DNA of 64,000 nt from Candidatus Latescibacterota bacterium (GCA_965217585.1 OZ244561.1:2400001-2464000), one strand, 5' to 3'. Numbered from the stretch's first letter, positions 1 through 64,000 are shown. Translations and numbers: made by a program. The notes: generated by a model from the letters alone, not told the origin.

Positions 1-1
1 G

Positions 2-1879
2 GCGGCTGAGGAGCTGCTGCAAGTCGCGATAAGCGACGGCCACTTTGCCGACCGCGACCCAAGCGAAATCACCTGGCCGGTAGGCGCAGACCTCGACGCA
101 CTCACGCGACGCGCCGAGCTGATCGGCACCATTCACGAGGGCACCCCCCCGCTCCGCGACAAGCGCCTGCAAGAGGCCTACGACCACTACGAGCGCGTCG
201 GCCCCGCCTACCACCAAGCGAATCGCCTCTACCTAGCAACGCGCCGGCTCTTCGTCGAACGCGGGCGCGGCGACTCACTCGATTTCCACGCGCTCTACCA
301 ATCGGTCTATCTACACGCCCTAGGCCGCGACAACCCCTACACCCTTGACGAAGGTGAGGCTGCCCTCGTCAAGCTGCGGGTCGCCCGCGTGCCGCTGTCC
401 CACGCCCACGCCGTCGCCGAGAAGCTGGAAGCCAGTGCGGCACAAAAAGAACCCGCGACCGACTCGGCCGACGATCCGCGCTTGGCAGAGCACTACGCCT
501 GCGAAATTGACGGGGTGCGCCACGCCGGGACACTCGGCGATCTACTTGACGAGGTTGCCGAGCGCGTCGTCGATTACCTCGCCGCTGGCGAGCACTTCGC
601 CATCCGCTTTAACACCTATAGCAACTTCATCTATCTCGGAATATCGGTGTGGAAGGCCATCACGGACGCCGACTTGCTCTTGGCCCGCATTGAGGGCCGG
701 GTGCGCGCCCAATGGCACCAAAAGCTGTGCAAGCTGGTCCTGCTGGGTAAGGGCATGCTACTCAAGTTCCTCCAAGCCCACTCCGAAGATCCCGCCCAAA
801 TCAAGCCGAGGGAATTTTGGTACGGCCAAGAGTATAGCTACCTGACCCGCGACATGATCGACCTAACGCGCCGCTTAGTCGGCTACGTCAACCGGCTAGC
901 GGGCCGGGCGGGGGGGGAAGTTGATCTGGTGATCCTGCCCCCCCTGCTCGACGGCAAGGCCAAGGGCCGCTTTCTCGAATACCAGCACGTCGGGCGACGC
1001 CAGACCCTCGGCTCATGGAGCCGTCGGGCGCGCCTCTTTCGGTGGGCTTTCCTCTACTACCGCACCGGCAAGAAAAAAATGAGCCTCCTAGCGGCTCAAC
1101 TCCCAGAAGCGGAGCGCCTCAAAGCCGCCAGCGCCCAAAGCAGCGAATGGGGGCGGAAATCGCTGGACATTTTTGACATTGAATTGACCATAAGCGCCGA
1201 CCCGCTCTTCGCCGCCACCGCGCGCGACCTCGACCTAGCCAACAAACAGGAGAAAGTCCTTTTCCTCCCTACGCACCGCAGCCTCTTCGACCATCCGGTG
1301 ATGAGCAGCCTGCTCCACGATCCTCGCTTCCTCGAGCTGATCGGCTGGCGCGAACCCCCCACGCCCGTGAGCCTCGCCCGCGCCCGACTCACCGAACCCG
1401 CAACCCTGCGCATTGGCGGGCGCTCTTTTTCGCTAATTGGCTTTACTACCGAGGAAGTTGACAACATAATGGAGACCGTTGACGGGCACGTCATTATGAG
1501 TCGCTCGGCCGACACAAAGAATCCCACGCGCCGCTTTGCCGAGCTCCTCACAGAGCGACCGGGCATCGTCTATGGCGAGGGTACCACCGCCGCCTTTGAG
1601 CATCAGTGCCTGCCCATGCAGCACGCACTTTTTGCTTACTTGCCGCCCGACGTGATCATCGTGCCGCTGGCTTTTCGCGGCCTCCATTCCCTGTGGCCCA
1701 AGTGCCCGCGCGGCAATCTCGACATCGGCAGCGGACGGGTCGAAGTGGTGGTTTGTCCGCCCATGCTCGGCGAAACCACACTCCTGCCGCGCAAGCGCGC
1801 ACTGCGTACGCAGCTAGAGCCAGCGACGCTCTTCCAAGCCGTACACATCGCGCGGCTTTTCAACCCGGAACCAGCTTAG
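2..1879 (+). CDS. 5'-truncated protein with C-terminal lysophospholipid acyltransferase (PlsC/LPLAT-like) domain
   Basis: The frame of ORF 389..1879 stays open back to position 2. Motifs PTHRSLFD (HxxxxD), VYGEGT (FPEGT-like) and IVPLAFRG are present. The long N-terminal region is unrecognised. Confidence 0.7.
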   Translation, partial: AAEELLQVAISDGHFADRDPSEITWPVGADLDALTRRAELIGTIHEGTPPLRDKRLQEAYDHYERVGPAYHQANRLYLATRRLFVERGRGDSLDFHALYQSVYLHALGRDNPYTLDEGEAALVKLRVARVPLSHAHAVAEKLEASAAQKEPATDSADDPRLAEHYACEIDGVRHAGTLGDLLDEVAERVVDYLAAGEHFAIRFNTYSNFIYLGISVWKAITDADLLLARIEGRVRAQWHQKLCKLVLLGKGMLLKFLQAHSEDPAQIKPREFWYGQEYSYLTRDMIDLTRRLVGYVNRLAGRAGGEVDLVILPPLLDGKAKGRFLEYQHVGRRQTLGSWSRRARLFRWAFLYYRTGKKKMSLLAAQLPEAERLKAASAQSSEWGRKSLDIFDIELTISADPLFAATARDLDLANKQEKVLFLPTHRSLFDHPVMSSLLHDPRFLELIGWREPPTPVSLARARLTEPATLRIGGRSFSLIGFTTEEVDNIMETVDGHVIMSRSADTKNPTRRFAELLTERPGIVYGEGTTAAFEHQCLPMQHALFAYLPPDVIIVPLAFRGLHSLWPKCPRGNLDIGSGRVEVVVCPPMLGETTLLPRKRALRTQLEPATLFQAVHIARLFNPEPA

Positions 1880-1978
1880 AGATCCTAACAAAACCTGCTA
1901 GGCGATCCTCGGAACGCGGGCGTCCCGCCCACCCATGTCATTCCCGCTTTCGCGGGAATCCAGTTTTGTTAGGGCCTC
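1879..1978. mobile_element. 100-bp MITE-like element with 16-bp terminal inverted repeats and TTA target duplication
   Basis: Left end GAGATCCTAACAAAAC (1879-1894) matches the reverse complement of the right end, GAGGCCCTAACAAAAC (1963-1978), at 14/16. TTA flanks at 1876-1878 and 1979-1981. Internal hairpins include ATTCCCGCTTTCGCGGGAAT. Confidence 0.7.
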
Positions 1979-1983
1979 TTAGA

Positions 1984-4900
1984 CTAAAAGAGCGATAGCT
2001 GCTCAGCCCCCCGTCGGCGCGGCATTGCCACATCCTCGCGCGCGAGCAATCGAGCGGGGATCTCTTCTACAAACGGCGATAGCGCACATTGCACCCGCTC
2101 GCCATAGCGCTGGCGGCTGCGCGCCCGCAGCAACACTAGCTCCTCCTCCGCCCGCGTCATACCCACGTAAAAGAGCCGTCGCTCCTCGGCGAGGTCGGCG
2201 TCCCGCTCGCGGAAGGGGATGAGTCCATCCTCCACCCCGCAGACAAATACCACTGGGAACTCCAAGCCCTTGGCCGCGTGCAAGGTCATCAGCGCGACGG
2301 CCTCCGGGCCTTGGGGACCGCCCCGCTCCTCGTAGTCGGCCTCCGCGCCTAGGAGCACAGTCTCCAGTAGCTGTGCGAGCGTTCCGGCCGCGTCCGCTAC
2401 TCGGGCCAAGTGCTCCAAGTCCTCGTCCTCCGGGTCGCCGAACTCGGCCTGCCAGCGCCGCACCCAAGTACCCGCCCCCTCCTGCGCGGCCCATTGCCTG
2501 TACTCCGCTATCCGCGCCTCTAGCGCCTCGACCCGATCCTGTGCCGCGGCCGACAGTTCCCCCCGTCTCACTTGGCGCAAAATGTGCGGCTCCGTGCCCA
2601 TGGCCTCTAGTGCCTGCCAGCGGCGCACGTCCTCTTGCGAAATTGAGGCGTAGCGGGCAAACGCCAAAGCAGCTCGCACCGCCGGCGCTTGCAGAAAACC
2701 CTTATGCCCGACGAGCCGATAGGGCAGACCCTCCCTGCGGAAGCATTCCTCTAGCGCTCGGCCCTGTTGGCCAGTGCGGAAGAGCACGGCAAAGTCGGCG
2801 AAACTGCGCGTGCCCTCTGCGCCGGCATCGGTCTGCACCATGTCGGTACCGCCGACCATGCGGGCAATCTCCCGCACCACCGCAATGCCTTCAGCCGTCT
2901 CGCCCTGTACCTCCATTAGGCGGATTCGCTCCTTTCCCGGGCGCACGGCCGCGAGTTCAATGGCCTCGCGCCCCGGATTGTGGCTGACGACGGCAGTGGC
3001 GGCCTCGACAATATGTCCCTGTGAGCGGTAGTTCGCACCCAGATGAAAGAGTCGCGTATCCGAGAAACGGTCGCGCAAGTGAACGAAGTAGGCGGGCGAA
3101 GCTCCGCGAAAGCTGTAGATCGCTTGATCCGGGTCGCCGATAGCCATCAGACCCGCGCCCGCACCCGCTAACTGGAGGACCAATCTATACTGCGCGGCGT
3201 TGAAGTCTTGGAACTCGTCTATTAGCAGGTAGGGAAAACGCGCTCGCACCTGTTCCCGCACGGCTGCATCCGCTTCTAAGAGGCGCAGCAAATCCAAGAG
3301 AATGTCGTCGTAGTCGCAGGCCCTGGACGCGTGTAGAGCCGCCTGATAGGCGTCGTAATGCGGTCGCCACTCCTCGGCGATCTCATCCGGCCCTTGCGCG
3401 GCGGCCTTGGCCAGCGAGATGGCTCGACCGGCCCCGGCAACCGGCCCCGGCAAACCGGCGTCTGCCAGCGCCCCTTCCAGCACCCGGCGCGCTTCCACCT
3501 CGTCGAGCACCAGCTTTGGCTCGCAGTCCAACTCCCGCAAGAGCGACAACGCCAAGCGGTGGAAGGTCCCCACCTGCATCGCGCCCAGCCCGGACTCACC
3601 GCCCAACAATGCGCTCAGCCGCTGCCGCATCTGTCCTGCCGCTCGCCGGGTAAAGGTAATGGCCATGATCTGCCCCGGGTCCACGCCGCTTGCGACCAGC
3701 CGCGCAATGCGCCGCGTCAGCACTCGGGTCTTGCCCGACCCTGGCCCGGCTACGACCACTAAAGGCCCTCCTGCGGCCTCTTCGATTTGCCGCTGTGCGG
3801 CGTCGGGCGCATCCGCGTCCTGCTCCGCTTGTGCGGTGCTAGCGGGCCTTGGCGGCATCGGCACCACTTCCTCAGCCGTCTTAGCGGCCGCTGGGCCCAA
3901 GTCGAACAGCACACCTTGCCCTTTTAAGCGCGCCCGCTCCTCCTCGCTGAACACGCTGATCACGCCGTACTCCCCATCGTGGCCAGGGTAGATGTCCACC
4001 TCGCCGCAGCGCATCCGGCGCACACCCTCGGCCACCAACGGCCCGGCGCAACTTTCAATCGCTGCGAGTCCGGCGCGGCGCAATACGTCGAGTTCCGGGC
4101 CGATCTCGGCCAAGAGCCGGTCGTACACGGCGCGAACTTTTTTGCTCTTTGGACCAACGCCAATTGCTGCGCCGATCACTTCGTCGAGCGGGATCAAGTA
4201 CTCGTAGGGTGGAGCAATATCCGGGCGGAACCCCTCCGGGCGATCGGCCAGCCGTTCCACCCGGTGCAAAACCCCCACCGTCAGCTTGCGTCCGCACACC
4301 GGGCAGATTCCCTCAGCGGCCAGTGTTTGCGCGGGCTTGTAGCACACCGCGCACTTGCGGTGTCCGTCGTAGTGGTATTTGCCTTCTTCAGGATAGAATT
4401 CCAAAGTGCCCAAAAAGCGCGCTGGGTCGCGGTCTTTGAGCGCGGAGTAAATGCCCGGATACGAGCACTCGGTGTCAAAGCACGTGGCCTCGCGGGCCAG
4501 CTTTTGCGGCGAGTGGGCGTCGGAATTGGATACGATCGCATAGCGGTCGAGGGCCGACAGCCGCCAGTTCATCGGCGGATCCGAGGACAGGCCAGTCTCC
4601 ACCGCGAAGATGTGCGGCAGCAAATCCCCGTAGCACTCCTCCAACGAGTCAAAGCCCGAAGAGGCCCCCAAAGCGGCAAAGTGCGGCGTCCATATATGGG
4701 CCGGGACGAATAGCACGTTCTCGTCGGCTTCGAGACAGATTTCTAAAAGGTCGCGACTGTCCAGCCCCAAGATGGGTCGGCCGTCGGACTTCAAGTTGCC
4801 AATGACACCGAGGCGGCGGTTGAATCGGGCGACGGATTCGAGGGTGGGTAGGATGACGACGTGGTGGATCTTGCGGGTTTTGTCGCCCTTCTTGTAGATA

Positions 4901-5187
4901 GTGCTTATTTCCACCGAAAGCATGAAGCGCACGGCGCGGTGGCAGTGCTCGGGCAACTCTTGTTCGACGACGGCGCGGCGACCGGGTTCGAGTTGGTACA
5001 GCCCCTCTTCGGCTGGTTCGAGTTGCTCCGACAGCTCGGCGAACCACTCGGGATGCGTATAGTCTCCCGTTCCGACCACGTCAACGCCCTTGAGCGCCGA
5101 CCACTTGTGCAAGTTGGAAGGGTTGAGGTCGCGGCTCGTCGCTCGCGCAAAGCGCGAGTGCAAATGCACGTCGATTACGAACTGCAT
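1984..5187 (-). CDS. Endonuclease Q-like PHP/Zn-ribbon domain fused to UvrD/PcrA-like SF1 helicase
   Basis: N-terminal DVHLHSRF, PAHIWTP, NSDAHS, GKYHYDGHRKC..C...CPVCG. C-terminal AGPGSGKT, IDEFQD, GDPDQAIYSFRGA, NYRS, TLHAAKGLEF and EERRLFYVGMTRA. Confidence 0.9.
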   Translation of the reverse strand: MQFVIDVHLHSRFARATSRDLNPSNLHKWSALKGVDVVGTGDYTHPEWFAELSEQLEPAEEGLYQLEPGRRAVVEQELPEHCHRAVRFMLSVEISTIYKKGDKTRKIHHVVILPTLESVARFNRRLGVIGNLKSDGRPILGLDSRDLLEICLEADENVLFVPAHIWTPHFAALGASSGFDSLEECYGDLLPHIFAVETGLSSDPPMNWRLSALDRYAIVSNSDAHSPQKLAREATCFDTECSYPGIYSALKDRDPARFLGTLEFYPEEGKYHYDGHRKCAVCYKPAQTLAAEGICPVCGRKLTVGVLHRVERLADRPEGFRPDIAPPYEYLIPLDEVIGAAIGVGPKSKKVRAVYDRLLAEIGPELDVLRRAGLAAIESCAGPLVAEGVRRMRCGEVDIYPGHDGEYGVISVFSEEERARLKGQGVLFDLGPAAAKTAEEVVPMPPRPASTAQAEQDADAPDAAQRQIEEAAGGPLVVVAGPGSGKTRVLTRRIARLVASGVDPGQIMAITFTRRAAGQMRQRLSALLGGESGLGAMQVGTFHRLALSLLRELDCEPKLVLDEVEARRVLEGALADAGLPGPVAGAGRAISLAKAAAQGPDEIAEEWRPHYDAYQAALHASRACDYDDILLDLLRLLEADAAVREQVRARFPYLLIDEFQDFNAAQYRLVLQLAGAGAGLMAIGDPDQAIYSFRGASPAYFVHLRDRFSDTRLFHLGANYRSQGHIVEAATAVVSHNPGREAIELAAVRPGKERIRLMEVQGETAEGIAVVREIARMVGGTDMVQTDAGAEGTRSFADFAVLFRTGQQGRALEECFRREGLPYRLVGHKGFLQAPAVRAALAFARYASISQEDVRRWQALEAMGTEPHILRQVRRGELSAAAQDRVEALEARIAEYRQWAAQEGAGTWVRRWQAEFGDPEDEDLEHLARVADAAGTLAQLLETVLLGAEADYEERGGPQGPEAVALMTLHAAKGLEFPVVFVCGVEDGLIPFRERDADLAEERRLFYVGMTRAEEELVLLRARSRQRYGERVQCALSPFVEEIPARLLAREDVAMPRRRGAEQLSLF

Positions 5188-5435
5188 GTTTGGTCTCTGC
5201 GTTGGAGGGGAAGAGGTCGCGAGGAATAGCGATCTGCTGATTGCCCGCGTTGCAGGGCCATAGTATACTAGAATATCCTATAGCCGACAGCCAGACTTAG
5301 CGAGACCTTCTGGCAGGGTATGATTTGATCCATCAGTGCGTCAACGAAACCGTCGCCTTGGCTGAGGGCGGAAGACCTCATGAAGGTAGCGGACATCTTC
5401 GTCAACGACACTGAGACGATTGTGGAGGTAGCATT

Positions 5436-6626
5436 ATGAGTGAGCCTATTTCCGTCAATTCCCAAGTCTTGCGCTGGGCGCGTACCAGCTTGGGTCTCTC
5501 GCAGGAAGAAGTGGCTCAGCGCATGAATAAGAAGGCCACAGAGGTTGATACTTGGGAACGCGGCGAGGCGTCTCCAACATATATTCAGTTGGAAAAGCTG
5601 GCATACAAAATCTATAAACGCCCGATCGCATTGTTCTTTTTTCCCGAGGTGCCGGAAGAGGAAATCATAGAGCAAGAATTTCGCACCTTGCCAGAGGACG
5701 AACTGCTGCGTATTCCGCCATGGATGCGTTACCTACTCCGCAAGGCAAGAGTACTACAACTCAATCTTGCCGAACTGTATGAGGGTGTCAATCCGGCAAA
5801 ACGCAGAATATTACACGATCTTGATTTTGCTCCCTCTGCTGCCGCTACCGATATGGCGGAGCAAGTCCGTACCTATTTGGGCATTGAACTCGCTCAACAA
5901 CAGACATGGAAAAATACAGAGGACGCTCTCAAGCATTGGCGGGAAATGTTGGAGGAATGCGGAGTTTTTGTTTTTAAAGACACCTTCAAGCCGCCTAGAA
6001 GAAGGGGGACAGGTACGGGCGATATTCCTTTTTCTGGTTTCTGCTTGTACGACCCATATTTTCCGATTATCTACGTCAATAACAACAACGCTAAATCCCG
6101 TCAGATTTTCACCTTGTTCCATGAACTAGCGCATCTCCTGATGCATACTGGCGGGATAGATACTCGACAGGACAACTACATTGAGCATATGACCGGCGAC
6201 AATAGGCGCATAGAAGTGCTCTGCAATCTGTTTGCCGCTGAGTTTCTGGTTCCCTCCTATGATTTCGAAGCGCGTTCGGCTGGTGTTTCTATTGACGATC
6301 ACGCTATTGAAAATTGGGCTAGTCTGTACTGCGTTAGTCGCGAAACCATCCTGCGTCGCCTGCTCGCCCAGGGACGAGTGCGTCAACAGGATTACGAACA
6401 GCAGGTAAAGCAATGGTCAAAGGATCAAACGGGAAGTGGAGACACGGGCGGTGATTACTATCGGACCAAGGGAGCGTATCTAGGTGAACGGTACATTGAA
6501 ATGGTGTTTAGCCATTATCACCAAGGGAATATTTCCGTGGAGCAAGCCGCTGACTATCTAGGTGCACGGACGAAGAATGTCCCTAGAATAGAAGAATGGC
6601 TCTTCAATCAGGGAACAAGGACATGA
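5436..6626 (+). CDS. XRE-family HTH fused to ImmA/IrrE-family metallopeptidase
   Basis: N-terminal LRWARTSLGLSQEEVAQ...WERGEASPT HTH, RQIFTLFHELAH zinc motif and EVLCNLFAAEFLVP. RBS GGAGG upstream. Confidence 0.9.
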   Translation: MSEPISVNSQVLRWARTSLGLSQEEVAQRMNKKATEVDTWERGEASPTYIQLEKLAYKIYKRPIALFFFPEVPEEEIIEQEFRTLPEDELLRIPPWMRYLLRKARVLQLNLAELYEGVNPAKRRILHDLDFAPSAAATDMAEQVRTYLGIELAQQQTWKNTEDALKHWREMLEECGVFVFKDTFKPPRRRGTGTGDIPFSGFCLYDPYFPIIYVNNNNAKSRQIFTLFHELAHLLMHTGGIDTRQDNYIEHMTGDNRRIEVLCNLFAAEFLVPSYDFEARSAGVSIDDHAIENWASLYCVSRETILRRLLAQGRVRQQDYEQQVKQWSKDQTGSGDTGGDYYRTKGAYLGERYIEMVFSHYHQGNISVEQAADYLGARTKNVPRIEEWLFNQGTRT

Positions 6627-6715
6627 CGGTCTATGTGTTCGATAGCGGCCCACTGATTGATCTTTTTCGCCACTATTACCGCGATCGTTTTCCCTCTTTG
6701 TGGGAAGCGCGTTAG
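6623..6715 (+). pseudogene. Truncated DUF4411/PIN-like toxin (first 30 codons only)
   Basis: ATGA overlap with the IrrE stop. Translates MTVYVFDSGPLIDLFRHYYRDRFPSLWEAR*, resembling the N-terminus of the PIN-like proteins that usually follow XRE-ImmA genes. Confidence 0.6.
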
Positions 6716-6762
6716 TCGCGAAATCATACTGCTTCGCCTTCTTGACTAAGGATAATTTTGAT

Positions 6763-7890
6763 ATGTCTTTGACTTCGCATTTGAAATATACACATAGCCC
6801 GATTCGGAAATTTTTGCGTTTGACGTTTTCAAATCGCTCGTTTCTTAAAGATGCTAATAAGCTAATGCGGTCTGCATCTGTAGTACTGCCCTGTAATTCC
6901 AATTCTCTTGGGACTATTGGCCTCGCTCTAGATTATCGAATTCGATATTATTTTGCTAGGACACCGACTAGGGAGCTTTTTGCTTTTCATGGGCTACGGG
7001 GACTTTTATACTTAAATAGTGCTGGAGATAAAACCAAAGAAACTTACAAGAATTTTCTTGAAGGTCTTGATAACTTTATAGATTTCAATACCCCTGTTAA
7101 TAGGCGATTGTCGAAGACTGAAGAGGACGAGCTCAATCGTTATTGTTTTATTTTAGCTTTATTAGAAGAAGTATATAGGCTTGGTAAAATACATCCAAAT
7201 TCACTATTAGCAGGAGATTGTACTTCTGTCCAAGAATTACTTAATCTTGCTGATAATCAGAGTATCGTCGATTTGCGTACACTTTCCTACAAGTTTTATG
7301 ACAATTTCCAGCAGATGTTGACGCTTCCTCATATCCTCAATCCAACATTTGATGGATCGGCAGATGTTAGGGGAGCCGATGCAGACTTGATAGTTGACGG
7401 TACACTGATCGAGATCAAGACCACAAAAAGAAAAGATTTGAAAAGGGACTGGTTGTATCAGTTATTAGGATACGTTTTGCTTGATTATACGAATCGGTAT
7501 GATATACGACGTATTGCTTTTTACATGACTCGACAAGGAATCCTGATTGAATGGGATTTAGAAGACGCCATAAGTATTTTGTGCTCTGGTACTCGACCGA
7601 AGCTCAGTGAGTTGAGAAGTCAATTTCAAAAAATTGCACTAGCTTGGACCCACACCAACAGGGGAAGAGCCTACATACGTAAAGGGGAATATGACCGGGG
7701 TGTCGAGGAACTGAGTCAAGCTATCCAGCTTAACCCTGACTATGCCGCAGCCTACAAAATCAGGGGAGTAACCTACGGCTACAAAGGCGAGTATGACCGA
7801 GCTATTGAGGACTTGAATAAGGCGATCCGACTCAACCCTAACTATGCTGCAGCCTGCAACGGGTTAAAGAAAAAGTTATCATCCTATTGA
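6763..7890 (+). CDS. PD-(D/E)xK nuclease-fold protein with C-terminal TPR repeats
   Basis: ADADLIVDGTLIEIKTT and YQLLGY resemble RecB-like nuclease motifs. Two 34-aa TPRs (GEYDR...AI.LNP.Y). The segment is AT-rich. ATG at 6763 is preferred over the GTG start at 6700. Confidence 0.65.
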   Translation: MSLTSHLKYTHSPIRKFLRLTFSNRSFLKDANKLMRSASVVLPCNSNSLGTIGLALDYRIRYYFARTPTRELFAFHGLRGLLYLNSAGDKTKETYKNFLEGLDNFIDFNTPVNRRLSKTEEDELNRYCFILALLEEVYRLGKIHPNSLLAGDCTSVQELLNLADNQSIVDLRTLSYKFYDNFQQMLTLPHILNPTFDGSADVRGADADLIVDGTLIEIKTTKRKDLKRDWLYQLLGYVLLDYTNRYDIRRIAFYMTRQGILIEWDLEDAISILCSGTRPKLSELRSQFQKIALAWTHTNRGRAYIRKGEYDRGVEELSQAIQLNPDYAAAYKIRGVTYGYKGEYDRAIEDLNKAIRLNPNYAAACNGLKKKLSSY

Positions 7891-8013
7891 ACGGTGTGCT
7901 TAACCATCTCTCTGAAGTAGAAAACTTACCGCCAAAACCCACCCAAAACACCTGCATCACCCTTGTCAAGGCGACCTTCATCCAGTACGCCACTCTGTCA
8001 ATCTGTGGAATCT

Positions 8014-8030
8014 GTAGGGGCAACCCCTGC
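8014..8030. repeat. Short GTAG-type REP-like hairpin between convergent genes
   Basis: GTAGGGGCAACCCCTGC; single copy seen in this window. Confidence 0.3.
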
Positions 8031-8035
8031 CCTGC

Positions 8036-8932
8036 CTAATCCCGCCCGATCCAGTTGGCAACCACAATGCCCAACGCCACCAACCCCATGCTGGCCAGCA
8101 GATAGGGCGATATGGCCTCGTCCAAGAGCGCGGCACTCAACAGCACGCCCACCACTGGGGTGACAAAGCTGAAGCCCCCCAATCGCCCTGGCGAGTGATG
8201 TCGGAGCAAAAAGACTAGGATGATAAAGCACAGCCCGGCGACGGCGATGCCCTGGTAGAGTACGCCGGCGACGACCGGGCCGGTTAGGACGTACTCGGCC
8301 TCGGATTCTAAGAGCGCGCTCCAAGCGGCGAACAGCGGCAGGCTCAATATGGCCTGCCAGAACAGTACTTGATAGGGATTAAGCCCCTGCACCAACCGCT
8401 TAATCACCACCTGCCGCAAACCCAACAACAAGCCGCTAGCGGCCACCATCGCGTCCCCAAGCAGGTACTGAGTGTCGGCCAGCGCAAGCGACTCCCAAAA
8501 CAACAGCATCACACCGGCAAACGAAATGGCCAAACCGAACCACCGACCCAAGCCCAAGCGGTCGCCGACGAGCAAGTGCGCGAAGAGTGCCGTGGAGAAA
8601 GGATAGATATTGACCACCACCCCCGAGCGGCTAGCCGTGGTGTATTGAGTGCCCGCGTTCAGCAGCCATATTTGCAGCGCGAACAGCAGCGCCAAGCCGC
8701 CCAGCCCCTTCCATTCGCCGGGGGGTATGCGCAGCCGAATACCAGCAAAAAGTGCCCCGACCCATACGGTCAGAGCACCTAGTGCGAAGCGCAAGCCAGC
8801 CATTGCCGCGGGCGGCACCCCGTCGAGACCCATCTTGATCGCCACCGGATTGCCGCCCCACAACACGGCGGTCACAAGGGCTAGGGTCCCGGCCTTTAGC
8901 CCGATGGCCTCATTGCGGATTTCGGCGGCCAA
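8036..8932 (-). CDS. DMT/EamA-family transporter
   Basis: About 10 hydrophobic segments. LWGGNPVAIK, GLRF and PVVGVLLSAALLDE fit EamA patterns. Confidence 0.9.
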   Translation of the reverse strand: MAAEIRNEAIGLKAGTLALVTAVLWGGNPVAIKMGLDGVPPAAMAGLRFALGALTVWVGALFAGIRLRIPPGEWKGLGGLALLFALQIWLLNAGTQYTTASRSGVVVNIYPFSTALFAHLLVGDRLGLGRWFGLAISFAGVMLLFWESLALADTQYLLGDAMVAASGLLLGLRQVVIKRLVQGLNPYQVLFWQAILSLPLFAAWSALLESEAEYVLTGPVVAGVLYQGIAVAGLCFIILVFLLRHHSPGRLGGFSFVTPVVGVLLSAALLDEAISPYLLASMGLVALGIVVANWIGRD

Positions 8933-8933
8933 T

Positions 8934-9575
8934 TTACTCGATGATCTCTGCCTTGGCGATATAGTCTAGGTTGGGAAAGTTTTCTTCGAGATAGGCTTTG
9001 CCGCGCCCGGCGATCTTTCCTTGGGAAGGCTGCTGGCCGTACTCGGCATTGATCGCATCGACCACCTCCATGCCTTCTACTACTTCGCCGAAGGGCGCAA
9101 ACCCCATGCCGTCGAGATTGGCGTTATCTCCTAGGTTGATAAAGAGCTGGGTCGTGCGCGTATTGGGCTGGTTGGTTTTGGCGTACGTGATCCGTCCGCG
9201 CGTATTACTCTGCTTGACGGGGTCGTCGAGGATATGGGCCCGATGCCAGGCCATGTTCAGCTCTGGATTGCCGCTCAGGCCCCACTGCACCACAAAGTTA
9301 GATACCACGCGGAAGAAGCGCTGCTCGTCGTAGAAACCGTTGCGGACCAAGTTGTAGAAGCGGTCGGCACCGCGCGGTGACCAATCGCGCGTCACTTGGA
9401 TGACCACCGGGCCGGCGCTGGTCTCTAAGCGCACTGAGAATTCGTCGGGTGCCTGCTCGTTTAAGGCTTCGCCTGCAGGATCCATTAAGATCTCCTTGAT
9501 TGCTTCCCCACCTTGGTCGCCGGTTCCACAGCCGAAAGCCCAAAGTGCGATGATTAGTAGTGTGATCCGCTTCAT
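8934..9575 (-). CDS. Cyclophilin-type peptidyl-prolyl isomerase, predicted lipoprotein
   Basis: GADRFYNLV, FFRVVSNFVVQWG, RTTQLFINL and FAPFGEVVEGM. Start MKRITLLIIALWAFGC carries a lipobox. Confidence 0.9.
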   Translation of the reverse strand: MKRITLLIIALWAFGCGTGDQGGEAIKEILMDPAGEALNEQAPDEFSVRLETSAGPVVIQVTRDWSPRGADRFYNLVRNGFYDEQRFFRVVSNFVVQWGLSGNPELNMAWHRAHILDDPVKQSNTRGRITYAKTNQPNTRTTQLFINLGDNANLDGMGFAPFGEVVEGMEVVDAINAEYGQQPSQGKIAGRGKAYLEENFPNLDYIAKAEIIE

Positions 9576-9613
9576 TTTTAATGCCTTTTGCTTGGTGTGT
9601 TTGTTGATCACCG

Positions 9614-11851
9614 CTACAGCCCTCTCACGGCTGCGACGAGCGCCTCGGTCGTAATGCCGAAGTGCGCCCACGTCTCTAGATGGCCTTCTGACGGGGCCGT
9701 CGTCGGGTCGGTAATGCCGATGTGCGCCGCCGGGATTCCCAAGTCGCTAGCGGCACCCGCCACTAGCCCAGCGAAACCGCGCACGCCGGCGTTGGCTGCG
9801 CCGATCAGGCCGTCTTCTATGGTTACCACGCCCTTGGGATAGCGACCCACTAGCTCTTCTAAAGCAGCGGCAGGTAGCGGCAGCCCGTTGATTATATGCG
9901 CATCCACCGCGCCTTCGAGTTGTTCGACCGCCTCGCCAGCGAGAAAAGCCGGCGCGCCAAAAGCCAAGATCGCCCGCTCGGCTCCGGAGTATGTGCGATA
10001 GACCGTCACCGGCTCCCAAGCGTCGCCCGGCTCCCACAGCGGCCCCAAGCCGTCTTGCTTTGCGAGGATGGGCAGGGAGTCACGCGGGATGCCGATGATG
10101 TGCCCTCCGTAGTGCGCCGCCATATCGCAGACGGCCAAAAACGCCGCCCGCGCATCGGCTGGCGCATAGAAGCGATGCAGATAGGGCAAATAGCTCAAGC
10201 CGACGTTGATCCACTCCAAGCCCCAACCCGAAAAGTGATCGCGCCCGGTGCAGGCCCCCACGTGCGAGACGTGGAAGGCGACGTTGAGGCCCTCGTTGAC
10301 GCCGGTGAGGTTGCGCTGATAACGCCAGACATCAAAGCCCTCGCGGGCGATGCCCTCGTAAAAGGCGGCAAACGTCGATACCACATTGAGCTGCGGACCC
10401 GACCCGCTCATCGCCAACCCATCGGTAATCAGACAAGCGGCTTGCTCCTCAATGCTCATCTCGAATTGGTGCTCGGCGGCCAAGAAACCGCGCGCCTTCG
10501 CCAGTTTGGTCGAGGGATCGAGGTCGCAGCTAACGACGAAGACGTCGTCGGGAAAATGCGCGGCCACCGCTGCGTACGCAGCCTCGGACCCGGCGCGCGG
10601 GCTTTCGCTAGTACCCACCGCGGGCAGGCTGACCTCTTCCTTGATGCTTTCGGGTAGGACCAAGTTGCGGCTGCCGGGGGCAGGCCTCGCTCGGGTTTCG
10701 ACTTGGCGCTTCTCGTCTTGGCGCAGCGTCGCTAGGGCTTGGGATGCCGCCGCTATTTTTTGGAACATGGGGTTGCTCAGCACTTGCGCGGCGTCGCGGC
10801 CCTTCATGTGGCCGTCGTGATGCCCTTCCCCGCCGGGTAGCTTGTTGACCAAGAAGATGCACTCGAGCATCGGCACTACGTCGCGGTAGCTCATCAGCGA
10901 GCCGGGGACCCAGATGCGGGTGCTGAGATCAACGCCGTGCTCGGCGGCAAACGTTGCGACCTCGGAACCGATGCCCAAGCGCTCGCCAAAGTCGCCGAGG
11001 TTCTCGTGCGTTCCCGTGGGATAGATCAGCGTCGGCTGACCCTGCTGCGCCAGTTTGTAGCCTTCGAGATAGGTTTCGTAGAGCGCCGCAGCGTCGTGCA
11101 GGGTCTCGATCTCGATGACTTCCACGCCCATCGCCGCGACAATCGGGCGCGGATCCTTGTCCATAATGCCCTCGGTAGCGCCCGAAAGCTGGATGCCGTT
11201 GCGGTGCATGACGAAGGTGATCGGCGCCCCGTGTACGGCTGCGCCGTTGAAGCCGTTGAGCGCTTGGCCCGAGATGTAGCCAGCGTCGCCACAGTGGCAG
11301 ATGACCCAGCTACCCTCGCCGAGCTTGGCTCGCTTGCCGAGGGCTTGGCCCACGGCCACCGGGATCATCACCCCCAAGCGCCCGCCGTTGAGTTGGGTGC
11401 CGCCTGGCAGCCAAGACACGTGCCCGGGAACGTCGAGCCCGCGGCGAAAACCCTCGACGACAATCTCCTCATCGACAAAGCCCAGCGCCGCCAATGCCGC
11501 GTAGTAGCCCACGGAGGTGTGGGCGTGTTCGATGGTGTATTCGATGCGCTCGTAGTCGGTGATCGCCAAGGTCAGCAACAGCGGCGGAATCAGCTCTAGA
11601 CCACCGCCGAGGTGATCCAGTTCGCCGAGCTTGGCCAGCGAGGCCAGCGAGCGAATCGCGACTTCGGCTGCTTCGATCTGCAAGCCCTCCAAGGCTGTGA
11701 TTTGCTCTTGGTGCAGCGCTTGTTGTTTGCCGATATCCACGGTGAGCGGCAAGACCTCGGAATGCACCTTCTCGCCTAGGTAGCGCACTCCGCCCAACAG
11801 CTCTTTGTTGCGCTGCCGCTGGCCTGCTTGCGCCGCTTCAATCCCCCGCAT
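9614..11851 (-). CDS. Divergent single-chain transketolase-like ThDP enzyme
   Basis: HLGGGL, GHVSW, GRLG..IPVAVGQALG, CGDAG...HRNGIQLSG (GDG-like ThDP motif), CDLDPST, MSIEEQ and STFAAF. RBS GGGGAG before ATG 11851. Confidence 0.75.
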   Translation of the reverse strand: MRGIEAAQAGQRQRNKELLGGVRYLGEKVHSEVLPLTVDIGKQQALHQEQITALEGLQIEAAEVAIRSLASLAKLGELDHLGGGLELIPPLLLTLAITDYERIEYTIEHAHTSVGYYAALAALGFVDEEIVVEGFRRGLDVPGHVSWLPGGTQLNGGRLGVMIPVAVGQALGKRAKLGEGSWVICHCGDAGYISGQALNGFNGAAVHGAPITFVMHRNGIQLSGATEGIMDKDPRPIVAAMGVEVIEIETLHDAAALYETYLEGYKLAQQGQPTLIYPTGTHENLGDFGERLGIGSEVATFAAEHGVDLSTRIWVPGSLMSYRDVVPMLECIFLVNKLPGGEGHHDGHMKGRDAAQVLSNPMFQKIAAASQALATLRQDEKRQVETRARPAPGSRNLVLPESIKEEVSLPAVGTSESPRAGSEAAYAAVAAHFPDDVFVVSCDLDPSTKLAKARGFLAAEHQFEMSIEEQAACLITDGLAMSGSGPQLNVVSTFAAFYEGIAREGFDVWRYQRNLTGVNEGLNVAFHVSHVGACTGRDHFSGWGLEWINVGLSYLPYLHRFYAPADARAAFLAVCDMAAHYGGHIIGIPRDSLPILAKQDGLGPLWEPGDAWEPVTVYRTYSGAERAILAFGAPAFLAGEAVEQLEGAVDAHIINGLPLPAAALEELVGRYPKGVVTIEDGLIGAANAGVRGFAGLVAGAASDLGIPAAHIGITDPTTAPSEGHLETWAHFGITTEALVAAVRGL

Positions 11852-11929
11852 GTAAAACTCCCCTAAGTGGGTATTTTCAGTTGAATAAAGAACCGTAAAA
11901 AGTATAAACCCAGCACCGAATGCGGGCAA

Positions 11930-12940
11930 TTAACGCGGCTTGAACTGCACTGCCAATTTCTCTGCCCACGTCTTGTTCGCGTCGATCGTGCGCCCGGCGT
12001 TGTGCGGCGTATGCACCACGTTATGCCGTCCCAGCAGCGGATCGTCTAGGGGCAGCGGCTCTTGGTCCCACACATCCGCCGCTAGGCTCAGTTCGTCGGC
12101 CATCACTCGTCGCCGGATTGCGTCGGTATCGCAGATTTTGGCTCTGGTCACCAGCACCACTAGACAGCCCTTGGGCAGCGCGTCGATGTGCCCAGCCTCG
12201 ACTAAGCCGCGCGTCGATTCCGTGAGTGGCACCATGGGCGCAAACACTTCGGCATCGGCGACTAGCTGCTCCAAATGGTATTCGCGGCGCGACCCGGCCC
12301 GGTGAAAGCATGGCTCCGTGGCAAACGGATCCCAAGCCGCTACATCGGCTCCCAGCATCGCGGCGAAGCTGGCATAGCGGCTGGCGATATTGCCGGCCCC
12401 GACGATCCGCACCCGCTTGCCGCACAGCGTACCACTGGCAAAGGCCGGGTCGTCGCCAAACTGGTGCCCGCGCGCCCCGGGCCGACCCTGGCCCCCGGGC
12501 GGCTCGTAGTTCCAAGGTGCTTGGCTTTGGATGATCTCGCGGTGCAACTGCGGAATCCGCCGCAGGCCGCACAGCGTCAAGGCCAACCCAAATTCCGCCA
12601 CGGTCTGCGACCAAAACCCCTCGCTCGGATGGTCGTAAACAGCGACGCCGGCCTCGGCTAGATACTCGTTACAGCCCCCGCCTAGCCGCCGGCCATAAGA
12701 CCCTTGAAAGGTCGCTTCCTGCAATCCGCTGAAACGCTGTAGGCACGTCAGGCTCACTGGCACCCCTAGCATAGCCAACCGCGTCACGCGGCTCGGATCC
12801 TCGGTCACCTCGCCCAAGGGCCGCTCGTCTCCGTGCACTAGGCGCACAAAGCCCGCTTCGGGCCACAGGGTGCGGAAGTGGTCGGCGGCAAAGGGCCAAA
12901 CCCCGTCAAAATCTGGATGAACGACGATCAAATCGCCCAT
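11930..12940 (-). CDS. D-isomer-specific 2-hydroxyacid dehydrogenase family protein
   Basis: IVGAGNIA, PLTESTRGLV, VTRA, ADVWDQEP and TPHNAG. Confidence 0.85.
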   Translation of the reverse strand: MGDLIVVHPDFDGVWPFAADHFRTLWPEAGFVRLVHGDERPLGEVTEDPSRVTRLAMLGVPVSLTCLQRFSGLQEATFQGSYGRRLGGGCNEYLAEAGVAVYDHPSEGFWSQTVAEFGLALTLCGLRRIPQLHREIIQSQAPWNYEPPGGQGRPGARGHQFGDDPAFASGTLCGKRVRIVGAGNIASRYASFAAMLGADVAAWDPFATEPCFHRAGSRREYHLEQLVADAEVFAPMVPLTESTRGLVEAGHIDALPKGCLVVLVTRAKICDTDAIRRRVMADELSLAADVWDQEPLPLDDPLLGRHNVVHTPHNAGRTIDANKTWAEKLAVQFKPR

Positions 12941-12941
12941 G

Positions 12942-13823
12942 TTATTCGTCCTCCTGACAAAAAAACGGCTGCGTCCAAGCAAAGGCCTCTCCGGCGCCCC
13001 AACACTCAAAGCGCACGTATCCCGCCTGTGCCGGCACTTCCACCTCAATTTCCCGCCCATCGGCCACGGCTATCCGCTTCGCGCCGGCGCGCAAGGCCAC
13101 GATCCGCGCCGCATTCTCCGTCTCAATCCAAATCCTGTTTCCCTCAACTTGGACCTGGTTGATCTCGACTCCCGTCGAGGCGTAAAACCGACCGGCGCGC
13201 AGGGCCTCCATCACGCCGCTGGCGGTCTCCTCCTCCACATAGGCCACATTCCACCCCAACCCCACATCGCCTTTCGCCGCGTGGCTGTCGTCGTTGGCAA
13301 ATCCCCACAGGCGTCTTCCCGCGCTCAGCAGCATGTCCCAGCGATTCGTCGCGTAGGGGCTGCCGTCCAAGCGGCTGATCACGCCGTTGTATATCTCCAA
13401 GCCCACATAGCCCTCACAGGCTTGCAAAAGCTCCTGCGGACAGTGGTTGAAGTTGCCGTGCCAGTTGGGATGGTTGAACAGGGCAAAACCACCGCCCGAT
13501 TCGTTGACCTCGTCAATTACTCGTTGCCGGTCCACATGCGGCGCGACCCACGTTGCGTCCCCCACGTGCAAAACGTGCGGGCCGTTGGCGGAAATCTCAT
13601 TGCCCGGCACCAAGATCATCCCTTGGGCGTCGTATTGCTCGTAGTCTGCCAAGGACGTATAGATGTCGTGATCAGTGATCGCCAAAAAGCCGTAGCCGCG
13701 GCCCGCGTAATCGTCGATTACCGCTTGGTGATCGCGTTCGCCGTCGCTGGCGGTCGTGTGCGTGTGCAGGTTGCCGACTAGCCAGCGTCCTCCGCTCAAA
13801 TTCTGATAGGGATGTTCGATCAT
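12942..13823 (-). CDS. PHP-domain (CehA/McbA-like) metallohydrolase
   Basis: GNLHTHTTASDG, AITDHD, NHPNW, LEIYN and DDSH. Confidence 0.85.
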   Translation of the reverse strand: MIEHPYQNLSGGRWLVGNLHTHTTASDGERDHQAVIDDYAGRGYGFLAITDHDIYTSLADYEQYDAQGMILVPGNEISANGPHVLHVGDATWVAPHVDRQRVIDEVNESGGGFALFNHPNWHGNFNHCPQELLQACEGYVGLEIYNGVISRLDGSPYATNRWDMLLSAGRRLWGFANDDSHAAKGDVGLGWNVAYVEEETASGVMEALRAGRFYASTGVEINQVQVEGNRIWIETENAARIVALRAGAKRIAVADGREIEVEVPAQAGYVRFECWGAGEAFAWTQPFFCQEDE

Positions 13824-13985
13824 CAGATTCTCCTCTGTTGGAAAGTGTCTCAAGATATGGGAGCACCCTGCGGGCGACAAGGGAAGAGTACCGCCGGGGC
13901 AGTGTTGACGCAAAAAGTAAGTGGCCCTTTAATACAGGCCCGTGAAGAAATAAACTTTAAGCACACATGATAGAATAGGTTCCCG

Positions 13986-15140
13986 ATGAAAATAACCGAC
14001 ATCCGCACCCTCTCGCTCTCGCGTGCCCACGAGCCTGAGCGCCAGTGGTACAGCGCCACTTTCCACGTGCCCAAGGCCGACTGCTCGATCTGCATCATCG
14101 AGACCGACGAGGGCTTGCAGGGTATCGCCGAGCCTTGCGCGTACGGTGTGCCGCCCGCCATCGCCGCTCGCATCGCCGAACTCAAGCCCAGTCTTATCGG
14201 CCGCGACCCCCGCGACGAGGACCTGACGCCGCACAACGAGGCGGTGCGCGCCAACGACATCGCCAACGCCGGCCTCAACTGCGCGCTGTGGGATTTGCGC
14301 GGCAAGATCGCCGGGAAACCCACTGCCGACCTGCTCTGCGCGCCGGGGCAAACTCCCCTGCGCCGCCTCCGCCTCTACGCTTCCTCGGGCGTGCGCTACG
14401 ACTGGGACGACCACCCCGAGTCCGTCGTCGAAGAGGCGATCGGCTACGCCGAAGAGGGCTTCACCGCCTACAAGATGCGCCTCGGCACCCACTGGGCTTG
14501 GTCGGGCATCACCGTTGATTGCTTTCTAAAAATAGCGCGCCAAGTTCACGAGGCCGTGGGTGCGCGCATGGACCTAGCCCTCGACGGCAATTGTCGTCTC
14601 TCAATGGAGGAGGCGCTGCCTATCGCCGAGGCGCTCGACGAGATGGGCTGGGCTTGGTTCGAGGAACCAGTTGAACGCGTGCCCGCGGACTACGCCCGGC
14701 TCAACGAGGCCGTCTCCATCCCCGTCACCGGCGGCGAGCCTTTTACTACTTGGGCTCAGTTCGAGCCCTTCATGGAGGCAGGGGGCTTCGGCATTGTCCA
14801 GCCCGACGCCGGCGTCTGCGGCATCGACCTCTGCATGGAGGTCGGCCACAAGGCTCACTTCGAGTACGGCGAAATACCTCTGATCCCGCACAACTGGCAC
14901 AACGGCCTGATGACAATGGCCAACGCCCACATGGTCGCGGCGCTACCTGTCCCGCGCCTAGTCGAGCTAAACATGTGGCAAGGGTCCCTACAGTGGGAGA
15001 TCCTGCGCGAGAAACCACTGATCGAAGACGGCCACTTGATTCTGCCCGACGCTCCAGGCTTCGGTGTCGAATTGGCCGACGATCTTGAGACTCGCTTTCC
15101 TTATATTGAAGGCTCTTGGGGCAATCCCGTCCAACGCTGA
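13986..15140 (+). CDS. Mandelate racemase/muconate lactonizing (enolase superfamily) protein
   Basis: IETDEG, ALWDLRGK, YKMR, DGN, WFEEP, GGE, VQPD, IPHNW and LPDAPGFGVEL. Confidence 0.9.
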   Translation: MKITDIRTLSLSRAHEPERQWYSATFHVPKADCSICIIETDEGLQGIAEPCAYGVPPAIAARIAELKPSLIGRDPRDEDLTPHNEAVRANDIANAGLNCALWDLRGKIAGKPTADLLCAPGQTPLRRLRLYASSGVRYDWDDHPESVVEEAIGYAEEGFTAYKMRLGTHWAWSGITVDCFLKIARQVHEAVGARMDLALDGNCRLSMEEALPIAEALDEMGWAWFEEPVERVPADYARLNEAVSIPVTGGEPFTTWAQFEPFMEAGGFGIVQPDAGVCGIDLCMEVGHKAHFEYGEIPLIPHNWHNGLMTMANAHMVAALPVPRLVELNMWQGSLQWEILREKPLIEDGHLILPDAPGFGVELADDLETRFPYIEGSWGNPVQR

Positions 15141-15146
15141 GGACTT

Positions 15147-15980
15147 ATGGTCACCGACCTCGAAAATTATCTCTTCGACCTGCGCGGCTACCTGCACTTA
15201 GAGGGGGCACTTACCGCCGACGAGGTCAAAGATCTCAACGATTGCCTCGACACCATCCCACCGCTAGAGCCGGGCGACTGGTATGGCCATGTCCACGCCC
15301 ATACCTATGGCACGATTGACGGCCTCAACTTGCAGCAAATCTACGAGGCGGGCGAACCTTTTGAGCGGATGATTGACCATCCCACTTGGATCGAGAAAGT
15401 GCAGCACTTCGTCGGCGGCGAAGGCACGTTCGACTACGCACACGGGCCGCTCTTTATCGACGAAAACTTTGCCAACTTTCGTCAGCCTGGGGAGGCTATC
15501 GGCCTGCACTCCGGCGGCTATCCGCCCATCATGCGCAACCAATTTCGCTACCACGGCGGACGCTACATGTGCGGTCAAATCAACATCCTCGTCGCGCTCA
15601 CGGACATCGGTCCGGGCGACGGCGGCACCATGCTGATCCCCGGCAGCCACAAGTCCAACTTTACGCACCCCGACTTAGACCGGCATCGCATGCGGCCCGA
15701 AGGCGCCACCGTCGAGGGCATCACCGGTGCGGTCGAGTGCCAAATGGCTAAGGGCGACGCCTTGCTCTTTGTCGATGGCCTCTCGCACGGCTCGGCCCGG
15801 CGCCAAAACGAGGGTACCCGCCGGATTTTCGTCTATCGCTACGGGCCATCCTGGGGCAACTTCCGCCACGGCTACCATCCCTCGGACGGGCTATTGGCGC
15901 GTCTGACGCCCGAGCGGCGGCAGATTGTCTGGCCGCAGAGGCCCCGTCCCCAAGGACCGCAAAAAAAGGCTATTGAGTAG
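15147..15980 (+). CDS. Phytanoyl-CoA dioxygenase (PhyH)-like Fe/2OG enzyme with HxG motif
   Basis: YLFDLRGY, LHSGG, DGGTMLIPGSHKS and KGDALLF...HG. Confidence 0.85.
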   Translation: MVTDLENYLFDLRGYLHLEGALTADEVKDLNDCLDTIPPLEPGDWYGHVHAHTYGTIDGLNLQQIYEAGEPFERMIDHPTWIEKVQHFVGGEGTFDYAHGPLFIDENFANFRQPGEAIGLHSGGYPPIMRNQFRYHGGRYMCGQINILVALTDIGPGDGGTMLIPGSHKSNFTHPDLDRHRMRPEGATVEGITGAVECQMAKGDALLFVDGLSHGSARRQNEGTRRIFVYRYGPSWGNFRHGYHPSDGLLARLTPERRQIVWPQRPRPQGPQKKAIE

Positions 15981-15985
15981 ATTCC

Positions 15986-16867
15986 ATGAAGGGCATCATT
16001 CTCGCCGGCGGCCAAGGCACGCGCCTTTACCCCTTGACCGTATCGGTCTCCAAGCAGATCCTGCCGATCTTCGACAAGCCAATGATCTACTACCCGCTCT
16101 CGGTGCTCATGCTGGCCGATATCCGCGAGATCCTCATCATCTCCAGCCCAGAGTACATCGACCTCTATCGCCAGCTCTTCGGCGACGGCGAGCGGCTGGG
16201 GCTGAGCATTGAATACGCGGTCCAAGACCGGCCCGAGGGCGTGGCCCACGCCTTTGTCGTGGGGGCCGATTTCGCCGGCCGAGACCCCTGTGCCTTGATA
16301 TTCGGCGACAACTTCCTCTATGGACACGGCCTGACTGCGATTCTACAGCGCGCCAGCCAACTACGGGAGGGGGGGTTGGCCTTCGCTTACTACGTGAGCG
16401 ATCCCACGCGCTACGGGGTCGTCGAATTCGACGCCGAGGGCAATGCCATCAGCATTGCAGAGAAGCCGCAAAACCCCAAGTCCAACTACGCGGTCATCGG
16501 CCTTTACTTTTACGACGGGGAGGTCGTTGACATCGTCCGCGGCCTCAAACCCTCGGCCCGCGGCGAACTAGAGATTACCGACGTCAACAACGAGTATCTG
16601 CGCCTCCAGCAACTCAAGGTCGAGGTGTTGGGACGGGGCTTTGCCTGGCTCGACACCGGCACGCACGAGAGTCTGCTAGAGGCCAGCAACTTCGTCCAAA
16701 CCATCGAGCACCGGCAGGGGCTCAAAGTGGGCTGCGTCGAGGAAATAGCGTACCGCAAGGGCTACATTGGCGAGGAACAGCTCCTCCGCATCGCCAATTA
16801 CTCCCAAGACAATGCGTATTGTCTCTATCTGAAGCACCTCGTCGAACAGTCCGGGCCGACGTTCTAA
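15986..16867 (+). CDS. rfbA: Glucose-1-phosphate thymidylyltransferase
   Basis: MKGIILAGGQGTRLYP, SKQILPIFDKPMIYYPLS, EKP, PSARGELEITDVN and AWLDTGTHESLLEA. Confidence 0.95.
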   Translation: MKGIILAGGQGTRLYPLTVSVSKQILPIFDKPMIYYPLSVLMLADIREILIISSPEYIDLYRQLFGDGERLGLSIEYAVQDRPEGVAHAFVVGADFAGRDPCALIFGDNFLYGHGLTAILQRASQLREGGLAFAYYVSDPTRYGVVEFDAEGNAISIAEKPQNPKSNYAVIGLYFYDGEVVDIVRGLKPSARGELEITDVNNEYLRLQQLKVEVLGRGFAWLDTGTHESLLEASNFVQTIEHRQGLKVGCVEEIAYRKGYIGEEQLLRIANYSQDNAYCLYLKHLVEQSGPTF

Positions 16868-16873
16868 CGCCTT

Positions 16874-16901
16874 TTGACTTATCGGCCCGCCGCCCTACCT
16901 T
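16874..16901 (+). promoter_or_regulatory. Possible sigma70 promoter for the oad operon
   Basis: TTGACT-N16-TACCTT, ending 33 bp upstream of oadG. Confidence 0.3.
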
Positions 16902-16934
16902 AATATTTTTCACTCCCTGCGCAGACACTTAGAC

Positions 16935-17186
16935 ATGAATCAACTCGCACTCGACAACCCAATCGCACAAGGGCTCGACCTAGCCTTCGTGGGCATGAGC
17001 ATCGTCTTCACCGCCCTAGTATTGGTCAGCGTTTTTATCGCCGTCTTGCCGAGAATCCTCGCCGCGATCAACCCCTATATTCCCCCAGCACAACTCCACA
17101 CGCAGAGCCAGGACAAGGAAACCGACGCAACCGCAATCGCCGCGGCCATCGGCTTCGCCCTGCACGCGCGCCGCCAAAACGACTAA
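16935..17186 (+). CDS. oadG: Na+-transporting decarboxylase gamma subunit
   Basis: GMSIVFTAL transmembrane segment, Pro-rich linker and AIAAAI..H tail. Lies directly upstream of the beta subunit. Confidence 0.85.
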   Translation: MNQLALDNPIAQGLDLAFVGMSIVFTALVLVSVFIAVLPRILAAINPYIPPAQLHTQSQDKETDATAIAAAIGFALHARRQND

Positions 17187-17192
17187 ACGGCC

Positions 17193-18320
17193 ATGGAGAT
17201 TCTCCTCGAATTCCTCACCACCACGGCCGTGGCCAACATGTCGGACGGCAACCTGTTGATGATCGTTATCGGCGCGGTCTTCATCTCTCTAGCCATCCGC
17301 AAAGACTACGAGCCGCTACTGCTTCTGCCCATCGGCTTCGGCTGCATCGTGGGTAATCTCCCGTCTATTTCCAGCATGGCCATCGGCGTGTACGACAAAG
17401 GCAGCGTGCTCTACTACATCTATTTTGGCGTCAGCCAGGGGATCTTCCCGCCGCTGATTTTTCTCGGCATCGGCGCGATGACCGACTTCTCGACCATGCT
17501 CTCCAGCCCTCGGCTGGTGCTGCTGGGGGCCGCGGCGCAGACGGGCATTTTCCTGACCTTGATCGGCGCGCTTTACCTGGGTTTTACTCCTACCGAGGCC
17601 GGGGCCATCGGCATCATCGGCGGGGCCGACGGGCCAACGGCGATCTTCCTCTCGGCCAAACTCGCTCCCCACCTGCTCGGGGCCATTGCCATCGCCGCGT
17701 ATTCCTACATGGCCCTCGTGCCGGTCATCCAGCCGCCGGTGATGAAACTTTTGACCACCCGTAAGGAGCGGCTGATTCGCATGAAGCCCCCGCGCGAGGT
17801 TTCGCAGCGCGAAAAGATCATCTTTCCCATCGCCGCCTTCCTCATCTGCGCGCTCCTCGCCCCGGGTGCGATTGGGCTGCTCGGCATGCTGTTCTTCGGC
17901 AATCTGCTCAAGGAAAGCGGCGTCACCGAGCGCTTGGCCCAGACCGCCCGCACCTCGATGGTCGATATCGTCACCATCCTCCTCGGGTTCTCAGTGGGCT
18001 GCTCGACCCAAGCCCAAACCTTTCTCACGCCGCAGTCGGTACTCATCTTCAGCCTCGGTGCCCTGTCCTTTGCAGTCGCCACGGCCAGCGGCGTGCTCTT
18101 CGCCAAGTTTTTGAACCTCTTCACCAAAGACAAAATAAACCCTCTCGTCGGCGCTGCCGGGGTCTCGGCGGTGCCCGACTCGGCCCGCGTGGTGCAGATG
18201 ATGGGCCAGCGCGAAGACCCCAATAACTACCTCCTGATGCACGCGATGGCCCCCAATGTCGCCGGGGTCATCGGCTCGGCGGTAGCTGCCGGCGTCTTGT
18301 GGGCCGTGCTGGTGGGATAG
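17193..18320 (+). CDS. oadB: Na+-transporting decarboxylase beta subunit
   Basis: YEPLLLLPIGFG, FPPLIFLGIGAMTDF, IGIIGGADGPTAIF, AYSYMALVP, AGVSAVP and NVAGVIGSA. Confidence 0.95.
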   Translation: MEILLEFLTTTAVANMSDGNLLMIVIGAVFISLAIRKDYEPLLLLPIGFGCIVGNLPSISSMAIGVYDKGSVLYYIYFGVSQGIFPPLIFLGIGAMTDFSTMLSSPRLVLLGAAAQTGIFLTLIGALYLGFTPTEAGAIGIIGGADGPTAIFLSAKLAPHLLGAIAIAAYSYMALVPVIQPPVMKLLTTRKERLIRMKPPREVSQREKIIFPIAAFLICALLAPGAIGLLGMLFFGNLLKESGVTERLAQTARTSMVDIVTILLGFSVGCSTQAQTFLTPQSVLIFSLGALSFAVATASGVLFAKFLNLFTKDKINPLVGAAGVSAVPDSARVVQMMGQREDPNNYLLMHAMAPNVAGVIGSAVAAGVLWAVLVG

Positions 18321-18337
18321 ACAACGAGGATGCGACC

Positions 18338-20137
18338 GTGAACAAGAAGAAAGTTCGCTTCATGTGTACCGCTTTCCGCGACGGCTTCCAGTCGGTCTAT
18401 GGAGCGCGCGTTTTCACGTCCGATTTTCTGCCCGCCGTCGCCGCGGCCAAGGAAGCTGGCATCGACTACTTCGAGGCTGGCGGCGGGGCCTGCTTCCAAT
18501 CGTTTTACTTCTACTGCGGCGAAGATGCCTTCGCCGCGATGGATGCCTTCCGCGCAACGGCCGGCCCGGACGCCGACCTACAGACCTTGGCGCGGGGGGT
18601 CAACGTGGTCGGCCTCGAATCGCAGCCGAGCGACATCGTCAAGCTCCACGCCGAGCTCTTCAAAAAGCACGGCATCACGACCATCCGCAATTTCGACGCA
18701 CTCAACGATGTCGATAACCTCATCTACTCTGGGCAGTGCATCGTGGATGCTGGGCTCAAACACCAAGTCTGCATCACGCTGATGGAACTGCCTCCGGGCT
18801 GCTCTGGTGCCCACGACGCGGCCTTCTACACCAATACGTTGCGCCAGATACTAGACGCCGGCATCCCGTACGACGCGGTCTGCTTCAAGGATGCCTCGGG
18901 CACGGCCGTGCCCGCCAAAGTCTATGAAACGATCTCAGAGGCGCGTCTCATGCTGCCCGAGGACACCTTCATCCACTTCCACACGCACGAAACGGCCGGT
19001 ATTGGCGTCAGTGCCAACATGGCCGCCCTCGACGCCGGTGCCGACGCCATCGACCTGTCTATGGCTCCTTGCTCCGGCGGCACCTGCCAGCCCGACATCA
19101 TCGTCATGTGGCACGCGCTGCGCGGCTCCGACTACGACCTCGACATAGACATCGACAAGATCCGCGACACCGAGGAAGTCTTCAAGGAGTGCATGGCCGA
19201 CTACTTCCTGCCGCCCGAAGCGGTGGCCGTGGAGCCGATGATTCCCTGGAGCCCCATGCCCGGCGGCGCGCTGACGGCCAACACCCAGATGCTGCGCGAC
19301 AACGGCATCATGGACAAGTACCCGGATATGATCAAGGCCATGCGCGAGGTCGTCGAAAAGGGCGGGTTCGGCACCTCGGTGACGCCGGTCTCGCAATTTT
19401 ACTTTCAGCAGGCTTTCAACAACGTCATGTTCGGCCCGTGGGAACGGATCGCCGCGCCCTACGGCCAGATGGTCTTGGGCTACTTCGGCAAGACGCCGGT
19501 CGCGCCCGACCCCTCGGTCGTCGAAATCGCCGCTCAACAGCTCGAGCTAGAGCCAACGACCCAAAATCCACTCGAACGCAACGACGCCGACCCAAACAAA
19601 GGCGTCGAACCGGCCCGCAAACAACTACAAGAAGCCGGCCTCGCCGAGACAGACGAAAACATTTTCATCGTCGCCACCTGCCAAGACAAGGGTTTGGCCT
19701 TCCTCAAGGGAGAAGGCGAGATCGGCGTGCGCAAGGTGGAGAGAAAGCAAAAGGAAGAGGCCCCGACCGACGGTCCGACGCACTATGCGATCACCGTCGA
19801 TGGCCGTCGCTACGCCGTCGCCATTGACGGCGACACGGCCACCGTTGATGGCCGCCGCTTCCAAGTCAGCTTGGACCCAGCGACCGATGGGGCGGCACCC
19901 CCACCGGCACCCAATGCTGATGGGGGCACACCGGTGCAAGCCCAGATGCCCGGGAAAGTAATCCGCCACCTTGCCCAAGTCGGCGACCACGTAGAAGAGG
20001 GCGACGGAATCATAGTGCTCGAAGCCATGAAGATGGAAATGCCGGTAACGGCCCCCGTCGGAGGCACGGTCGCCGATATTTTGGTGCATGCCGGGGATCA
20101 GGTGGCCAACGGACAGGTGCTCGCGCGCATCAGCTGA
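18338..20137 (+). CDS. oadA: Carboxyltransferase plus biotin carrier (oxaloacetate decarboxylase alpha / PycB-like)
   Basis: TAFRDGFQS, FDALND, FKDASG, HTHET, MPGGALT and VTPVSQ, with C-terminal EAMKM biotin site. GTG start at 18338 after GAGG. Confidence 0.85.
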   Translation: MNKKKVRFMCTAFRDGFQSVYGARVFTSDFLPAVAAAKEAGIDYFEAGGGACFQSFYFYCGEDAFAAMDAFRATAGPDADLQTLARGVNVVGLESQPSDIVKLHAELFKKHGITTIRNFDALNDVDNLIYSGQCIVDAGLKHQVCITLMELPPGCSGAHDAAFYTNTLRQILDAGIPYDAVCFKDASGTAVPAKVYETISEARLMLPEDTFIHFHTHETAGIGVSANMAALDAGADAIDLSMAPCSGGTCQPDIIVMWHALRGSDYDLDIDIDKIRDTEEVFKECMADYFLPPEAVAVEPMIPWSPMPGGALTANTQMLRDNGIMDKYPDMIKAMREVVEKGGFGTSVTPVSQFYFQQAFNNVMFGPWERIAAPYGQMVLGYFGKTPVAPDPSVVEIAAQQLELEPTTQNPLERNDADPNKGVEPARKQLQEAGLAETDENIFIVATCQDKGLAFLKGEGEIGVRKVERKQKEEAPTDGPTHYAITVDGRRYAVAIDGDTATVDGRRFQVSLDPATDGAAPPPAPNADGGTPVQAQMPGKVIRHLAQVGDHVEEGDGIIVLEAMKMEMPVTAPVGGTVADILVHAGDQVANGQVLARIS

Positions 20138-20194
20138 CAACTGCTCCACAGCGGACTTGACAACACCCCTAGAACTGATGGGAGGTGAATAGTC

Positions 20195-20389
20195 ATGGAT
20201 ACCTATCGAGAATTGATTGACAGCATACGAGAGAGCCGAAGGCGAATGTCAGAGGAATGCAATCATGATTCGGCCAGATACCTAGCGTATTTGCAGTCTT
20301 TCAATGCCAGATATTCAAAGCAAATTGAATCATTTCAAAAACTGCGTGATTCTGCTCATGCGGAAGACTTAATATCTCCGTCAGAATAA
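20195..20389 (+). CDS. Small hypothetical protein, possible orphan antitoxin
   Basis: 64 aa, RBS GGAGG, lower GC. IRESRRRMSEECNHD resembles small partners of PIN toxins. Confidence 0.5.
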   Translation: MDTYRELIDSIRESRRRMSEECNHDSARYLAYLQSFNARYSKQIESFQKLRDSAHAEDLISPSE

Positions 20390-20412
20390 GGCATCCAAAT
20401 ACGGCATGCTTC

Positions 20413-21120
20413 TCATGTTCCCACATCCCCGGTCCACACCTCGCGCCGCGTGCCATCGTCTTCGCGCAGCAGCAGTTGCCCGGCTGCGCCAAAGCCCAGC
20501 ACCACGCCCGTGTGCCCGCCGACTGCGACGTACTGGCCCAAGTTGGCGCAGTGAGATTCCCACGCCGCACTCAGCGCAGCAAAGCCGCCTTTTTCCCAAC
20601 GCCCGATCCACACCTGCAAATGCACCAGTAACTCATCCAATACCCACTCGACATCGCGCTCGACCCCCGTCTCGATCCGCAGCGAGGTAGCGGTCTGGCC
20701 GATGGACGATGCCTCGTCGGCATCCATGTTGACGTTGAGGCCGATTCCGAGAACGACTCCTTTGCAGCGCTCGGCTAAAATGCCGCAGATCTTGCGGCCG
20801 CCCACTAGCACATCGTTGGGCCACTTGGTCTGTGCCGCCAAGCCATTTTCCTCCAAATAGGCTACCGCGCCCAAGGCGGCGGCCTGCGGCAGCGACAGGA
20901 ACTGCAACGGCGACGCATCGCTCCGCAACAACACGGAAAAGGTCAGGTTGCGGCCAGCCTGGGCGAGCCACTGCCGCTCGTAGCGGCCCCGGCCAGCGGT
21001 TTGAGAACGAGCGGCGAGCACGAAGCCATCGGGCAGGTCCCGACCCTCGCGCAACCACTCGACCAAGGTCGTATTGGTCGAGGGCAACTCGTCGTGCCAC
21101 TGGGGTTTTTGGAATCGCAT
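20413..21120 (-). CDS. birA: Biotin--protein ligase (no HTH domain)
   Basis: STNT, QTAGRGR..RQW, KWPNDV, KICGILAE and GIGLNVN. Confidence 0.92.
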   Translation of the reverse strand: MRFQKPQWHDELPSTNTTLVEWLREGRDLPDGFVLAARSQTAGRGRYERQWLAQAGRNLTFSVLLRSDASPLQFLSLPQAAALGAVAYLEENGLAAQTKWPNDVLVGGRKICGILAERCKGVVLGIGLNVNMDADEASSIGQTATSLRIETGVERDVEWVLDELLVHLQVWIGRWEKGGFAALSAAWESHCANLGQYVAVGGHTGVVLGFGAAGQLLLREDDGTRREVWTGDVGT

Positions 21121-21166
21121 CGTTTTAAATATATGGACGAAGACCAAGCGTTGAGAAAGCTCGCAT

Positions 21167-21194
21167 TTGACCATGAGCTACGCCTTGGTATTAT
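21167..21194 (+). promoter_or_regulatory. Possible sigma70 promoter for phoX
   Basis: TTGACC-N16-TATTAT with an extended -10 TG. Confidence 0.3.
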
Positions 21195-21248
21195 TTACAA
21201 GTTCCCTTCAAGCCGCTCTCACGCCTCTTAGCTATAGGAGACAATCCC

Positions 21249-22628
21249 ATGCCCGTTTCTAGACGCCAATTCCTCAAAAGCGCGGCAGCCGTTTCCATCG
21301 GCTTTGCCGGCCTCCATCGCCACCTCGCGTGGGGCGAGCCAGTGCTCGAAAATAGCTTTGGGCCGCTCGTGCCCGACCCCGGAGGCATCCTCGACCTGCC
21401 CGAGGGATTTAGCTATCGGGTTCTCGCACGCGCCGGCGAACTCATGGACGATGGCCTGCGATTGCCGGGCGCAGCCGACGGGATGGCTGCCTTCCCCGGG
21501 CCAGAAGGCCGCGTCGTTTTGGTGTGCAACCAAGAGCTGAGCCCCGGGTCGAAAGAAGCCGGTGCCTTTGGCGACGACAACGAGAATCTGGGCAAACTGC
21601 CCAAAGAAGATCTGTACGACTGGGGCCAAGGCGAGATGCCGTCCTTGGGCGGCACCACGAACATCGTGTACAACGCGCAAACCGGCGCAGTGGAGCGGAA
21701 ATTTCTCAGCTTGGCCGGCACGGTGCGCAACTGCGCCGGCGGGCCGACCCCTTGGCATAGTTGGATTAGCTGCGAAGAGACGACCCAGCGGATCGACGGG
21801 CCGATCGAAAAAGACCACGGCTACAACTTCGAGGTCCCCGCTACCACAGAAATCGGCCGCGCCGCACCAGTGCCGCTCAAGGCCATGGGGCGCTTCGTGC
21901 ACGAGGCCGTCGCCGTAGATCCCCGCTCGGGAATCGTCTATCAGACCGAAGATACCGGCGACAGCTTGATCTACCGCTACATCCCCGATGCACCGGGCAA
22001 ACTAATAGCTGGGCGGCTGCAAGCCTTAGCCGTAATCGACCATCCCGGCTTGGACACCCGCAACTGGGAAAAAGCGCTGGTAAGCCCAGGCGAGCCGCTC
22101 GCCGTGCGCTGGGTCGATATAGAAAACGTCGAGTCGCCAGACAACGACTTGCGCATTCAGGGCTTTGAAGGCAAGGGCTGCGCTCGCTTTGCCCGCGGCG
22201 AGGGCATGTGGTACGGCCGCGATGCGATTTACTTTGTCTGCACCAGCGGCGGCCGCAAAAAGAAAGGCCAGATCTTCCGCTACCAGCCCAGCCCGCACGA
22301 GGGCACGGCCGATGAAGGCAAGGCACCGGGGACGCTCGAACTGTTCGTCGAGCCGAACGACGGCGACCTAGTCGACAACGCCGACAACCTCACGGTCTCG
22401 CCTTTCGGCGACTTGATCGTCTGCGAAGACGGCGGCGGGGAAAACAACCTAGTCGGCATAACGCCCGCAGGCCAGATCTACCGCTTCGGGCACAACCGCA
22501 TGAACAATTCCGAATTCGCCGGCGCGACCTTTTCGCCCGACGGCCAAGTGCTCTTCGTCAATATCCAGCATCCCGGCACCACGCTGGCCATCTACGGCCC
22601 CTGGGATCAGCGGCGGTCTGACGGTTAG
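21249..22628 (+). CDS. phoX: PhoX-family (DUF839) alkaline phosphatase, Tat-exported
   Basis: SRRQFLK Tat motif, NCAGGPTPW..WISCEE, MGRFVHEA, DNLTV, CED, SEFAGATFSPDG and LFVNIQHPG. Confidence 0.88.
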   Translation: MPVSRRQFLKSAAAVSIGFAGLHRHLAWGEPVLENSFGPLVPDPGGILDLPEGFSYRVLARAGELMDDGLRLPGAADGMAAFPGPEGRVVLVCNQELSPGSKEAGAFGDDNENLGKLPKEDLYDWGQGEMPSLGGTTNIVYNAQTGAVERKFLSLAGTVRNCAGGPTPWHSWISCEETTQRIDGPIEKDHGYNFEVPATTEIGRAAPVPLKAMGRFVHEAVAVDPRSGIVYQTEDTGDSLIYRYIPDAPGKLIAGRLQALAVIDHPGLDTRNWEKALVSPGEPLAVRWVDIENVESPDNDLRIQGFEGKGCARFARGEGMWYGRDAIYFVCTSGGRKKKGQIFRYQPSPHEGTADEGKAPGTLELFVEPNDGDLVDNADNLTVSPFGDLIVCEDGGGENNLVGITPAGQIYRFGHNRMNNSEFAGATFSPDGQVLFVNIQHPGTTLAIYGPWDQRRSDG

Positions 22629-22684
22629 CTCTGCAAGTCCATAGGAATTCTCTGCTGGCCGCGCCCGAGTCCGGCAGGCGATAC

Positions 22685-22716
22685 AGCGCTGTGTAGTATT
22701 CTGCACAGCGCTTTTT
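22685..22716 (+). terminator. Intrinsic terminator downstream of phoX
   Basis: AGCGCTGTGTAG-TATT-CTGCACAGCGCT followed by TTTT. Confidence 0.6.
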
Positions 22717-22761
22717 GCGTCACGCGCTTGTCTTCTCTGAAGGATTGGGCTGATAAAGCTC

Positions 22762-22777
22762 TGGTACGCCAATTGCA
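22762..22777 (+). promoter_or_regulatory. sigma54 (-24/-12) promoter-like motif
   Basis: TGGTACG-CCAA-TTGCA matches TGG(C/T)ACG-N4-TTGCW with correct GG-N10-GC spacing. Confidence 0.5.
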
Positions 22778-22933
22778 AGAGTCTTGGGCCGACTGCTCAG
22801 GCGAGTTATATTTTTTTTCCGCGAGGTCCTACCACGCCGATCCAATCCTCTCGAATGACCAAACATAAAAACGTCCTCTTTCCCATCGCCGAAGGTTGGG
22901 CGCGGCTAGCCACCTGTTTTTGAGCGCGGTGTT

Positions 22934-24844
22934 ATGAGCCAGTCCTGTATCAGCGACGCCTCCTCTCTCAAGCCTCCCCCAGCCGTTCTCGACGCCGCGC
23001 TGGCCCGGCTCGGCTTTGCGAGTTTTCTACCCGGCCAACGCGAGGCCATCGAAACCCTGCTCGCCACCAGTCGCCTGCTTTTGGTCGCCCCCACTGGCGG
23101 AGGCAAGAGCTTGACCTACCAGTTACCCGCGGCCCTCCTGCCGGGCACGGCCTTAGTGGTCTCGCCGCTCATCGCCCTGATGCACGATCAAGTCCAAGCG
23201 CTAGAGCGGCGCGGCCTTGCTGCCACGTACCTATCCTCGACTCTCGATGGCGACGAGTTGCGCCGCCGCATGTACGGGGTGGCCCAAGGCCAGTACAAGT
23301 TGGTCTATGCCGCGCCCGAGCGGCTGACCTTCTCCGGCTTCCGCGCGCTCCTGAGCCAGATCAAGTGCTCGCTTATTGCCGTGGACGAGGCCCACTGCAT
23401 CAGCGAGTGGGGCCACGACTTCCGGCCCGAATACTTGCAGATTGGCGAGCTGGTACGCGAGCTGCCCGACTGTCGGGTTCTCGCTTGCACCGCCACGGCC
23501 ACGCCGGTGGTGCGCGACGAGATCCTCGAGCGCCTCGGGCTACCGAGTGACACCCCGCAGCTAGTGCGCGGCTTTGCGCGGCCCAACCTCTCGCTGCGAG
23601 TTGCCGAAATCAACAGCGCCGCCGAACGCCGCCAGCAGATTGATGCACTGCTGGCCGAAGCACTCGGGGCACCCGACCAAAGGCCGGGTACCGCCATCGT
23701 CTATGCCCCTACCCGCAAGAGCACCGAGGAAGAAGCCGCCCGCCTCCAAGGGACTGGCTGGCGGGCGGGTGCCTATCACGCGGGCATGGCCGGGCCGGAC
23801 CGCGACGCCGTTCAGCGCGCCTTTATTCAAGACCAAACCCAAATCGTGGTGGCCACCAACGCCTTTGGCATGGGCATCGACCGCGCCGATGTGCGCGCCA
23901 TCGCCCATCTGGCCCCGCCCAACTCGATTGAAGCGTACTATCAGGAAGTAGGCCGCGCCGGGCGCGACGGCCAAGATGCCTCCTGCCTGCTGCTGGTCTC
24001 CCCGGGTGACATGGCGCTGCGCCGCCGCCTGATCGAAAGCGATGCCCTTGAGCAGACGGTGGTCCAGCACAAGTGGAATCTCTTTTTGGAACTGATGCGC
24101 TGGAGCGAGGGCGGCTCCTGTCGCCACGACGCGATTCTGCGCTACTTCGGCGACGAGGAAGAAACCCTCTCGGGCTGCGGCCGCTGCGACGTCTGCTGTA
24201 GTCTCTCCCATGCCGAGGCGGGCGACGCCACAGAGGTCGCCACTACCGTGCGCAAAGCCCTGTGCGCGGTCGCCCGTCTGCACAGACGCTATGGGATCCA
24301 AATGGCGGCTAAGCTCCTGCGCGGCACCGAGGACGCACGCCTCGCACGCGACGGCCTAGATCGGACCCCGACCTTTGGCACGCTCAAGGAGCATTCTGAA
24401 CGTTGGCTTTTGCAGCTTTTGCGCCGGCTAGTAACGGCCGGTTGGGTCGATTTCTCCGGTGGCGAGCGGCCGGTCGTCGTCCTCACGGAGGAAGGACGCC
24501 AAGTCATTCACGCCGAGCGACCCGTGCGCCTGCTGCTGCCGCCGAAGTCGGCCCCGCTTCCAGCAGCCCGCACCGCGCGCGTCCGTCCTCGCACCCCCGA
24601 TCCTGGCGAGGGATTCGACGAAAACGCCCAAGCCCTCTTCGATGCACTGCGCCATCACCGCATGACACTGGCCCGCGACGAAAAGGTTCCGCCCTACGTC
24701 ATCGCCAGCGACCGCACGCTCCGCGATATCGTCCTGCTGCGGCCTGCCAACCTCGAAGAACTCAAGCTGGCGCACGGCATTGGTCCGGCCAAGGCCGAAA
24801 AATACGGCGACGGCCTGCTAGCTATCGTCCAACAGGCCGCTTAA
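22934..24844 (+). CDS. recQ: RecQ-family DNA helicase
   Basis: PTGGGKS, DEAHCISEWGHDFRP, ATNAFGMGID and YYQEVGRAGRDG. Zn/RQC CRH...CGRCDVC and C-terminal HRDC (VPPYVI). Confidence 0.92.
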   Translation: MSQSCISDASSLKPPPAVLDAALARLGFASFLPGQREAIETLLATSRLLLVAPTGGGKSLTYQLPAALLPGTALVVSPLIALMHDQVQALERRGLAATYLSSTLDGDELRRRMYGVAQGQYKLVYAAPERLTFSGFRALLSQIKCSLIAVDEAHCISEWGHDFRPEYLQIGELVRELPDCRVLACTATATPVVRDEILERLGLPSDTPQLVRGFARPNLSLRVAEINSAAERRQQIDALLAEALGAPDQRPGTAIVYAPTRKSTEEEAARLQGTGWRAGAYHAGMAGPDRDAVQRAFIQDQTQIVVATNAFGMGIDRADVRAIAHLAPPNSIEAYYQEVGRAGRDGQDASCLLLVSPGDMALRRRLIESDALEQTVVQHKWNLFLELMRWSEGGSCRHDAILRYFGDEEETLSGCGRCDVCCSLSHAEAGDATEVATTVRKALCAVARLHRRYGIQMAAKLLRGTEDARLARDGLDRTPTFGTLKEHSERWLLQLLRRLVTAGWVDFSGGERPVVVLTEEGRQVIHAERPVRLLLPPKSAPLPAARTARVRPRTPDPGEGFDENAQALFDALRHHRMTLARDEKVPPYVIASDRTLRDIVLLRPANLEELKLAHGIGPAKAEKYGDGLLAIVQQAA

Positions 24845-24867
24845 CTCGCTCGTCTGGAGAACGTTTC

Positions 24868-25839
24868 ATGGCTACAATTCGCTGGGGCATCATTGGCTGC
24901 GGCGACGTTACAGAAGTAAAGAGCGGCCCAGCCCTGTATAAAACCCGCGATTCCGCGCTAGTGGCGGTCATGCGACGCGACGCGGACAAGGCCCGTGACT
25001 ATGCCGAGCGCCACGACGTACCCAGATGGTACGATCAAGCCGACGCACTCATCAGCGACCCGGACGTCGATGCGGTCTATATCGCGACGCCTCCCGACAC
25101 CCACGCTTACTACACGGCCCAAGTCGCCCGAGCCGGCAAACCTGTTTACGTCGAAAAGCCAATGGCGCGCAACCACGGCGAGTGCTTGGCGATGATCAAC
25201 GCCTGCCGCCGGGTCGGGGTGCCGCTTTTCGTCGCCTACTACCGCCGCGCCCTGCCCGCCTTTCTCAAGGTCAAGTCGCTGGTCGAGGAAGAGGCCATCG
25301 GCGCGGTGCGCTTCGCCTCCATCGCACTCTGCCAACCCGCGTCAGAGGATCCCGACGACCTGCCCTGGCGCGTCATCCCAGAGGTCTCGGGCGGTGGCCA
25401 CTTCTTCGACCTAGCCTCGCACCAACTCGACTTCCTCGACTTTCTGCTCGGCCCCATCGCCCACGCCTCGGGCCACGCGACCAACCAAGCCAAGCTCTAC
25501 CAAGCCGAAGACGCCGTTGCCGCCAGCTTCGCATTCGAGTCCGGCGCACTCGGCGCAGGAGTCTGGAACTTCGCCTCCGACCAGCGCTGCGACCGAATCG
25601 AAATCGTCGGCGACAAGGGCCGGATCGCCTTTTCCACGTTCGCCTTCACCCCGGTCGAATGGACTACCAACGCCGGAACCCAAACCCTTGCCATCGACCC
25701 GCCCCAACACGTCCAGCAACCCCTGATCCAAACGGTAATTAATGCCCTGTTGGGCCGGGGCGAATGCCCCAGCACCGGCGCAAGCGCCGCCCGCACTAGC
25801 CGGATCATGGACCAAATCGTCCACGGCCATGCCGCCTAA
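24868..25839 (+). CDS. Gfo/Idh/MocA-family oxidoreductase
   Basis: IRWGIIGCGDV, VDAVYIATPP, YVEKPMA and DLASH. RBS GGAG before ATG 24868. Confidence 0.9.
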   Translation: MATIRWGIIGCGDVTEVKSGPALYKTRDSALVAVMRRDADKARDYAERHDVPRWYDQADALISDPDVDAVYIATPPDTHAYYTAQVARAGKPVYVEKPMARNHGECLAMINACRRVGVPLFVAYYRRALPAFLKVKSLVEEEAIGAVRFASIALCQPASEDPDDLPWRVIPEVSGGGHFFDLASHQLDFLDFLLGPIAHASGHATNQAKLYQAEDAVAASFAFESGALGAGVWNFASDQRCDRIEIVGDKGRIAFSTFAFTPVEWTTNAGTQTLAIDPPQHVQQPLIQTVINALLGRGECPSTGASAARTSRIMDQIVHGHAA

Positions 25840-25969
25840 ACCCCCCGTCCTCGACGTTCCAATCTGACAACTTTGCGATCAACGCTTGGGCGAGAGCCTA
25901 AATTTTCTTATTTATATAAACTTGCTCTTGCACGCATTCCACTTAACTCGCACCTAAAGGGGGTTCGAC

Positions 25970-27262
25970 ATGCTGGTTCGCAGAAAGTGGGGCCTCCTTG
26001 CCCTGCTGGCTCTTATCTTTTTTGCAGTCCCCAATGCTAGCTTCGCCCAAGACAAGCTCGACTCCGGCGACACGGCTTGGATCCTGATTTCCACCGGCTT
26101 AGTTCTCTTTATGATGATCCCCGGCTTGGCCATGTTTTACGCCGGTCTGGTTCGCACCCGCAACGTGCTCTCGGTCTTTATGCACTGCTTTGGGATTGCG
26201 GCCCTGATCACTATCCTATGGACCATTTTCGGCTACAGCTTGGCCTTTACGGCCAACAACCCCTTTATCGGCGGCCTGTCCAAGTCCTTTCTCAGCGGCG
26301 TTACTGTGGATAGCCTCTCGGGCACCATCCCGGAATTGCTGTTCTTCGTCTTTCAGATGACGTTTGCCATTATCACCCCCGGGCTTTTCGTCGGTGCCTT
26401 TGCCGAGCGCATGAAGTTTTCGGCCGTGTTGTGGTTCAGTGGGCTGTGGTGCGTTTTGGTTTATCTGCCCATCACGCACATGGTCTGGGGAGAAGGCGGC
26501 TACTTGGGCGCAATGGGCGTCTTCGACTTTGCCGGCGGCATCGTCGTCCACATCACCGCCGGGGCGGCCGCGTTGGTAGCCGCGATCGTCGTCGGCAAGC
26601 GCGCTGGCTATCCCGAGCATCCCAGGCCCCCGCACAACATGACCATGAACCTCGTCGGCACGGCCATGCTCTGGGTTGGGTGGTTCGGCTTCAATGGCGG
26701 CAGTGCCTTGGCGGCTAATGGGCAGGCGGCTATGGCGGTCGTGGTCACCCAAATCTCGCCCAGCGTCGCGGCGCTGACTTGGATTTTTATCGAGTGGATC
26801 AAAAACGGCAAACCCAGTGCACTCGGCTTTGCCACCGGTGCCATCGCTGGCCTAGCGGCCATTACCCCGGCCTCGGGCACAGTGGGGCCGCTCGGCGCTT
26901 TTGCCATCGGCCTGTGCTCCGGTGTCGTCGCTTATTGGGCCGCCACTTGGCTCAAGCGCACCTGCGGGTACGACGACGCGCTCGACGTAGTGGGGGTTCA
27001 CGGCTTCGGCGGCTTGGTCGGGGTTCTGCTGGTGTCCTTCTTCGCCTCGACCGCCTTGGGCGGCACCGTCGAGGGCTTAAACATGGGCAAGCAGTTCGGC
27101 ATCCAGGCCTTCGCCGCTATCGGCGCGGCCGTTTATACCCTAGTCGTCTCGTTTGTCATTCTCAAGGTAATCGACAAAGTCAGCGGCCTGCGCGTAGATG
27201 AGAATACCGAGGCCGATGGGCTCGACGTGAGTGAGCACGGCGAAGCAGGATACGATCTATAG
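25970..27262 (+). CDS. amtB: Ammonium transporter
   Basis: PGLAMFYAGLVR, FQMTFAIITP, DFAGGIVVH, LWVGWFGFNGGS and DDALDVVGVHG. Confidence 0.95.
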   Translation: MLVRRKWGLLALLALIFFAVPNASFAQDKLDSGDTAWILISTGLVLFMMIPGLAMFYAGLVRTRNVLSVFMHCFGIAALITILWTIFGYSLAFTANNPFIGGLSKSFLSGVTVDSLSGTIPELLFFVFQMTFAIITPGLFVGAFAERMKFSAVLWFSGLWCVLVYLPITHMVWGEGGYLGAMGVFDFAGGIVVHITAGAAALVAAIVVGKRAGYPEHPRPPHNMTMNLVGTAMLWVGWFGFNGGSALAANGQAAMAVVVTQISPSVAALTWIFIEWIKNGKPSALGFATGAIAGLAAITPASGTVGPLGAFAIGLCSGVVAYWAATWLKRTCGYDDALDVVGVHGFGGLVGVLLVSFFASTALGGTVEGLNMGKQFGIQAFAAIGAAVYTLVVSFVILKVIDKVSGLRVDENTEADGLDVSEHGEAGYDL

Positions 27263-27289
27263 TTCGCGGCCCAATGACTCGCCGCTTAG

Positions 27290-28144
27290 ATGAAGGGCTC
27301 CATGGATGCTTCTTGCTTGCAGTATGCGTTGACCGAGGCTGAACGCCTAGAGTTCGCCCAGCGCGGCTACATCGTCTTCGACGAGATGCTGCCTCCCGAC
27401 GTGGTTGACGCACTCGTGGAAGTCTCCGACCGGATTGACGCCGAAGAGCGCCAAAAGCGCGGCGTCGGGCCCTACAACCGGCTGACCGTCCGCGACATGG
27501 TTTGGCGCGACGAGCGCTACCTAGACTTGGTCGATTGGCCCCGAGCACTGCCCAAAATCTGGGGAACACTCGGCTGGAATATCCAGATTTACCACACCGT
27601 CCTCGCCTACAGCCCGGCCGCAGAGCCTAGCAACCACCAAGTCAAGATGCAGGGCTGGCACCAAGACTCGGACCGCGTCAACCACGAGATCGAGTCCAGC
27701 CCCCGGCCGCGGATCTCGGTCAAGATGGCCTATTTCCTCAGCGACTGTTCGGCAGCAGGCCGCGCCAACTTCTGGGTCGTGCCCGGCAGCCATTTGCTGG
27801 ATACGTATGAGATCCCCAACGACGGCACTTTGCCCCGCAACGCCGTCCCCGTGCTGGTGCCGCAGGGCGGTGCGGTGCTCTTCGACCGCCGGATCTGGCA
27901 CTCGGCCAGTTCCAATGTCTCCGCTATCGCCCGTAAGGCGCTCTTCTACGGCTACTCTTATCGCTGGCTCCGCCCCCGCGACGACCAGACCGTCGAACAC
28001 CTTTTTAAGCGCTCTGATCCGATCCGCCGCCAGCTACTGGGGTACGCGCCTAGCGGTGGCTACGGTTACACCTCGCCCACCGATGAGGACGTGCCACTGC
28101 GCGTCTTTCTGCGCCAACATCTCGGTGCCGAAGCCGCCGCCTGA
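27290..28144 (+). CDS. Phytanoyl-CoA dioxygenase (PhyH) family protein
   Basis: WHQD, VVPGSH and FDRRIWH. The start could instead be 27302. Confidence 0.88.
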   Translation: MKGSMDASCLQYALTEAERLEFAQRGYIVFDEMLPPDVVDALVEVSDRIDAEERQKRGVGPYNRLTVRDMVWRDERYLDLVDWPRALPKIWGTLGWNIQIYHTVLAYSPAAEPSNHQVKMQGWHQDSDRVNHEIESSPRPRISVKMAYFLSDCSAAGRANFWVVPGSHLLDTYEIPNDGTLPRNAVPVLVPQGGAVLFDRRIWHSASSNVSAIARKALFYGYSYRWLRPRDDQTVEHLFKRSDPIRRQLLGYAPSGGYGYTSPTDEDVPLRVFLRQHLGAEAAA

Positions 28145-29157
28145 TGCGGGCGTTGGTAACCGGAGGCACCGGCTTTGTCGGCGGTGCCTTGGTCCGTGCC
28201 CTCGTCGCTGGCGGCGCGCAAGTCCGGGTGCTGGCGCGACCCACTAGCCAGACTGAGGCGCTGGAGGACCTAGGCGTCGAAATCGTCCGCGGCGACATCC
28301 TCGTCCGCACGAGTATCGAAGCCGCGCTCGAAGGGTGCGACACTCTCTTCCACGCCGCGGCTCTCTACGACTTGTGGGGGTTGGACGAGGCCGAACTCTT
28401 GGCCACTGAAACCGAGGGGACCCGCAACGCCATGGAGGCGTCGTTGGCGGCTGGCGTCGCCAAGCTCGTCTATACCAGCACTGCCGTCTGTATTGGCGAG
28501 GCCAAAGGCCAAGTCGGCACCGAGACAACGGCCCATCGCGGCTACTTCCTCTCAAGTTATGAAAAGGCCAAACATGCAGCCGAGCAGGTGGCGTTCACGT
28601 ATGTGGACAAAGGAGTGCCGCTCATCTGCGTCCAGCCCGCTGCCATCTACGGCCCGGGCGACCGCAAGCCCACCGGACGCTTTATCATTAACCTGCTCAA
28701 CGGTCGGGTCCCCGCGCTTTTCCCCGGCTGGGTGAGCTTGGTGTACATTGACGACGCGGCTCGGGGGCACGTGCTGGCGGCTGAAAATGGCCGGGTCGGG
28801 GAACGCTATATACTCGCGGGCACGGTCGGCAAATTGACCGAACTCGGCCGACTGGTCTGTCGGTTAGCCGGGTGCTGGTCGCCGCCGACCATTCCCGCTC
28901 CACTGGCCGCACCCTACGCGCTCGGCGGCGAGGCTCTTTCGCGCCTGACCCGCAGACCGCCGGTCCTGTCGTGGGAAACCTACCGCCTCGCCGCGCACGG
29001 CTTCCGCGCCGACGGAAGCCGTGCCACCGCTGAGTTGGGCCTAGCCTATACGGACCAAGAGGAAGGGTTGACGCGGACGATCAACTGGTACTGGGAGCAG
29101 GGCTTGCTTAGACGCCGACCGGCCTGTTTCCGCGATCCGCAATTTACCTACAGATGA
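28144..29157 (+). CDS. NAD-dependent epimerase/dehydratase (HpnA/dihydroflavonol reductase-like)
   Basis: VTGGTGFVG, FHAAA, YTST, YEKAK and YGPGD. Confidence 0.88.
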   Translation: MRALVTGGTGFVGGALVRALVAGGAQVRVLARPTSQTEALEDLGVEIVRGDILVRTSIEAALEGCDTLFHAAALYDLWGLDEAELLATETEGTRNAMEASLAAGVAKLVYTSTAVCIGEAKGQVGTETTAHRGYFLSSYEKAKHAAEQVAFTYVDKGVPLICVQPAAIYGPGDRKPTGRFIINLLNGRVPALFPGWVSLVYIDDAARGHVLAAENGRVGERYILAGTVGKLTELGRLVCRLAGCWSPPTIPAPLAAPYALGGEALSRLTRRPPVLSWETYRLAAHGFRADGSRATAELGLAYTDQEEGLTRTINWYWEQGLLRRRPACFRDPQFTYR

Positions 29158-30262
29158 AAGCCGAATTGCCCATACCTTCCCCTCGGATCACTTGGCGGGG
29201 CGTCACCTTGGCCGGAGTGGGCTGGGTCCTCTACTCTCTCGCCTTCGCCGCATATTTTGCACAGGTGGTGCAAATACCCTTTCCGACGGCAGTTTTCCAC
29301 CAACTCCAAGGCAACGCGATACTGGCCCTGCTCAGCATTCCCGTCTGGCTTTTGACGGTCCGCCGGATGGATCGGGCGGGCTGGGGTTGGAAAATCGCCG
29401 TTCACGCGCTCATCGCCCCTCTTTATGCGGTCGGCGGCTTTGAAGCGATTGCTTGGTGGGTCCACTTAGCGGCTGGGCCGACTGCGGCCCAGCAGATGCG
29501 CGACTTCAGCCAATGGACCCTGCTGGGCTTTTTCTTTACGTACCTTGTGCAGTTTTCCTTTTACCACATCGTGCGTTCGGCCCAGCAGATACGCTGGCGC
29601 GAAAGACAGACCGCCGACTTGCTCGCTCTCACCCGCGAGCAAGAACTGGCCATTCTCAAAGCCCAACTCAATCCCCACTTTCTTTTTAATACTCTCAACG
29701 GCATCAGTGCAATGGTCACCCACGACCCGGAGGAGGCGCGCCACATGATCGCCCGCCTAGCCGAACTCCTGCGCTACGCCACCGACAGTTCCGAACGACC
29801 GCTGGTCCCGTTGCGCGAAGAAGTGGCGTTCATTCAAGCCTATGTGCAGTTAGAGCAGAAACGCCTAGCCGAACGGCTAAGCGTCGAACTAGACATTGAC
29901 TCCGAAGCCCTCGACGCTCCCATACCTCCAATGATCCTCCAATCCCTGGTGGAAAACGCCATCAAGCACGGCATCGCTCCCACACTGGAAGGAGGCAAAC
30001 TGCTCGTCCAGATTCGGGCTGCTAAGGGGCTTTGCTCGTCCAGATTCGGGCTGCTAAGGGGCTTTTGCGGTTCATCGTGCGAGATACGGGGATTGGTGTA
30101 AACGGCCGGTCTCTGGAGGAGTTGAAAGTGCTGGGAACCGGCTTGAAAAACAGCGATGAACGCCTGCGGCACCTCTTTGGTGAAGAGGGACAGCTCAGAT
30201 TACAGACGCCCGCTGGTGGTGGTTTCCAAATCGATTTTTCCCTGCCCTTGGAGTCGCAGTAA
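29154..30262 (+). pseudogene. LytS/YehU-type membrane histidine kinase, frameshifted by a 32-bp tandem duplication
   Basis: About 4 TM segments, LKAQLNPHFLFNTLN and LVENAIKHG. The remaining ATPase part (DTGIG, GTGLKN, GGGF) lies in ORF 30032..30262 in another frame. Confidence 0.85.
30001..30064 (+). repeat. Perfect 32-bp tandem duplication
   Basis: TGCTCGTCCAGATTCGGGCTGCTAAGGGGCTT at 30001-30032 and 30033-30064. Confidence 0.95.
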
Positions 30263-30984
30263 TGAGAGCTCTCATCGTCGACGACGAACCCCTTGCCCGC
30301 CAGTTGATCCGTGAGTATCTGGCCGATTTCCCGCAGATCCAAGTGCTAGCTGAATGCGGCGACGGGGAAAACGCGGTAAAAACCATAAACGCCGAACGAC
30401 CCGACCTCGTTTTCCTCGATGTGCAAATGCCGGGGCTCTCCGGTTTCGAGATCTTGGGGCAGCTCGACTTCATGCCTGCCATCGTCTTTTCCACCGCCTA
30501 TGACAAGTTTGCTTTGCGCACCTTTGAGATCAACGCCGTCGACTACTTGCTCAAACCCTACGAACGGGAGCGCTTCGCCCAAGCCGTACGTCGAGCATTG
30601 GAGCGCAAGGGGCGCATCAACCTCGATTCCTTCCAGGGCCTGTTGCGACAAACGACCACCCAGGACCGCTTCCTCATTCGCGTCGGCCGCCAAATCGTTC
30701 CGGTGGCGACGGAGGATATTCTGTGGATCGAAGCCGCCGGGGACTACGCCAAGCTGCACGCTATCGACAGAAGCCACCTGTGCGGCGTGGGGCTAGGTGA
30801 TTTAGAAAAAAGGCTCGACCCGCGCCGCTTCCTGCGCGTCCACCGCTCCGCCATCGTCGCCGTAAACGCGATCGCGCACCTCGAAAGCGACGGTGAAGGT
30901 GGTTATGTCGCCACGCTTAGAAACGGTGCGCGAGTGCGGGTCAGCCGATCTCGCGCCGACCAGATACGGCACCTCATCGTCTGA
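30262..30984 (+). CDS. LytTR-family response regulator
   Basis: LIVDDEPLAR, FLDVQMP, FSTAYD and DYLLKP. LytTR domain IEAAGDY...FLRVHRS...VSRS. Confidence 0.93.
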   Translation: MRALIVDDEPLARQLIREYLADFPQIQVLAECGDGENAVKTINAERPDLVFLDVQMPGLSGFEILGQLDFMPAIVFSTAYDKFALRTFEINAVDYLLKPYERERFAQAVRRALERKGRINLDSFQGLLRQTTTQDRFLIRVGRQIVPVATEDILWIEAAGDYAKLHAIDRSHLCGVGLGDLEKRLDPRRFLRVHRSAIVAVNAIAHLESDGEGGYVATLRNGARVRVSRSRADQIRHLIV

Positions 30985-32338
30985 CATTTTTCTCGTCGAG
31001 CTTCGCCAAAAATGTCTGTAATTCGCCCCACGACTCAGCGCGAGCGCGAGCGGTGGCAGCCGGAGTCCCGCCCATGACATAGGGAATCGCTTCAATCTGG
31101 TGGCGAACTTCCTCGTAGCCGGTCCCCACCATCGCATGTCCTGCCCCCTCGTACTGCACATGGCGGTAGGCATGGGGAAATGCGTTCGCGTCGAGTCTGG
31201 CGATCACCATTTCGCTCATGCGGCTGCCAGGCCAAAGCTGATCATCTCCGGCCGACAGGAGCAAGATATCCCCCTGGATACGCTCTGCGGGGATGGCCGC
31301 CTTGGCAACCGCTTCCGAGTCGTCCAAGGCGGCCGCGTAGAGTGAAAATACATTGATCTTCTCGGGCTGACCTGCGGCGAATTGCGCGTTGAATTCCGGC
31401 GTGTAAGCGTAGGGAAGGAAATCGAGCGGCTTGCCCTCGTACGACCACGAAGACTTCACCGAATTCCAGTCCACGCGGTTGAGGCCCTGGAACACAACCG
31501 ACGCTGGCACGTAGGCGACTACTGCTTGGATTTGCGGGAACGTCGCGCCCAGCAAGAGCGCCAGTTCAGCTCCCTTCGAGGCACCGACGACGCAGAGCTT
31601 GTTGTCTTTGATCTCCTCCCGGCGCTGCAACCAACCGATCGCCCGCTGGAAATATTCTAGGGGAATCTCTTCCAACTCCTCCGGCAAGCCCTCTGCTCCG
31701 AAGTAGGCGAGGGCGAAGACCGCATAGCCCTTGGTTGCCAAGAGGCTACCTAAGTAGCCCCCGATTCCCATCCCACCTTCGGAACCACCAAGCCAAATTA
31801 CCGTCGTCTTTCTAGTGTTATCGGGCGGCAGAATCAGACGGCCCACCAGTCCTTCTTCCCGCACCTCCTTGAAGGACAGATCCGGAGAATGGATGTAGAA
31901 TGAACGGCTCGTTCTATCTAGTATCTCACCTTTGACCTCCAAGGCGAAATACGCGGTATTAGGCGCTGGACTGACCTTCTTGCCCAGCGTCTCCCGGACC
32001 ACTGCAGATGTATCGGCCACAGGGGTCATTGACCAGAACAGGCCTAGCCGATCGACGCCTGTATAGGTCCCCTCAACGGCTGCGCTCTTGGCAACATCGA
32101 TTTTTCCCTCCCCATCCTCCTCGTATTTAGCGTGGGCATGCCACAACTGACCTTCGCGATCTTTCCTGACTACAGTCACACCTACCTGCTGGCCGGTCGC
32201 CAGTCCGACAGCCGAGATGTGGACAGTTTCACCCCAGAGAATGGGGGACTGGGGCGAGACGATGAGCCGAGGAGATTCTGCCGTAGCAGGGCAGTAAGCC
32301 AGAACACTCAGCGAGATTGCACAGTTTAGCGAACGCAT
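30974..32338 (-). CDS. Acyl-CoA thioesterase / bile acid-CoA N-acyltransferase (BAAT)-like hydrolase, possible signal peptide
   Basis: GTYTGVD..GLFWSM, LGGSEGG, GASKGAE (nucleophile), DDQLWP and YEGAGH. Confidence 0.85.
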   Translation of the reverse strand: MRSLNCAISLSVLAYCPATAESPRLIVSPQSPILWGETVHISAVGLATGQQVGVTVVRKDREGQLWHAHAKYEEDGEGKIDVAKSAAVEGTYTGVDRLGLFWSMTPVADTSAVVRETLGKKVSPAPNTAYFALEVKGEILDRTSRSFYIHSPDLSFKEVREEGLVGRLILPPDNTRKTTVIWLGGSEGGMGIGGYLGSLLATKGYAVFALAYFGAEGLPEELEEIPLEYFQRAIGWLQRREEIKDNKLCVVGASKGAELALLLGATFPQIQAVVAYVPASVVFQGLNRVDWNSVKSSWSYEGKPLDFLPYAYTPEFNAQFAAGQPEKINVFSLYAAALDDSEAVAKAAIPAERIQGDILLLSAGDDQLWPGSRMSEMVIARLDANAFPHAYRHVQYEGAGHAMVGTGYEEVRHQIEAIPYVMGGTPAATARARAESWGELQTFLAKLDEKNVRR

Positions 32339-32573
32339 AATGGCCTCCAGTGATAGGGTGCGTTTTGCGCCCTATAATATCCGGAGGTCCATCGCTACGC
32401 TATTCTATTTTTAGACCAACGGCGACATGACTCGGCTAATAGCGTGAGAGAGGGGTGAATTGCAGGAGAACATTCGATTTTGCAAGGGCCTACCCCTCGT
32501 CCGCGCCCAAAAACTTGCGCCATAGGCACCAAGGGATCCCGTCGGGACCGCGGAGCGCCTCGACTCGTCTGTC

Positions 32574-33022
32574 GAAGTCCGCGAGCGTCGAAACCAGCGC
32601 CGCCATCCCGTTTATGCCCAGCCCGAGTTGATGGCCACCGCGCCCAATCAAGTGTGGATGTGGGATATAACGAAGCTGCGCGGACCGATCAAAGGCGTCT
32701 ATTACTATAATTGTATGTCGTACTCGATCTGTTTAGCCGCTATGCCGTCGGCTGGATGATCGCCTCTAAAGAAACAGCACAGTTAGCCGACGTTTTCGTC
32801 GAGACGCCCTGCCAACGGCAGGCCATTGCCGCCCCATCAACTCACTCTCCATGCTGACCAGGGCAGCCCCATGACTGCCAAGACCATGAGTGAATTGCTG
32901 GTTGATCTGGGCGTGCTCAAAAGCCATTCCAGAACCCAAGTCTGTGATGACAACCCTATTCAGAGGCGCACTTCAAAACGCTCAAGTATCGACCCGACTT
33001 CCCCGAGCGCTTTGGCAGCTAT
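32574..33022 (+). mobile_element. IS3-family transposase relic (integrase core, multiple frameshifts)
   Basis: Read across frames: RERRNQRRHP..PELMATAPNQVWMWDITKL, VVLDLFSRYAVGW, LHADQGSPM, SHSR..DDNP and SEAHFKTLKYRPDFPERF. No intact ends seen. Confidence 0.85.
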
Positions 33023-33172
33023 CCTTTCTATATAGTCGTCCATCATCTCCTTCAGCACCGCACGCTGCACGCTGGCCCGAGGACGAGCCAAAAAGCCGAC
33101 CCAGGTGGTGGTTGGCCTCCTCCCACTTGCTGCGCAGCAAGCGCTGCTTTATGAGCCCCTGAGATAGAACCA

Positions 33173-33205
33173 ACATTGGGCAGAGAGAAACTCTCTGCCC
33201 AATGT
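33173..33205. terminator. Perfect 15-bp hairpin downstream of the tandem paralogs
   Basis: ACATTGGGCAGAGAG-AAA-CTCTCTGCCCAATGT; the U-tail is weak. Confidence 0.5.
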
Positions 33206-33254
33206 CCGACGATAAGTGCAGTGCCAGAATGAAAAAATCAGGTGGAAAAGATAC

Positions 33255-34214
33255 TCAGCGCAACTGATTGCTCAGATGACTTTTGATCCGGCCCCAAGAG
33301 GAACTCTCCACTGCGGTCGCGGTCCCTGATCCTCCGGCATTCGGGCAGTCTTCGCATCCTATTAAAGTCCAGTCGGGAAACGCATCCCCCTGTGTGTCAT
33401 ATGAGTTCGGGTTTTGATCTCCGGTAAATCTATCCTTCAGCCACATATCGTGCTGATACAAGCTGCCGTCGCTATCGACGAGCCGCGGCCCAATGTGGGT
33501 GACCTGACCATCCTCATACACGTGCCTTACGCTCTCCGCCTCGGTCAGGCCAACGACGTCATAGGTTTTCAACCGGGCTTCCCAAGTGACCTCTACATCC
33601 AGGGTTCCGTGCTGGGCATCCGGCGGGGTAACCGTCCAGGCAAGATCCCATACGTCCGTGACGTTGCCAAAAAGATCTACATCCTGAGTCCAACTCAACT
33701 GCTCGTCGCCGAGCACCTCGATCTGGCTGTTGAAGGCCGCTACTCCATCCGGCCCCGGCAATATGCGCATATGATAGCGCTGGTGGTTGCTCGCCTCGTC
33801 CAGGTTGGCCCCTAGGCCGGGACCACCCGAGTGGTCGTTGTCGAGGTTGAACTGGGTGAAATCATCGTGCCACATGCGTTTCAAGTCTGGCTCCTGCCGC
33901 CGCAGGGAGTCGTCCTGAATCCGGAGAAAGAAGTAGAGCCGGTTGTCTGGCGGACGAGAATAGGCCAGCCGGAAAGTGGCAGCATAATCGTCTGCCCCAA
34001 CGACTTCGCCATTTGTCGCATAAAAATCCAAAGCGCTGTCCAAGGCGAGATCGTTGTCGAACCAGCCCCAGTCGCTGTCATCTCCGTCCATGGTCATGGC
34101 GTCAGGATCGGGCACTTCTTGCAGGAAAAACTCTAGGCCCGTGTGCCCCAAAGCCGGCCCGCTAAAAGCCAGAGCCAATGCACACGGCAAGAGCAAAACT
34201 ATGGATCTTTTCAT
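33255..34214 (-). CDS. Secreted acidic protein (DOMON/CBM9-like), paralog A
   Basis: Signal peptide, MDGDDSDW and RLYF..RIQDD, with C-terminal TATAVESSSWGRIK. Length 960 nt. Confidence 0.7.
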   Translation of the reverse strand: MKRSIVLLLPCALALAFSGPALGHTGLEFFLQEVPDPDAMTMDGDDSDWGWFDNDLALDSALDFYATNGEVVGADDYAATFRLAYSRPPDNRLYFFLRIQDDSLRRQEPDLKRMWHDDFTQFNLDNDHSGGPGLGANLDEASNHQRYHMRILPGPDGVAAFNSQIEVLGDEQLSWTQDVDLFGNVTDVWDLAWTVTPPDAQHGTLDVEVTWEARLKTYDVVGLTEAESVRHVYEDGQVTHIGPRLVDSDGSLYQHDMWLKDRFTGDQNPNSYDTQGDAFPDWTLIGCEDCPNAGGSGTATAVESSSWGRIKSHLSNQLR

Positions 34215-34343
34215 GCTTGATCTCCTCTCCTAATGGATGGTCTCCCAGTCTGCACATATGCGCCGACATGGGCTTGGGCCGGATCGCCCAAGGTAGGTTA
34301 CTAGAAGTTATCTCATAAACTCTGAATACGTCATCAGATGGTC

Positions 34344-35303
34344 TCAGTGCAACTGATTGCTCAGGTGACTTTTGATCCGGCCCCAAGAGGAACTCTCCAC
34401 TGCGGTCGCGGTCCCTGATCCTCCGGCATTCGGGCACTCTTCGCATCCTATTAAAGTCCAGTCGGGAAACTGATCCCCCTCTGTGCCATATTGGGCCGGG
34501 TTTTGATTTCCGGTAAATCTATCCTGCAGATAAAAATCGTACTGAAACAGGCTGCCGTCGTTATCGGTGAGCCGCGGCCCAAGGTGGGTGACCTGACCAT
34601 CCTCATACACGTGCCTTACGCTCTCTGCCTCGCTCAGGCCAACGGCGTCATAGGTTTTGAACCGGGCTTCCCAGGTGACCTCTATATCCAGAGTGCCGTG
34701 CTGGGCATCCGGCGGGGTAACCGTCCAAGCAAGATCCCATACGCCCGTGACGTTGCCAAAAAGATCTACATCCTGAGTCCAGCTCAACTGCTCGTCGCCG
34801 AGTACCTCGATCTGGCTGTTGAAGGCCGCTACTCCATCCGGACCCGGCAATATGCGCAGATGATAGCGCTGGTGGTTGCTCGCCTCGTCTAGGTTGGCCC
34901 CTAGGCCGGGACCGCCCGAGTGGTCGTTGTCGAGGTTGAACTGGGTGAAATCATCGTGCCACATGCGTTTCAAGTCTGGCTCCTGACGCCGCAGGGAGTC
35001 GTCCTGAATCCGGAGAAAGAAGTAGAGCCGGTTGTCTGGCGGACGAGAATAGGCTATCCGCCAAGTGGCAGAATAATCGTCTGGTTCAGCGACTTCACCT
35101 GATGTCACATAAAAATCCAAATTGCTGTCCAAGGCGAGATCGTTGTCGAACCAGCCCCAGTCGCTGTCATCTCCGTCCATGGTCATGGCGTCAGGATCGG
35201 GCACTTCTTGCAGGAAAAACTCCAAGCCCGTGTGCCCCAAAGCCGGCCCGCTAAAAGCCAGAGCCAACGCACACGGCAAAAGCAAAAGCATAGATTTTTT
35301 CAC
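34344..35303 (-). CDS. Secreted acidic protein (DOMON/CBM9-like), paralog B
   Basis: GTG start at 35303 gives 960 nt, colinear with paralog A at offset 1089. RBS GAGGAG. Confidence 0.7.
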   Translation of the reverse strand: MKKSMLLLLPCALALAFSGPALGHTGLEFFLQEVPDPDAMTMDGDDSDWGWFDNDLALDSNLDFYVTSGEVAEPDDYSATWRIAYSRPPDNRLYFFLRIQDDSLRRQEPDLKRMWHDDFTQFNLDNDHSGGPGLGANLDEASNHQRYHLRILPGPDGVAAFNSQIEVLGDEQLSWTQDVDLFGNVTGVWDLAWTVTPPDAQHGTLDIEVTWEARFKTYDAVGLSEAESVRHVYEDGQVTHLGPRLTDNDGSLFQYDFYLQDRFTGNQNPAQYGTEGDQFPDWTLIGCEECPNAGGSGTATAVESSSWGRIKSHLSNQLH

Positions 35304-35755
35304 TTTATAACTCCTCTTCCTAATAGATGGGCTCCCAGCCTGTATATATGCGTACAATTCAGGATTGGAAGGAATGGAAAACTGGATGCTACGCGAGGGA
35401 CGCTTTGCCTCCTTCCATTTTAATATCTTTCTCATAATTTTAGAACAATTATCTGCACGGCTCTAGCCGAAAAGCGAGCCATATCCGCATGTCTTTATTT
35501 ATGCGCCAAAGTCCCAAAGTCATTGGGGGCTATTTAAATAAAAAGGTTAGGGAAGTCAAGAATTTTTTCAAGTTATCGGCCTTTTACATGCGCGGTAGGG
35601 ATACTACTCAAATTCTACTTGTCGTATGAAGCCTCCTATATATATTGAAATAGTTGGCTCCCCGCCCTATCCCCGACGTAGCGATATGGTGAGCCGCGAG
35701 AACTGCTCGCACATTGTAATATCTGCTCGACAAGCCTGAATGGAGATCTAGCTCC

Positions 35756-36829
35756 ATGGCAACTTCTCGTCCAAAGGTAATGCTGGTCTGTGATCAGCAA
35801 GTTCGCGATAACTACTTGACAATCCCGGACCTGGAACGACTCAATGTTTTTGCCGACTGGCACTGGTTCGCCTGCGAGGACGGTGTGCCCTTCTTCAGCC
35901 CCAGCCCAAGCACGGAGTTGAAAACCCGATTGCTCGATCAGGTGGAGGACGTCGACGCGATCATCGTCTGCTGCGGTGCTCCGCGGATCGACGCCGAGGT
36001 CATGGAACGGGCAATCGGGCTGAAGATCGTCGGCGAGGTAGCGGGCGACCGATTCGCCGAACGCATCGATGTGGAAGCCGCCTGGGAGCGGGGCATCCGC
36101 ACGGTGGACACCACCAATGGCACCTCCTATCCAGTGGCCGAATGGGCCCTAGCCCTGATCCTTATTTCCCTGCGCAATGCCGGTGCCTATTTCCGCCGCA
36201 TCATCGCCGGCGATACTGACTTTTCCCGCAATGAAGATCCCGGCTATTTGCGCGGTGATCTGACCGGCAAGCGAGTCGGGTTGATCGGCTGCGGCCATAT
36301 CGGCCGGCGGTTGATTCAGTTTCTACGGCCCTTTGAGGCAGATATCCAAGTGTACGATCCTTATCTGCCCAGAGAAATGGCGGACGCCCTAGGTTTTCTC
36401 CAGACCTCGTTGGACAACATCCTCTCCCAGTCCGACGCCATTGTCTGTTTGGCACCACTGACCCCCCAGACTCAGGGCATGATCGGCCAGCGCGAATTGG
36501 ATCTGATTCCATCGGAGGCCGTGTTCATAAATGTTTCGCGCGGTCCGATCGTCGACTCCGATGCTCTGATCGAACGGCTGAAGCGGGGAGACATCATCGC
36601 TGGACTGGACGTTTTCGACCCAGAGCCGATCCCGGCTGACAGCGAGATTATCCATCTGCCCAATGTCTTTCTCAGTCCACACATCGCCGGGGTCACAGCC
36701 CCCAGCTACCCCCGTCTATTCACGCTGATGGTGGACGAGTTGGACCGCTTCTTCCACGGCCACGAAACCCTCTTCGACCTGACGCCCCGCTCATTGGCCA
36801 ATCGCCGGGGCACTGAGTCCCAGCCCTAG
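35756..36829 (+). CDS. D-isomer-specific 2-hydroxyacid dehydrogenase family protein
   Basis: GLIGCGHIG, YDPY, PLTPQT, INVSRG, LDVFDPEP and SPHIAG. Confidence 0.9.
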   Translation: MATSRPKVMLVCDQQVRDNYLTIPDLERLNVFADWHWFACEDGVPFFSPSPSTELKTRLLDQVEDVDAIIVCCGAPRIDAEVMERAIGLKIVGEVAGDRFAERIDVEAAWERGIRTVDTTNGTSYPVAEWALALILISLRNAGAYFRRIIAGDTDFSRNEDPGYLRGDLTGKRVGLIGCGHIGRRLIQFLRPFEADIQVYDPYLPREMADALGFLQTSLDNILSQSDAIVCLAPLTPQTQGMIGQRELDLIPSEAVFINVSRGPIVDSDALIERLKRGDIIAGLDVFDPEPIPADSEIIHLPNVFLSPHIAGVTAPSYPRLFTLMVDELDRFFHGHETLFDLTPRSLANRRGTESQP

Positions 36830-36833
36830 AGTT

Positions 36834-37622
36834 ATGATGGAACTAGCAGAGTTAACATCGGCCCAAAAAGCACAATATGAGCAGGATGGTTATACCATAC
36901 TCAAAGGTTTGTTCGATCCGGATGAATGCGATCAGTTCATCAGCCACATGATGGATCTTCATGCGGGGCGCGAGAAAATCGACGGTTTCCAGTTTACGGC
37001 TTGGGTCGTTAACATGGCACCCCGCAATGCCGATGACTGGAGTCGAACAAGAAATCAGCACCTGTACGATCCTATGACTATGGACTGGATGTTGAATCCC
37101 CGGCTGCGCCAGCCGCTGCGCACTTGTCTCGACGACGAGCCCGAGGCAATGCAGACTATGTACTTCTACAAAGGGTCGGAACAGCGCCGACACCAAGATG
37201 CCTATCACCTTCCGGGATGTATGTCGGCCTGGATTGCCCTCCAAGATGTCGACGAACGCAATGGCAGCATCCATGTCCAGCTCGGATCCCATAGAGGACC
37301 GATACTCGATAAAAAGGACTTCAAAGAGGATGAAGACGGCAAGCCCGGACCCTGGTACGGCTGGAACCACGAAGATGCGTTCGACGCCCTATTTGAGCGC
37401 AACGGGTTTCCGGAGATCGCGGTCGAAGCTAACAAGGGGGACACGGTGCTCTTCCACGGCAGATTGATTCATCGCGGTGGCCCCATTCTGGAACCGGACT
37501 CTTTCCGCCACGTTTTAGCGTGCCACTACCTCCCCTACAGTTTTAACCCTTGGCCCTATGAAGTCGCCCCCAGATTGCGGATTTCATTCGATGGGGCCTG
37601 TCGGTTTACCCCTACCCACTAA
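36834..37622 (+). CDS. Phytanoyl-CoA dioxygenase (PhyH) family protein
   Basis: YEQDGY, HQD, AWIALQD, GSH and KGDTVLFHGRLIHRG. Confidence 0.88.
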   Translation: MMELAELTSAQKAQYEQDGYTILKGLFDPDECDQFISHMMDLHAGREKIDGFQFTAWVVNMAPRNADDWSRTRNQHLYDPMTMDWMLNPRLRQPLRTCLDDEPEAMQTMYFYKGSEQRRHQDAYHLPGCMSAWIALQDVDERNGSIHVQLGSHRGPILDKKDFKEDEDGKPGPWYGWNHEDAFDALFERNGFPEIAVEANKGDTVLFHGRLIHRGGPILEPDSFRHVLACHYLPYSFNPWPYEVAPRLRISFDGACRFTPTH

Positions 37623-37702
37623 TAACTTGTGCTTTGAATAGGCCAGATGCACCTCGAATCCTAGAAGATGGGACGCGAGGTGCATCTGGCGGCGGGCTTC
37701 CA

Positions 37703-39070
37703 CTATGGCTGGTTGCCCATAATGGTAATCTCGCCCCCAAAGCCACCGGCAATTATCCTAGCGGCGAATGCCTGGACCAGACCGCTCGGCAGGTTGGGGT
37801 TGTCCTCAATCCACAGGTACTCCCCGACGCTTTGCACGTTGTCCAAGGCTTTGAGGCTGGCCAGAGACATATTGCCATCTATCTGCAGGACGTTTCCGAC
37901 GCTTTGCAGATTGTCGAGGCCCTCGAGAGAGACCAGGGATGCATTTCGGTGGATCATCAGGCGACTCTCGATCCGAGTGAGCTTGTCCAGGCCCTTAAGG
38001 TCGGTCAGGGCATCGCTGCCCCAGATCGTCAGGCCCCCCCCGACGCTATGGAGGCTGCGCAGCCCCTCCAGGCTGGTCAGCAGTCTATTGTCGCGAATTA
38101 TCAATTCATCTCCGACGCTTTGCAGGTTGTGCAGACCTTCCAAGCTGGTCAGAGAGACATTGCGGTAGAGACTCAGGTTGCCCCCGATGCTTCGCAGGTT
38201 GTCCAAACCTTCCAGATTGGTCAGAAGGTCGTTGTGCAGGATATGCAGTTCGCCGCCGACGCTTTGCACGTTGTGCAGACCTTCCAGGCTGGTCAGAGCA
38301 AAATTGTGCTGGATGTGCAGATCGCCCGCGATGCTTTGCAGGCTGCGCAGCCCCTCCAGAGTAATTAGACCAAAGTTGTAGCCGATAATAGGGAGGCCGA
38401 GCTTCAGCGATCCCCCGATACTTTGCAGGTTGCGCAGCCCCTCCAGGTTGGACAGGGCCTCACCGTCGCTGAAGATACTTCCCTCGGACTCGCGCGCTGC
38501 TTGCTCATCGCCCTGGCTGCGAGTATGTCTTCGTTTTCTTTCGTCATAGTCCAGAGGTTCATTGCCGAAGATCCCCAAGTCTCCATCGATGCGGGTGACG
38601 TTGCGCAGGCCCTCCAGACTGGTCAGGGACGCATTGTCTCTGATTTCCAGCTTGCCTCCAATTCGGGCGAGCTTGTGCAAGCCATCCACATTGGTCAACG
38701 CTCGATTGTTGACAATTTCCAGGTCTCCATCGATGCGGGTGACGTTGCGAAAGCCGTCCAGACTGGTCAGGGCTGGATTGGCGCGCAGCCGCAAACCGCC
38801 GACACTATAAAGGTTGCCCAGGCCCTCCAGGCTGGTCAGGGTCGTTTCCTCAATGAACAGCTTGCCGCTGATACTGACGCAACTGCTGCCATCGCCTGCC
38901 AGAGCCTTTAGGTCCTCTAAGGTGCCGATCGAAAAGTCCCCTTCCCGGTTTATCCCTCCTTCAGAGCAGGCATTGCTCCCAATAGATGATGCCGGACCTG
39001 CGTCATCATCCCCGCAGCTGGCGAGCACGGCAGCGGCCATCGCAATCAACAGACCACAGACCATGCGCAT
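37703..39070 (-). CDS. Lipoprotein with receptor-L-domain-like leucine-rich repeats
   Basis: Lipobox LASC. About 13 copies of a 24-aa unit LTSLEGLxNLxSVGGxLxIxxN. Confidence 0.85.
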   Translation of the reverse strand: MRMVCGLLIAMAAAVLASCGDDDAGPASSIGSNACSEGGINREGDFSIGTLEDLKALAGDGSSCVSISGKLFIEETTLTSLEGLGNLYSVGGLRLRANPALTSLDGFRNVTRIDGDLEIVNNRALTNVDGLHKLARIGGKLEIRDNASLTSLEGLRNVTRIDGDLGIFGNEPLDYDERKRRHTRSQGDEQAARESEGSIFSDGEALSNLEGLRNLQSIGGSLKLGLPIIGYNFGLITLEGLRSLQSIAGDLHIQHNFALTSLEGLHNVQSVGGELHILHNDLLTNLEGLDNLRSIGGNLSLYRNVSLTSLEGLHNLQSVGDELIIRDNRLLTSLEGLRSLHSVGGGLTIWGSDALTDLKGLDKLTRIESRLMIHRNASLVSLEGLDNLQSVGNVLQIDGNMSLASLKALDNVQSVGEYLWIEDNPNLPSGLVQAFAARIIAGGFGGEITIMGNQP

Positions 39071-39082
39071 ATGCTCCTCTCT

Positions 39083-40771
39083 TTACTGCTTATATTCGGA
39101 TTCATCCGGTTCGTACAGGGTGAGTACCTGGTTCACCTCCATGCCCGTGAGCTGCTCGACGATGCCACTGGGCCAGCGGATCTCCACCAACTCGATTTTT
39201 TCCACCGCACCAAGCCCAAAATGAAGACGCAAATCATTCTGGGACAGAAAACTTGAACCACTCCTGACCTCGTCGATCTGCAAGCGGCCATCTGCCACGA
39301 CCTTGACCAAGGCTCCAATGCCGTCCCGATTGCTGGAGGGCCTCCGGGGTCGGCCCTGTGAGGCACCGGAGGAGGCGCGGGGGCCATTCCCGATCAGTTT
39401 GACGCCCAGCCAGCGATTCCGATTTCCACCGTCGTTGCGCAGGAGTGCGGCTGGCTGGTTGTTATTGGAGACCACCAGATCCAGATCCCCATCCTCATCG
39501 TAGTCTCCGACCGCCGCCCCGCGGCTCACCTGCACCAGCGCCAAGCCCGGTCCCGCCGAATTAGTCACATCGGCGAACCTGCCCTGACCGTCGTTTCTGA
39601 AAAGTTGGTTCTGCTGGGCATAGGCCACACTAGTGTCGAATAGCTCCACATTGTCATCCAAGTGGCCATTGGCCACGAAGAGGTCGCAGTCTCCGTCGTT
39701 GTCGTAGTCGAAGAAAACCGTCCCCCAGGCCAGAAATCTCAGGCTCGGTATGCCCAATCCCGACTCGAAGGTGGTATCGGCGAAAAACCCGTTGCCCAGG
39801 TTTCGGTAGAGATTGTTGGTCTCCCACTGGTAGTTGGTCACGAAAAAGTCGAAGAACCCATCGTGGTCGTAGTCTCCCGCAGCGACCCCCATCCCGGCCA
39901 AGGCCTCTCCGGCGTCGTCAAAAGCGACCCCGGCCAAGAAACCGACTTCGGTGAAGCGGCCCCCATCATTGCGGTAGAGCAGATTGGGCGTGCGATCCCC
40001 GGCCACGTAAAGATCCAAGTCGCCGTCCTGATCGTAGTCGCTGAAGAGGGCCCCCAGTTCCTTGGCCGCCCGGGGCCGCAAGCCGACTGTATCGCTAATG
40101 TCTACAAAGGTTCCGTCCCCCTCGTTTCGGAAGAAGACATCCGCCTGTGGATCGAAGGCCTCGGGTCCGCAGTAGACCTGTAGCCCTTTAGCTTGAATGC
40201 AGGGCGGGTTTACCTCCGGCGGGTACTCCACGTAATTGGCCACATAGAGGTCGGGATCGCCGTCCTGGTCGTAGTCTGCAAAAGCCGCTCCTGTGCTAAA
40301 ACCCGGATGGCCCACTCCCGAGCGGCTTGTCACATTGGTAAAGCTCCCATCGCCATTGTTGCGGTAGAGGATATTGGGCCCGTAGCAAGTGATGTAGAGG
40401 TCGAGATCGCCGTCCTGGTCGTAGTCTGCCGCGGCACAGCCCATCCCGTGGCCCGATTCGGCCACCCCGGCAGTGGCTGTGGTCTCCTCGAAGCGCCCGT
40501 CGCCCCGATTGCGGTAGAGGGCCCCCGACCCGGCGCTGTTGGCAAAGTATAGGTCGAGCCAGCCATCGGCGTCGTGATCAAAGAAAACCACCCCCGAACC
40601 CTGCGTCTCCGGGAAATGCTTTTCCCCTGTCGCCCCATTCTGGTGGCGAAAGGCAATCCCGGCCATAGCAGTGACATCGACGAACTGGACCTCGGCCTTT
40701 GCCGGCAGTTGAAGAAGAACCGCTGCTGCGAGGCAGCACCCGGACAAAGAAATATACCTTACCTTCGCCAA
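39083..40771 (-). CDS. CRTAC1-like FG-GAP/VCBS repeat protein with ASPIC/UnbV domain
   Basis: Signal peptide, repeated DYDxDGDxDLY..N, and C-terminal GSSFLSQNDLRLHFGLG...IRWPSG. Confidence 0.9.
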   Translation of the reverse strand: MAKVRYISLSGCCLAAAVLLQLPAKAEVQFVDVTAMAGIAFRHQNGATGEKHFPETQGSGVVFFDHDADGWLDLYFANSAGSGALYRNRGDGRFEETTATAGVAESGHGMGCAAADYDQDGDLDLYITCYGPNILYRNNGDGSFTNVTSRSGVGHPGFSTGAAFADYDQDGDPDLYVANYVEYPPEVNPPCIQAKGLQVYCGPEAFDPQADVFFRNEGDGTFVDISDTVGLRPRAAKELGALFSDYDQDGDLDLYVAGDRTPNLLYRNDGGRFTEVGFLAGVAFDDAGEALAGMGVAAGDYDHDGFFDFFVTNYQWETNNLYRNLGNGFFADTTFESGLGIPSLRFLAWGTVFFDYDNDGDCDLFVANGHLDDNVELFDTSVAYAQQNQLFRNDGQGRFADVTNSAGPGLALVQVSRGAAVGDYDEDGDLDLVVSNNNQPAALLRNDGGNRNRWLGVKLIGNGPRASSGASQGRPRRPSSNRDGIGALVKVVADGRLQIDEVRSGSSFLSQNDLRLHFGLGAVEKIELVEIRWPSGIVEQLTGMEVNQVLTLYEPDESEYKQ

Positions 40772-40808
40772 GAAGACCCCCGTGAGACTACTTCTAACCC
40801 CTCTGATT

Positions 40809-42167
40809 TCATTCTGTCAGACGTCGGTAGATCTCCAGTTCCGCCTCGCCCTCTGCCCGCCGGTCTTGCCCAAGGTAGATCATGCCCAAGCTGTAGTGCG
40901 CATCGCCGTGGTTGGGCTCTATCTTGATAACTTTCTGGAAAGCCCGGATCGCCCGCGGCGCATCGCCCATGGCCAAGTAGGCGGTCCCGAGGTTGTAGTA
41001 GGCCTGGACATAGCGGGAATTGAGCGCCAAGATCTTCTCGTATTGGCCGATCGCCGCGGCCATTTTCCCTTGCCGGAGGAAGATATTGGCCAAGTTGTTG
41101 CGGGCGCTCAGGTCGGTGGGATTGATGGCCAAAGCTTGTTGGTATTCGGCCGCCGCCGCCGGGAAATGGCCCAAGCCAGCGTAGAGCACCCCGAGATTGT
41201 AACGGGCATCTGCGTCCTCCGGGTAGAGCGTCAGGATATATCGGTAGCGCCTGATTTCATCGCTCGCTTTTCGCAGGCGCTGGAAAGCGGCCAGTAGCTT
41301 TTGGCCTTCCTCAGTCCTTGCCTGTCTGAGGTAGAGCTTTCCAAGCCGGTGATAGGCTTCTTTTTCAAAGGGGTCGGCGGCAAGAGCTTTCTGAAGAGCA
41401 GTCTCCGCTTCGGCGGTCCGCCCTTGCTGGAGAAGCACCTGTCCCAGCAAGGTATAAGCATTGGCGTATCCCGGATTGTGGCGGAGAACGGCTCTGGAGC
41501 TCGCCTCGGCCTCCTCAAGGCGCCCCAACTTGGTATAGATCTGTCCGAGATGATAGTACGCATCAGCGTAGGAGGAATCGAATGCTACTGTCTGCTCGTA
41601 CGCGGCAATGGCAGACTCGGAGCGGGCCTGTTGCTCGTAGACCACTCCCAGATTGTAGTGGATGGCGGCATTCTCCGGTTCGAGCCGAAGCGCCTTGGTC
41701 AAGGCTGCGGCCGCATCGTCATAGCGGCCCTGAGCGCTAAGGACTATGGCAAGCTTGCGATAGGGAGAAACGCGGTCGGGAGCCAGCAAGATCGCCTCTT
41801 CGTAAGCCACGGCGGCAGAGTGATTCCGGCGCTCCCGCATGTACAGATCGCCCAGCGCAATGCGGGCTTCGACATCGTCCGGATAGAGCTGCACGGCTTG
41901 GGCGATGTGTCGCGTAGCCAGCTCAAACTTGCCCTGCTTCTGAAGGATGGAACCGGCAAGCAGGAGGACCTCGAGATGGGTCGAATCCACTTCCAGGGCT
42001 TGCTGGCAAGCTGCGATAGCTTTGAGATAGCTGCCGGCCTCGGCCAGACGCTTGGCCTCGGCGTATGCCGCCTCGACCCGCTTCTGCGACCTCTGGTCGC
42101 CACAGCCGCTGGTGGCGAGGACAGTAAAAAGGGCGAAGCACCAAACTTTAAATACCGGCTTCTGCAT
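40809..42167 (-). CDS. TPR-repeat lipoprotein
   Basis: Lipobox TSGC and roughly a dozen TPR units (AxYNLG..Y). Confidence 0.88.
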   Translation of the reverse strand: MQKPVFKVWCFALFTVLATSGCGDQRSQKRVEAAYAEAKRLAEAGSYLKAIAACQQALEVDSTHLEVLLLAGSILQKQGKFELATRHIAQAVQLYPDDVEARIALGDLYMRERRNHSAAVAYEEAILLAPDRVSPYRKLAIVLSAQGRYDDAAAALTKALRLEPENAAIHYNLGVVYEQQARSESAIAAYEQTVAFDSSYADAYYHLGQIYTKLGRLEEAEASSRAVLRHNPGYANAYTLLGQVLLQQGRTAEAETALQKALAADPFEKEAYHRLGKLYLRQARTEEGQKLLAAFQRLRKASDEIRRYRYILTLYPEDADARYNLGVLYAGLGHFPAAAAEYQQALAINPTDLSARNNLANIFLRQGKMAAAIGQYEKILALNSRYVQAYYNLGTAYLAMGDAPRAIRAFQKVIKIEPNHGDAHYSLGMIYLGQDRRAEGEAELEIYRRLTE

Positions 42168-43806
42168 CCATCTTCTTCAAGCGGTCCTCAAATAGGACGA
42201 TCTTAGAGGCGTACTTCTCCTTCAGGCTGAGAAGTAAGGTGCTGATTAGCTCCTCTTCCTTCTCCTTCCTCAGCCAGTATCGCGCCCTCGTCGACGCCTT
42301 CTCAAAGGGATCGGGCATCAAACCGCTCTTCTCCACCACCTTGAATACTGTATAGCCTTCCTCGAGCTGTAAGGGACCTTTCAGCTCTCCCACCTCTGCC
42401 TGCAAAGCCTCGTCGTAGAGGGGACCGTAATGCGCCTGTCCATAGGTGTGCATATTAATGAAGCCTTTGGTTTTCTCGGCCCCACTTCTGATACTATAGC
42501 GCTCGGCCAAACGCTCCATTTCCTCCCCGTTCAGAATCCGTTTCAAGACCTCCTCGGCCTCTTCCCGGGTTGTACACAGAATCTCCTGGACGGTGATCTG
42601 TTCGGGCTTTTTAAAAAGATGTAGATGGCTTTCGTAGTAGGAGCGCACCGCTTCGTCGCTCAGGTCGATCCGCCGATCCACCTCCCACTCTTTTAAAGTT
42701 TCGATCAGCATAGCCTTTTTCTTGGCCTCCAGCCAAGCGGCTACCGACGAGTCCTGATCAATTCCCTGCTTCAGAGCTGCTGCGGACAGGAGTGGGACCG
42801 GCAAGAGCTCCCGATAGATGAACTCGGCGATGCCGCTGCTGTCAAATCTGACCGATCGGAAGCGGCGGACTCTCTGGTAGGTGTCGGCGAAATCTTTCAA
42901 GGTCAACTGTCCGCCATCGAAACGGCACAGAACCACCTCCTGTTCCCGTTTTGCTATATCCAGAGTATCTGCGCCAGAGCTTGGAGCCCTTTCTAATAAG
43001 AATGAGATGCCTTCCTGGTCTAGCTGCACCTCGAATTGGGTGGCCAGCTCCTCTATCAGCTCTTTATGGCGGGCCCGGGAGGTTTCCGTAAGCTGGACCC
43101 GGGCATAAATAAAGGCGTAACTAGCGGGGGGAGGCCCCTCGGCCACGACATGGAAGATCTCGTACCTATCTCCTATCTCGAAAGGCTGGCTGATCTTCCC
43201 CACCTCTAGCGCGAAAACTTCCTCTGCCACCTCCACCGGCATCCCCTGCTCTTCCACGTTTCCACGCCCGTAGAGGGGACCGAGCAAGCCACCTTGGGAG
43301 GCGGTCTCTCGATCGGTAGAACGAAGTTTGGCCACTTCCCCGAACCCTTTTCCCTGCTCGAGCTCTTCCATTACCTCCCGGGCATCCTTCTCGGTCTCCA
43401 CCTGGATATGGGCCAGCTTCAGCATGCGGTTCCACTTGGACTGCTCGAAGCTACGTCGCAATTCGCCTGATGAAAGATTGATCTTTTCTTGGACTTCCCG
43501 GCGGAGAATCTCCCCGAGCAGTTTTTGCCGCCGCTCGTGCTCCCATTTACCCAGAAACTCCGAATCCTGGTCTATGCCCTGCTTCCGGGCCTCGAGTAAC
43601 ATCAGCTCCATATCGACCATGCTGTCGAGGTATTCGCGCCACACCTGAACGCCCTCCTCCTCAGAGCGGAGCAGAGCGGGCATATCCACATTGAACCGAA
43701 GCAGGTCTTCGACCGTAATCTCCACTGTATCGACCCGGGCTACCACATTGTCGTCCGCTGTGTCACCGCAGCCGGACAGCCACAAAAAAAACGCGACTAG
43801 CGCCAA
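42148..43806 (-). CDS. SurA/PrsA-like foldase with two PpiC (parvulin) domains, predicted lipoprotein
   Basis: LSGC lipobox, VVARVD, HIQVETEKDA..F.EVAK..S.D..GG.LG, and a second QEIL..EEAE..LAERYS. TTG start with AGGAGG RBS. Confidence 0.85.
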   Translation of the reverse strand: MALVAFFLWLSGCGDTADDNVVARVDTVEITVEDLLRFNVDMPALLRSEEEGVQVWREYLDSMVDMELMLLEARKQGIDQDSEFLGKWEHERRQKLLGEILRREVQEKINLSSGELRRSFEQSKWNRMLKLAHIQVETEKDAREVMEELEQGKGFGEVAKLRSTDRETASQGGLLGPLYGRGNVEEQGMPVEVAEEVFALEVGKISQPFEIGDRYEIFHVVAEGPPPASYAFIYARVQLTETSRARHKELIEELATQFEVQLDQEGISFLLERAPSSGADTLDIAKREQEVVLCRFDGGQLTLKDFADTYQRVRRFRSVRFDSSGIAEFIYRELLPVPLLSAAALKQGIDQDSSVAAWLEAKKKAMLIETLKEWEVDRRIDLSDEAVRSYYESHLHLFKKPEQITVQEILCTTREEAEEVLKRILNGEEMERLAERYSIRSGAEKTKGFINMHTYGQAHYGPLYDEALQAEVGELKGPLQLEEGYTVFKVVEKSGLMPDPFEKASTRARYWLRKEKEEELISTLLLSLKEKYASKIVLFEDRLKKMDAEAGI

Positions 43807-43818
43807 CGCTCTTCCCTC

Positions 43819-44586
43819 CTACTGCCCCGGGGCGGGCGGCTCGAGGGCATAGTTGACCTCCCGGGTGAACTGATAGGGAATATCGACTTTCTCCATTGGC
43901 TCGTCCCGGTAGTCGAAGCGCAAGGTCATTTTCTCGATCCGAACCTCGAACTCCTCGACATCGTCGTCCAGCGCAGGAAAAACGACAAACCCTCCCTTTT
44001 CCTGACCACTGAAGATCATATCATCGTTGAAGAGCGTCTTCCTCAGAATGCTCTCTCGCTCCTTGAATGGCTTGTAGGTATTGCCCGCGTAGGCGATTGC
44101 ATAGGGCCAGTAGTATTCGATCAGGGCAGTGAGGCTGAGCGACTGATAGCGCCGTCCGTTGGGGGCTGTGATCTCAATCAAGGCCGGATCCACGCGCACC
44201 TTTGGATAGGCGTAGTTCTTTATCTTTAGCAGAAAGACCGCAAAACGGGCCGGTGCCTGTTCCTCACCCGACGGCTTCCAGTCGCCGTAGGTATAAGGAT
44301 TGACTGGAGCTTGGTACGGATTATCCCGGTAAAAGCCCGCAGGAGAGGTCGAATGAACTTCAAACTGCCGGTTCAGCATTTCGGCAGTTATAGGTTGCAG
44401 GCTGACCTCCAAGCGGCCCTTGACAAAGGTGATGCTGCGGTCATCTCCAACGTTAAATTCCTCGGTCTGCTGGGTCTCGGCAATGGGCACTATGGGTCCG
44501 GGAAAGTGCCGATAGCCCAATTTATAGCCGCAACCACCCAACAGCAGGGCTACTGACGCGATTGTGCTGAGTACAAATATCCCCAT
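43819..44586 (-). CDS. Hypothetical lipoprotein
   Basis: MGIFVLSTIASVALLLGGC lipobox and a beta-rich body. RBS GAGG before ATG 44586. Confidence 0.7.
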   Translation of the reverse strand: MGIFVLSTIASVALLLGGCGYKLGYRHFPGPIVPIAETQQTEEFNVGDDRSITFVKGRLEVSLQPITAEMLNRQFEVHSTSPAGFYRDNPYQAPVNPYTYGDWKPSGEEQAPARFAVFLLKIKNYAYPKVRVDPALIEITAPNGRRYQSLSLTALIEYYWPYAIAYAGNTYKPFKERESILRKTLFNDDMIFSGQEKGGFVVFPALDDDVEEFEVRIEKMTLRFDYRDEPMEKVDIPYQFTREVNYALEPPAPGQ

Positions 44587-44626
44587 CCTAATCACCTCTT
44601 GGCGAGATCTTGCGACGCTTCTAAGT

Positions 44627-46702
44627 TCAATAAGCCACACCTACTACCTGCAATTGATCGAAATCCCCTTGGTCCGCCCCCACCCGTACCCGCGCCACAT
44701 ACACCCCTGGCGGCACCAATGCGCCGGCGGCGTCCCGGCCATCCCATTCCACCACCTCCTGCGGACCGACTCTCTGTACCTCCAGCACCTGCTGCCATAC
44801 CCGCTGTCCCTCTAAGCTGTACATGCCCACCTCCACCTCTGTCCCCCCCAGCACCTGGAACAAAGTGAAGCGGATCGACACTACATCATTAATGCCATCC
44901 CCCTGAGGTGTAAACACCGACGGCTGCACCTCTAACTGGCGCAGAACAGATCCCAGCGACGATTCGACCGCGACCATGCGCAACTGGTTAGTGCCCATCT
45001 CGTCACTGACATCTCCGCTCTCCACTTCCTGCGGCAACCCGGCTTGTTCACGGCGAAATACCTCGGCTCGCAGTGCGCCCGAGGCGCTGTACAATGTTGT
45101 CTCCAGCCGCAGCCGCAACCGCTGGTCGCCGTCTGGACTGAGCGGACGTGGCAAGTACACGGTGAACCCCTGCTCATCAGGCACCACATCGGCTGGATCC
45201 ACAGGCACCGGCTGCAGCGGGTCACCCATCTCCAGACTCAAAAACTCGGCGGCCGAGGGCGCCAATACCCGCACCCCATCAAAACCGGCCTGACCGGCGA
45301 CGAACTCGGCGCCTATTTCGTAGACCAACTCGGTCAGCTCGCCGACGGGCAGCAGGGCCACTCTGCCTTCGGGCTGCAAATCGTCCACCACAGCCACCTC
45401 GCCCAGTATCCGCTCGGCCAACAGCGACGAGGTCTCCACCACCAGCGAGTCGATGCGGGCAAACGATTCTAGGCTCTCACTGTCCATTTCCACCCGCAGC
45501 ATGATAAAGCGGCCGCGCGGCACCCGGGGCTTTTCGCCGGACTGCTCGAGCGGGGGCGACCAGAAGCTCCAGTTGTCCCGGTCTTCAGTGATCGGTCCGG
45601 CCCAGCCGGCCGCCAGCGGGTCAAAGGGCCAGCGCCGCGGTTTGAGGCGAGCGTAATCGGTGGCGCTCACCTCGGTAGGCTGGCGCAAGTCGTTGTAGGT
45701 GTGGTAGGCCACCGGTTCGTCGTCCAGGCCGGTGCGCACGGACACCCTGACCTGAGTGGGCGCTTCGGGATCGGGTTGGGGCTCGGACGCGACCGCGTCC
45801 TTGCGCCAAGTGCTGACACCGAAGTGGATCTGGCCGATGTTGACGATCTGTCCCAGGTCTATGACCTTGGACTCCCAGCGGACCTCGGGCACGACGCCGC
45901 GACCGTACACCTCCAACTCGGACACCGCATACCGCGCGAACGCGGTATTTTGACCTTCTCTACAACATTGCGAGTCCGGAATAAAGCGCAGGCGAAAGAA
46001 GCGCATGTACTGGCGCGGAAAGATAACCTCGATCGTGGATTCGAGATTGCCTTCCACCGAGGCCAGCACAATGTCCAACGGAATGTAGAAACCGTTGCAC
46101 CAAAAGTGATTGGTACACCAAGTGCCGTCTTGCAGCTTTATCACCACCTCATCGTTGCTAGCGGTCAATTCGTAGCGGGGGAAGAAGTAGTTGGGGTCGT
46201 AGGGTTCTTGGGTGATCGGCTCGGTGCCTTCCGGTGGAAGCATTACAAAGCGCTCGGCGGGAATTCGCGTACCTAGATCGATGGAATAAAACTCGCCCTC
46301 CACCCCCCCTTGACCACCGGCTGCGGTAAAGCCTGAGGAGGCATAATAGGTGTCGCGGTCCCCATCTACGAATATCAGCGCATCGGCAACTCGGCCGACC
46401 TCGCGGATGGAGCCAACAGCCCGCCAGACATGAGGCATGCCGGGACGAAAGTCGAACTCGACCGGCTCGCGGAAGCGGAACCAAGGGCCGATCTGGGTGA
46501 CCACGTTCACGTTGGGATCGAGGAAAAGGGGCTGGATCGCTCCTAAGCTAGAGGTCAAATCTACCATCACGTTCAAGGCGGTCTGGTCGGCCCAGGACTG
46601 GCCGTTCTCACCGCCAAGACGCAGCTCAATTAGCTGGGTGGCCGACTCGCGGGGGCTAACTAGCAGCCCTAGGGCAACCAGCGCAAAAAAAGCTCCTCTC
46701 AT
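44627..46702 (-). CDS. Secreted protein with discoidin-like domain and FlgD-Ig/CTD-like C-terminus (paralog 3)
   Basis: Signal peptide, VDGD...IDLG, WSFWSPP and VFTPQGDGIND...WDGRD..G..VPPGVY...VGVAY. Confidence 0.75.
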   Translation of the reverse strand: MRGAFFALVALGLLVSPRESATQLIELRLGGENGQSWADQTALNVMVDLTSSLGAIQPLFLDPNVNVVTQIGPWFRFREPVEFDFRPGMPHVWRAVGSIREVGRVADALIFVDGDRDTYYASSGFTAAGGQGGVEGEFYSIDLGTRIPAERFVMLPPEGTEPITQEPYDPNYFFPRYELTASNDEVVIKLQDGTWCTNHFWCNGFYIPLDIVLASVEGNLESTIEVIFPRQYMRFFRLRFIPDSQCCREGQNTAFARYAVSELEVYGRGVVPEVRWESKVIDLGQIVNIGQIHFGVSTWRKDAVASEPQPDPEAPTQVRVSVRTGLDDEPVAYHTYNDLRQPTEVSATDYARLKPRRWPFDPLAAGWAGPITEDRDNWSFWSPPLEQSGEKPRVPRGRFIMLRVEMDSESLESFARIDSLVVETSSLLAERILGEVAVVDDLQPEGRVALLPVGELTELVYEIGAEFVAGQAGFDGVRVLAPSAAEFLSLEMGDPLQPVPVDPADVVPDEQGFTVYLPRPLSPDGDQRLRLRLETTLYSASGALRAEVFRREQAGLPQEVESGDVSDEMGTNQLRMVAVESSLGSVLRQLEVQPSVFTPQGDGINDVVSIRFTLFQVLGGTEVEVGMYSLEGQRVWQQVLEVQRVGPQEVVEWDGRDAAGALVPPGVYVARVRVGADQGDFDQLQVVGVAY

Positions 46703-46755
46703 AACACATCTTCCTTAAAAGATTGCGCTCAATCCATCCTCATAATGTGTATATA

Positions 46756-49401
46756 TCAATCTGTACCTGTACTGGCAAATATGCGCACGAAACCGATGGA
46801 TTCATCTCTGGCATCCTCTTCTTTGAACTTGGTACGCCGCAGTTGCAGACCTGTATTCGCGGTTATCTGGTAGCCCAAGTAGGCAGAAGTGTTGGAAATG
46901 AGGATCGAATAAACCTGGCTGCGGAAGTCGTCGACAAAGCCCGGGGGCGGCTCTTCCGGTCGCTCCTCCAAGTTTTCAAACCAGCTAAATTCGACCCCGC
47001 CTTCCAGCCATGTTCCCGGAAGCAGCGAGTAGCGGGTAATCAGAAATAGGGTTTCCTCAAGGTCGCGGGATTTCAGGCTCGATTTTGTCGAAGGGGTCTC
47101 GCGCCGAAATGTGCTCTTCCACCTAGGCCAGAGTATCAGGTCTTCCCCCACTTGAAGAGTGTACCCCGCCTTGTTGATCAAGCCGAAAAACGAGCGATTG
47201 CGCAGCTCGTCGGCCTGTTCTCCCCGCTGGTTGAAGATTTCGTACTTGATCTTGCCCTGAATATCCAGATCGCGAATCCGGTTGTACCTGGCCTGGAGGT
47301 ACAAGGTGTTGACAAAGGTGTCCTGATTCTCCAGGGGATCGCTGAAGTTCTCCGATCCCGTGGGATCTTTCCAGACCAGCCGGTCGTCCTTGATATTATC
47401 CTTTACCAGCTTGGCATGTTCGACCAGACCGATGTTCCACCCGGGCATATTCACCTCTGCCGTAAACAGTCCGTAGGTAGCGCGACTCTTCCTAGCGCTG
47501 CTAGGCATTCGTTCCTTCAGCCGGCCGATGGTAATTTGCGCTCTCTTAGCGAGCATCAGCCCTCCGTAGATATTGTATCCCCGGCGGTCCCGTTCGTAGG
47601 GAAAGTCCGGCTGCCGATCGTCCTCGAAGCGGTCGATGAGTGTGTTGTTGTTCAGGTCCATTCCGAAGAGGAACTCTGGAGGATCCACTGCGTAGCGCAG
47701 GAAGGGCTCGGCATAGTCGGGTCTAGAGTTGGCATTCTGGTTGAAATCGGAGACAAAGTCGTTGTTCTCGTCGAGTCCGGGGAAGACGTTGTTGTCGGCT
47801 CCCGCCCCTCCCACATCCCCGACCAGTCCGATCTGATTGATGCGTTGCCAGTCCGGAAAGCGGTCCTGGTCGTCGTTGTCGTCGACGAACTCAAACAGGT
47901 GCCTCTGCTCGTCGCTGTAGTCGATGCCCCCCAGTGAATTGGAGATGAAGGCCGTGGTGCTGTAGTCGGGAGCCATGTCAAAGGCCTCTGTGTAGACGAA
48001 CCAGGGATAGTTATTGTAGGAGGCCGTAACATAGGCCGCTTCGGCCTGGTCTTTTTCTGGATCGAGGTCGTTGACCCCAAAGTTCTGGTTGGGGAAGCGC
48101 CGGAAACGTCGGTTTACTGCGTACTCGGCGCGCAGGTCTAGGCCTCCTAAGTTGTTTATCTCCAAATCCAGACCAATTACCTCGTGGGCTGTGGGCAGGC
48201 CGTACTCAAACCTAATGAAGCGCTGATTGGACCCATCGATGACCTCCTTCTCAGCTTGGGCAACTGGCAAAAAAACTTGGCCTCCCAAGCGATCTGTTTG
48301 TTTGTTGGATGAAACCTCCACCCGGTAGTCGTTGGCTATGATCAGCTCGAACTCCAGCTTGGAAATATCCCCCAAGGTCGGCACCTCTTCCGTCGGTCTG
48401 AAGTCGTTCCTGACATCGTAGATCAGCTCAATCACATCTGTGCCGCGCGCCTCGAGGTTGCCCTCACTGCGAATCCCGCCTCGTATCAAGGGGGTGATCT
48501 CCGGATGTGGCTTCCCGTTGATCACCACTTGGTCGAAGAAGAGGAGTGCCCCCGATTGCGGGGTTTCCGGAGAATCGTCCGAGATCCGGACGACCACGGT
48601 TTCCACGCTGCCCTGGTTCTGGGGCTCGGTCAGCACGCCTTTTAAGGAGTTGTCTCCCAGAGTCAGGGTACTGGTGGTGTTGGCGACGTTGACCCAGGTC
48701 AGCCCGATTTGCGCGAAGTCTCCTAACTGTCCAACCCCTCTGCCTGCCAAAAGCCTCGAGGTGTTCTCGGATCGGTTAGCTCCGGATGTCTGCGTGAGGG
48801 CCGAAAAGCCGGGCGCACTGAGTCGAGACGCCAAGATGGTCATAGCGTACTTGTCGGTGAGGAAGTCCCACTGGATACCATTAAAGGTCGGCTTGGAAAA
48901 GGTGAGGGGTGTCAAGGTCGTGCGGAGCGCATCGCCGATGGTCAGGGAAGTGTGGAACTGGCCTTTCTGGGCAGACGACACGATGACATTGTTGAACCAA
49001 CTCTGGTAAAACGCGTTCTTGAATATCTCGCTTCCGAGCCGCTCCGGACTGTTCTCGGTCCAGTCGTAGATCTTCCATCCCCGGGCGATATAATTACCAA
49101 AGAGGTCGTATTGCCGGGTTCCTTCGAGCAGAATGTTCACGTAGCGCTGATAGTTTTGCCGGGCATAGTTACTGTACTCCCACCCCCGCCAGCTATATTC
49201 ATAGTACAGATTCTGGGGAAGATACCACTTCCGGCGGTTGGGAGCCAAGGCACCAGGGCGGACCCGTGCTCCGTAGATTCCCGGCTCTTCGACAGGGCGG
49301 TACCCGGTGAATAACTGAGCGTTTGCTGGGATTTCTCCCAATATGATACTGCTCAAGAAAAGCAACATTACCGGTCTTAAATGGCCTATTGCCTGCGACA
49401 T
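46756..49401 (-). CDS. Large secreted protein, putative outer-membrane beta-barrel with Asp/Asn-rich loop
   Basis: Signal peptide, alternating hydrophobic/aromatic strands in the C-terminal third, and DDNDDQDRFPD / DENNDFVSD / DLNNNTLIDRFEDD. Confidence 0.6.
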   Translation of the reverse strand: MSQAIGHLRPVMLLFLSSIILGEIPANAQLFTGYRPVEEPGIYGARVRPGALAPNRRKWYLPQNLYYEYSWRGWEYSNYARQNYQRYVNILLEGTRQYDLFGNYIARGWKIYDWTENSPERLGSEIFKNAFYQSWFNNVIVSSAQKGQFHTSLTIGDALRTTLTPLTFSKPTFNGIQWDFLTDKYAMTILASRLSAPGFSALTQTSGANRSENTSRLLAGRGVGQLGDFAQIGLTWVNVANTTSTLTLGDNSLKGVLTEPQNQGSVETVVVRISDDSPETPQSGALLFFDQVVINGKPHPEITPLIRGGIRSEGNLEARGTDVIELIYDVRNDFRPTEEVPTLGDISKLEFELIIANDYRVEVSSNKQTDRLGGQVFLPVAQAEKEVIDGSNQRFIRFEYGLPTAHEVIGLDLEINNLGGLDLRAEYAVNRRFRRFPNQNFGVNDLDPEKDQAEAAYVTASYNNYPWFVYTEAFDMAPDYSTTAFISNSLGGIDYSDEQRHLFEFVDDNDDQDRFPDWQRINQIGLVGDVGGAGADNNVFPGLDENNDFVSDFNQNANSRPDYAEPFLRYAVDPPEFLFGMDLNNNTLIDRFEDDRQPDFPYERDRRGYNIYGGLMLAKRAQITIGRLKERMPSSARKSRATYGLFTAEVNMPGWNIGLVEHAKLVKDNIKDDRLVWKDPTGSENFSDPLENQDTFVNTLYLQARYNRIRDLDIQGKIKYEIFNQRGEQADELRNRSFFGLINKAGYTLQVGEDLILWPRWKSTFRRETPSTKSSLKSRDLEETLFLITRYSLLPGTWLEGGVEFSWFENLEERPEEPPPGFVDDFRSQVYSILISNTSAYLGYQITANTGLQLRRTKFKEEDARDESIGFVRIFASTGTD

Positions 49402-49455
49402 ACATCACCTCCCATTATCCTTCTGAGAACTGCTCGCCCGAAATAGCCAAACCCA

Positions 49456-51765
49456 CTAATAGACCACGCTGATTGTCTGGGCCAAGGCCTCATCACTGGT
49501 CTGCGCCTCTATATCGATCCGGCATAGATAGATCCCGGGAGGCACCAGAGTCTGGCTATGGTCCTGACCGGACCAAGTAAAGAGCCATAACCCGTCCGTC
49601 TGACGCTGTCCCTCCAGTTGCCGCACCAAGCTACCGTCCAAGGTGTAGATCTGAACCTGGGCCGGCATGTCCACTTTCAAAATATTAAAGCGGATCTCTG
49701 CCTCGTCCCCTACGCCATCGCCGTTGGGAGTAAAGACAGGCTGGACCGAAAGATTGGCAATAAGCCGGTCACTCGAAACGACGTCGGGCAAGAAGACCGT
49801 GGTCGAGAAGCGCACATCGGCATCGGGATCAACTGGTTGCCAGAGTTCGGGGTTTTGAGTGTTACCGACAAAGGCCTTAAAATGATACGGGCTCTGCACT
49901 ACATTGACATACATCTCAATGTCTACTGGCTGCTGCTCCACTAGCTGGGGAAGCTCCACTATGAGAGAATCCGGGAAAAACTGCACGGCCTCGGTCGCCA
50001 GCACCACTGGGCTGCCATCTATCTGGACCGAGAAGCTGTCGGCATCCGCCTGGGAGGGGGTTTCCACCCGGATGCGGTCAAAGCCGGAATCTCCCGGACC
50101 GAACTGGGGCCGAAGGTGATATACAAATTTCTGGGCAACGCCCGGCCGGGCCTCTTTGGGCTCAATCTCGCCCACCGCCCCGATCAGAAAAGCATCGTCG
50201 AAATCGAGAGAAAGCGAACGCAAGGTCGCCGCTGTGTCCGGTCGGTCCGAAATCAGGGAGACCGCAAACTGCACGTACCGACGCGGACTTGGAGAAAGAA
50301 ACTCCTGCCCGGAAAATCGATAGGGATTGCTCCAGCCGCTCCAGTCTGCTCCTTCCACTAGGACTGCCTCTTTTTTGCCTCTCCGGGGTTTGGGCAATTT
50401 GTTGTAGAGTTCCTCGGTAACCTCGTTGCCATTTTTATCGTAGTAAATGGTCTGCTCTTCAAAGGTATTGCCCGAGCGGGTCTGGGCTTGCACCTTGGTA
50501 CCTGCGGGCAAGTCCGCATCCCAGCTGAGCGAGCGAAGCACCTTGGGCCGATCTCCCAAATCCTCAAAGCCCGAGGTCATCTCTACTTTGGCTATGTATC
50601 CGACCGGGAAGACGGCGATATCGTTGAGAATACTGCTCCTGTTGCCGACGTAAATATGCAGCATGTGGCGGATAGACTTAGGAGGGAACATGAGATAGTT
50701 CAGCCACTGGGGTGTGTTCCAGCCAATCGCATCGGGAAAATCGAAGAGCAGATCGAATTCTATCTCTCCGGCCAGAGTGCGTCTGGACCCGTCCGAGACA
50801 AATAACTGGACTCTCTGGTGGCCCGAGGTGGCGGCGTATGCCCCTTGCCCCTGACCCGCGTCCAGCGGCGCTAGTTCGAGAATCCGGTTTACCCAGAAAT
50901 GGGCCCCCAGATCCCAACTCCAGCTGAACTTGGCAGTCGGGTCCGTACTACTCACCTGCCAAGTGGTGCTGAGGTCCCCATCGACCAAGGCACTGGCGCG
51001 ACCAGTCGGCTCGGTTATAGTGCCGCCTCGATCAAAGATGCTAAGGGCAATATTCTGTCCAAAGGTGAAGACTTCCACTTCGGCAAGGGCCGCATCCGCA
51101 GTTTGGGCATCTACGACAATGCGCACGAACTGGATTGGTCCGTAGGTGGTCGAGGTATCTGTACCCGCCAGGGCTGCAGGACCAAATAGGCGGTTATTAG
51201 ACACCCTGCCGAAGGCCTGAACCGGGTATTCGATCAGAGTCTGTTCGTTCAGCCTGCTGGTGCCGCCAATTAAGTCGAAAAAAAAGAAATCCTGGCCTTG
51301 CGCTTGTCTAACGCCATTCGAGCCGAGGACTCGGAACACCCCTAGGGGCTTTGCCCCTTCTTGGTCGGGAAAGTGCAGGCGGATCTTGCTGGTCGGGACC
51401 GCCCGTCCCAAGTTGATCTCGATCCACCAATTCTCCACAGGGTCATTCGGATCGGGCTTCCAGAAGGTCTCGAGATCGCCATCAATGATATTGGCGGCAG
51501 CGTTCGGGTTTGATCCGACTTTCCACACTCCTCCTTGCACTTCTCCCTGCTCTTTTGTCTCATGGGTAAATTGATCCGCGTCGAGCGCGGCGTTGATGGA
51601 CGACTCGAACTTTATCGGGGTGATGGAGCCATCTGCCCCAAACTCGAGGGTTCCGGCAGGAAAATTCCACTCCTGGTCCACCTGGAACACCTGCCCTCTG
51701 GCCCCTTCTTCTATCAACGGGACTAGCAGGAAAGAAAAAGCGCAGAACTTGACCAGATTCTTCAT
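49456..51765 (-). CDS. Secreted protein with F5/8-discoidin-like domains and FlgD-Ig/CTD-like C-terminus (paralog 2)
   Basis: AANIIDGDLETFW..WIEINLG, LVDGD..W..WDLG, WSGWSNP and VFTPNGDG...VPPGIY...ISVVY. Confidence 0.75.
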   Translation of the reverse strand: MKNLVKFCAFSFLLVPLIEEGARGQVFQVDQEWNFPAGTLEFGADGSITPIKFESSINAALDADQFTHETKEQGEVQGGVWKVGSNPNAAANIIDGDLETFWKPDPNDPVENWWIEINLGRAVPTSKIRLHFPDQEGAKPLGVFRVLGSNGVRQAQGQDFFFFDLIGGTSRLNEQTLIEYPVQAFGRVSNNRLFGPAALAGTDTSTTYGPIQFVRIVVDAQTADAALAEVEVFTFGQNIALSIFDRGGTITEPTGRASALVDGDLSTTWQVSSTDPTAKFSWSWDLGAHFWVNRILELAPLDAGQGQGAYAATSGHQRVQLFVSDGSRRTLAGEIEFDLLFDFPDAIGWNTPQWLNYLMFPPKSIRHMLHIYVGNRSSILNDIAVFPVGYIAKVEMTSGFEDLGDRPKVLRSLSWDADLPAGTKVQAQTRSGNTFEEQTIYYDKNGNEVTEELYNKLPKPRRGKKEAVLVEGADWSGWSNPYRFSGQEFLSPSPRRYVQFAVSLISDRPDTAATLRSLSLDFDDAFLIGAVGEIEPKEARPGVAQKFVYHLRPQFGPGDSGFDRIRVETPSQADADSFSVQIDGSPVVLATEAVQFFPDSLIVELPQLVEQQPVDIEMYVNVVQSPYHFKAFVGNTQNPELWQPVDPDADVRFSTTVFLPDVVSSDRLIANLSVQPVFTPNGDGVGDEAEIRFNILKVDMPAQVQIYTLDGSLVRQLEGQRQTDGLWLFTWSGQDHSQTLVPPGIYLCRIDIEAQTSDEALAQTISVVY

Positions 51766-51781
51766 CGGAACAATCCTTTCC

Positions 51782-53728
51782 TCAGTACACTATTCCCACA
51801 GTCTCCGCCCGCACAAAGCTTTCCTGGTCGGCGTTAACCGAAACCTTGACCAGATAAATGCCCACTGGAAGCAGTTCCTCGCTGTCGTCCCGTCCATCCC
51901 ATGGCCTTATATGATTTCCGCTCCGCTCCTCCCCGGCCAGGGTCCGCACTCTCCGACCCGCCAGATCGAAGATTTCCACCTCCACCTCCACAGGCTCTAC
52001 CAGCTGTGAAAGGGTGAGCGCGATCAAAGCCTTTTCGTTGATCGCATCCCCATTGGGCGAGAACACCCTCGGAGTGACCTCGAAAGAGGACAGGATCTCC
52101 CTAGCGGACTCGGCTGCAGTCAGCACCCGCAGCGTATTGGTCGTTACCTCGGGGTTGGCATCGCCCGACAAAACCCTCTGAGGCACCTCTTCGCTTTGGG
52201 TATCGAAGACCTCGGCGTTCAAGAAGCTCCCTTGGACAAACACCTGAGCCTCGAAAATAATCTGCAGGACGTCTCGGCCAACTATCCGATGGGAAGAGGG
52301 GAAGAGTAAGGTCAGGCTGCCGAGTTCCTCTATAATCTCGGTGGGTTCTACCTTTTCAGGAGGATCTCCTATGAAGAGTTCCCCGAATTTTGGCTGCGAC
52401 GAGGGGGTGAATATCCGGATGCCATCAAAGCCGATGTCCGTTCCCGCAACATCGGCGATGAGATCGTAGACAAAGGTGACGAACTGGCCGACCGGCACGA
52501 CGGCCACACTGCGCGGAGGACGGGGCTCGTCCAGCACAGAGACCTCTCCGATTAATTGCTGGGCCAGCGGCGGAATAGAGTGCTCCACACTCAGAGAAGT
52601 GACCTGCATGCCGTCTAAAATGGACTGGCTCCTCATGGCGATCTCGAACTGAAAGTAGCGGCGCGGACTGGGCAGGGTGATTCTCTGCCCGGAGGCGGTA
52701 AAGGGCGATGACCAAAGACTCCAATTGATCTGGTCGTCTTGAATCCCGCCCTGTTCGTTTTGACCTAACTTGTTGTATTCGTCCTCTGTCACTACCTCTC
52801 GCTCCCGGGTAAACCGATCTACCAGCCGAAAAAAAACCCGGGGATTGTCGTCCGTCCCCGTGCGCATCCGGACGGAGATCTCTGTGTCGGCGTCTTCCAC
52901 TACGACCGGACTGTCGCCTTCCTGGCGCAGTCCCTCGACCGCCCATTCAAGCCGGCTGAAATTGGCCACCTCCCCTAAGTCAATGATCTTGGAGGTATAA
53001 CTGGCTTGGGGAGCGAAGCCTTTGCCGAAAAGCTGAAATTCGGCGATTTCGAATGGATTCGGAGAATTTACATGCAGGCGGATAAAGCGAATAAACTGCA
53101 GCGGAAACAAGACCTCCGCCGTGTCCTCACGGGTGAATTCCACCTGCCGGAGGAGGCTGTAATCCGGCCTATTGTCTTGGGTAAAGCTCAGCCCGTCGCT
53201 GGAGAAGAGACTGTAGCTCCGGATAAAATCCTCACTATAAGGTCGTCCTTGATCATCTACGCCAAACGGACGTGGAAAAAAGAGAATTCTATTCATCGGG
53301 ATCCGGGTCCCCAAGTCGAATTCAAATCTTCTCCCATTCTGTTGGACCCCGAATACCTTGAACTGATCCCCGGTGGAGGTAGTATCTTGCCCATCTACGA
53401 TCACCAGTTGCGACTCTCTCAAGGTGGTATTGTCCCAGATATGGGCCTGGGCACGCTCTTCAAGAAACCCTATCGGGCGGGCGCTGACCCAGCTCAACTG
53501 CTGGGTGATATTGTTCTGGGGATCGAATCCCAAACTCTTGATAGTTCCCGCCTGGGAAAAATCGAGAGCCGTCGAAGCCAGCTCCTGCGAAGCCCAAGAT
53601 TCGCCGCCTTCTCCCACCTTCCACTCCCTCACCTCTCCCCAGCTAATCCCCGACATGGCCGCAATCCAGATCGCCGTGATCGCCACCACAGCCGGCCTTT
53701 TCGATTGGGGCTTCATTGTTTTCCGCAT
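51782..53728 (-). CDS. Secreted protein with discoidin-like domain and FlgD-Ig/CTD-like C-terminus (paralog 1)
   Basis: Signal peptide, IVDG..FDLG, WSLWSSP and VFSPNGDAIN...WDGRD...GIY...VGIVY. Confidence 0.75.
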   Translation of the reverse strand: MRKTMKPQSKRPAVVAITAIWIAAMSGISWGEVREWKVGEGGESWASQELASTALDFSQAGTIKSLGFDPQNNITQQLSWVSARPIGFLEERAQAHIWDNTTLRESQLVIVDGQDTTSTGDQFKVFGVQQNGRRFEFDLGTRIPMNRILFFPRPFGVDDQGRPYSEDFIRSYSLFSSDGLSFTQDNRPDYSLLRQVEFTREDTAEVLFPLQFIRFIRLHVNSPNPFEIAEFQLFGKGFAPQASYTSKIIDLGEVANFSRLEWAVEGLRQEGDSPVVVEDADTEISVRMRTGTDDNPRVFFRLVDRFTREREVVTEDEYNKLGQNEQGGIQDDQINWSLWSSPFTASGQRITLPSPRRYFQFEIAMRSQSILDGMQVTSLSVEHSIPPLAQQLIGEVSVLDEPRPPRSVAVVPVGQFVTFVYDLIADVAGTDIGFDGIRIFTPSSQPKFGELFIGDPPEKVEPTEIIEELGSLTLLFPSSHRIVGRDVLQIIFEAQVFVQGSFLNAEVFDTQSEEVPQRVLSGDANPEVTTNTLRVLTAAESAREILSSFEVTPRVFSPNGDAINEKALIALTLSQLVEPVEVEVEIFDLAGRRVRTLAGEERSGNHIRPWDGRDDSEELLPVGIYLVKVSVNADQESFVRAETVGIVY

Positions 53729-54053
53729 GTCAACCCCCCAAAAAAGTGAGAGGACTATGTCCGCTCCTCCCCATCCATATTGAGCCTACATGTTCTGACA
53801 ATCTGAGTGGTCTGTCAACTAAATTATTGCACTATATATTCTTAAATATAGGGGTGCGTATGCCTTCACCTTTTCACGGCGCTTGCCCCTAGGACCTGGT
53901 CCCCGGCAGGCCGACCAAATCAGTGATACTTGTTCACAAATTAGGCGATTAGTATACTTGATGACGATGGTCCTGCCGGGGCTTGTTATCAGTCGGCGGC
54001 GGAGAAGCGACGGGTGGGAATAGTCTGAAATATAAGCCCTACCGCTGGCAACT

Positions 54054-56027
54054 TTGCGCACACCTTCACGGCTAGGCTGGTCAGCGATCTCTTCGTCCTC
54101 CAAAGCGTCTTCCCCTTTCACACTCAGAGCGATTTCAGTAGGCTGCTTTTGTGCCTTCTCTGTCTCGGCCGGAGCGGCGTATGGGACCTTGTACCTGCAC
54201 GGGTCGTTTATGGCGCTAGGGACCAGCATGCCTGGGGCCGTCTTTTTGTTGTTTGTCCTCACTTTGATCTTAAACCCCCTGCTCAAGCTGATCCATCCCC
54301 GAGCGGGCCTCAACCGAGGGGAACTACTGGTCGTCTATATAATGATGGTCATGGCCTCGCCGATTCCCACCCTCTTCGTCGGCAAGTTCCTCAGTGCTAT
54401 CAGTTATCCCTATTATTACGCCACGCCCGAAAACGAGTGGAGGGAACTCATCCATCCCTACATCCCCGACTGGCTGATGGTGCATAATGTTGATATCGTC
54501 AAAAAGTTCTACGAGGGTGGGGGCCGGAATGAGCCGATTCCCTGGGCGATCTGGCGGCCGGTGTTTTTGGCTTGGCTGCCCTTCGTCTGGGCCCTGTTCT
54601 TAGTGATGATTTCCCTCATGATCATTATGCGCAAGCAGTGGGTCGAACACGAGCGTCTGATCTATCCGCTGATGCAGGTGTCCTTAGCCATGACCGAACA
54701 AGGCCGTTATGGCGAACGCGTCAGCCCTTTTTTTAAAAACCCGGTGATGTGGGCCGGCTTTGCCCTCCCGGCCCTGTGGGGCACGCTGCACGGACTCTAC
54801 AACTACTTCCCGGAGATTATACCCATTGCCAAGGAGATAGACCCGCTCCACCTGAGATTGCCGATATTCTACGGCGTAGCCGATATGTACGTGCTTCTGC
54901 GTTTCAACATTATTGGCTTTTTCTACTTTCTCAAAACCGAGATCGCCTTCAGTCTGTGGTTTTTCAATTTACTAGCCTACGTGGTTCGGGGGATTTTCGG
55001 AATTCTGGGCATTACCAGCCCGCAGACACAATCCGCCGGACATGGGGTACACAATCTAATCCTAGCCCAGCAGGCCATGGGAGCGATGCTAGTGTTGTTT
55101 TTGGGGGGTCTGTGGTCGGCGCGCAGGCACTTAAGAGGAGTTTTGCGCAAAGCCTTCTTAGGAGATCCAGGTGTGGATGATTCCGAGGAGATCCTCTCCT
55201 ACCGGGGGGCGGTGATCGCACTGATGGCCAGTAGTGTGATCATGGTGGGGTGGTTGTGGTTGGCAGGACTGCCAATGGTGTTTGGATTGGCCATACTCTT
55301 TTTAGGGATGGTGGTCCTCTTCGGATACTCCCGAGTTGTGGCAGAAGGCGGCCTGTCGGATGGCGAACCGCCGGTGGTGCCGGCCGGCATCCTGGTGTCG
55401 GCGGTGGGTTCGTCGGTCATTGGGCCTCAAGGACTAGTCGTGCTGGCAACCACATTCCTGTGGACCACTGGGCGTAATTTCGTCATGGTATCGTGCGCCA
55501 ACAGCCTCCGGTTGGGCGAGGAGTTGGGAGGCGAAAAACGGGCGCTGTTCTGGGTGATTCTCCTGGCCCTAGCTGTATCCCTAGGCGCGGCGATCTGGAT
55601 GATCATGACCTTGGGACATCAGTACGGGGCCATCAACTTGTGGATCTGGGGAGGGGGGGAGTACAGCTATGCGGAAAAATTGATCCGCACACCAATGGAG
55701 CCGTATGCGTGGAGCTGGATCAATACCGCCATCGGGGCGGCGATTATGACGCTGCTGATGGTGGCGCGCTGGCTCTATGTGTGGTGGCCATTACATCCTT
55801 TGGGCTATGCCATCGGGCCAATATGGATCATAGACGCTCTCTGGTTCAATATGTTCTTGGCCTGGCTGATCAAGGTTGTAGTTCTCAAGTACGGGGGAGT
55901 GGGGCTCTATCGGCGAACCCGTCCCTTCTTTATGGGCATGATTTTGGGATACTTCACACCGGCCGGCTTCTACCTCATCGTCGACCACTTCACAGGGATG
56001 ACCTGGAACATTATTTTTTGGGGTTGA
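54054..56027 (+). CDS. DUF6785/DUF6784-like polytopic membrane protein
   Basis: About 15 hydrophobic segments. ELLVVYIM, ATPENEW, RKQWVEHERLIYPL, RVVAEGG, WWPLHPLG and YGGVGLYRR.RPFF.G. The start is uncertain. Confidence 0.7.
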   Translation: MRTPSRLGWSAISSSSKASSPFTLRAISVGCFCAFSVSAGAAYGTLYLHGSFMALGTSMPGAVFLLFVLTLILNPLLKLIHPRAGLNRGELLVVYIMMVMASPIPTLFVGKFLSAISYPYYYATPENEWRELIHPYIPDWLMVHNVDIVKKFYEGGGRNEPIPWAIWRPVFLAWLPFVWALFLVMISLMIIMRKQWVEHERLIYPLMQVSLAMTEQGRYGERVSPFFKNPVMWAGFALPALWGTLHGLYNYFPEIIPIAKEIDPLHLRLPIFYGVADMYVLLRFNIIGFFYFLKTEIAFSLWFFNLLAYVVRGIFGILGITSPQTQSAGHGVHNLILAQQAMGAMLVLFLGGLWSARRHLRGVLRKAFLGDPGVDDSEEILSYRGAVIALMASSVIMVGWLWLAGLPMVFGLAILFLGMVVLFGYSRVVAEGGLSDGEPPVVPAGILVSAVGSSVIGPQGLVVLATTFLWTTGRNFVMVSCANSLRLGEELGGEKRALFWVILLALAVSLGAAIWMIMTLGHQYGAINLWIWGGGEYSYAEKLIRTPMEPYAWSWINTAIGAAIMTLLMVARWLYVWWPLHPLGYAIGPIWIIDALWFNMFLAWLIKVVVLKYGGVGLYRRTRPFFMGMILGYFTPAGFYLIVDHFTGMTWNIIFWG

Positions 56028-56046
56028 GCAAGTTCGCAAAAAGAGC

Positions 56047-58614
56047 ATGCGATACCAAAATATAGTCGGGGCGGGGGTCTTCATCATTGCCTTGGGCCTC
56101 TACCTGAAGACCATGGCTCCCACCATCTCTTTGTGGGACAGCGGCGAATTCATCGCCTGTGCCTACACTCTGGGCATACCCCATCCTCCTGGAGCCCCGC
56201 TCTATATCCTTTGGGGCCGGCTTTTTGCGCTTTTGCCCATCGGCTCGGTGGAGCAGCGCGTGGTGCTCATATCGCCCCTGGTATCGGCCGCCGCCATCTG
56301 GTGCGTCTTCTCCACTACTACTCTCCTTGCCCGAGGTGCCCTCAAGTGCGAAGGGACGCCGTCTCCCGGCCAGGACCAGCGGCAGCGGCTGGCGGCCCTA
56401 GCCGGGGGAGTGGTCGCCGCCCTGTCTTTGGCCTGTTCGTACACATTCTGGTTCAACGCCACTGAGGCCGAAGTTTATGCCTGTTCCATTTTTTTTGTCT
56501 GTGTGACCGTCTGGTTGGCGCTGCGCTGGTCGGTCGGGCCGCTCGATAAGCACAGTTACAAATGGCTCTTGTTCATCGCATATATGTTTGGTCTGAGTGG
56601 CGGGGTCCATCTTCTCTGCCTGCTGACCATTCCAGCGATCCTGATCCTGATCAGGTGCGCCGACTCGAGCCGCCGGCGACTGATTTGGGTCCTACTCGTC
56701 CTGGGTGGAAGCGGTCTGATAGTGATGGCGGTATGGGGGCCAAGCAAGACGGGCGGGGCAGCACTAATTTTGGCGCTAGCTGCCGGTCTCTATTATCTCT
56801 ACCGCCGCGACAGACATTCATGCGGGCTGCTGATAGCCGCGCTGGTGCTCTTCGGCCTAGGTTATTCCACCTATGCGACCCTCTATATTCGCTCGGGACT
56901 GAATCCGGTCATCGACGAGAACGACCCGGAAACCTGGGCCGCTCTTATCAAATTTCTTGGACGCGAGCAATACGGCACGGAGAGTCTGCTGGCGGGCATG
57001 CTGGAAGCCAAGGCTTCGCGCCTCTATCAGTTTTGGCACCTCCAGATGAAGTACTTTTTCGAGCAGTTTCAATTTCCCCTAGGGGAAAGCGCAGGGGAAT
57101 TCCGCCGGGCCACCGATCCTTCCCGCCAGTCAGTAGCCGTCTCGGTCCTGCCCTACCTGCTGGGTCTGGGCGGCCTGCTGTGGCAGGCCCGCAGGGACTG
57201 GCAGCGCTTTCTGGCCGTCCTAGCACTCTTCACGACCATGGGCTTTGGGCTGTCTGCCTACCTAAACATGTCCGATCCGCAACCGCGGGAACGCCACTAC
57301 GTCTTTGTTGGTATGTTCTATGCTTTTGCCCTGTGGATGGGTCTGGGTTGGAGTGGCTTGGTCGAGACCTTGGGGCGGCGCTTGTGCCTTTCTAACGGCT
57401 GGCTGATGGCCCTAGCGGGTGCCGGCGTTCTCCTGCCGGTGGGGATGGGCGTCAAGCTATATAATCAAGTAGACCGGACGGGAGACTATCTGGGGCGCGA
57501 TTACGGGTACAATCTGCTGCAGTCGTGTGCCCCCAACAGCATCCTGTTCACTAACGGAGATAACGATACCTTTCCACTGTGGTTTCTGCAGGAAGTGGAG
57601 GGCATTCGCCCGGATGTGGGCGTCGTCCATCTGGGACTTTTGAATACCGGCTGGTACATCAAACAGCTACGCCAGCGTCTCCCCGCCATCGACATTCGCT
57701 ATACTGATACTTATATCGATTCGGTGCTGACCGATACCCAGCGGGTTGATCTGGGTCTACGCCACTGGCCTAGACCTAAAACTATTGAACTGGCGGGCCT
57801 GGAAATCGAAGTGGTACCCTTCGAGCAACGCATGCTTCGCATTCAGGATATCGCGGTGCTGAAAATCGTCGAGTGGAACGACTGGAAAAGGCCCATTTTT
57901 TTTTCGGTCGCAGTTCCGGTCGAAAACCAGGTCGGACTGACGCCCTACCTGTCTTTAAATGGCCTAGCTTACCGACTAGTTAGGGAGCGCGAACCGGGAC
58001 TCGACCAGAAGGAGATGGAACGCAACTTCTATCGCGTCTTTCAATGGCGCAACCTCCTTGGGCGGGAGATGACCAGCGATCCCGGAATCGCTCCCTTGTT
58101 GTTCAATTACCAAGCCGCTGTCATGCAGCTAGCCGACTTCTATCGGCAAAAGGGCATGGATGAGGCGCTGGCCCAGCTGCTAGCGTGGGCCAGCCAGCGC
58201 ATCCCTTTCGTCTGGCATGCGTATTACAGCGCCTCTACTTACCTGCAGCAGATGGGCAAGCACCAGTTGGCCTTCGAATACGCCGAGCGCGCTGTGCAAA
58301 AACTGTTAGATACCTACGGTGCTAGTGGGGACGCGACCTACGACGATCTTATTGATTTGATGGACGAGTTGACAAAGAAGTACAGGGACTCCGCATGGTC
58401 CGCCAAGTTCTATCGCCAGATCATCGAGGTCGAACCCGGCAGATGGGAGGCTTACCACCGCCTGGCTTCCCTCATGGGGGTGCAAGGCGATTACAGTGGC
58501 GGCCTGCAGGTGGTGGACGAGTACGTCGGCCGCTACGGGGAAGTACGCCCGTTGGTGCGCCTGCGGCAGAACTTGCGGCAGGCTCTTCGCAAAGAGAGCA
58601 GTGCGCCTGAGTGA
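56047..58614 (+). CDS. DUF2723 / GT117 (TMEM260-like) GT-C glycosyltransferase
   Basis: APTISLWDSGEFIA....GIPHPPGAPLY, FWFNATEAEVY, REQYG, QPRERHY and NGDNDTFPLW, with a helical TPR-like C-terminus. Confidence 0.85.
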   Translation: MRYQNIVGAGVFIIALGLYLKTMAPTISLWDSGEFIACAYTLGIPHPPGAPLYILWGRLFALLPIGSVEQRVVLISPLVSAAAIWCVFSTTTLLARGALKCEGTPSPGQDQRQRLAALAGGVVAALSLACSYTFWFNATEAEVYACSIFFVCVTVWLALRWSVGPLDKHSYKWLLFIAYMFGLSGGVHLLCLLTIPAILILIRCADSSRRRLIWVLLVLGGSGLIVMAVWGPSKTGGAALILALAAGLYYLYRRDRHSCGLLIAALVLFGLGYSTYATLYIRSGLNPVIDENDPETWAALIKFLGREQYGTESLLAGMLEAKASRLYQFWHLQMKYFFEQFQFPLGESAGEFRRATDPSRQSVAVSVLPYLLGLGGLLWQARRDWQRFLAVLALFTTMGFGLSAYLNMSDPQPRERHYVFVGMFYAFALWMGLGWSGLVETLGRRLCLSNGWLMALAGAGVLLPVGMGVKLYNQVDRTGDYLGRDYGYNLLQSCAPNSILFTNGDNDTFPLWFLQEVEGIRPDVGVVHLGLLNTGWYIKQLRQRLPAIDIRYTDTYIDSVLTDTQRVDLGLRHWPRPKTIELAGLEIEVVPFEQRMLRIQDIAVLKIVEWNDWKRPIFFSVAVPVENQVGLTPYLSLNGLAYRLVREREPGLDQKEMERNFYRVFQWRNLLGREMTSDPGIAPLLFNYQAAVMQLADFYRQKGMDEALAQLLAWASQRIPFVWHAYYSASTYLQQMGKHQLAFEYAERAVQKLLDTYGASGDATYDDLIDLMDELTKKYRDSAWSAKFYRQIIEVEPGRWEAYHRLASLMGVQGDYSGGLQVVDEYVGRYGEVRPLVRLRQNLRQALRKESSAPE

Positions 58615-58737
58615 TGATACCTCCGGGCAGTGCGAGCCCGGCGGTCTATTTGACTTCAAAATGACTCCGCATTCTTTTGTACCCGGGTCGGTTATGCATC
58701 TCAAATGGGATTAAAAATTAGCTAGGAGGCACAGATT

Positions 58738-60732
58738 GTGACACGGCAGACAACGACACAAGCAGGGCTCGTCCTTCTAACCATCCTCGCGACCATCGGA
58801 TCGCTGTTTATCGCATCCTGCGATAGGCCCTCCACCAATAGCGATGACCAGCCCTCGACTTCCACCGGGCAAGCTGATCCACTCCAGTTGCCTTTTCCCC
58901 AGGAAATCATCGATCCTCCATGGCTGGAAAGTCGCAGACAGGCTCAACTCGAGACCGTTGGACAGTTCGATGTATTTTGCGACTTTGCCTTCTCCGACCG
59001 GCTCGAAGACAGTGCTATCCGCTTCCGCAACAGGATCACTGCCGATTCGGGCAAGGACTACAGGCCGAATCACTACGACCACGGCAATGGGATAGCCATT
59101 GCCGACGTGGACGGGGATGGCCTCTACGATATCTATTTCGTCAGCCAGGTTGGCGACAACGAACTGTGGAGAAATCTGGGAGGTGGCAAATTTGAGAATA
59201 TCACCCAGAAGGCAGGCGTGGCGGCCGAATCGATCGGGGTATCGGCCTCTTTCGCCGATATCGACAACGACGGCGATCCAGACCTCTACGTGACCGTTCT
59301 GCGCCGGGGCAATATCCTCTTTGAAAACGACGGTACCGGCACATTCAAAGATATTTCCAAAGACTCCGGCCTCGACTATAAGGGACATCCCTCTGCCGCA
59401 GTCTTCTTTGACTACAACGGCGATGGGTTGTTGGATATTTTTCTCACTGTTGTGGGCCAGTACACTACCGACGAGCTTAAAAAGGCGAGCCGTCCTAGCG
59501 GCAGCAAAGAAAAAAACAGCCAGTACAAGTACTATGCGGGATTCAACGACGGCTTCAGCGGACACCTCAAGCCCGAACGCAGCGAAACGAGCCTCCTCTT
59601 CAAAAACGAGGGTGGTAACCGCTTTGTCGACGTCAGCGAAAAGGTGGGTTTGCAGGACGGGAGTTGGTCGGGCGCCGCCAGCCCTATCGACGTCAATGAG
59701 GACGGCTGGCCCGATCTATACGTTTTGAATATGCAGGGACACGACCAGTACTACGAAAATGTCGGGGGCAAACATTTTGTCGACAAGAGCCGCGAGGTTT
59801 TTCCCAAAACCCCCTGGGGGTCGATGGGAGTCAAAGTTTTCGATTACAATAACGATGGCAAAATGGATCTCTATATCACCGACATGCATTCCGACATGAG
59901 CGAAAACATCGGAGTCGAGCGCGAAAAACTCAAATCCCGCATGCAATGGTCTGAAGAGTTCCTGCGCAGCGGCGGCAATAGCATCTTTGGCAATGCGTTC
60001 TACCTGAACAGAGGGGGCGGGCACTTCGAAGAAATTTCGGACCAAATCGGCACCGAGAACTACTGGCCCTGGGGATTCAGCGTCGGCGACCTCAATGCCG
60101 ATGGGTACGAGGACGTTTTTATAACCTCCAGCATGAATTACCCGTTCCGATATGGGGTCAACTCTGTTCTGTTGAACAACCGGAGCGAAAGATTTTTGGA
60201 CAGCGAATTCATCTTGGGGGTAGAGCCTAGGCGCGGCGGACGCACGGCCCAATCTTGGTTCGAACTGGATTGTGCCTGGAAAGACCGCAACCACCAGCAC
60301 TGTCAGAACCGAAGCGGCACTGTTGTGGTCTGGGGCGCATTGGGAAGCCGTTCTTCGGCGATCTTCGACCTAGACGACGACGGCGACCTGGATATCGTCA
60401 CCAACGATTTTAATTCCGAGCCTACTGTGCTGATCAGCAATCTGAGTGCTAAAAAGCAGAACCTGTCTTTTCTCAAGGTTGAGCTGATCGGCACGGCGTC
60501 GAACCGCAGCGGGCTGGGTGCCACGGTGAAGGTTCGAGCTGGCACTCAGACTTATACCAAAATCCACGATGGACAGTCGGGCTACCTCTCCCAAAGTCTC
60601 TATCCACTCTACTTTGGGCTGGGCGATGCCGAAGTAGTCGATCAGATCGCCGTGCGCTGGCCCTCGGGGAGGGAACAGATTGTCTCTGGCCCCATCGCAA
60701 CCAATTCACTGGTTGAGGTAAGAGAGCTTTAG
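58738..60732 (+). CDS. CRTAC1-like FG-GAP repeat lipoprotein with ASPIC/UnbV domain
   Basis: IASC lipobox, repeated DxDxDGxxDLY, and SGYLSQS..LYFGLG...VRWPSG. Confidence 0.9.
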   Translation: MTRQTTTQAGLVLLTILATIGSLFIASCDRPSTNSDDQPSTSTGQADPLQLPFPQEIIDPPWLESRRQAQLETVGQFDVFCDFAFSDRLEDSAIRFRNRITADSGKDYRPNHYDHGNGIAIADVDGDGLYDIYFVSQVGDNELWRNLGGGKFENITQKAGVAAESIGVSASFADIDNDGDPDLYVTVLRRGNILFENDGTGTFKDISKDSGLDYKGHPSAAVFFDYNGDGLLDIFLTVVGQYTTDELKKASRPSGSKEKNSQYKYYAGFNDGFSGHLKPERSETSLLFKNEGGNRFVDVSEKVGLQDGSWSGAASPIDVNEDGWPDLYVLNMQGHDQYYENVGGKHFVDKSREVFPKTPWGSMGVKVFDYNNDGKMDLYITDMHSDMSENIGVEREKLKSRMQWSEEFLRSGGNSIFGNAFYLNRGGGHFEEISDQIGTENYWPWGFSVGDLNADGYEDVFITSSMNYPFRYGVNSVLLNNRSERFLDSEFILGVEPRRGGRTAQSWFELDCAWKDRNHQHCQNRSGTVVVWGALGSRSSAIFDLDDDGDLDIVTNDFNSEPTVLISNLSAKKQNLSFLKVELIGTASNRSGLGATVKVRAGTQTYTKIHDGQSGYLSQSLYPLYFGLGDAEVVDQIAVRWPSGREQIVSGPIATNSLVEVREL

Positions 60733-60763
60733 CAGATGCAGACTAACCTTAGGAGGAAGCATT

Positions 60764-61597
60764 ATGAGACTCAAATTGGCCTGTGCTGACTTCACTTTTC
60801 CGCTTCTGCCCCACGATCACGTCCTCGACTTGATTGCGATGTTGAAGCTCAAGGGGGTGGATATCGGCCTTTTCGAAGATCGCTCTCACTTGCAGCCATC
60901 GCGCGAATTCGAGAATGTGCGGCGCTCGGCCCGACGGCTGAGGAAGAAACTAGAAGCTAGAGGCCTGGTTGCTGCCGACGTGTTCATGCAGACAGCACTG
61001 GACTTCGAGTCCTACGCCATCAACAATCCCCAAAAGATGCGTCGGCGCAAAGCGCGTGACTGGTTCCTCAAAACCCTGGAATACGCCCTCGAGTGCGGTT
61101 CCAAGCACGTTAGCGGGCTGCCCGGGGTACACTTCCGGGGCGAGAAGCGCGGCGACTCTTGGGCCCGGTCAGTGGACGAGCTGAGCTGGCGAGTGGAACA
61201 GGCTCGCCAGCACCGCATCATCTACGGAATCGAACCCCACATCGGCTCGCTGGCTTCCCATCCTAAGTCGGCGGCTAGATTAGTGCGGGACGTTCCAGGA
61301 TTGACCTTGACCTTGGACTACAGCCATTTCGTTCCGCGCGGCATCCCCGAATCCGAGGTGGAGGTCTTGATTCAGCACGCCAGTCACTTCCATGTCCGAG
61401 GGGCGTGCCGGGGCAACGGCCAAGCGACCTTTGAGCGCAATACCTTGGATTTCGGGCGCATATTGGAGGTCATGCGCACGAGCGGCTATCGCGGCTGGCT
61501 CGAGCTGGAGTACTGCTGGGGGGAGGGCCACGAAGGCTGCGACATGCTGGCGGAGACCATCCGCTTCCGCGACCATTTGCGGGCGCTGGCGGCATGA
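60764..61597 (+). CDS. Sugar phosphate isomerase/epimerase (xylose isomerase-like TIM barrel)
   Basis: GIEPH, LDYSHF, HFHVR and YRGWLELEY. Confidence 0.85.
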   Translation: MRLKLACADFTFPLLPHDHVLDLIAMLKLKGVDIGLFEDRSHLQPSREFENVRRSARRLRKKLEARGLVAADVFMQTALDFESYAINNPQKMRRRKARDWFLKTLEYALECGSKHVSGLPGVHFRGEKRGDSWARSVDELSWRVEQARQHRIIYGIEPHIGSLASHPKSAARLVRDVPGLTLTLDYSHFVPRGIPESEVEVLIQHASHFHVRGACRGNGQATFERNTLDFGRILEVMRTSGYRGWLELEYCWGEGHEGCDMLAETIRFRDHLRALAA

Positions 61598-61691
61598 GAA
61601 GCCGGCCGCCGGTTGACGGCGATTTCTGGGGTGCGCATTTTCCGAGTCGTGGACGTGCAAGGCGTCAACTCTGAATCATGGAGGAGAACAA

Positions 61692-62972
61692 ATGACCGAT
61701 TCGTGTAAGCCGGTATTTCGGAAGCCGGTTCCGAACGGGGTTGTCGAACATCTGGGTGTCGGCGCCGGGAGCGCGACGGCTGTGGTGGAGGTCGAGGATG
61801 GGCTGATGATGATCGCGGGACGCCGCTGCTATCGATCCGGAGATGGGGGGCAAACCTGGCGCGAATCCGAGGCTCTGGACTGGACGATCCTCGGAGAACC
61901 GACCTCTCTGTCGTGCATCCGCTTGCAGTCCGGCAGTCTGGCGCTGGCGCATCTGGGCAGGAATAACCGGGATCCTGGCACGGAGATGTTCAACTGGAAT
62001 CCGTTCTTTCTCTCGGTGTCGGTGGACGATGGACGGAGCTGGACCGGGGAATGGCCGATGAATCTGCTGGGCGGGCCGTACTATGACGCGATGATCCAGA
62101 TGCCGAACGGGCGCATGGTCATGCCGAGCCGGATCTGCCACAGCAACAACCATCATCTGGGGATGGAGTACAAGCGGGTGAGCAGTTACGGCTATTGGAA
62201 GGGATTGCGCCTCCAGGTCAGCGGGCACTATCACTATCCGGAGGTGGATATTGCGGCGGCGAGTTACTCGGATGACGAGGGGCGGACCTGGCGGAGGTGC
62301 AGGGGGCAGTTGATGGGCTGGTTCGATGCGGACGGCATTCCCAACGGGCGGGGCGGGATTACGGCAGTGGACGAACCGAGTGTTGCAGTGTGTTCGGATG
62401 GGCGCTTGATGATGATGGCGAGGTCCACTGTGGGGCGCCTGGTGCAGACGTATAGCGAAGATGGCGGGGAAACCTGGACGCCGGTGCTGCCAAGCGATCT
62501 CGCGGCTTCGTATTCTCCGCCGCGGCTGCGGCGGATCCCCAGTACCGGAGACCTGTTGTGCGTGTGGAACCAGACGTCGCGGGAGGAGATCTTGAGGGGG
62601 TATCGACGGGGCCGCTTGTCTGCGGCGATTTCAACGGACTGCGGGGCGAGCTGGTCGCATTTCAAGACGATCGAGGTCAGCGGGGGAATGGAGGACGTGA
62701 ATCGGGTCCCGTCGCAGTATCCCGTCAGTCCCGTGATCGCGCTGCCGGAATTGGGAAGTTTGCCCGAGGACTTTGCCACGTTTGACTATGCAAATGCGTG
62801 GTTCCACGGAGATCGCGTTCTGCTGATGTATCATCGAAGCTGGGTCGAGGCCGATGAACATTCCGAAGAGGCGGTGACGTTGGGGGAGCGGAAGAGTACA
62901 GCCCGTAAACCGGGGGAACTGGTGCTGCGTGTCTATCCGCTGGGATGGTTTTACGACAGCGACGGGTCCTGA
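61692..62972 (+). CDS. BNR/Asp-box sialidase-like beta-propeller protein
   Basis: Five Asp boxes (SGDGGQTW, SVDDGRSW, SDDEGRTW, SEDGGETW, STDCGASW) and DEP. Confidence 0.8.
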   Translation: MTDSCKPVFRKPVPNGVVEHLGVGAGSATAVVEVEDGLMMIAGRRCYRSGDGGQTWRESEALDWTILGEPTSLSCIRLQSGSLALAHLGRNNRDPGTEMFNWNPFFLSVSVDDGRSWTGEWPMNLLGGPYYDAMIQMPNGRMVMPSRICHSNNHHLGMEYKRVSSYGYWKGLRLQVSGHYHYPEVDIAAASYSDDEGRTWRRCRGQLMGWFDADGIPNGRGGITAVDEPSVAVCSDGRLMMMARSTVGRLVQTYSEDGGETWTPVLPSDLAASYSPPRLRRIPSTGDLLCVWNQTSREEILRGYRRGRLSAAISTDCGASWSHFKTIEVSGGMEDVNRVPSQYPVSPVIALPELGSLPEDFATFDYANAWFHGDRVLLMYHRSWVEADEHSEEAVTLGERKSTARKPGELVLRVYPLGWFYDSDGS

Positions 62973-63137
62973 GACCCGTCCGGCGCGTACGAAGAAACTG
63001 CAGAATGATGTACTTCTCTTGCTTTCGAGGAAGGGGGGACTGACCAACAAGGAAAGGCTTCTGTGGAAAAAGCTGGCGAAACAGAGAAACTACCGTGGCT
63101 GACGCCCTGGAGCCGCAACAACATGGAGCAATGACAA

Positions 63138-64000
63138 ATGGAAACTCGGACTCTCGGTAAGACCGACCTGGCCGTCTCTCGCCTCGGTTTCGGCGGCGCC
63201 CGGATCGGCTATGAAGATGTGACGCTGGACCAGGCCGACCAGTTGCTCAATGGCCTCATCGATGTCGGCGTAACCCTGATCGACACGGCGGCCTGCTATG
63301 ACGACAGCGAGGAACAGATAGGCAAGTGGATCGGCAGCCGGCGGGATGAATATGTCCTCGCCTCGAAGTGTGGGCACGTGACCGGCGGCGCAACCGGCCT
63401 GCCGTGGTCTGCCGACACGATCGCTCACAGCATAGATCGATCCCTTCAGCGTCTGAAGACGGATCGAATCGACCTGATTCAGCTTCACAGCTGCTCGGCA
63501 GAGGTGCTAGCTGGAGGAGAAGCGGTCGAGGCCATCCTGAAGGCAAAGGAGGCGGGCAAGGTTCGGTACATCGGCTACAGCGGCGATGGGGACGACGCAC
63601 TGTACGCCATAGGAATGGGCGTTTTCAGCACCCTTCAGACCTCGTACAACGTCGTCGACCAGGACGCACGCCGCAAAGTCCTCCCGGCGGCCCAGGCAGC
63701 TGGCATGGGGGTCATCGCCAAGCGTCCCCTGGCAAACGCATCTTTCAAGACCGTCGCATCGCGGTACGACTACGCGGACGTCTACTGGGAGCGTTCGCAG
63801 AGCATGGTGTTTCCGGAAGACGCGCCAATCGACGGCGTCGAGCTCGCGCTCCGGTTCAATCTTGCGCACGAGTTGATCGACTCCGCCATCGTGGGCACCA
63901 CCAGGATCGAAAACGCCAGGAAGAACATCGAGACAATCGGAAAGGGCAATCTTCCCGCAGAGGTCCTTGCGTCGCTGTTCGAGCAGTTCGACCGGATGGG
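63138..64000 (+). CDS. Aldo/keto reductase (3'-truncated by the window edge)
   Basis: METRTLGKTDLAVSRLGFG, IDTAACY, SEEQIG, SKCG, SLQRLKTDRIDLIQLH and GKVRYIGYS; open to the window end. Confidence 0.9.
   Translation, partial: METRTLGKTDLAVSRLGFGGARIGYEDVTLDQADQLLNGLIDVGVTLIDTAACYDDSEEQIGKWIGSRRDEYVLASKCGHVTGGATGLPWSADTIAHSIDRSLQRLKTDRIDLIQLHSCSAEVLAGGEAVEAILKAKEAGKVRYIGYSGDGDDALYAIGMGVFSTLQTSYNVVDQDARRKVLPAAQAAGMGVIAKRPLANASFKTVASRYDYADVYWERSQSMVFPEDAPIDGVELALRFNLAHELIDSAIVGTTRIENARKNIETIGKGNLPAEVLASLFEQFDRM

Follow-up and report, generated by a model that had tools for sequence, protein, structure and literature searches.

Proteins of the T9SS (type IX secretion system) that carry a type-B CTD (C-terminal domain) bind cognate PorP/SprF barrels that are encoded adjacently (passages of PMC9143113 and PMC12618676), and the published anchoring model is one of non-covalent docking (passage of PMC9143113). 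In PorE, a single chain carries both TPR and WD40 domains (passage of PMC12773672), and the T9SS is considered possible in FCB phyla beyond Bacteroidota in a passage that does not name Latescibacterota (PMC11285876). Deinococcus SlpA forms a 30-stranded outer-membrane barrel (PF21620) that has Asp-coordinated metal sites in its insertions and an accessory beta-sandwich lipoprotein, DR_0644 (passages of PMC9388160).

Here, a 64-kb window, that is, the whole stretch of DNA analysed, was found to contain a gene cluster that, judged from sequence comparison, belongs to an outer-membrane module of Latescibacterota type that exists in multiple copies, of which the cluster is one. No published description of this module, which recurs in many copies within one poorly known phylum, was found in the literature searched. 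A preliminary description had interpreted the cluster as a dedicated outer-membrane display or uptake complex, which is partly supported by the results below.

Gene layout and conservation

The cluster and its neighbours comprise the following genes.

51782..53728, minus strand: tailed surface protein 1, 648 aa, with a signal peptide, a weak CBM32/discoidin-like N-terminal region and an Ig-like tail
49456..51765, minus strand: tailed surface protein 2, 769 aa, with a signal peptide, an F5/8 type C (discoidin) domain and a tail
46756..49401, minus strand: 881-aa secreted protein of an unnamed family, a probable large outer-membrane beta-barrel
44627..46702, minus strand: tailed surface protein 3, 691 aa, with a signal peptide and a C-terminal tail
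43819..44586, minus strand: small lipoprotein of an unnamed family, 255 aa from the ATG at 44586
42148..43806, minus strand: SurA-like lipoprotein foldase, 552 aa, with two parvulin domains
40809..42167, minus strand: TPR lipoprotein, 452 aa, matched by many TPR models well above cut-off
39083..40771, minus strand: FG-GAP / ASPIC-UnbV (CRTAC1-family) secreted protein, 562 aa
37703..39070, minus strand: LRR / receptor-L-domain lipoprotein, 455 aa, a non-core add-on
34344..35435, minus strand: CBM9-like secreted protein, 363 aa, a module member beyond the reported span
33255..34214, minus strand: second CBM9-like secreted protein, 319 aa
54054..56027, plus strand: DUF6785 + DUF6784 polytopic membrane protein, 657 aa, divergently transcribed

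The nine co-directional ORFs between 37703 and 53728 are all present on the minus strand, and the recomputed gaps agree with the 12–54 nt or short overlap reported earlier: in the order above they are 16, 54, 53, 40, 12, −20 (an overlap), 37 and 12 nt, where the 40-nt gap presumes that the lipoprotein starts at the ATG at 44586, a start favoured by an alignment of 17 homologues. The N-termini, judged by eye, likewise bear out the claim that all nine products carry signal peptides or lipoboxes: a lipobox-like Cys was seen in four of them (the foldase and the 255-aa, TPR and LRR proteins), and the other five (the 881-aa and ASPIC proteins and all three tailed proteins) have signal-peptidase-I-like N-termini. 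The reported absence of porP, sprA, gld, TonB and SusC genes was reproduced, in that no PorP/SprF, SprA, Gld, TonB/ExbBD, Plug or SusC match was obtained for the nine proteins and 35 further window ORFs, chosen from 89, to which the family scan was applied.

Conservation was analysed in the best 80 of 395 loci; these represent roughly 25 assemblies, all from one phylum, and the counts are therefore not independent. Among the 47 loci with complete 10-kb flanks, CTD-tailed proteins were present in all 47, with three copies in 37 loci, followed by the small lipoprotein (44/47), the CBM9-like family and the parvulin foldase (42/47 each), the TPR protein (39/47), the CRTAC1/ASPIC protein (38/47) and the DUF6785/DUF6784 membrane protein (21/47), whose gene is part of the operon in one of the gene orders. 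Of these members, the ASPIC protein, the TPR protein and the foldase are frequent without being universal. The LRR gene, which had been counted as part of the system, occurs in two loci (L001 and L002) and is a lineage-specific add-on. By these counts, eight of the nine genes belong to a module conserved in Latescibacterota-type genomes, with the LRR lipoprotein outside it. The module reaches past the reported span, to the CBM9-like genes on one side and the DUF6785/DUF6784 gene on the other. The idea of a dedicated outer-membrane module held for the syntenic set around the 881-aa and tailed proteins and failed for the LRR gene, and the original gene list was right for eight genes and incomplete for the CBM9-like genes and the DUF6785/DUF6784 partner.

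Synteny, on which the preliminary description had staked its interpretation, was observed: a tailed protein accompanies the 881-aa homologue in 53 of the 55 loci having at least 4 kb on both sides. The two exceptions (L045 and L048), together with three loci with shorter flanks (L038, L042 and L056), form one clade of the 881-aa family without partners in the examined flanks. In the best 80 of 395 loci, 420 of the 444 adjacent core-gene pairs are on the same strand, with a median gap of 12 nt; the gene directly upstream of the 881-aa gene encodes a tailed protein in 56/80 loci and is of the 769-aa type in 44 adjacent pairs, and the usual neighbour of the TPR gene is the ASPIC gene (40 adjacent pairs).

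The locus maps, read by eye, show at least eight gene orders of the module, and genomes carry up to five or more paralogous copies. In a tree of 77 copies, deep clades with good support were resolved, every one of them having a gene order of its own, and several clades are represented within single assemblies (five loci each from OZ247580.1, CBDCDC01 and JAJDVZ01). In a distant sister branch, 13 distinct clusters all lie on contig sequence of the same size, 5,870,491 bases. The arrangement is more than chance, as it recurs in related loci. Each of the domain types is common on its own in FCB-group genomes, and the cluster could in principle be a chance meeting of ordinary T9SS cargo genes with genes for housekeeping chaperones and an outer-membrane protein unrelated to them; with co-occurrence in 53/55 well-flanked loci, through eight or more gene orders and paralogue clades that branch deeply, such a coincidence is contradicted by the synteny counts and is scarcely credible.

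Tailed proteins, the 881-aa protein and their partners

All three tails bear a TPNGDG-type motif, match FlgD_ig and CHU_C (Pfam) and end in Tyr, and a tail HMM run over the window gave exactly three matches, the 648-, 769- and 691-aa proteins, in agreement with the earlier assignment of CTD tags to these proteins. Against the CHU_C cut-off of 27 bits, the 769-aa protein scored 29.5 bits, the 648-aa protein 25.8 bits at full length and 30.6 bits for the tail alone, and the 691-aa protein 24.1 bits; the corresponding FlgD_ig scores were 26.5, 33.1 and 20.8 bits. Both scores of the 691-aa protein are sub-threshold, and its tail HMM match has an E-value of 2.1e-37. Among 67 tails, CHU_C matched 66 (E<=0.01) and FlgD_ig 61, and the closest Pfam model is thus CHU_C, consistent with the type-B-like character claimed for them. 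TIGR04131 (cut-off 35 bits) gave 18.3 and 20.4 bits for window tails and matched 47/67 tails at E<=0.01; TIGR04183 (cut-off 23 bits) gave 21.2 bits for the full-length 648-aa protein and 25.0 bits for its tail alone, and matched 42/67 tails at E<=0.01; Pfam Por_Secre_tail matched 2/67. In addition, the 648-aa family profile matched the FlgD Ig domain 3osv (E 4.9e-8). These matches indicate, at the level of sequence, that the tails belong to the T9SS-CTD/FlgD-Ig superfamily.

Each module encodes two or three paralogous tailed proteins of 620–920 aa; in the window, the 648- and 691-aa proteins are 32% identical over 666 aa (E 9e-92). The F5_F8_type_C match of the 769-aa protein scored 35.5 bits, a scan of 54 tailed proteins detected this domain in 19, and CBM-like matches were weak for two of the three window proteins, including the CBM32 matches of the 648-aa family profile. 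The tailed proteins thus appear to consist of a discoidin/CBM32-like N-terminal part and an Ig-like C-terminal tail with a nearly invariant tyrosine, which is terminal in 164 of 170 tails. Within 1.45 Mb, 179 ORFs bear such a tail, and 175 of them are members of the protein family of the module itself. Of the four non-module ORFs, which come from related loci, three score above the cut-off for type-A CTDs, and one of these three shares an assembly with a 95%-identical orthologue of the window locus.

The 881-aa protein belongs to a large family (671 homologues found; 973 representatives at 50% identity) and gave no Pfam, NCBIfam or PDB sequence match; relaxing the threshold to E<=10 across 29 family members likewise gave no Pfam or NCBIfam match. 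Coevolution, computed on 394 sequences, revealed antiparallel ladders at residue pairs (185,224), (237,408), (424,457), (663,696), (715,744), (761,787), (786,808), (803,831) and (838,847), with 57 cells at z>=6 versus 3–9 in shuffles, and a full-alphabet rerun recovered most of them. The pattern is that of consecutive long antiparallel hairpins with an insertion between paired strands; the ladders represent a beta-meander only, with no coevolution signal for first-to-last strand pairing. An inserted domain lies at about residues 240–405 and an Asp-rich segment at about 504–605. A simple amphipathic-strand counter failed to tell E. coli barrels from soluble controls. The ladders, together with the weak SlpA_C and PF21620 matches of distant relatives given below, make it probable that the 881-aa protein is a large outer-membrane beta-barrel that contains the inserted domain and the Asp-rich segment.

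Known barrel families were considered for this protein. As previously stated, no match to SprA, PorP or TonB-receptor families was obtained: a TonB-dependent transporter or SusC was rejected, with neither Plug nor TonB_dep_Rec matched and an hhalign probability to E. coli FhuA of 0.37%, and LptD was rejected at a probability of 0.06% for the family profile. An SlpA/OmpM-type connector was rejected as well, as no SLH domain or coiled-coil family was reported for the protein or 28 aligned relatives, and PF21620 did not match the window protein.

The 881-aa protein might instead be an abundant, SlpA-like envelope scaffold, with the three tailed proteins as a surface coat. SlpA_C matches were obtained in 7 of 33 distant representatives, all sub-threshold (best 30.2 bits against the PF21620 cut-off of 35 bits), and database annotation places PF21620 on 41 of 120 proteins of the distant sister branch, which hhalign joins to the 881-aa family (E 5.7e-91 over 791 columns); the Asp-rich segment and the small lipoprotein also parallel the metal sites and accessory lipoprotein of SlpA. 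However, a PDB search with the profiles of both branches gave no match, SlpA included, the SLH domain and coiled coil are missing, and several diverged copies per genome beside differing transporters and enzymes are unexpected for a housekeeping scaffold. We consider such a scaffold quite improbable.

In the 255-aa lipoprotein, the lipobox Cys is invariant in 17/17 aligned homologues, and no Pfam, NCBIfam or PDB match was found. The 552-aa protein contains two parvulin stretches (Rotamase 80.6 bits, Rotamase_2 74.7 bits), scores 19.5 bits for SurA_N_3, below the cut-off of 27.2, and aligns with E. coli SurA by BLASTP over its N-region and first parvulin domain (23% identity, 205 aa, E 2e-7). 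It is thus a SurA-type foldase, with a SurA-like N-region followed by parvulin domains, and differs from SurA in being a lipoprotein. The 562-aa protein, with FG-GAP_3 (174.6 bits) and UnbV_ASPIC (77.1 bits) above cut-off and a match at E 1.7e-20 to cartilage acidic protein 1 (PDB 9etn), can be assigned by its domain order, FG-GAP repeats then UnbV_ASPIC, to the CRTAC1 / ASPIC-UnbV family. The LRR lipoprotein matches Recep_L_domain (73.8 bits) and LRR_EndoS (32.7 bits), and its gene holds 72-nt tandem repeats.

Glycan capture and uptake as a proposed function

Beyond the nine genes, the CBM9-like family profile derived from the loci matched the 363-aa (hmmsearch E 7.1e-83) and 319-aa (E 1.1e-84) products, which are 89% identical. 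This profile matches the CBM9 of Thermotoga xylanase (1i82; E 1.6e-4), and Pfam CBM9_1 matches 10 of 23 family members. The 657-aa membrane protein (DUF6785 392.9 bits, DUF6784 97.7 bits; 14 hydrophobic 19-mers) is a candidate inner-membrane partner. An inner-membrane transporter lies inside the flanks of 35 of the 47 full-flank loci, and none was found within 10 kb in the other 12. Neighbouring genes encode GFO/IDH/MocA, xylose-isomerase-like, MR_MLE, DHDPS, PhyH, BNR_2, aldo-keto reductase and FGE-sulfatase proteins. The CBM9-like proteins, the transporter partners and the sugar-catabolic neighbours tilt the reading toward uptake over pure export. No glycoside hydrolase or polysaccharide lyase was found in 39 flanking proteins sampled from 12 loci or among the window ORFs scanned, which gives no support to a classical polysaccharide locus.

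We propose that the module is a surface glycan-capture and uptake complex in which CBM32-like proteins are tail-anchored to the barrel, a reading to which we assign a probability of roughly 45%. The tailed proteins would be exported, probably by a T9SS, as suggested by the classical type-A cargo in sister genomes, and their tails would dock on the 881-aa barrel and hold them at the cell surface, as modelled on the docking of type-B CTD proteins on PorP/SprF barrels. The carbohydrate-binding-like domains and the CBM9-like proteins would then capture a glycan or sugar, the barrel together with the lipoprotein would admit it, and the DUF6785/DUF6784 protein or an ABC transporter would carry it over the inner membrane and hand it on to the sugar oxidoreductases and dehydratases encoded nearby. 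Dedicated periplasmic assembly or bridging roles may fall to the SurA-like foldase, the TPR lipoprotein and the FG-GAP propeller protein.

A serious, if unlikely, alternative, near the wording of the preliminary description, is that the 881-aa protein acts only as a cognate anchor or shuttle, or as a T9SS-independent translocon, for three tailed adhesins or enzyme scaffolds, with no import through the barrel. The near restriction of the tail family to module proteins, the nearly invariant terminal Tyr, which resembles a recognition signal, the dedicated SurA-like and TPR lipoproteins, which suit an assembly line, and the lack of hydrolases in the sampled neighbourhood are all consistent with it, as is the need of type-B CTD proteins for adjacent cognate barrels (passage of PMC12618676). 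Conversely, a display module would not need the transporters and sugar-catabolic genes, and the many paralogues of constant architecture suggest a nutrient-receptor pattern. PorP/SprF anchors are much smaller than about 880 aa, and a barrel of this size far exceeds them.

Secretion of a cell-made polymer through the barrel, with the tailed proteins handling it outside, appears very improbable. Among the named Atlas clusters, DUF6029 comes closest; this family has been compared to the Wzi barrel, with a proposed role in polysaccharide secretion (passage of PMC9603273), but its score of 0.89 is under the tool's evidence level and is a lead only. A TMEM260-like glycosyltransferase is encoded at 56047–58614, whereas no OPX, PCP, Wzx/Wzy or synthase family was found in the scanned window ORFs or sampled flanks, and the neighbouring genes encode catabolic enzymes and importers.

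Comparison with known systems

The module shares with Deinococcus SlpA a very large single-chain barrel candidate, Asp-rich segments, a small accessory lipoprotein and, in distant relatives, weak PF21620 matches. It differs in that its large protein is multi-copy and has no SLH domain, coiled coil, PF21620 match or PDB sequence match.

As in the LptD–LptE system, a large outer-membrane protein is accompanied by a small lipoprotein and a SurA-type foldase gene. LptE plugs LptD, and the lptD–surA gene order was confirmed in the E. coli operon. Unlike LptD, to which its profile aligns at the negligible probability given above, the 881-aa protein is multi-copy and is accompanied by tailed surface proteins and transporters.

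The SusC/SusD loci of Bacteroidota resemble the module in their many paralogous sets of outer-membrane protein, lipoprotein and surface carbohydrate-binding proteins, and in their link to inner-membrane transporters and catabolic enzymes. The module lacks the Plug, the TonB-dependent receptor domain and the SusD family, no glycoside hydrolases or linked regulator were recognised in its scanned window ORFs or sampled flanks, and its surface proteins are proposed to be tail-anchored rather than lipoproteins.

The T9SS type-B/PorP-SprF-PorE systems (Porphyromonas PG1035-PorP-PorE; Flavobacterium SprB-SprF) have in common with the module TPNGDG-motif Ig-like C-termini, genes that adjoin that of an outer-membrane protein, and an accompanying TPR-containing lipoprotein and beta-propeller protein. 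These systems belong to Bacteroidota, whereas the organism of the module lies outside this phylum; the partner here is an 881-aa protein of another family, with PorP_SprF unmatched in the scanned window proteins, and the tails lie under the TIGR04131 cut-off (18–20 versus 35 bits) and end in an almost invariant Tyr. In place of one arbitrary cargo, the module has two or three fixed paralogous tailed proteins, and it adds a small lipoprotein, a CBM9-like protein and a dedicated parvulin foldase.

Composition and conservation of the gene module

The cluster in the window comprises nine minus-strand genes, whose products were assigned by scans of Pfam and NCBIfam.

Genes of the cluster in the window (37703-53728), in gene order
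51782-53728 (-), 648 aa: tailed protein, FlgD_ig/CHU_C-like C-terminal domain
49456-51765 (-), 769 aa: tailed protein, F5/8 type C domain and a tail as in the 648-aa protein
46756-49401 (-), 881 aa: candidate outer-membrane barrel, no match to any Pfam or NCBIfam entry
44627-46702 (-), 691 aa: tailed protein, tail as in the 648-aa and 769-aa proteins
43819-44586 (-), 255 aa: small lipoprotein, no family assigned by Pfam or NCBIfam
Sixth gene (-), 552 aa: lipoprotein, two parvulin domains, SurA_N matched weakly
Seventh gene (-), 452 aa: TPR lipoprotein
Eighth gene (-), 562 aa: FG-GAP/ASPIC-UnbV protein
Ninth gene (-), 455 aa: LRR/receptor-L-domain lipoprotein

The intergenic gaps calculated from the coordinates are 16, 54, 53, 40, 12, -20 (an overlap), 37, and 12 nt, and the N-termini, as read by eye, are compatible with four lipoproteins and five signal-peptidase-I substrates. 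These observations agree with the preliminary description, which had proposed a co-directional cluster of nine genes with secretion-type N-termini. Its statement that no porP, sprA, gld, TonB, or SusC gene is recognisable in the window was also upheld, as no match to PorP/SprF, SprA, Gld, TonB/ExbBD, Plug, or SusC was obtained for the nine proteins and 35 others chosen from the 89 ORFs of the window.

The residue following the likely signal-peptidase-I site is Gln in the 881-, 769-, and 691-aa proteins (window positions 49401, 51765, and 46702, respectively), and the consensus of the 881-aa family at this site is Ala-Gln; the title of a published paper reportedly refers to a 'Bacteroidetes Q-rule'. 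Tandem 72-nt (24-aa) repeats matching at 67-74% (38037-38780) account for much of the LRR lipoprotein gene, and a PDB search with the LRR protein gave no match. The promoter and terminator scans gave 7 and 19 hits, compared with 7.1 and 15.6 in shuffles, neither being above the shuffles, and nothing was found by an Rfam search, a tRNA scan, or tblastn against plasmids.

Among the candidates scored, 671 are related to the 881-aa protein at E<=0.001, and a search of 1.84 billion representatives with the family profile returned 973 matches at E<=0.001 and 309 at E<=1e-30. For the 120 relatives listed, identity is 47-97% along almost the entire protein. Every one of them is unnamed or 'hypothetical' and lacks a precomputed Pfam domain, and the named sources are Latescibacteria or Handelsmanbacteria. 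No longer, fused form was found, which is weak evidence. In a scan of one genome per species, 395 places were confirmed and the best 80 retained; by label, these are 64 Latescibacter-type, 14 Gemmatimonad-type, 1 Handelsmanbacteria, and 1 'uncultured bacterium'. Since some of the Gemmatimonad-labelled copies are almost identical to Latescibacterota copies (branch lengths <0.01 in the tree), these labels may be no sign of a second phylum.

The nine window proteins were used as queries against the 3,887 ORFs of at least 90 aa called in the 80 loci, which are non-independent samples from about 25 assemblies with paralogues included; the main counts refer to the 47 loci with full 10-kb flanks. Tailed proteins were observed in all 47 loci (37 loci have three copies, 7 have two, 2 have one, and 1 has four), the small lipoprotein in 44, the foldase in 42, the TPR protein in 39, and the ASPIC protein in 38. 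In addition, clustering of the unassigned ORFs identified a secreted protein of ~300 aa as a further frequent partner (42/47), and a membrane protein with DUF6785 and DUF6784 was present in 21/47. When the flank requirement was relaxed to 4 kb or more on either side, 55 loci qualified, and the tailed protein, the lipoprotein, and the 300-aa protein were found in 53, 48, and 47 loci, respectively. The neighbourhood check thus bore out a conserved synteny for the homologues of the 881-aa and 255-aa proteins. The LRR gene, which had been counted as part of the system, has to be removed from it: it occurs in 2/47 loci, L001 and L002, whose 881-aa genes are orthologues 96% and 95% identical to that of the window.

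These two additional partners are both encoded in the window, and therefore the module exceeds the reported span of 37703-53728.

Further module genes in the window
33255-34214: 300-aa family, profile match E 1e-84, in tandem with the next gene
34344-35435: 300-aa family, profile match E 7e-83, in tandem with the preceding gene
54054-56027: DUF6785/DUF6784 protein, divergent from the operon

Neighbouring core genes lie on the same strand in 420 of 444 pairs, with a median gap of 12 nt between adjacent ones and gaps of <=60 nt in 78%. In 56 of the 80 loci, the gene immediately upstream of that for the 881-aa protein encodes a tailed protein, the TPR and ASPIC genes are usually neighbours (40 adjacent pairs), and at least eight different gene orders can be read from the ORF assignments of the 80 loci. 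The two exceptions without a tailed protein among the 55 loci, L045 and L048, fall in one clade. In this well-supported clade, which also includes the shorter-flank loci L038, L042, and L056, the flanks of the 881-aa gene that were covered (up to 8.4 kb upstream and up to 10 kb downstream) are free of genes for the tailed proteins, the lipoprotein, the CBM9-like protein, the foldase, the TPR protein, and the ASPIC protein; its close downstream neighbour is an MR_MLE-type gene. Chance adjacency is among the less likely explanations of the module.

A maximum-likelihood tree of 77 copies of the 881-aa family contains deep, well-supported clades, each with its own gene order and with near-identical copies from several assemblies. 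Single assemblies are represented in several clades, and OZ247580.1, which holds L001, CBDCDC01, and JAJDVZ01 each contribute five of the 80 loci. The three tailed proteins of the window are mutual paralogues (32% identity over 666 aa, 28% over 530 aa, and 27.5% over 385 aa). All genes of the module share one duplication history.

For the helper proteins, the 552-aa lipoprotein aligns to E. coli SurA over the chaperone region and the first parvulin domain (E 2e-7), which, with its two parvulin domains, confirms the earlier assignment as a SurA-like foldase. The ASPIC protein matches the solved structure of cartilage acidic protein 1 (E 1.7e-20). By analogy, we infer that the foldase, the TPR lipoprotein, and the propeller would act as assembly or bridging factors.

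Several other features of the window were recorded. A low-GC island at 5436-7890 (with 1984-5187; GC 0.44 at 6001-8000 versus ~0.6 around it) encodes an HTH_3 + Peptidase_M78 (ImmA/IrrE-like) protein, with relatives at 24-28% identity in phage records, and a 396-aa TPR protein, and adjoins the gene for a 1067-aa UvrD-type helicase; the island may be what is left of a mobile or defence element. At 30001-30065, a 32-nt unit is perfectly duplicated in tandem (two copies) near the end of the histidine-kinase gene 29154-30101, upstream of a LytTR response-regulator gene. The beta and alpha subunits of a Na+-translocating oxaloacetate decarboxylase are encoded at 17193-20137 and 20413-21174, with a biotin/lipoate ligase gene nearby.

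The C-terminal tail and the fold of the 881-aa protein

The loci encode 170 tailed proteins with a length of 550 aa or more, and 164 of these end in Tyr, within the ending hydrophobic-x-hydrophobic-(Ala/Val)-Tyr. When the last 110 aa of 67 tails were scanned at E<=0.01, the Pfam entries CHU_C, FlgD_ig, and Por_Secre_tail matched 66, 61, and 2 tails, and the NCBIfam entries for the PorU C-terminal region, FlgD, type-B, and type-A matched 57, 55, 47, and 42, mostly below the curated cut-offs. The tailed-family profile matches the structures of the FlgD Ig domain (3osv, E 4.9e-8) and the PorU tail (6za2, E 0.004), and the tails carry the motifs TPNGDG and WDGRD together with the distinctive terminal Tyr. 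These mixed matches place the tail, as judged from its sequence, in the T9SS-CTD/FlgD-Ig superfamily, with an ambiguous subtype. The tail had been described as a type-B CTD; the superfamily and the TPNGDG motif stand, and in Pfam the tails are closest to the type-B entry CHU_C. With NCBIfam, 42/67 tails also match type A.

In the window, a tail HMM found only the three module proteins, and across 1.45 Mb of loci it found 179 ORFs, of which 175 are module-family proteins. The remaining four have a classical type-A appearance, and one of them shares an assembly with L002. Three of the four pass the type-A cut-off (TIGR04183, 23 bits), at 37.0, 36.8, and 28.4 bits.

Type-A T9SS sorting-domain proteins near modules
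L015:20780-22600 (-)
L075:20039-22165 (-)
L008:2-715 (+)

The type-A tails near the modules suggest that a T9SS is present in these bacteria. The literature search returned nothing on T9SS in Latescibacter or on FlgD Ig-like domains in secretion. One paper states, in a passage that does not name Latescibacterota, that T9SS may occur in several FCB phyla (PMC11285876), and a passage of an older review describes it as specific to Bacteroidetes (PMC7463736).

For the 881-aa protein, a large outer-membrane barrel is the most likely fold, as predicted from several kinds of sequence comparison. PDB sequence and profile searches with the family and its sister branch retrieved no solved relative, a Pfam search at E<=10 with 29 family members gave nothing relevant, and a PDB search with the small lipoprotein family was without a match. 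The sister branch of ~980-aa proteins (P0168-like) is homologous to the family over 791 columns (hhalign probability 100%, E 5.7e-91), and PF21620 (the SlpA barrel) is a precomputed annotation of 41 of the 120 proteins listed for it. PF21620 was matched by 7 of 33 distant representatives, all below the cut-off (best 30.2 versus 35 bits), and neither profile found SlpA in the PDB. Among the 120 listed sister-branch proteins (P0168, P0270-P0388), 13 clusters come from 5,870,491-base records, 6 from 5,734,604-base records, and 5 from 5,907,301-base records; the 13 clusters suggest a large expansion within one genome. The Atlas gave DUF6029 (score 0.89), as a lead only, and part of one paper describes DUF6029 as a Wzi-like barrel family (PMC9603273).

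For the coevolution analysis, mean-field direct coupling was applied to 394 sequences of the family (effective number 218). Cells at z>=6 numbered 57, compared with 3-9 in separation-preserving shuffles, and the strongest signals were antiparallel ladders at the residue pairs (185,224), (237,408), (424,457), (663,696), (715,744), (761,787), (786,808), (803,831), and (838,847), most of which were recovered in a full-alphabet run over 587 columns. The last 250 residues appear as long hairpins in an up-and-down meander, the centres of successive strands being 20-34 residues apart, and residues ~240-405 as an insertion separating two paired strands. A pairing of the first and last strands, which would close the barrel, was not detected in these data, and the strand number is not countable because ladders at z>=4 (71) barely exceed the shuffles (43-58). 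A relationship to LptD or FhuA was rejected, as hhalign to both E. coli proteins was negative, and an amphipathic beta-strand counter was discarded, as its values per 100 aa were 3.1-3.7 in the E. coli barrels LptD, FhuA, and BamA and 3.0-4.0 in soluble controls. A highly conserved, Asp-rich stretch lies at ~504-605, which we take to be similar to calcium-binding loops. Asp-coordinated metal sites are described for the insertions of SlpA in part of one paper (PMC9388160).

Carbohydrate-binding and transport context

An F5/8 type C domain was detected in 19 of 54 scanned tailed proteins (E<=0.001), chiefly those of the 770-920-aa type, and the profile of the 648-aa type gave weak, one-sided matches to CBM32/discoidin domains of glycosidases, galactose oxidase, and sialidase (E 0.0085 to 0.3). 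The 300-aa family matches the CBM9 of a Thermotoga xylanase (1i82, E 1.6e-4), and Pfam CBM9_1 was found in 10 of 23 members. An inner-membrane transporter is encoded within the flanks of 35 of the 47 full loci (DUF6785 in 21, CUT1-type ABC in 10, and CUT2-type ABC in 5). The neighbours sampled at 12 loci and in the window include GFO/IDH/MocA oxidoreductases, xylose-isomerase-like barrels, MR_MLE dehydratases, DHDPS-type aldolases, PhyH dioxygenases, amidohydrolases, BNR_2 proteins, aldo-keto reductases, and an FGE-sulfatase protein; glycoside hydrolase and lyase families were absent from this sample.

The window has three PhyH-family dioxygenase genes (15147-15980, 27290-28144, and 36834-37622), which adjoin MR_MLE, GFO/IDH/MocA, and 2-hydroxyacid dehydrogenase genes, and PhyH also flanks the module at loci L004 and L005. 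Directly after the DUF6785/DUF6784 gene, 56047-58614 encodes an 855-aa TMEM260-like (GT-C type O-mannosyltransferase-like) protein, and this pair is kept in L001; by its family resemblance, the protein might glycosylate the surface proteins. A second FG-GAP/ASPIC-UnbV protein (58738-60732 (+), 664 aa) has no adjacent TPR gene and is followed by xylose-isomerase-like barrel, BNR_2, and aldo-keto reductase genes.

Possible function and relation to known systems

We argue for a defined multi-subunit surface complex, and not a secretion system with arbitrary cargo, because the paralogous trio of tailed proteins is fixed, the tail subtype is nearly restricted to this trio, and the company of the 881-aa protein and the lipoprotein is constant. 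A role in capturing and taking up nutrients, similar to that of SusCD loci, is suggested by the domains of CBM type, the importers and sugar enzymes linked to the module, and the many diverged copies; we give it a probability of about 0.45. This figure is held down by four points: hydrolases did not turn up among the sampled neighbours, 12 loci show no transporter close by, one clade is without partners, and the barrel fold is a prediction. Display or anchoring without import, the main rival, is rather unlikely; a scaffold role and polymer export are less likely still.

Within the uptake reading, a TonB-independent outer-membrane nutrient importer of a new kind, a Latescibacterota counterpart of SusCD with all parts as proposed here, is tentative and somewhat improbable. 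In such a machine, a giant barrel of a new family would be plugged or gated by the small lipoprotein, and the fixed, CBM-bearing trio would crown the barrel, docking via the T9SS-like tails with the terminal tyrosine of each inserted into it. The module's own SurA-like, TPR, and propeller factors would carry out the assembly, and a new class of inner-membrane permease (DUF6785/DUF6784) would be fed.

Latescibacterota are widespread and uncultured, and to our knowledge their feeding is known only from gene inventories. In the literature searched, no description of the module, the 881-aa family, or DUF6785 was found. A genomic paper on the phylum mentions, in the part bearing on import, only non-specific porins and TonB-dependent import (PMC4454575). 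The module is a candidate answer to carbohydrate capture in an FCB phylum without SusCD-type loci, and would provide the first functional context for DUF6785/DUF6784 and bacterial CRTAC1/ASPIC proteins. If the reading is true, a many-copy module built from four or five unnamed families is a major part of the Latescibacterota cell surface, and T9SS-type tails gain a further use, as fixed complex subunits with a new barrel partner. It also yields clear structural predictions open to testing.

The set of SurA-like foldase, TPR lipoprotein, and propeller is reminiscent of PorE and of the BAM accessory proteins. In PorE, as part of one paper describes it, TPR and WD40 domains are joined (PMC12773672). 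As a whole, the module may by analogy be related to T9SS-type tailed surface proteins with a cognate outer-membrane partner. The published precedent for its proposed pairing of tail and barrel is that type-B CTD proteins dock on the cognate PorP/SprF barrels encoded next to them, as described in parts of two papers (PMC9143113; PMC12618676).
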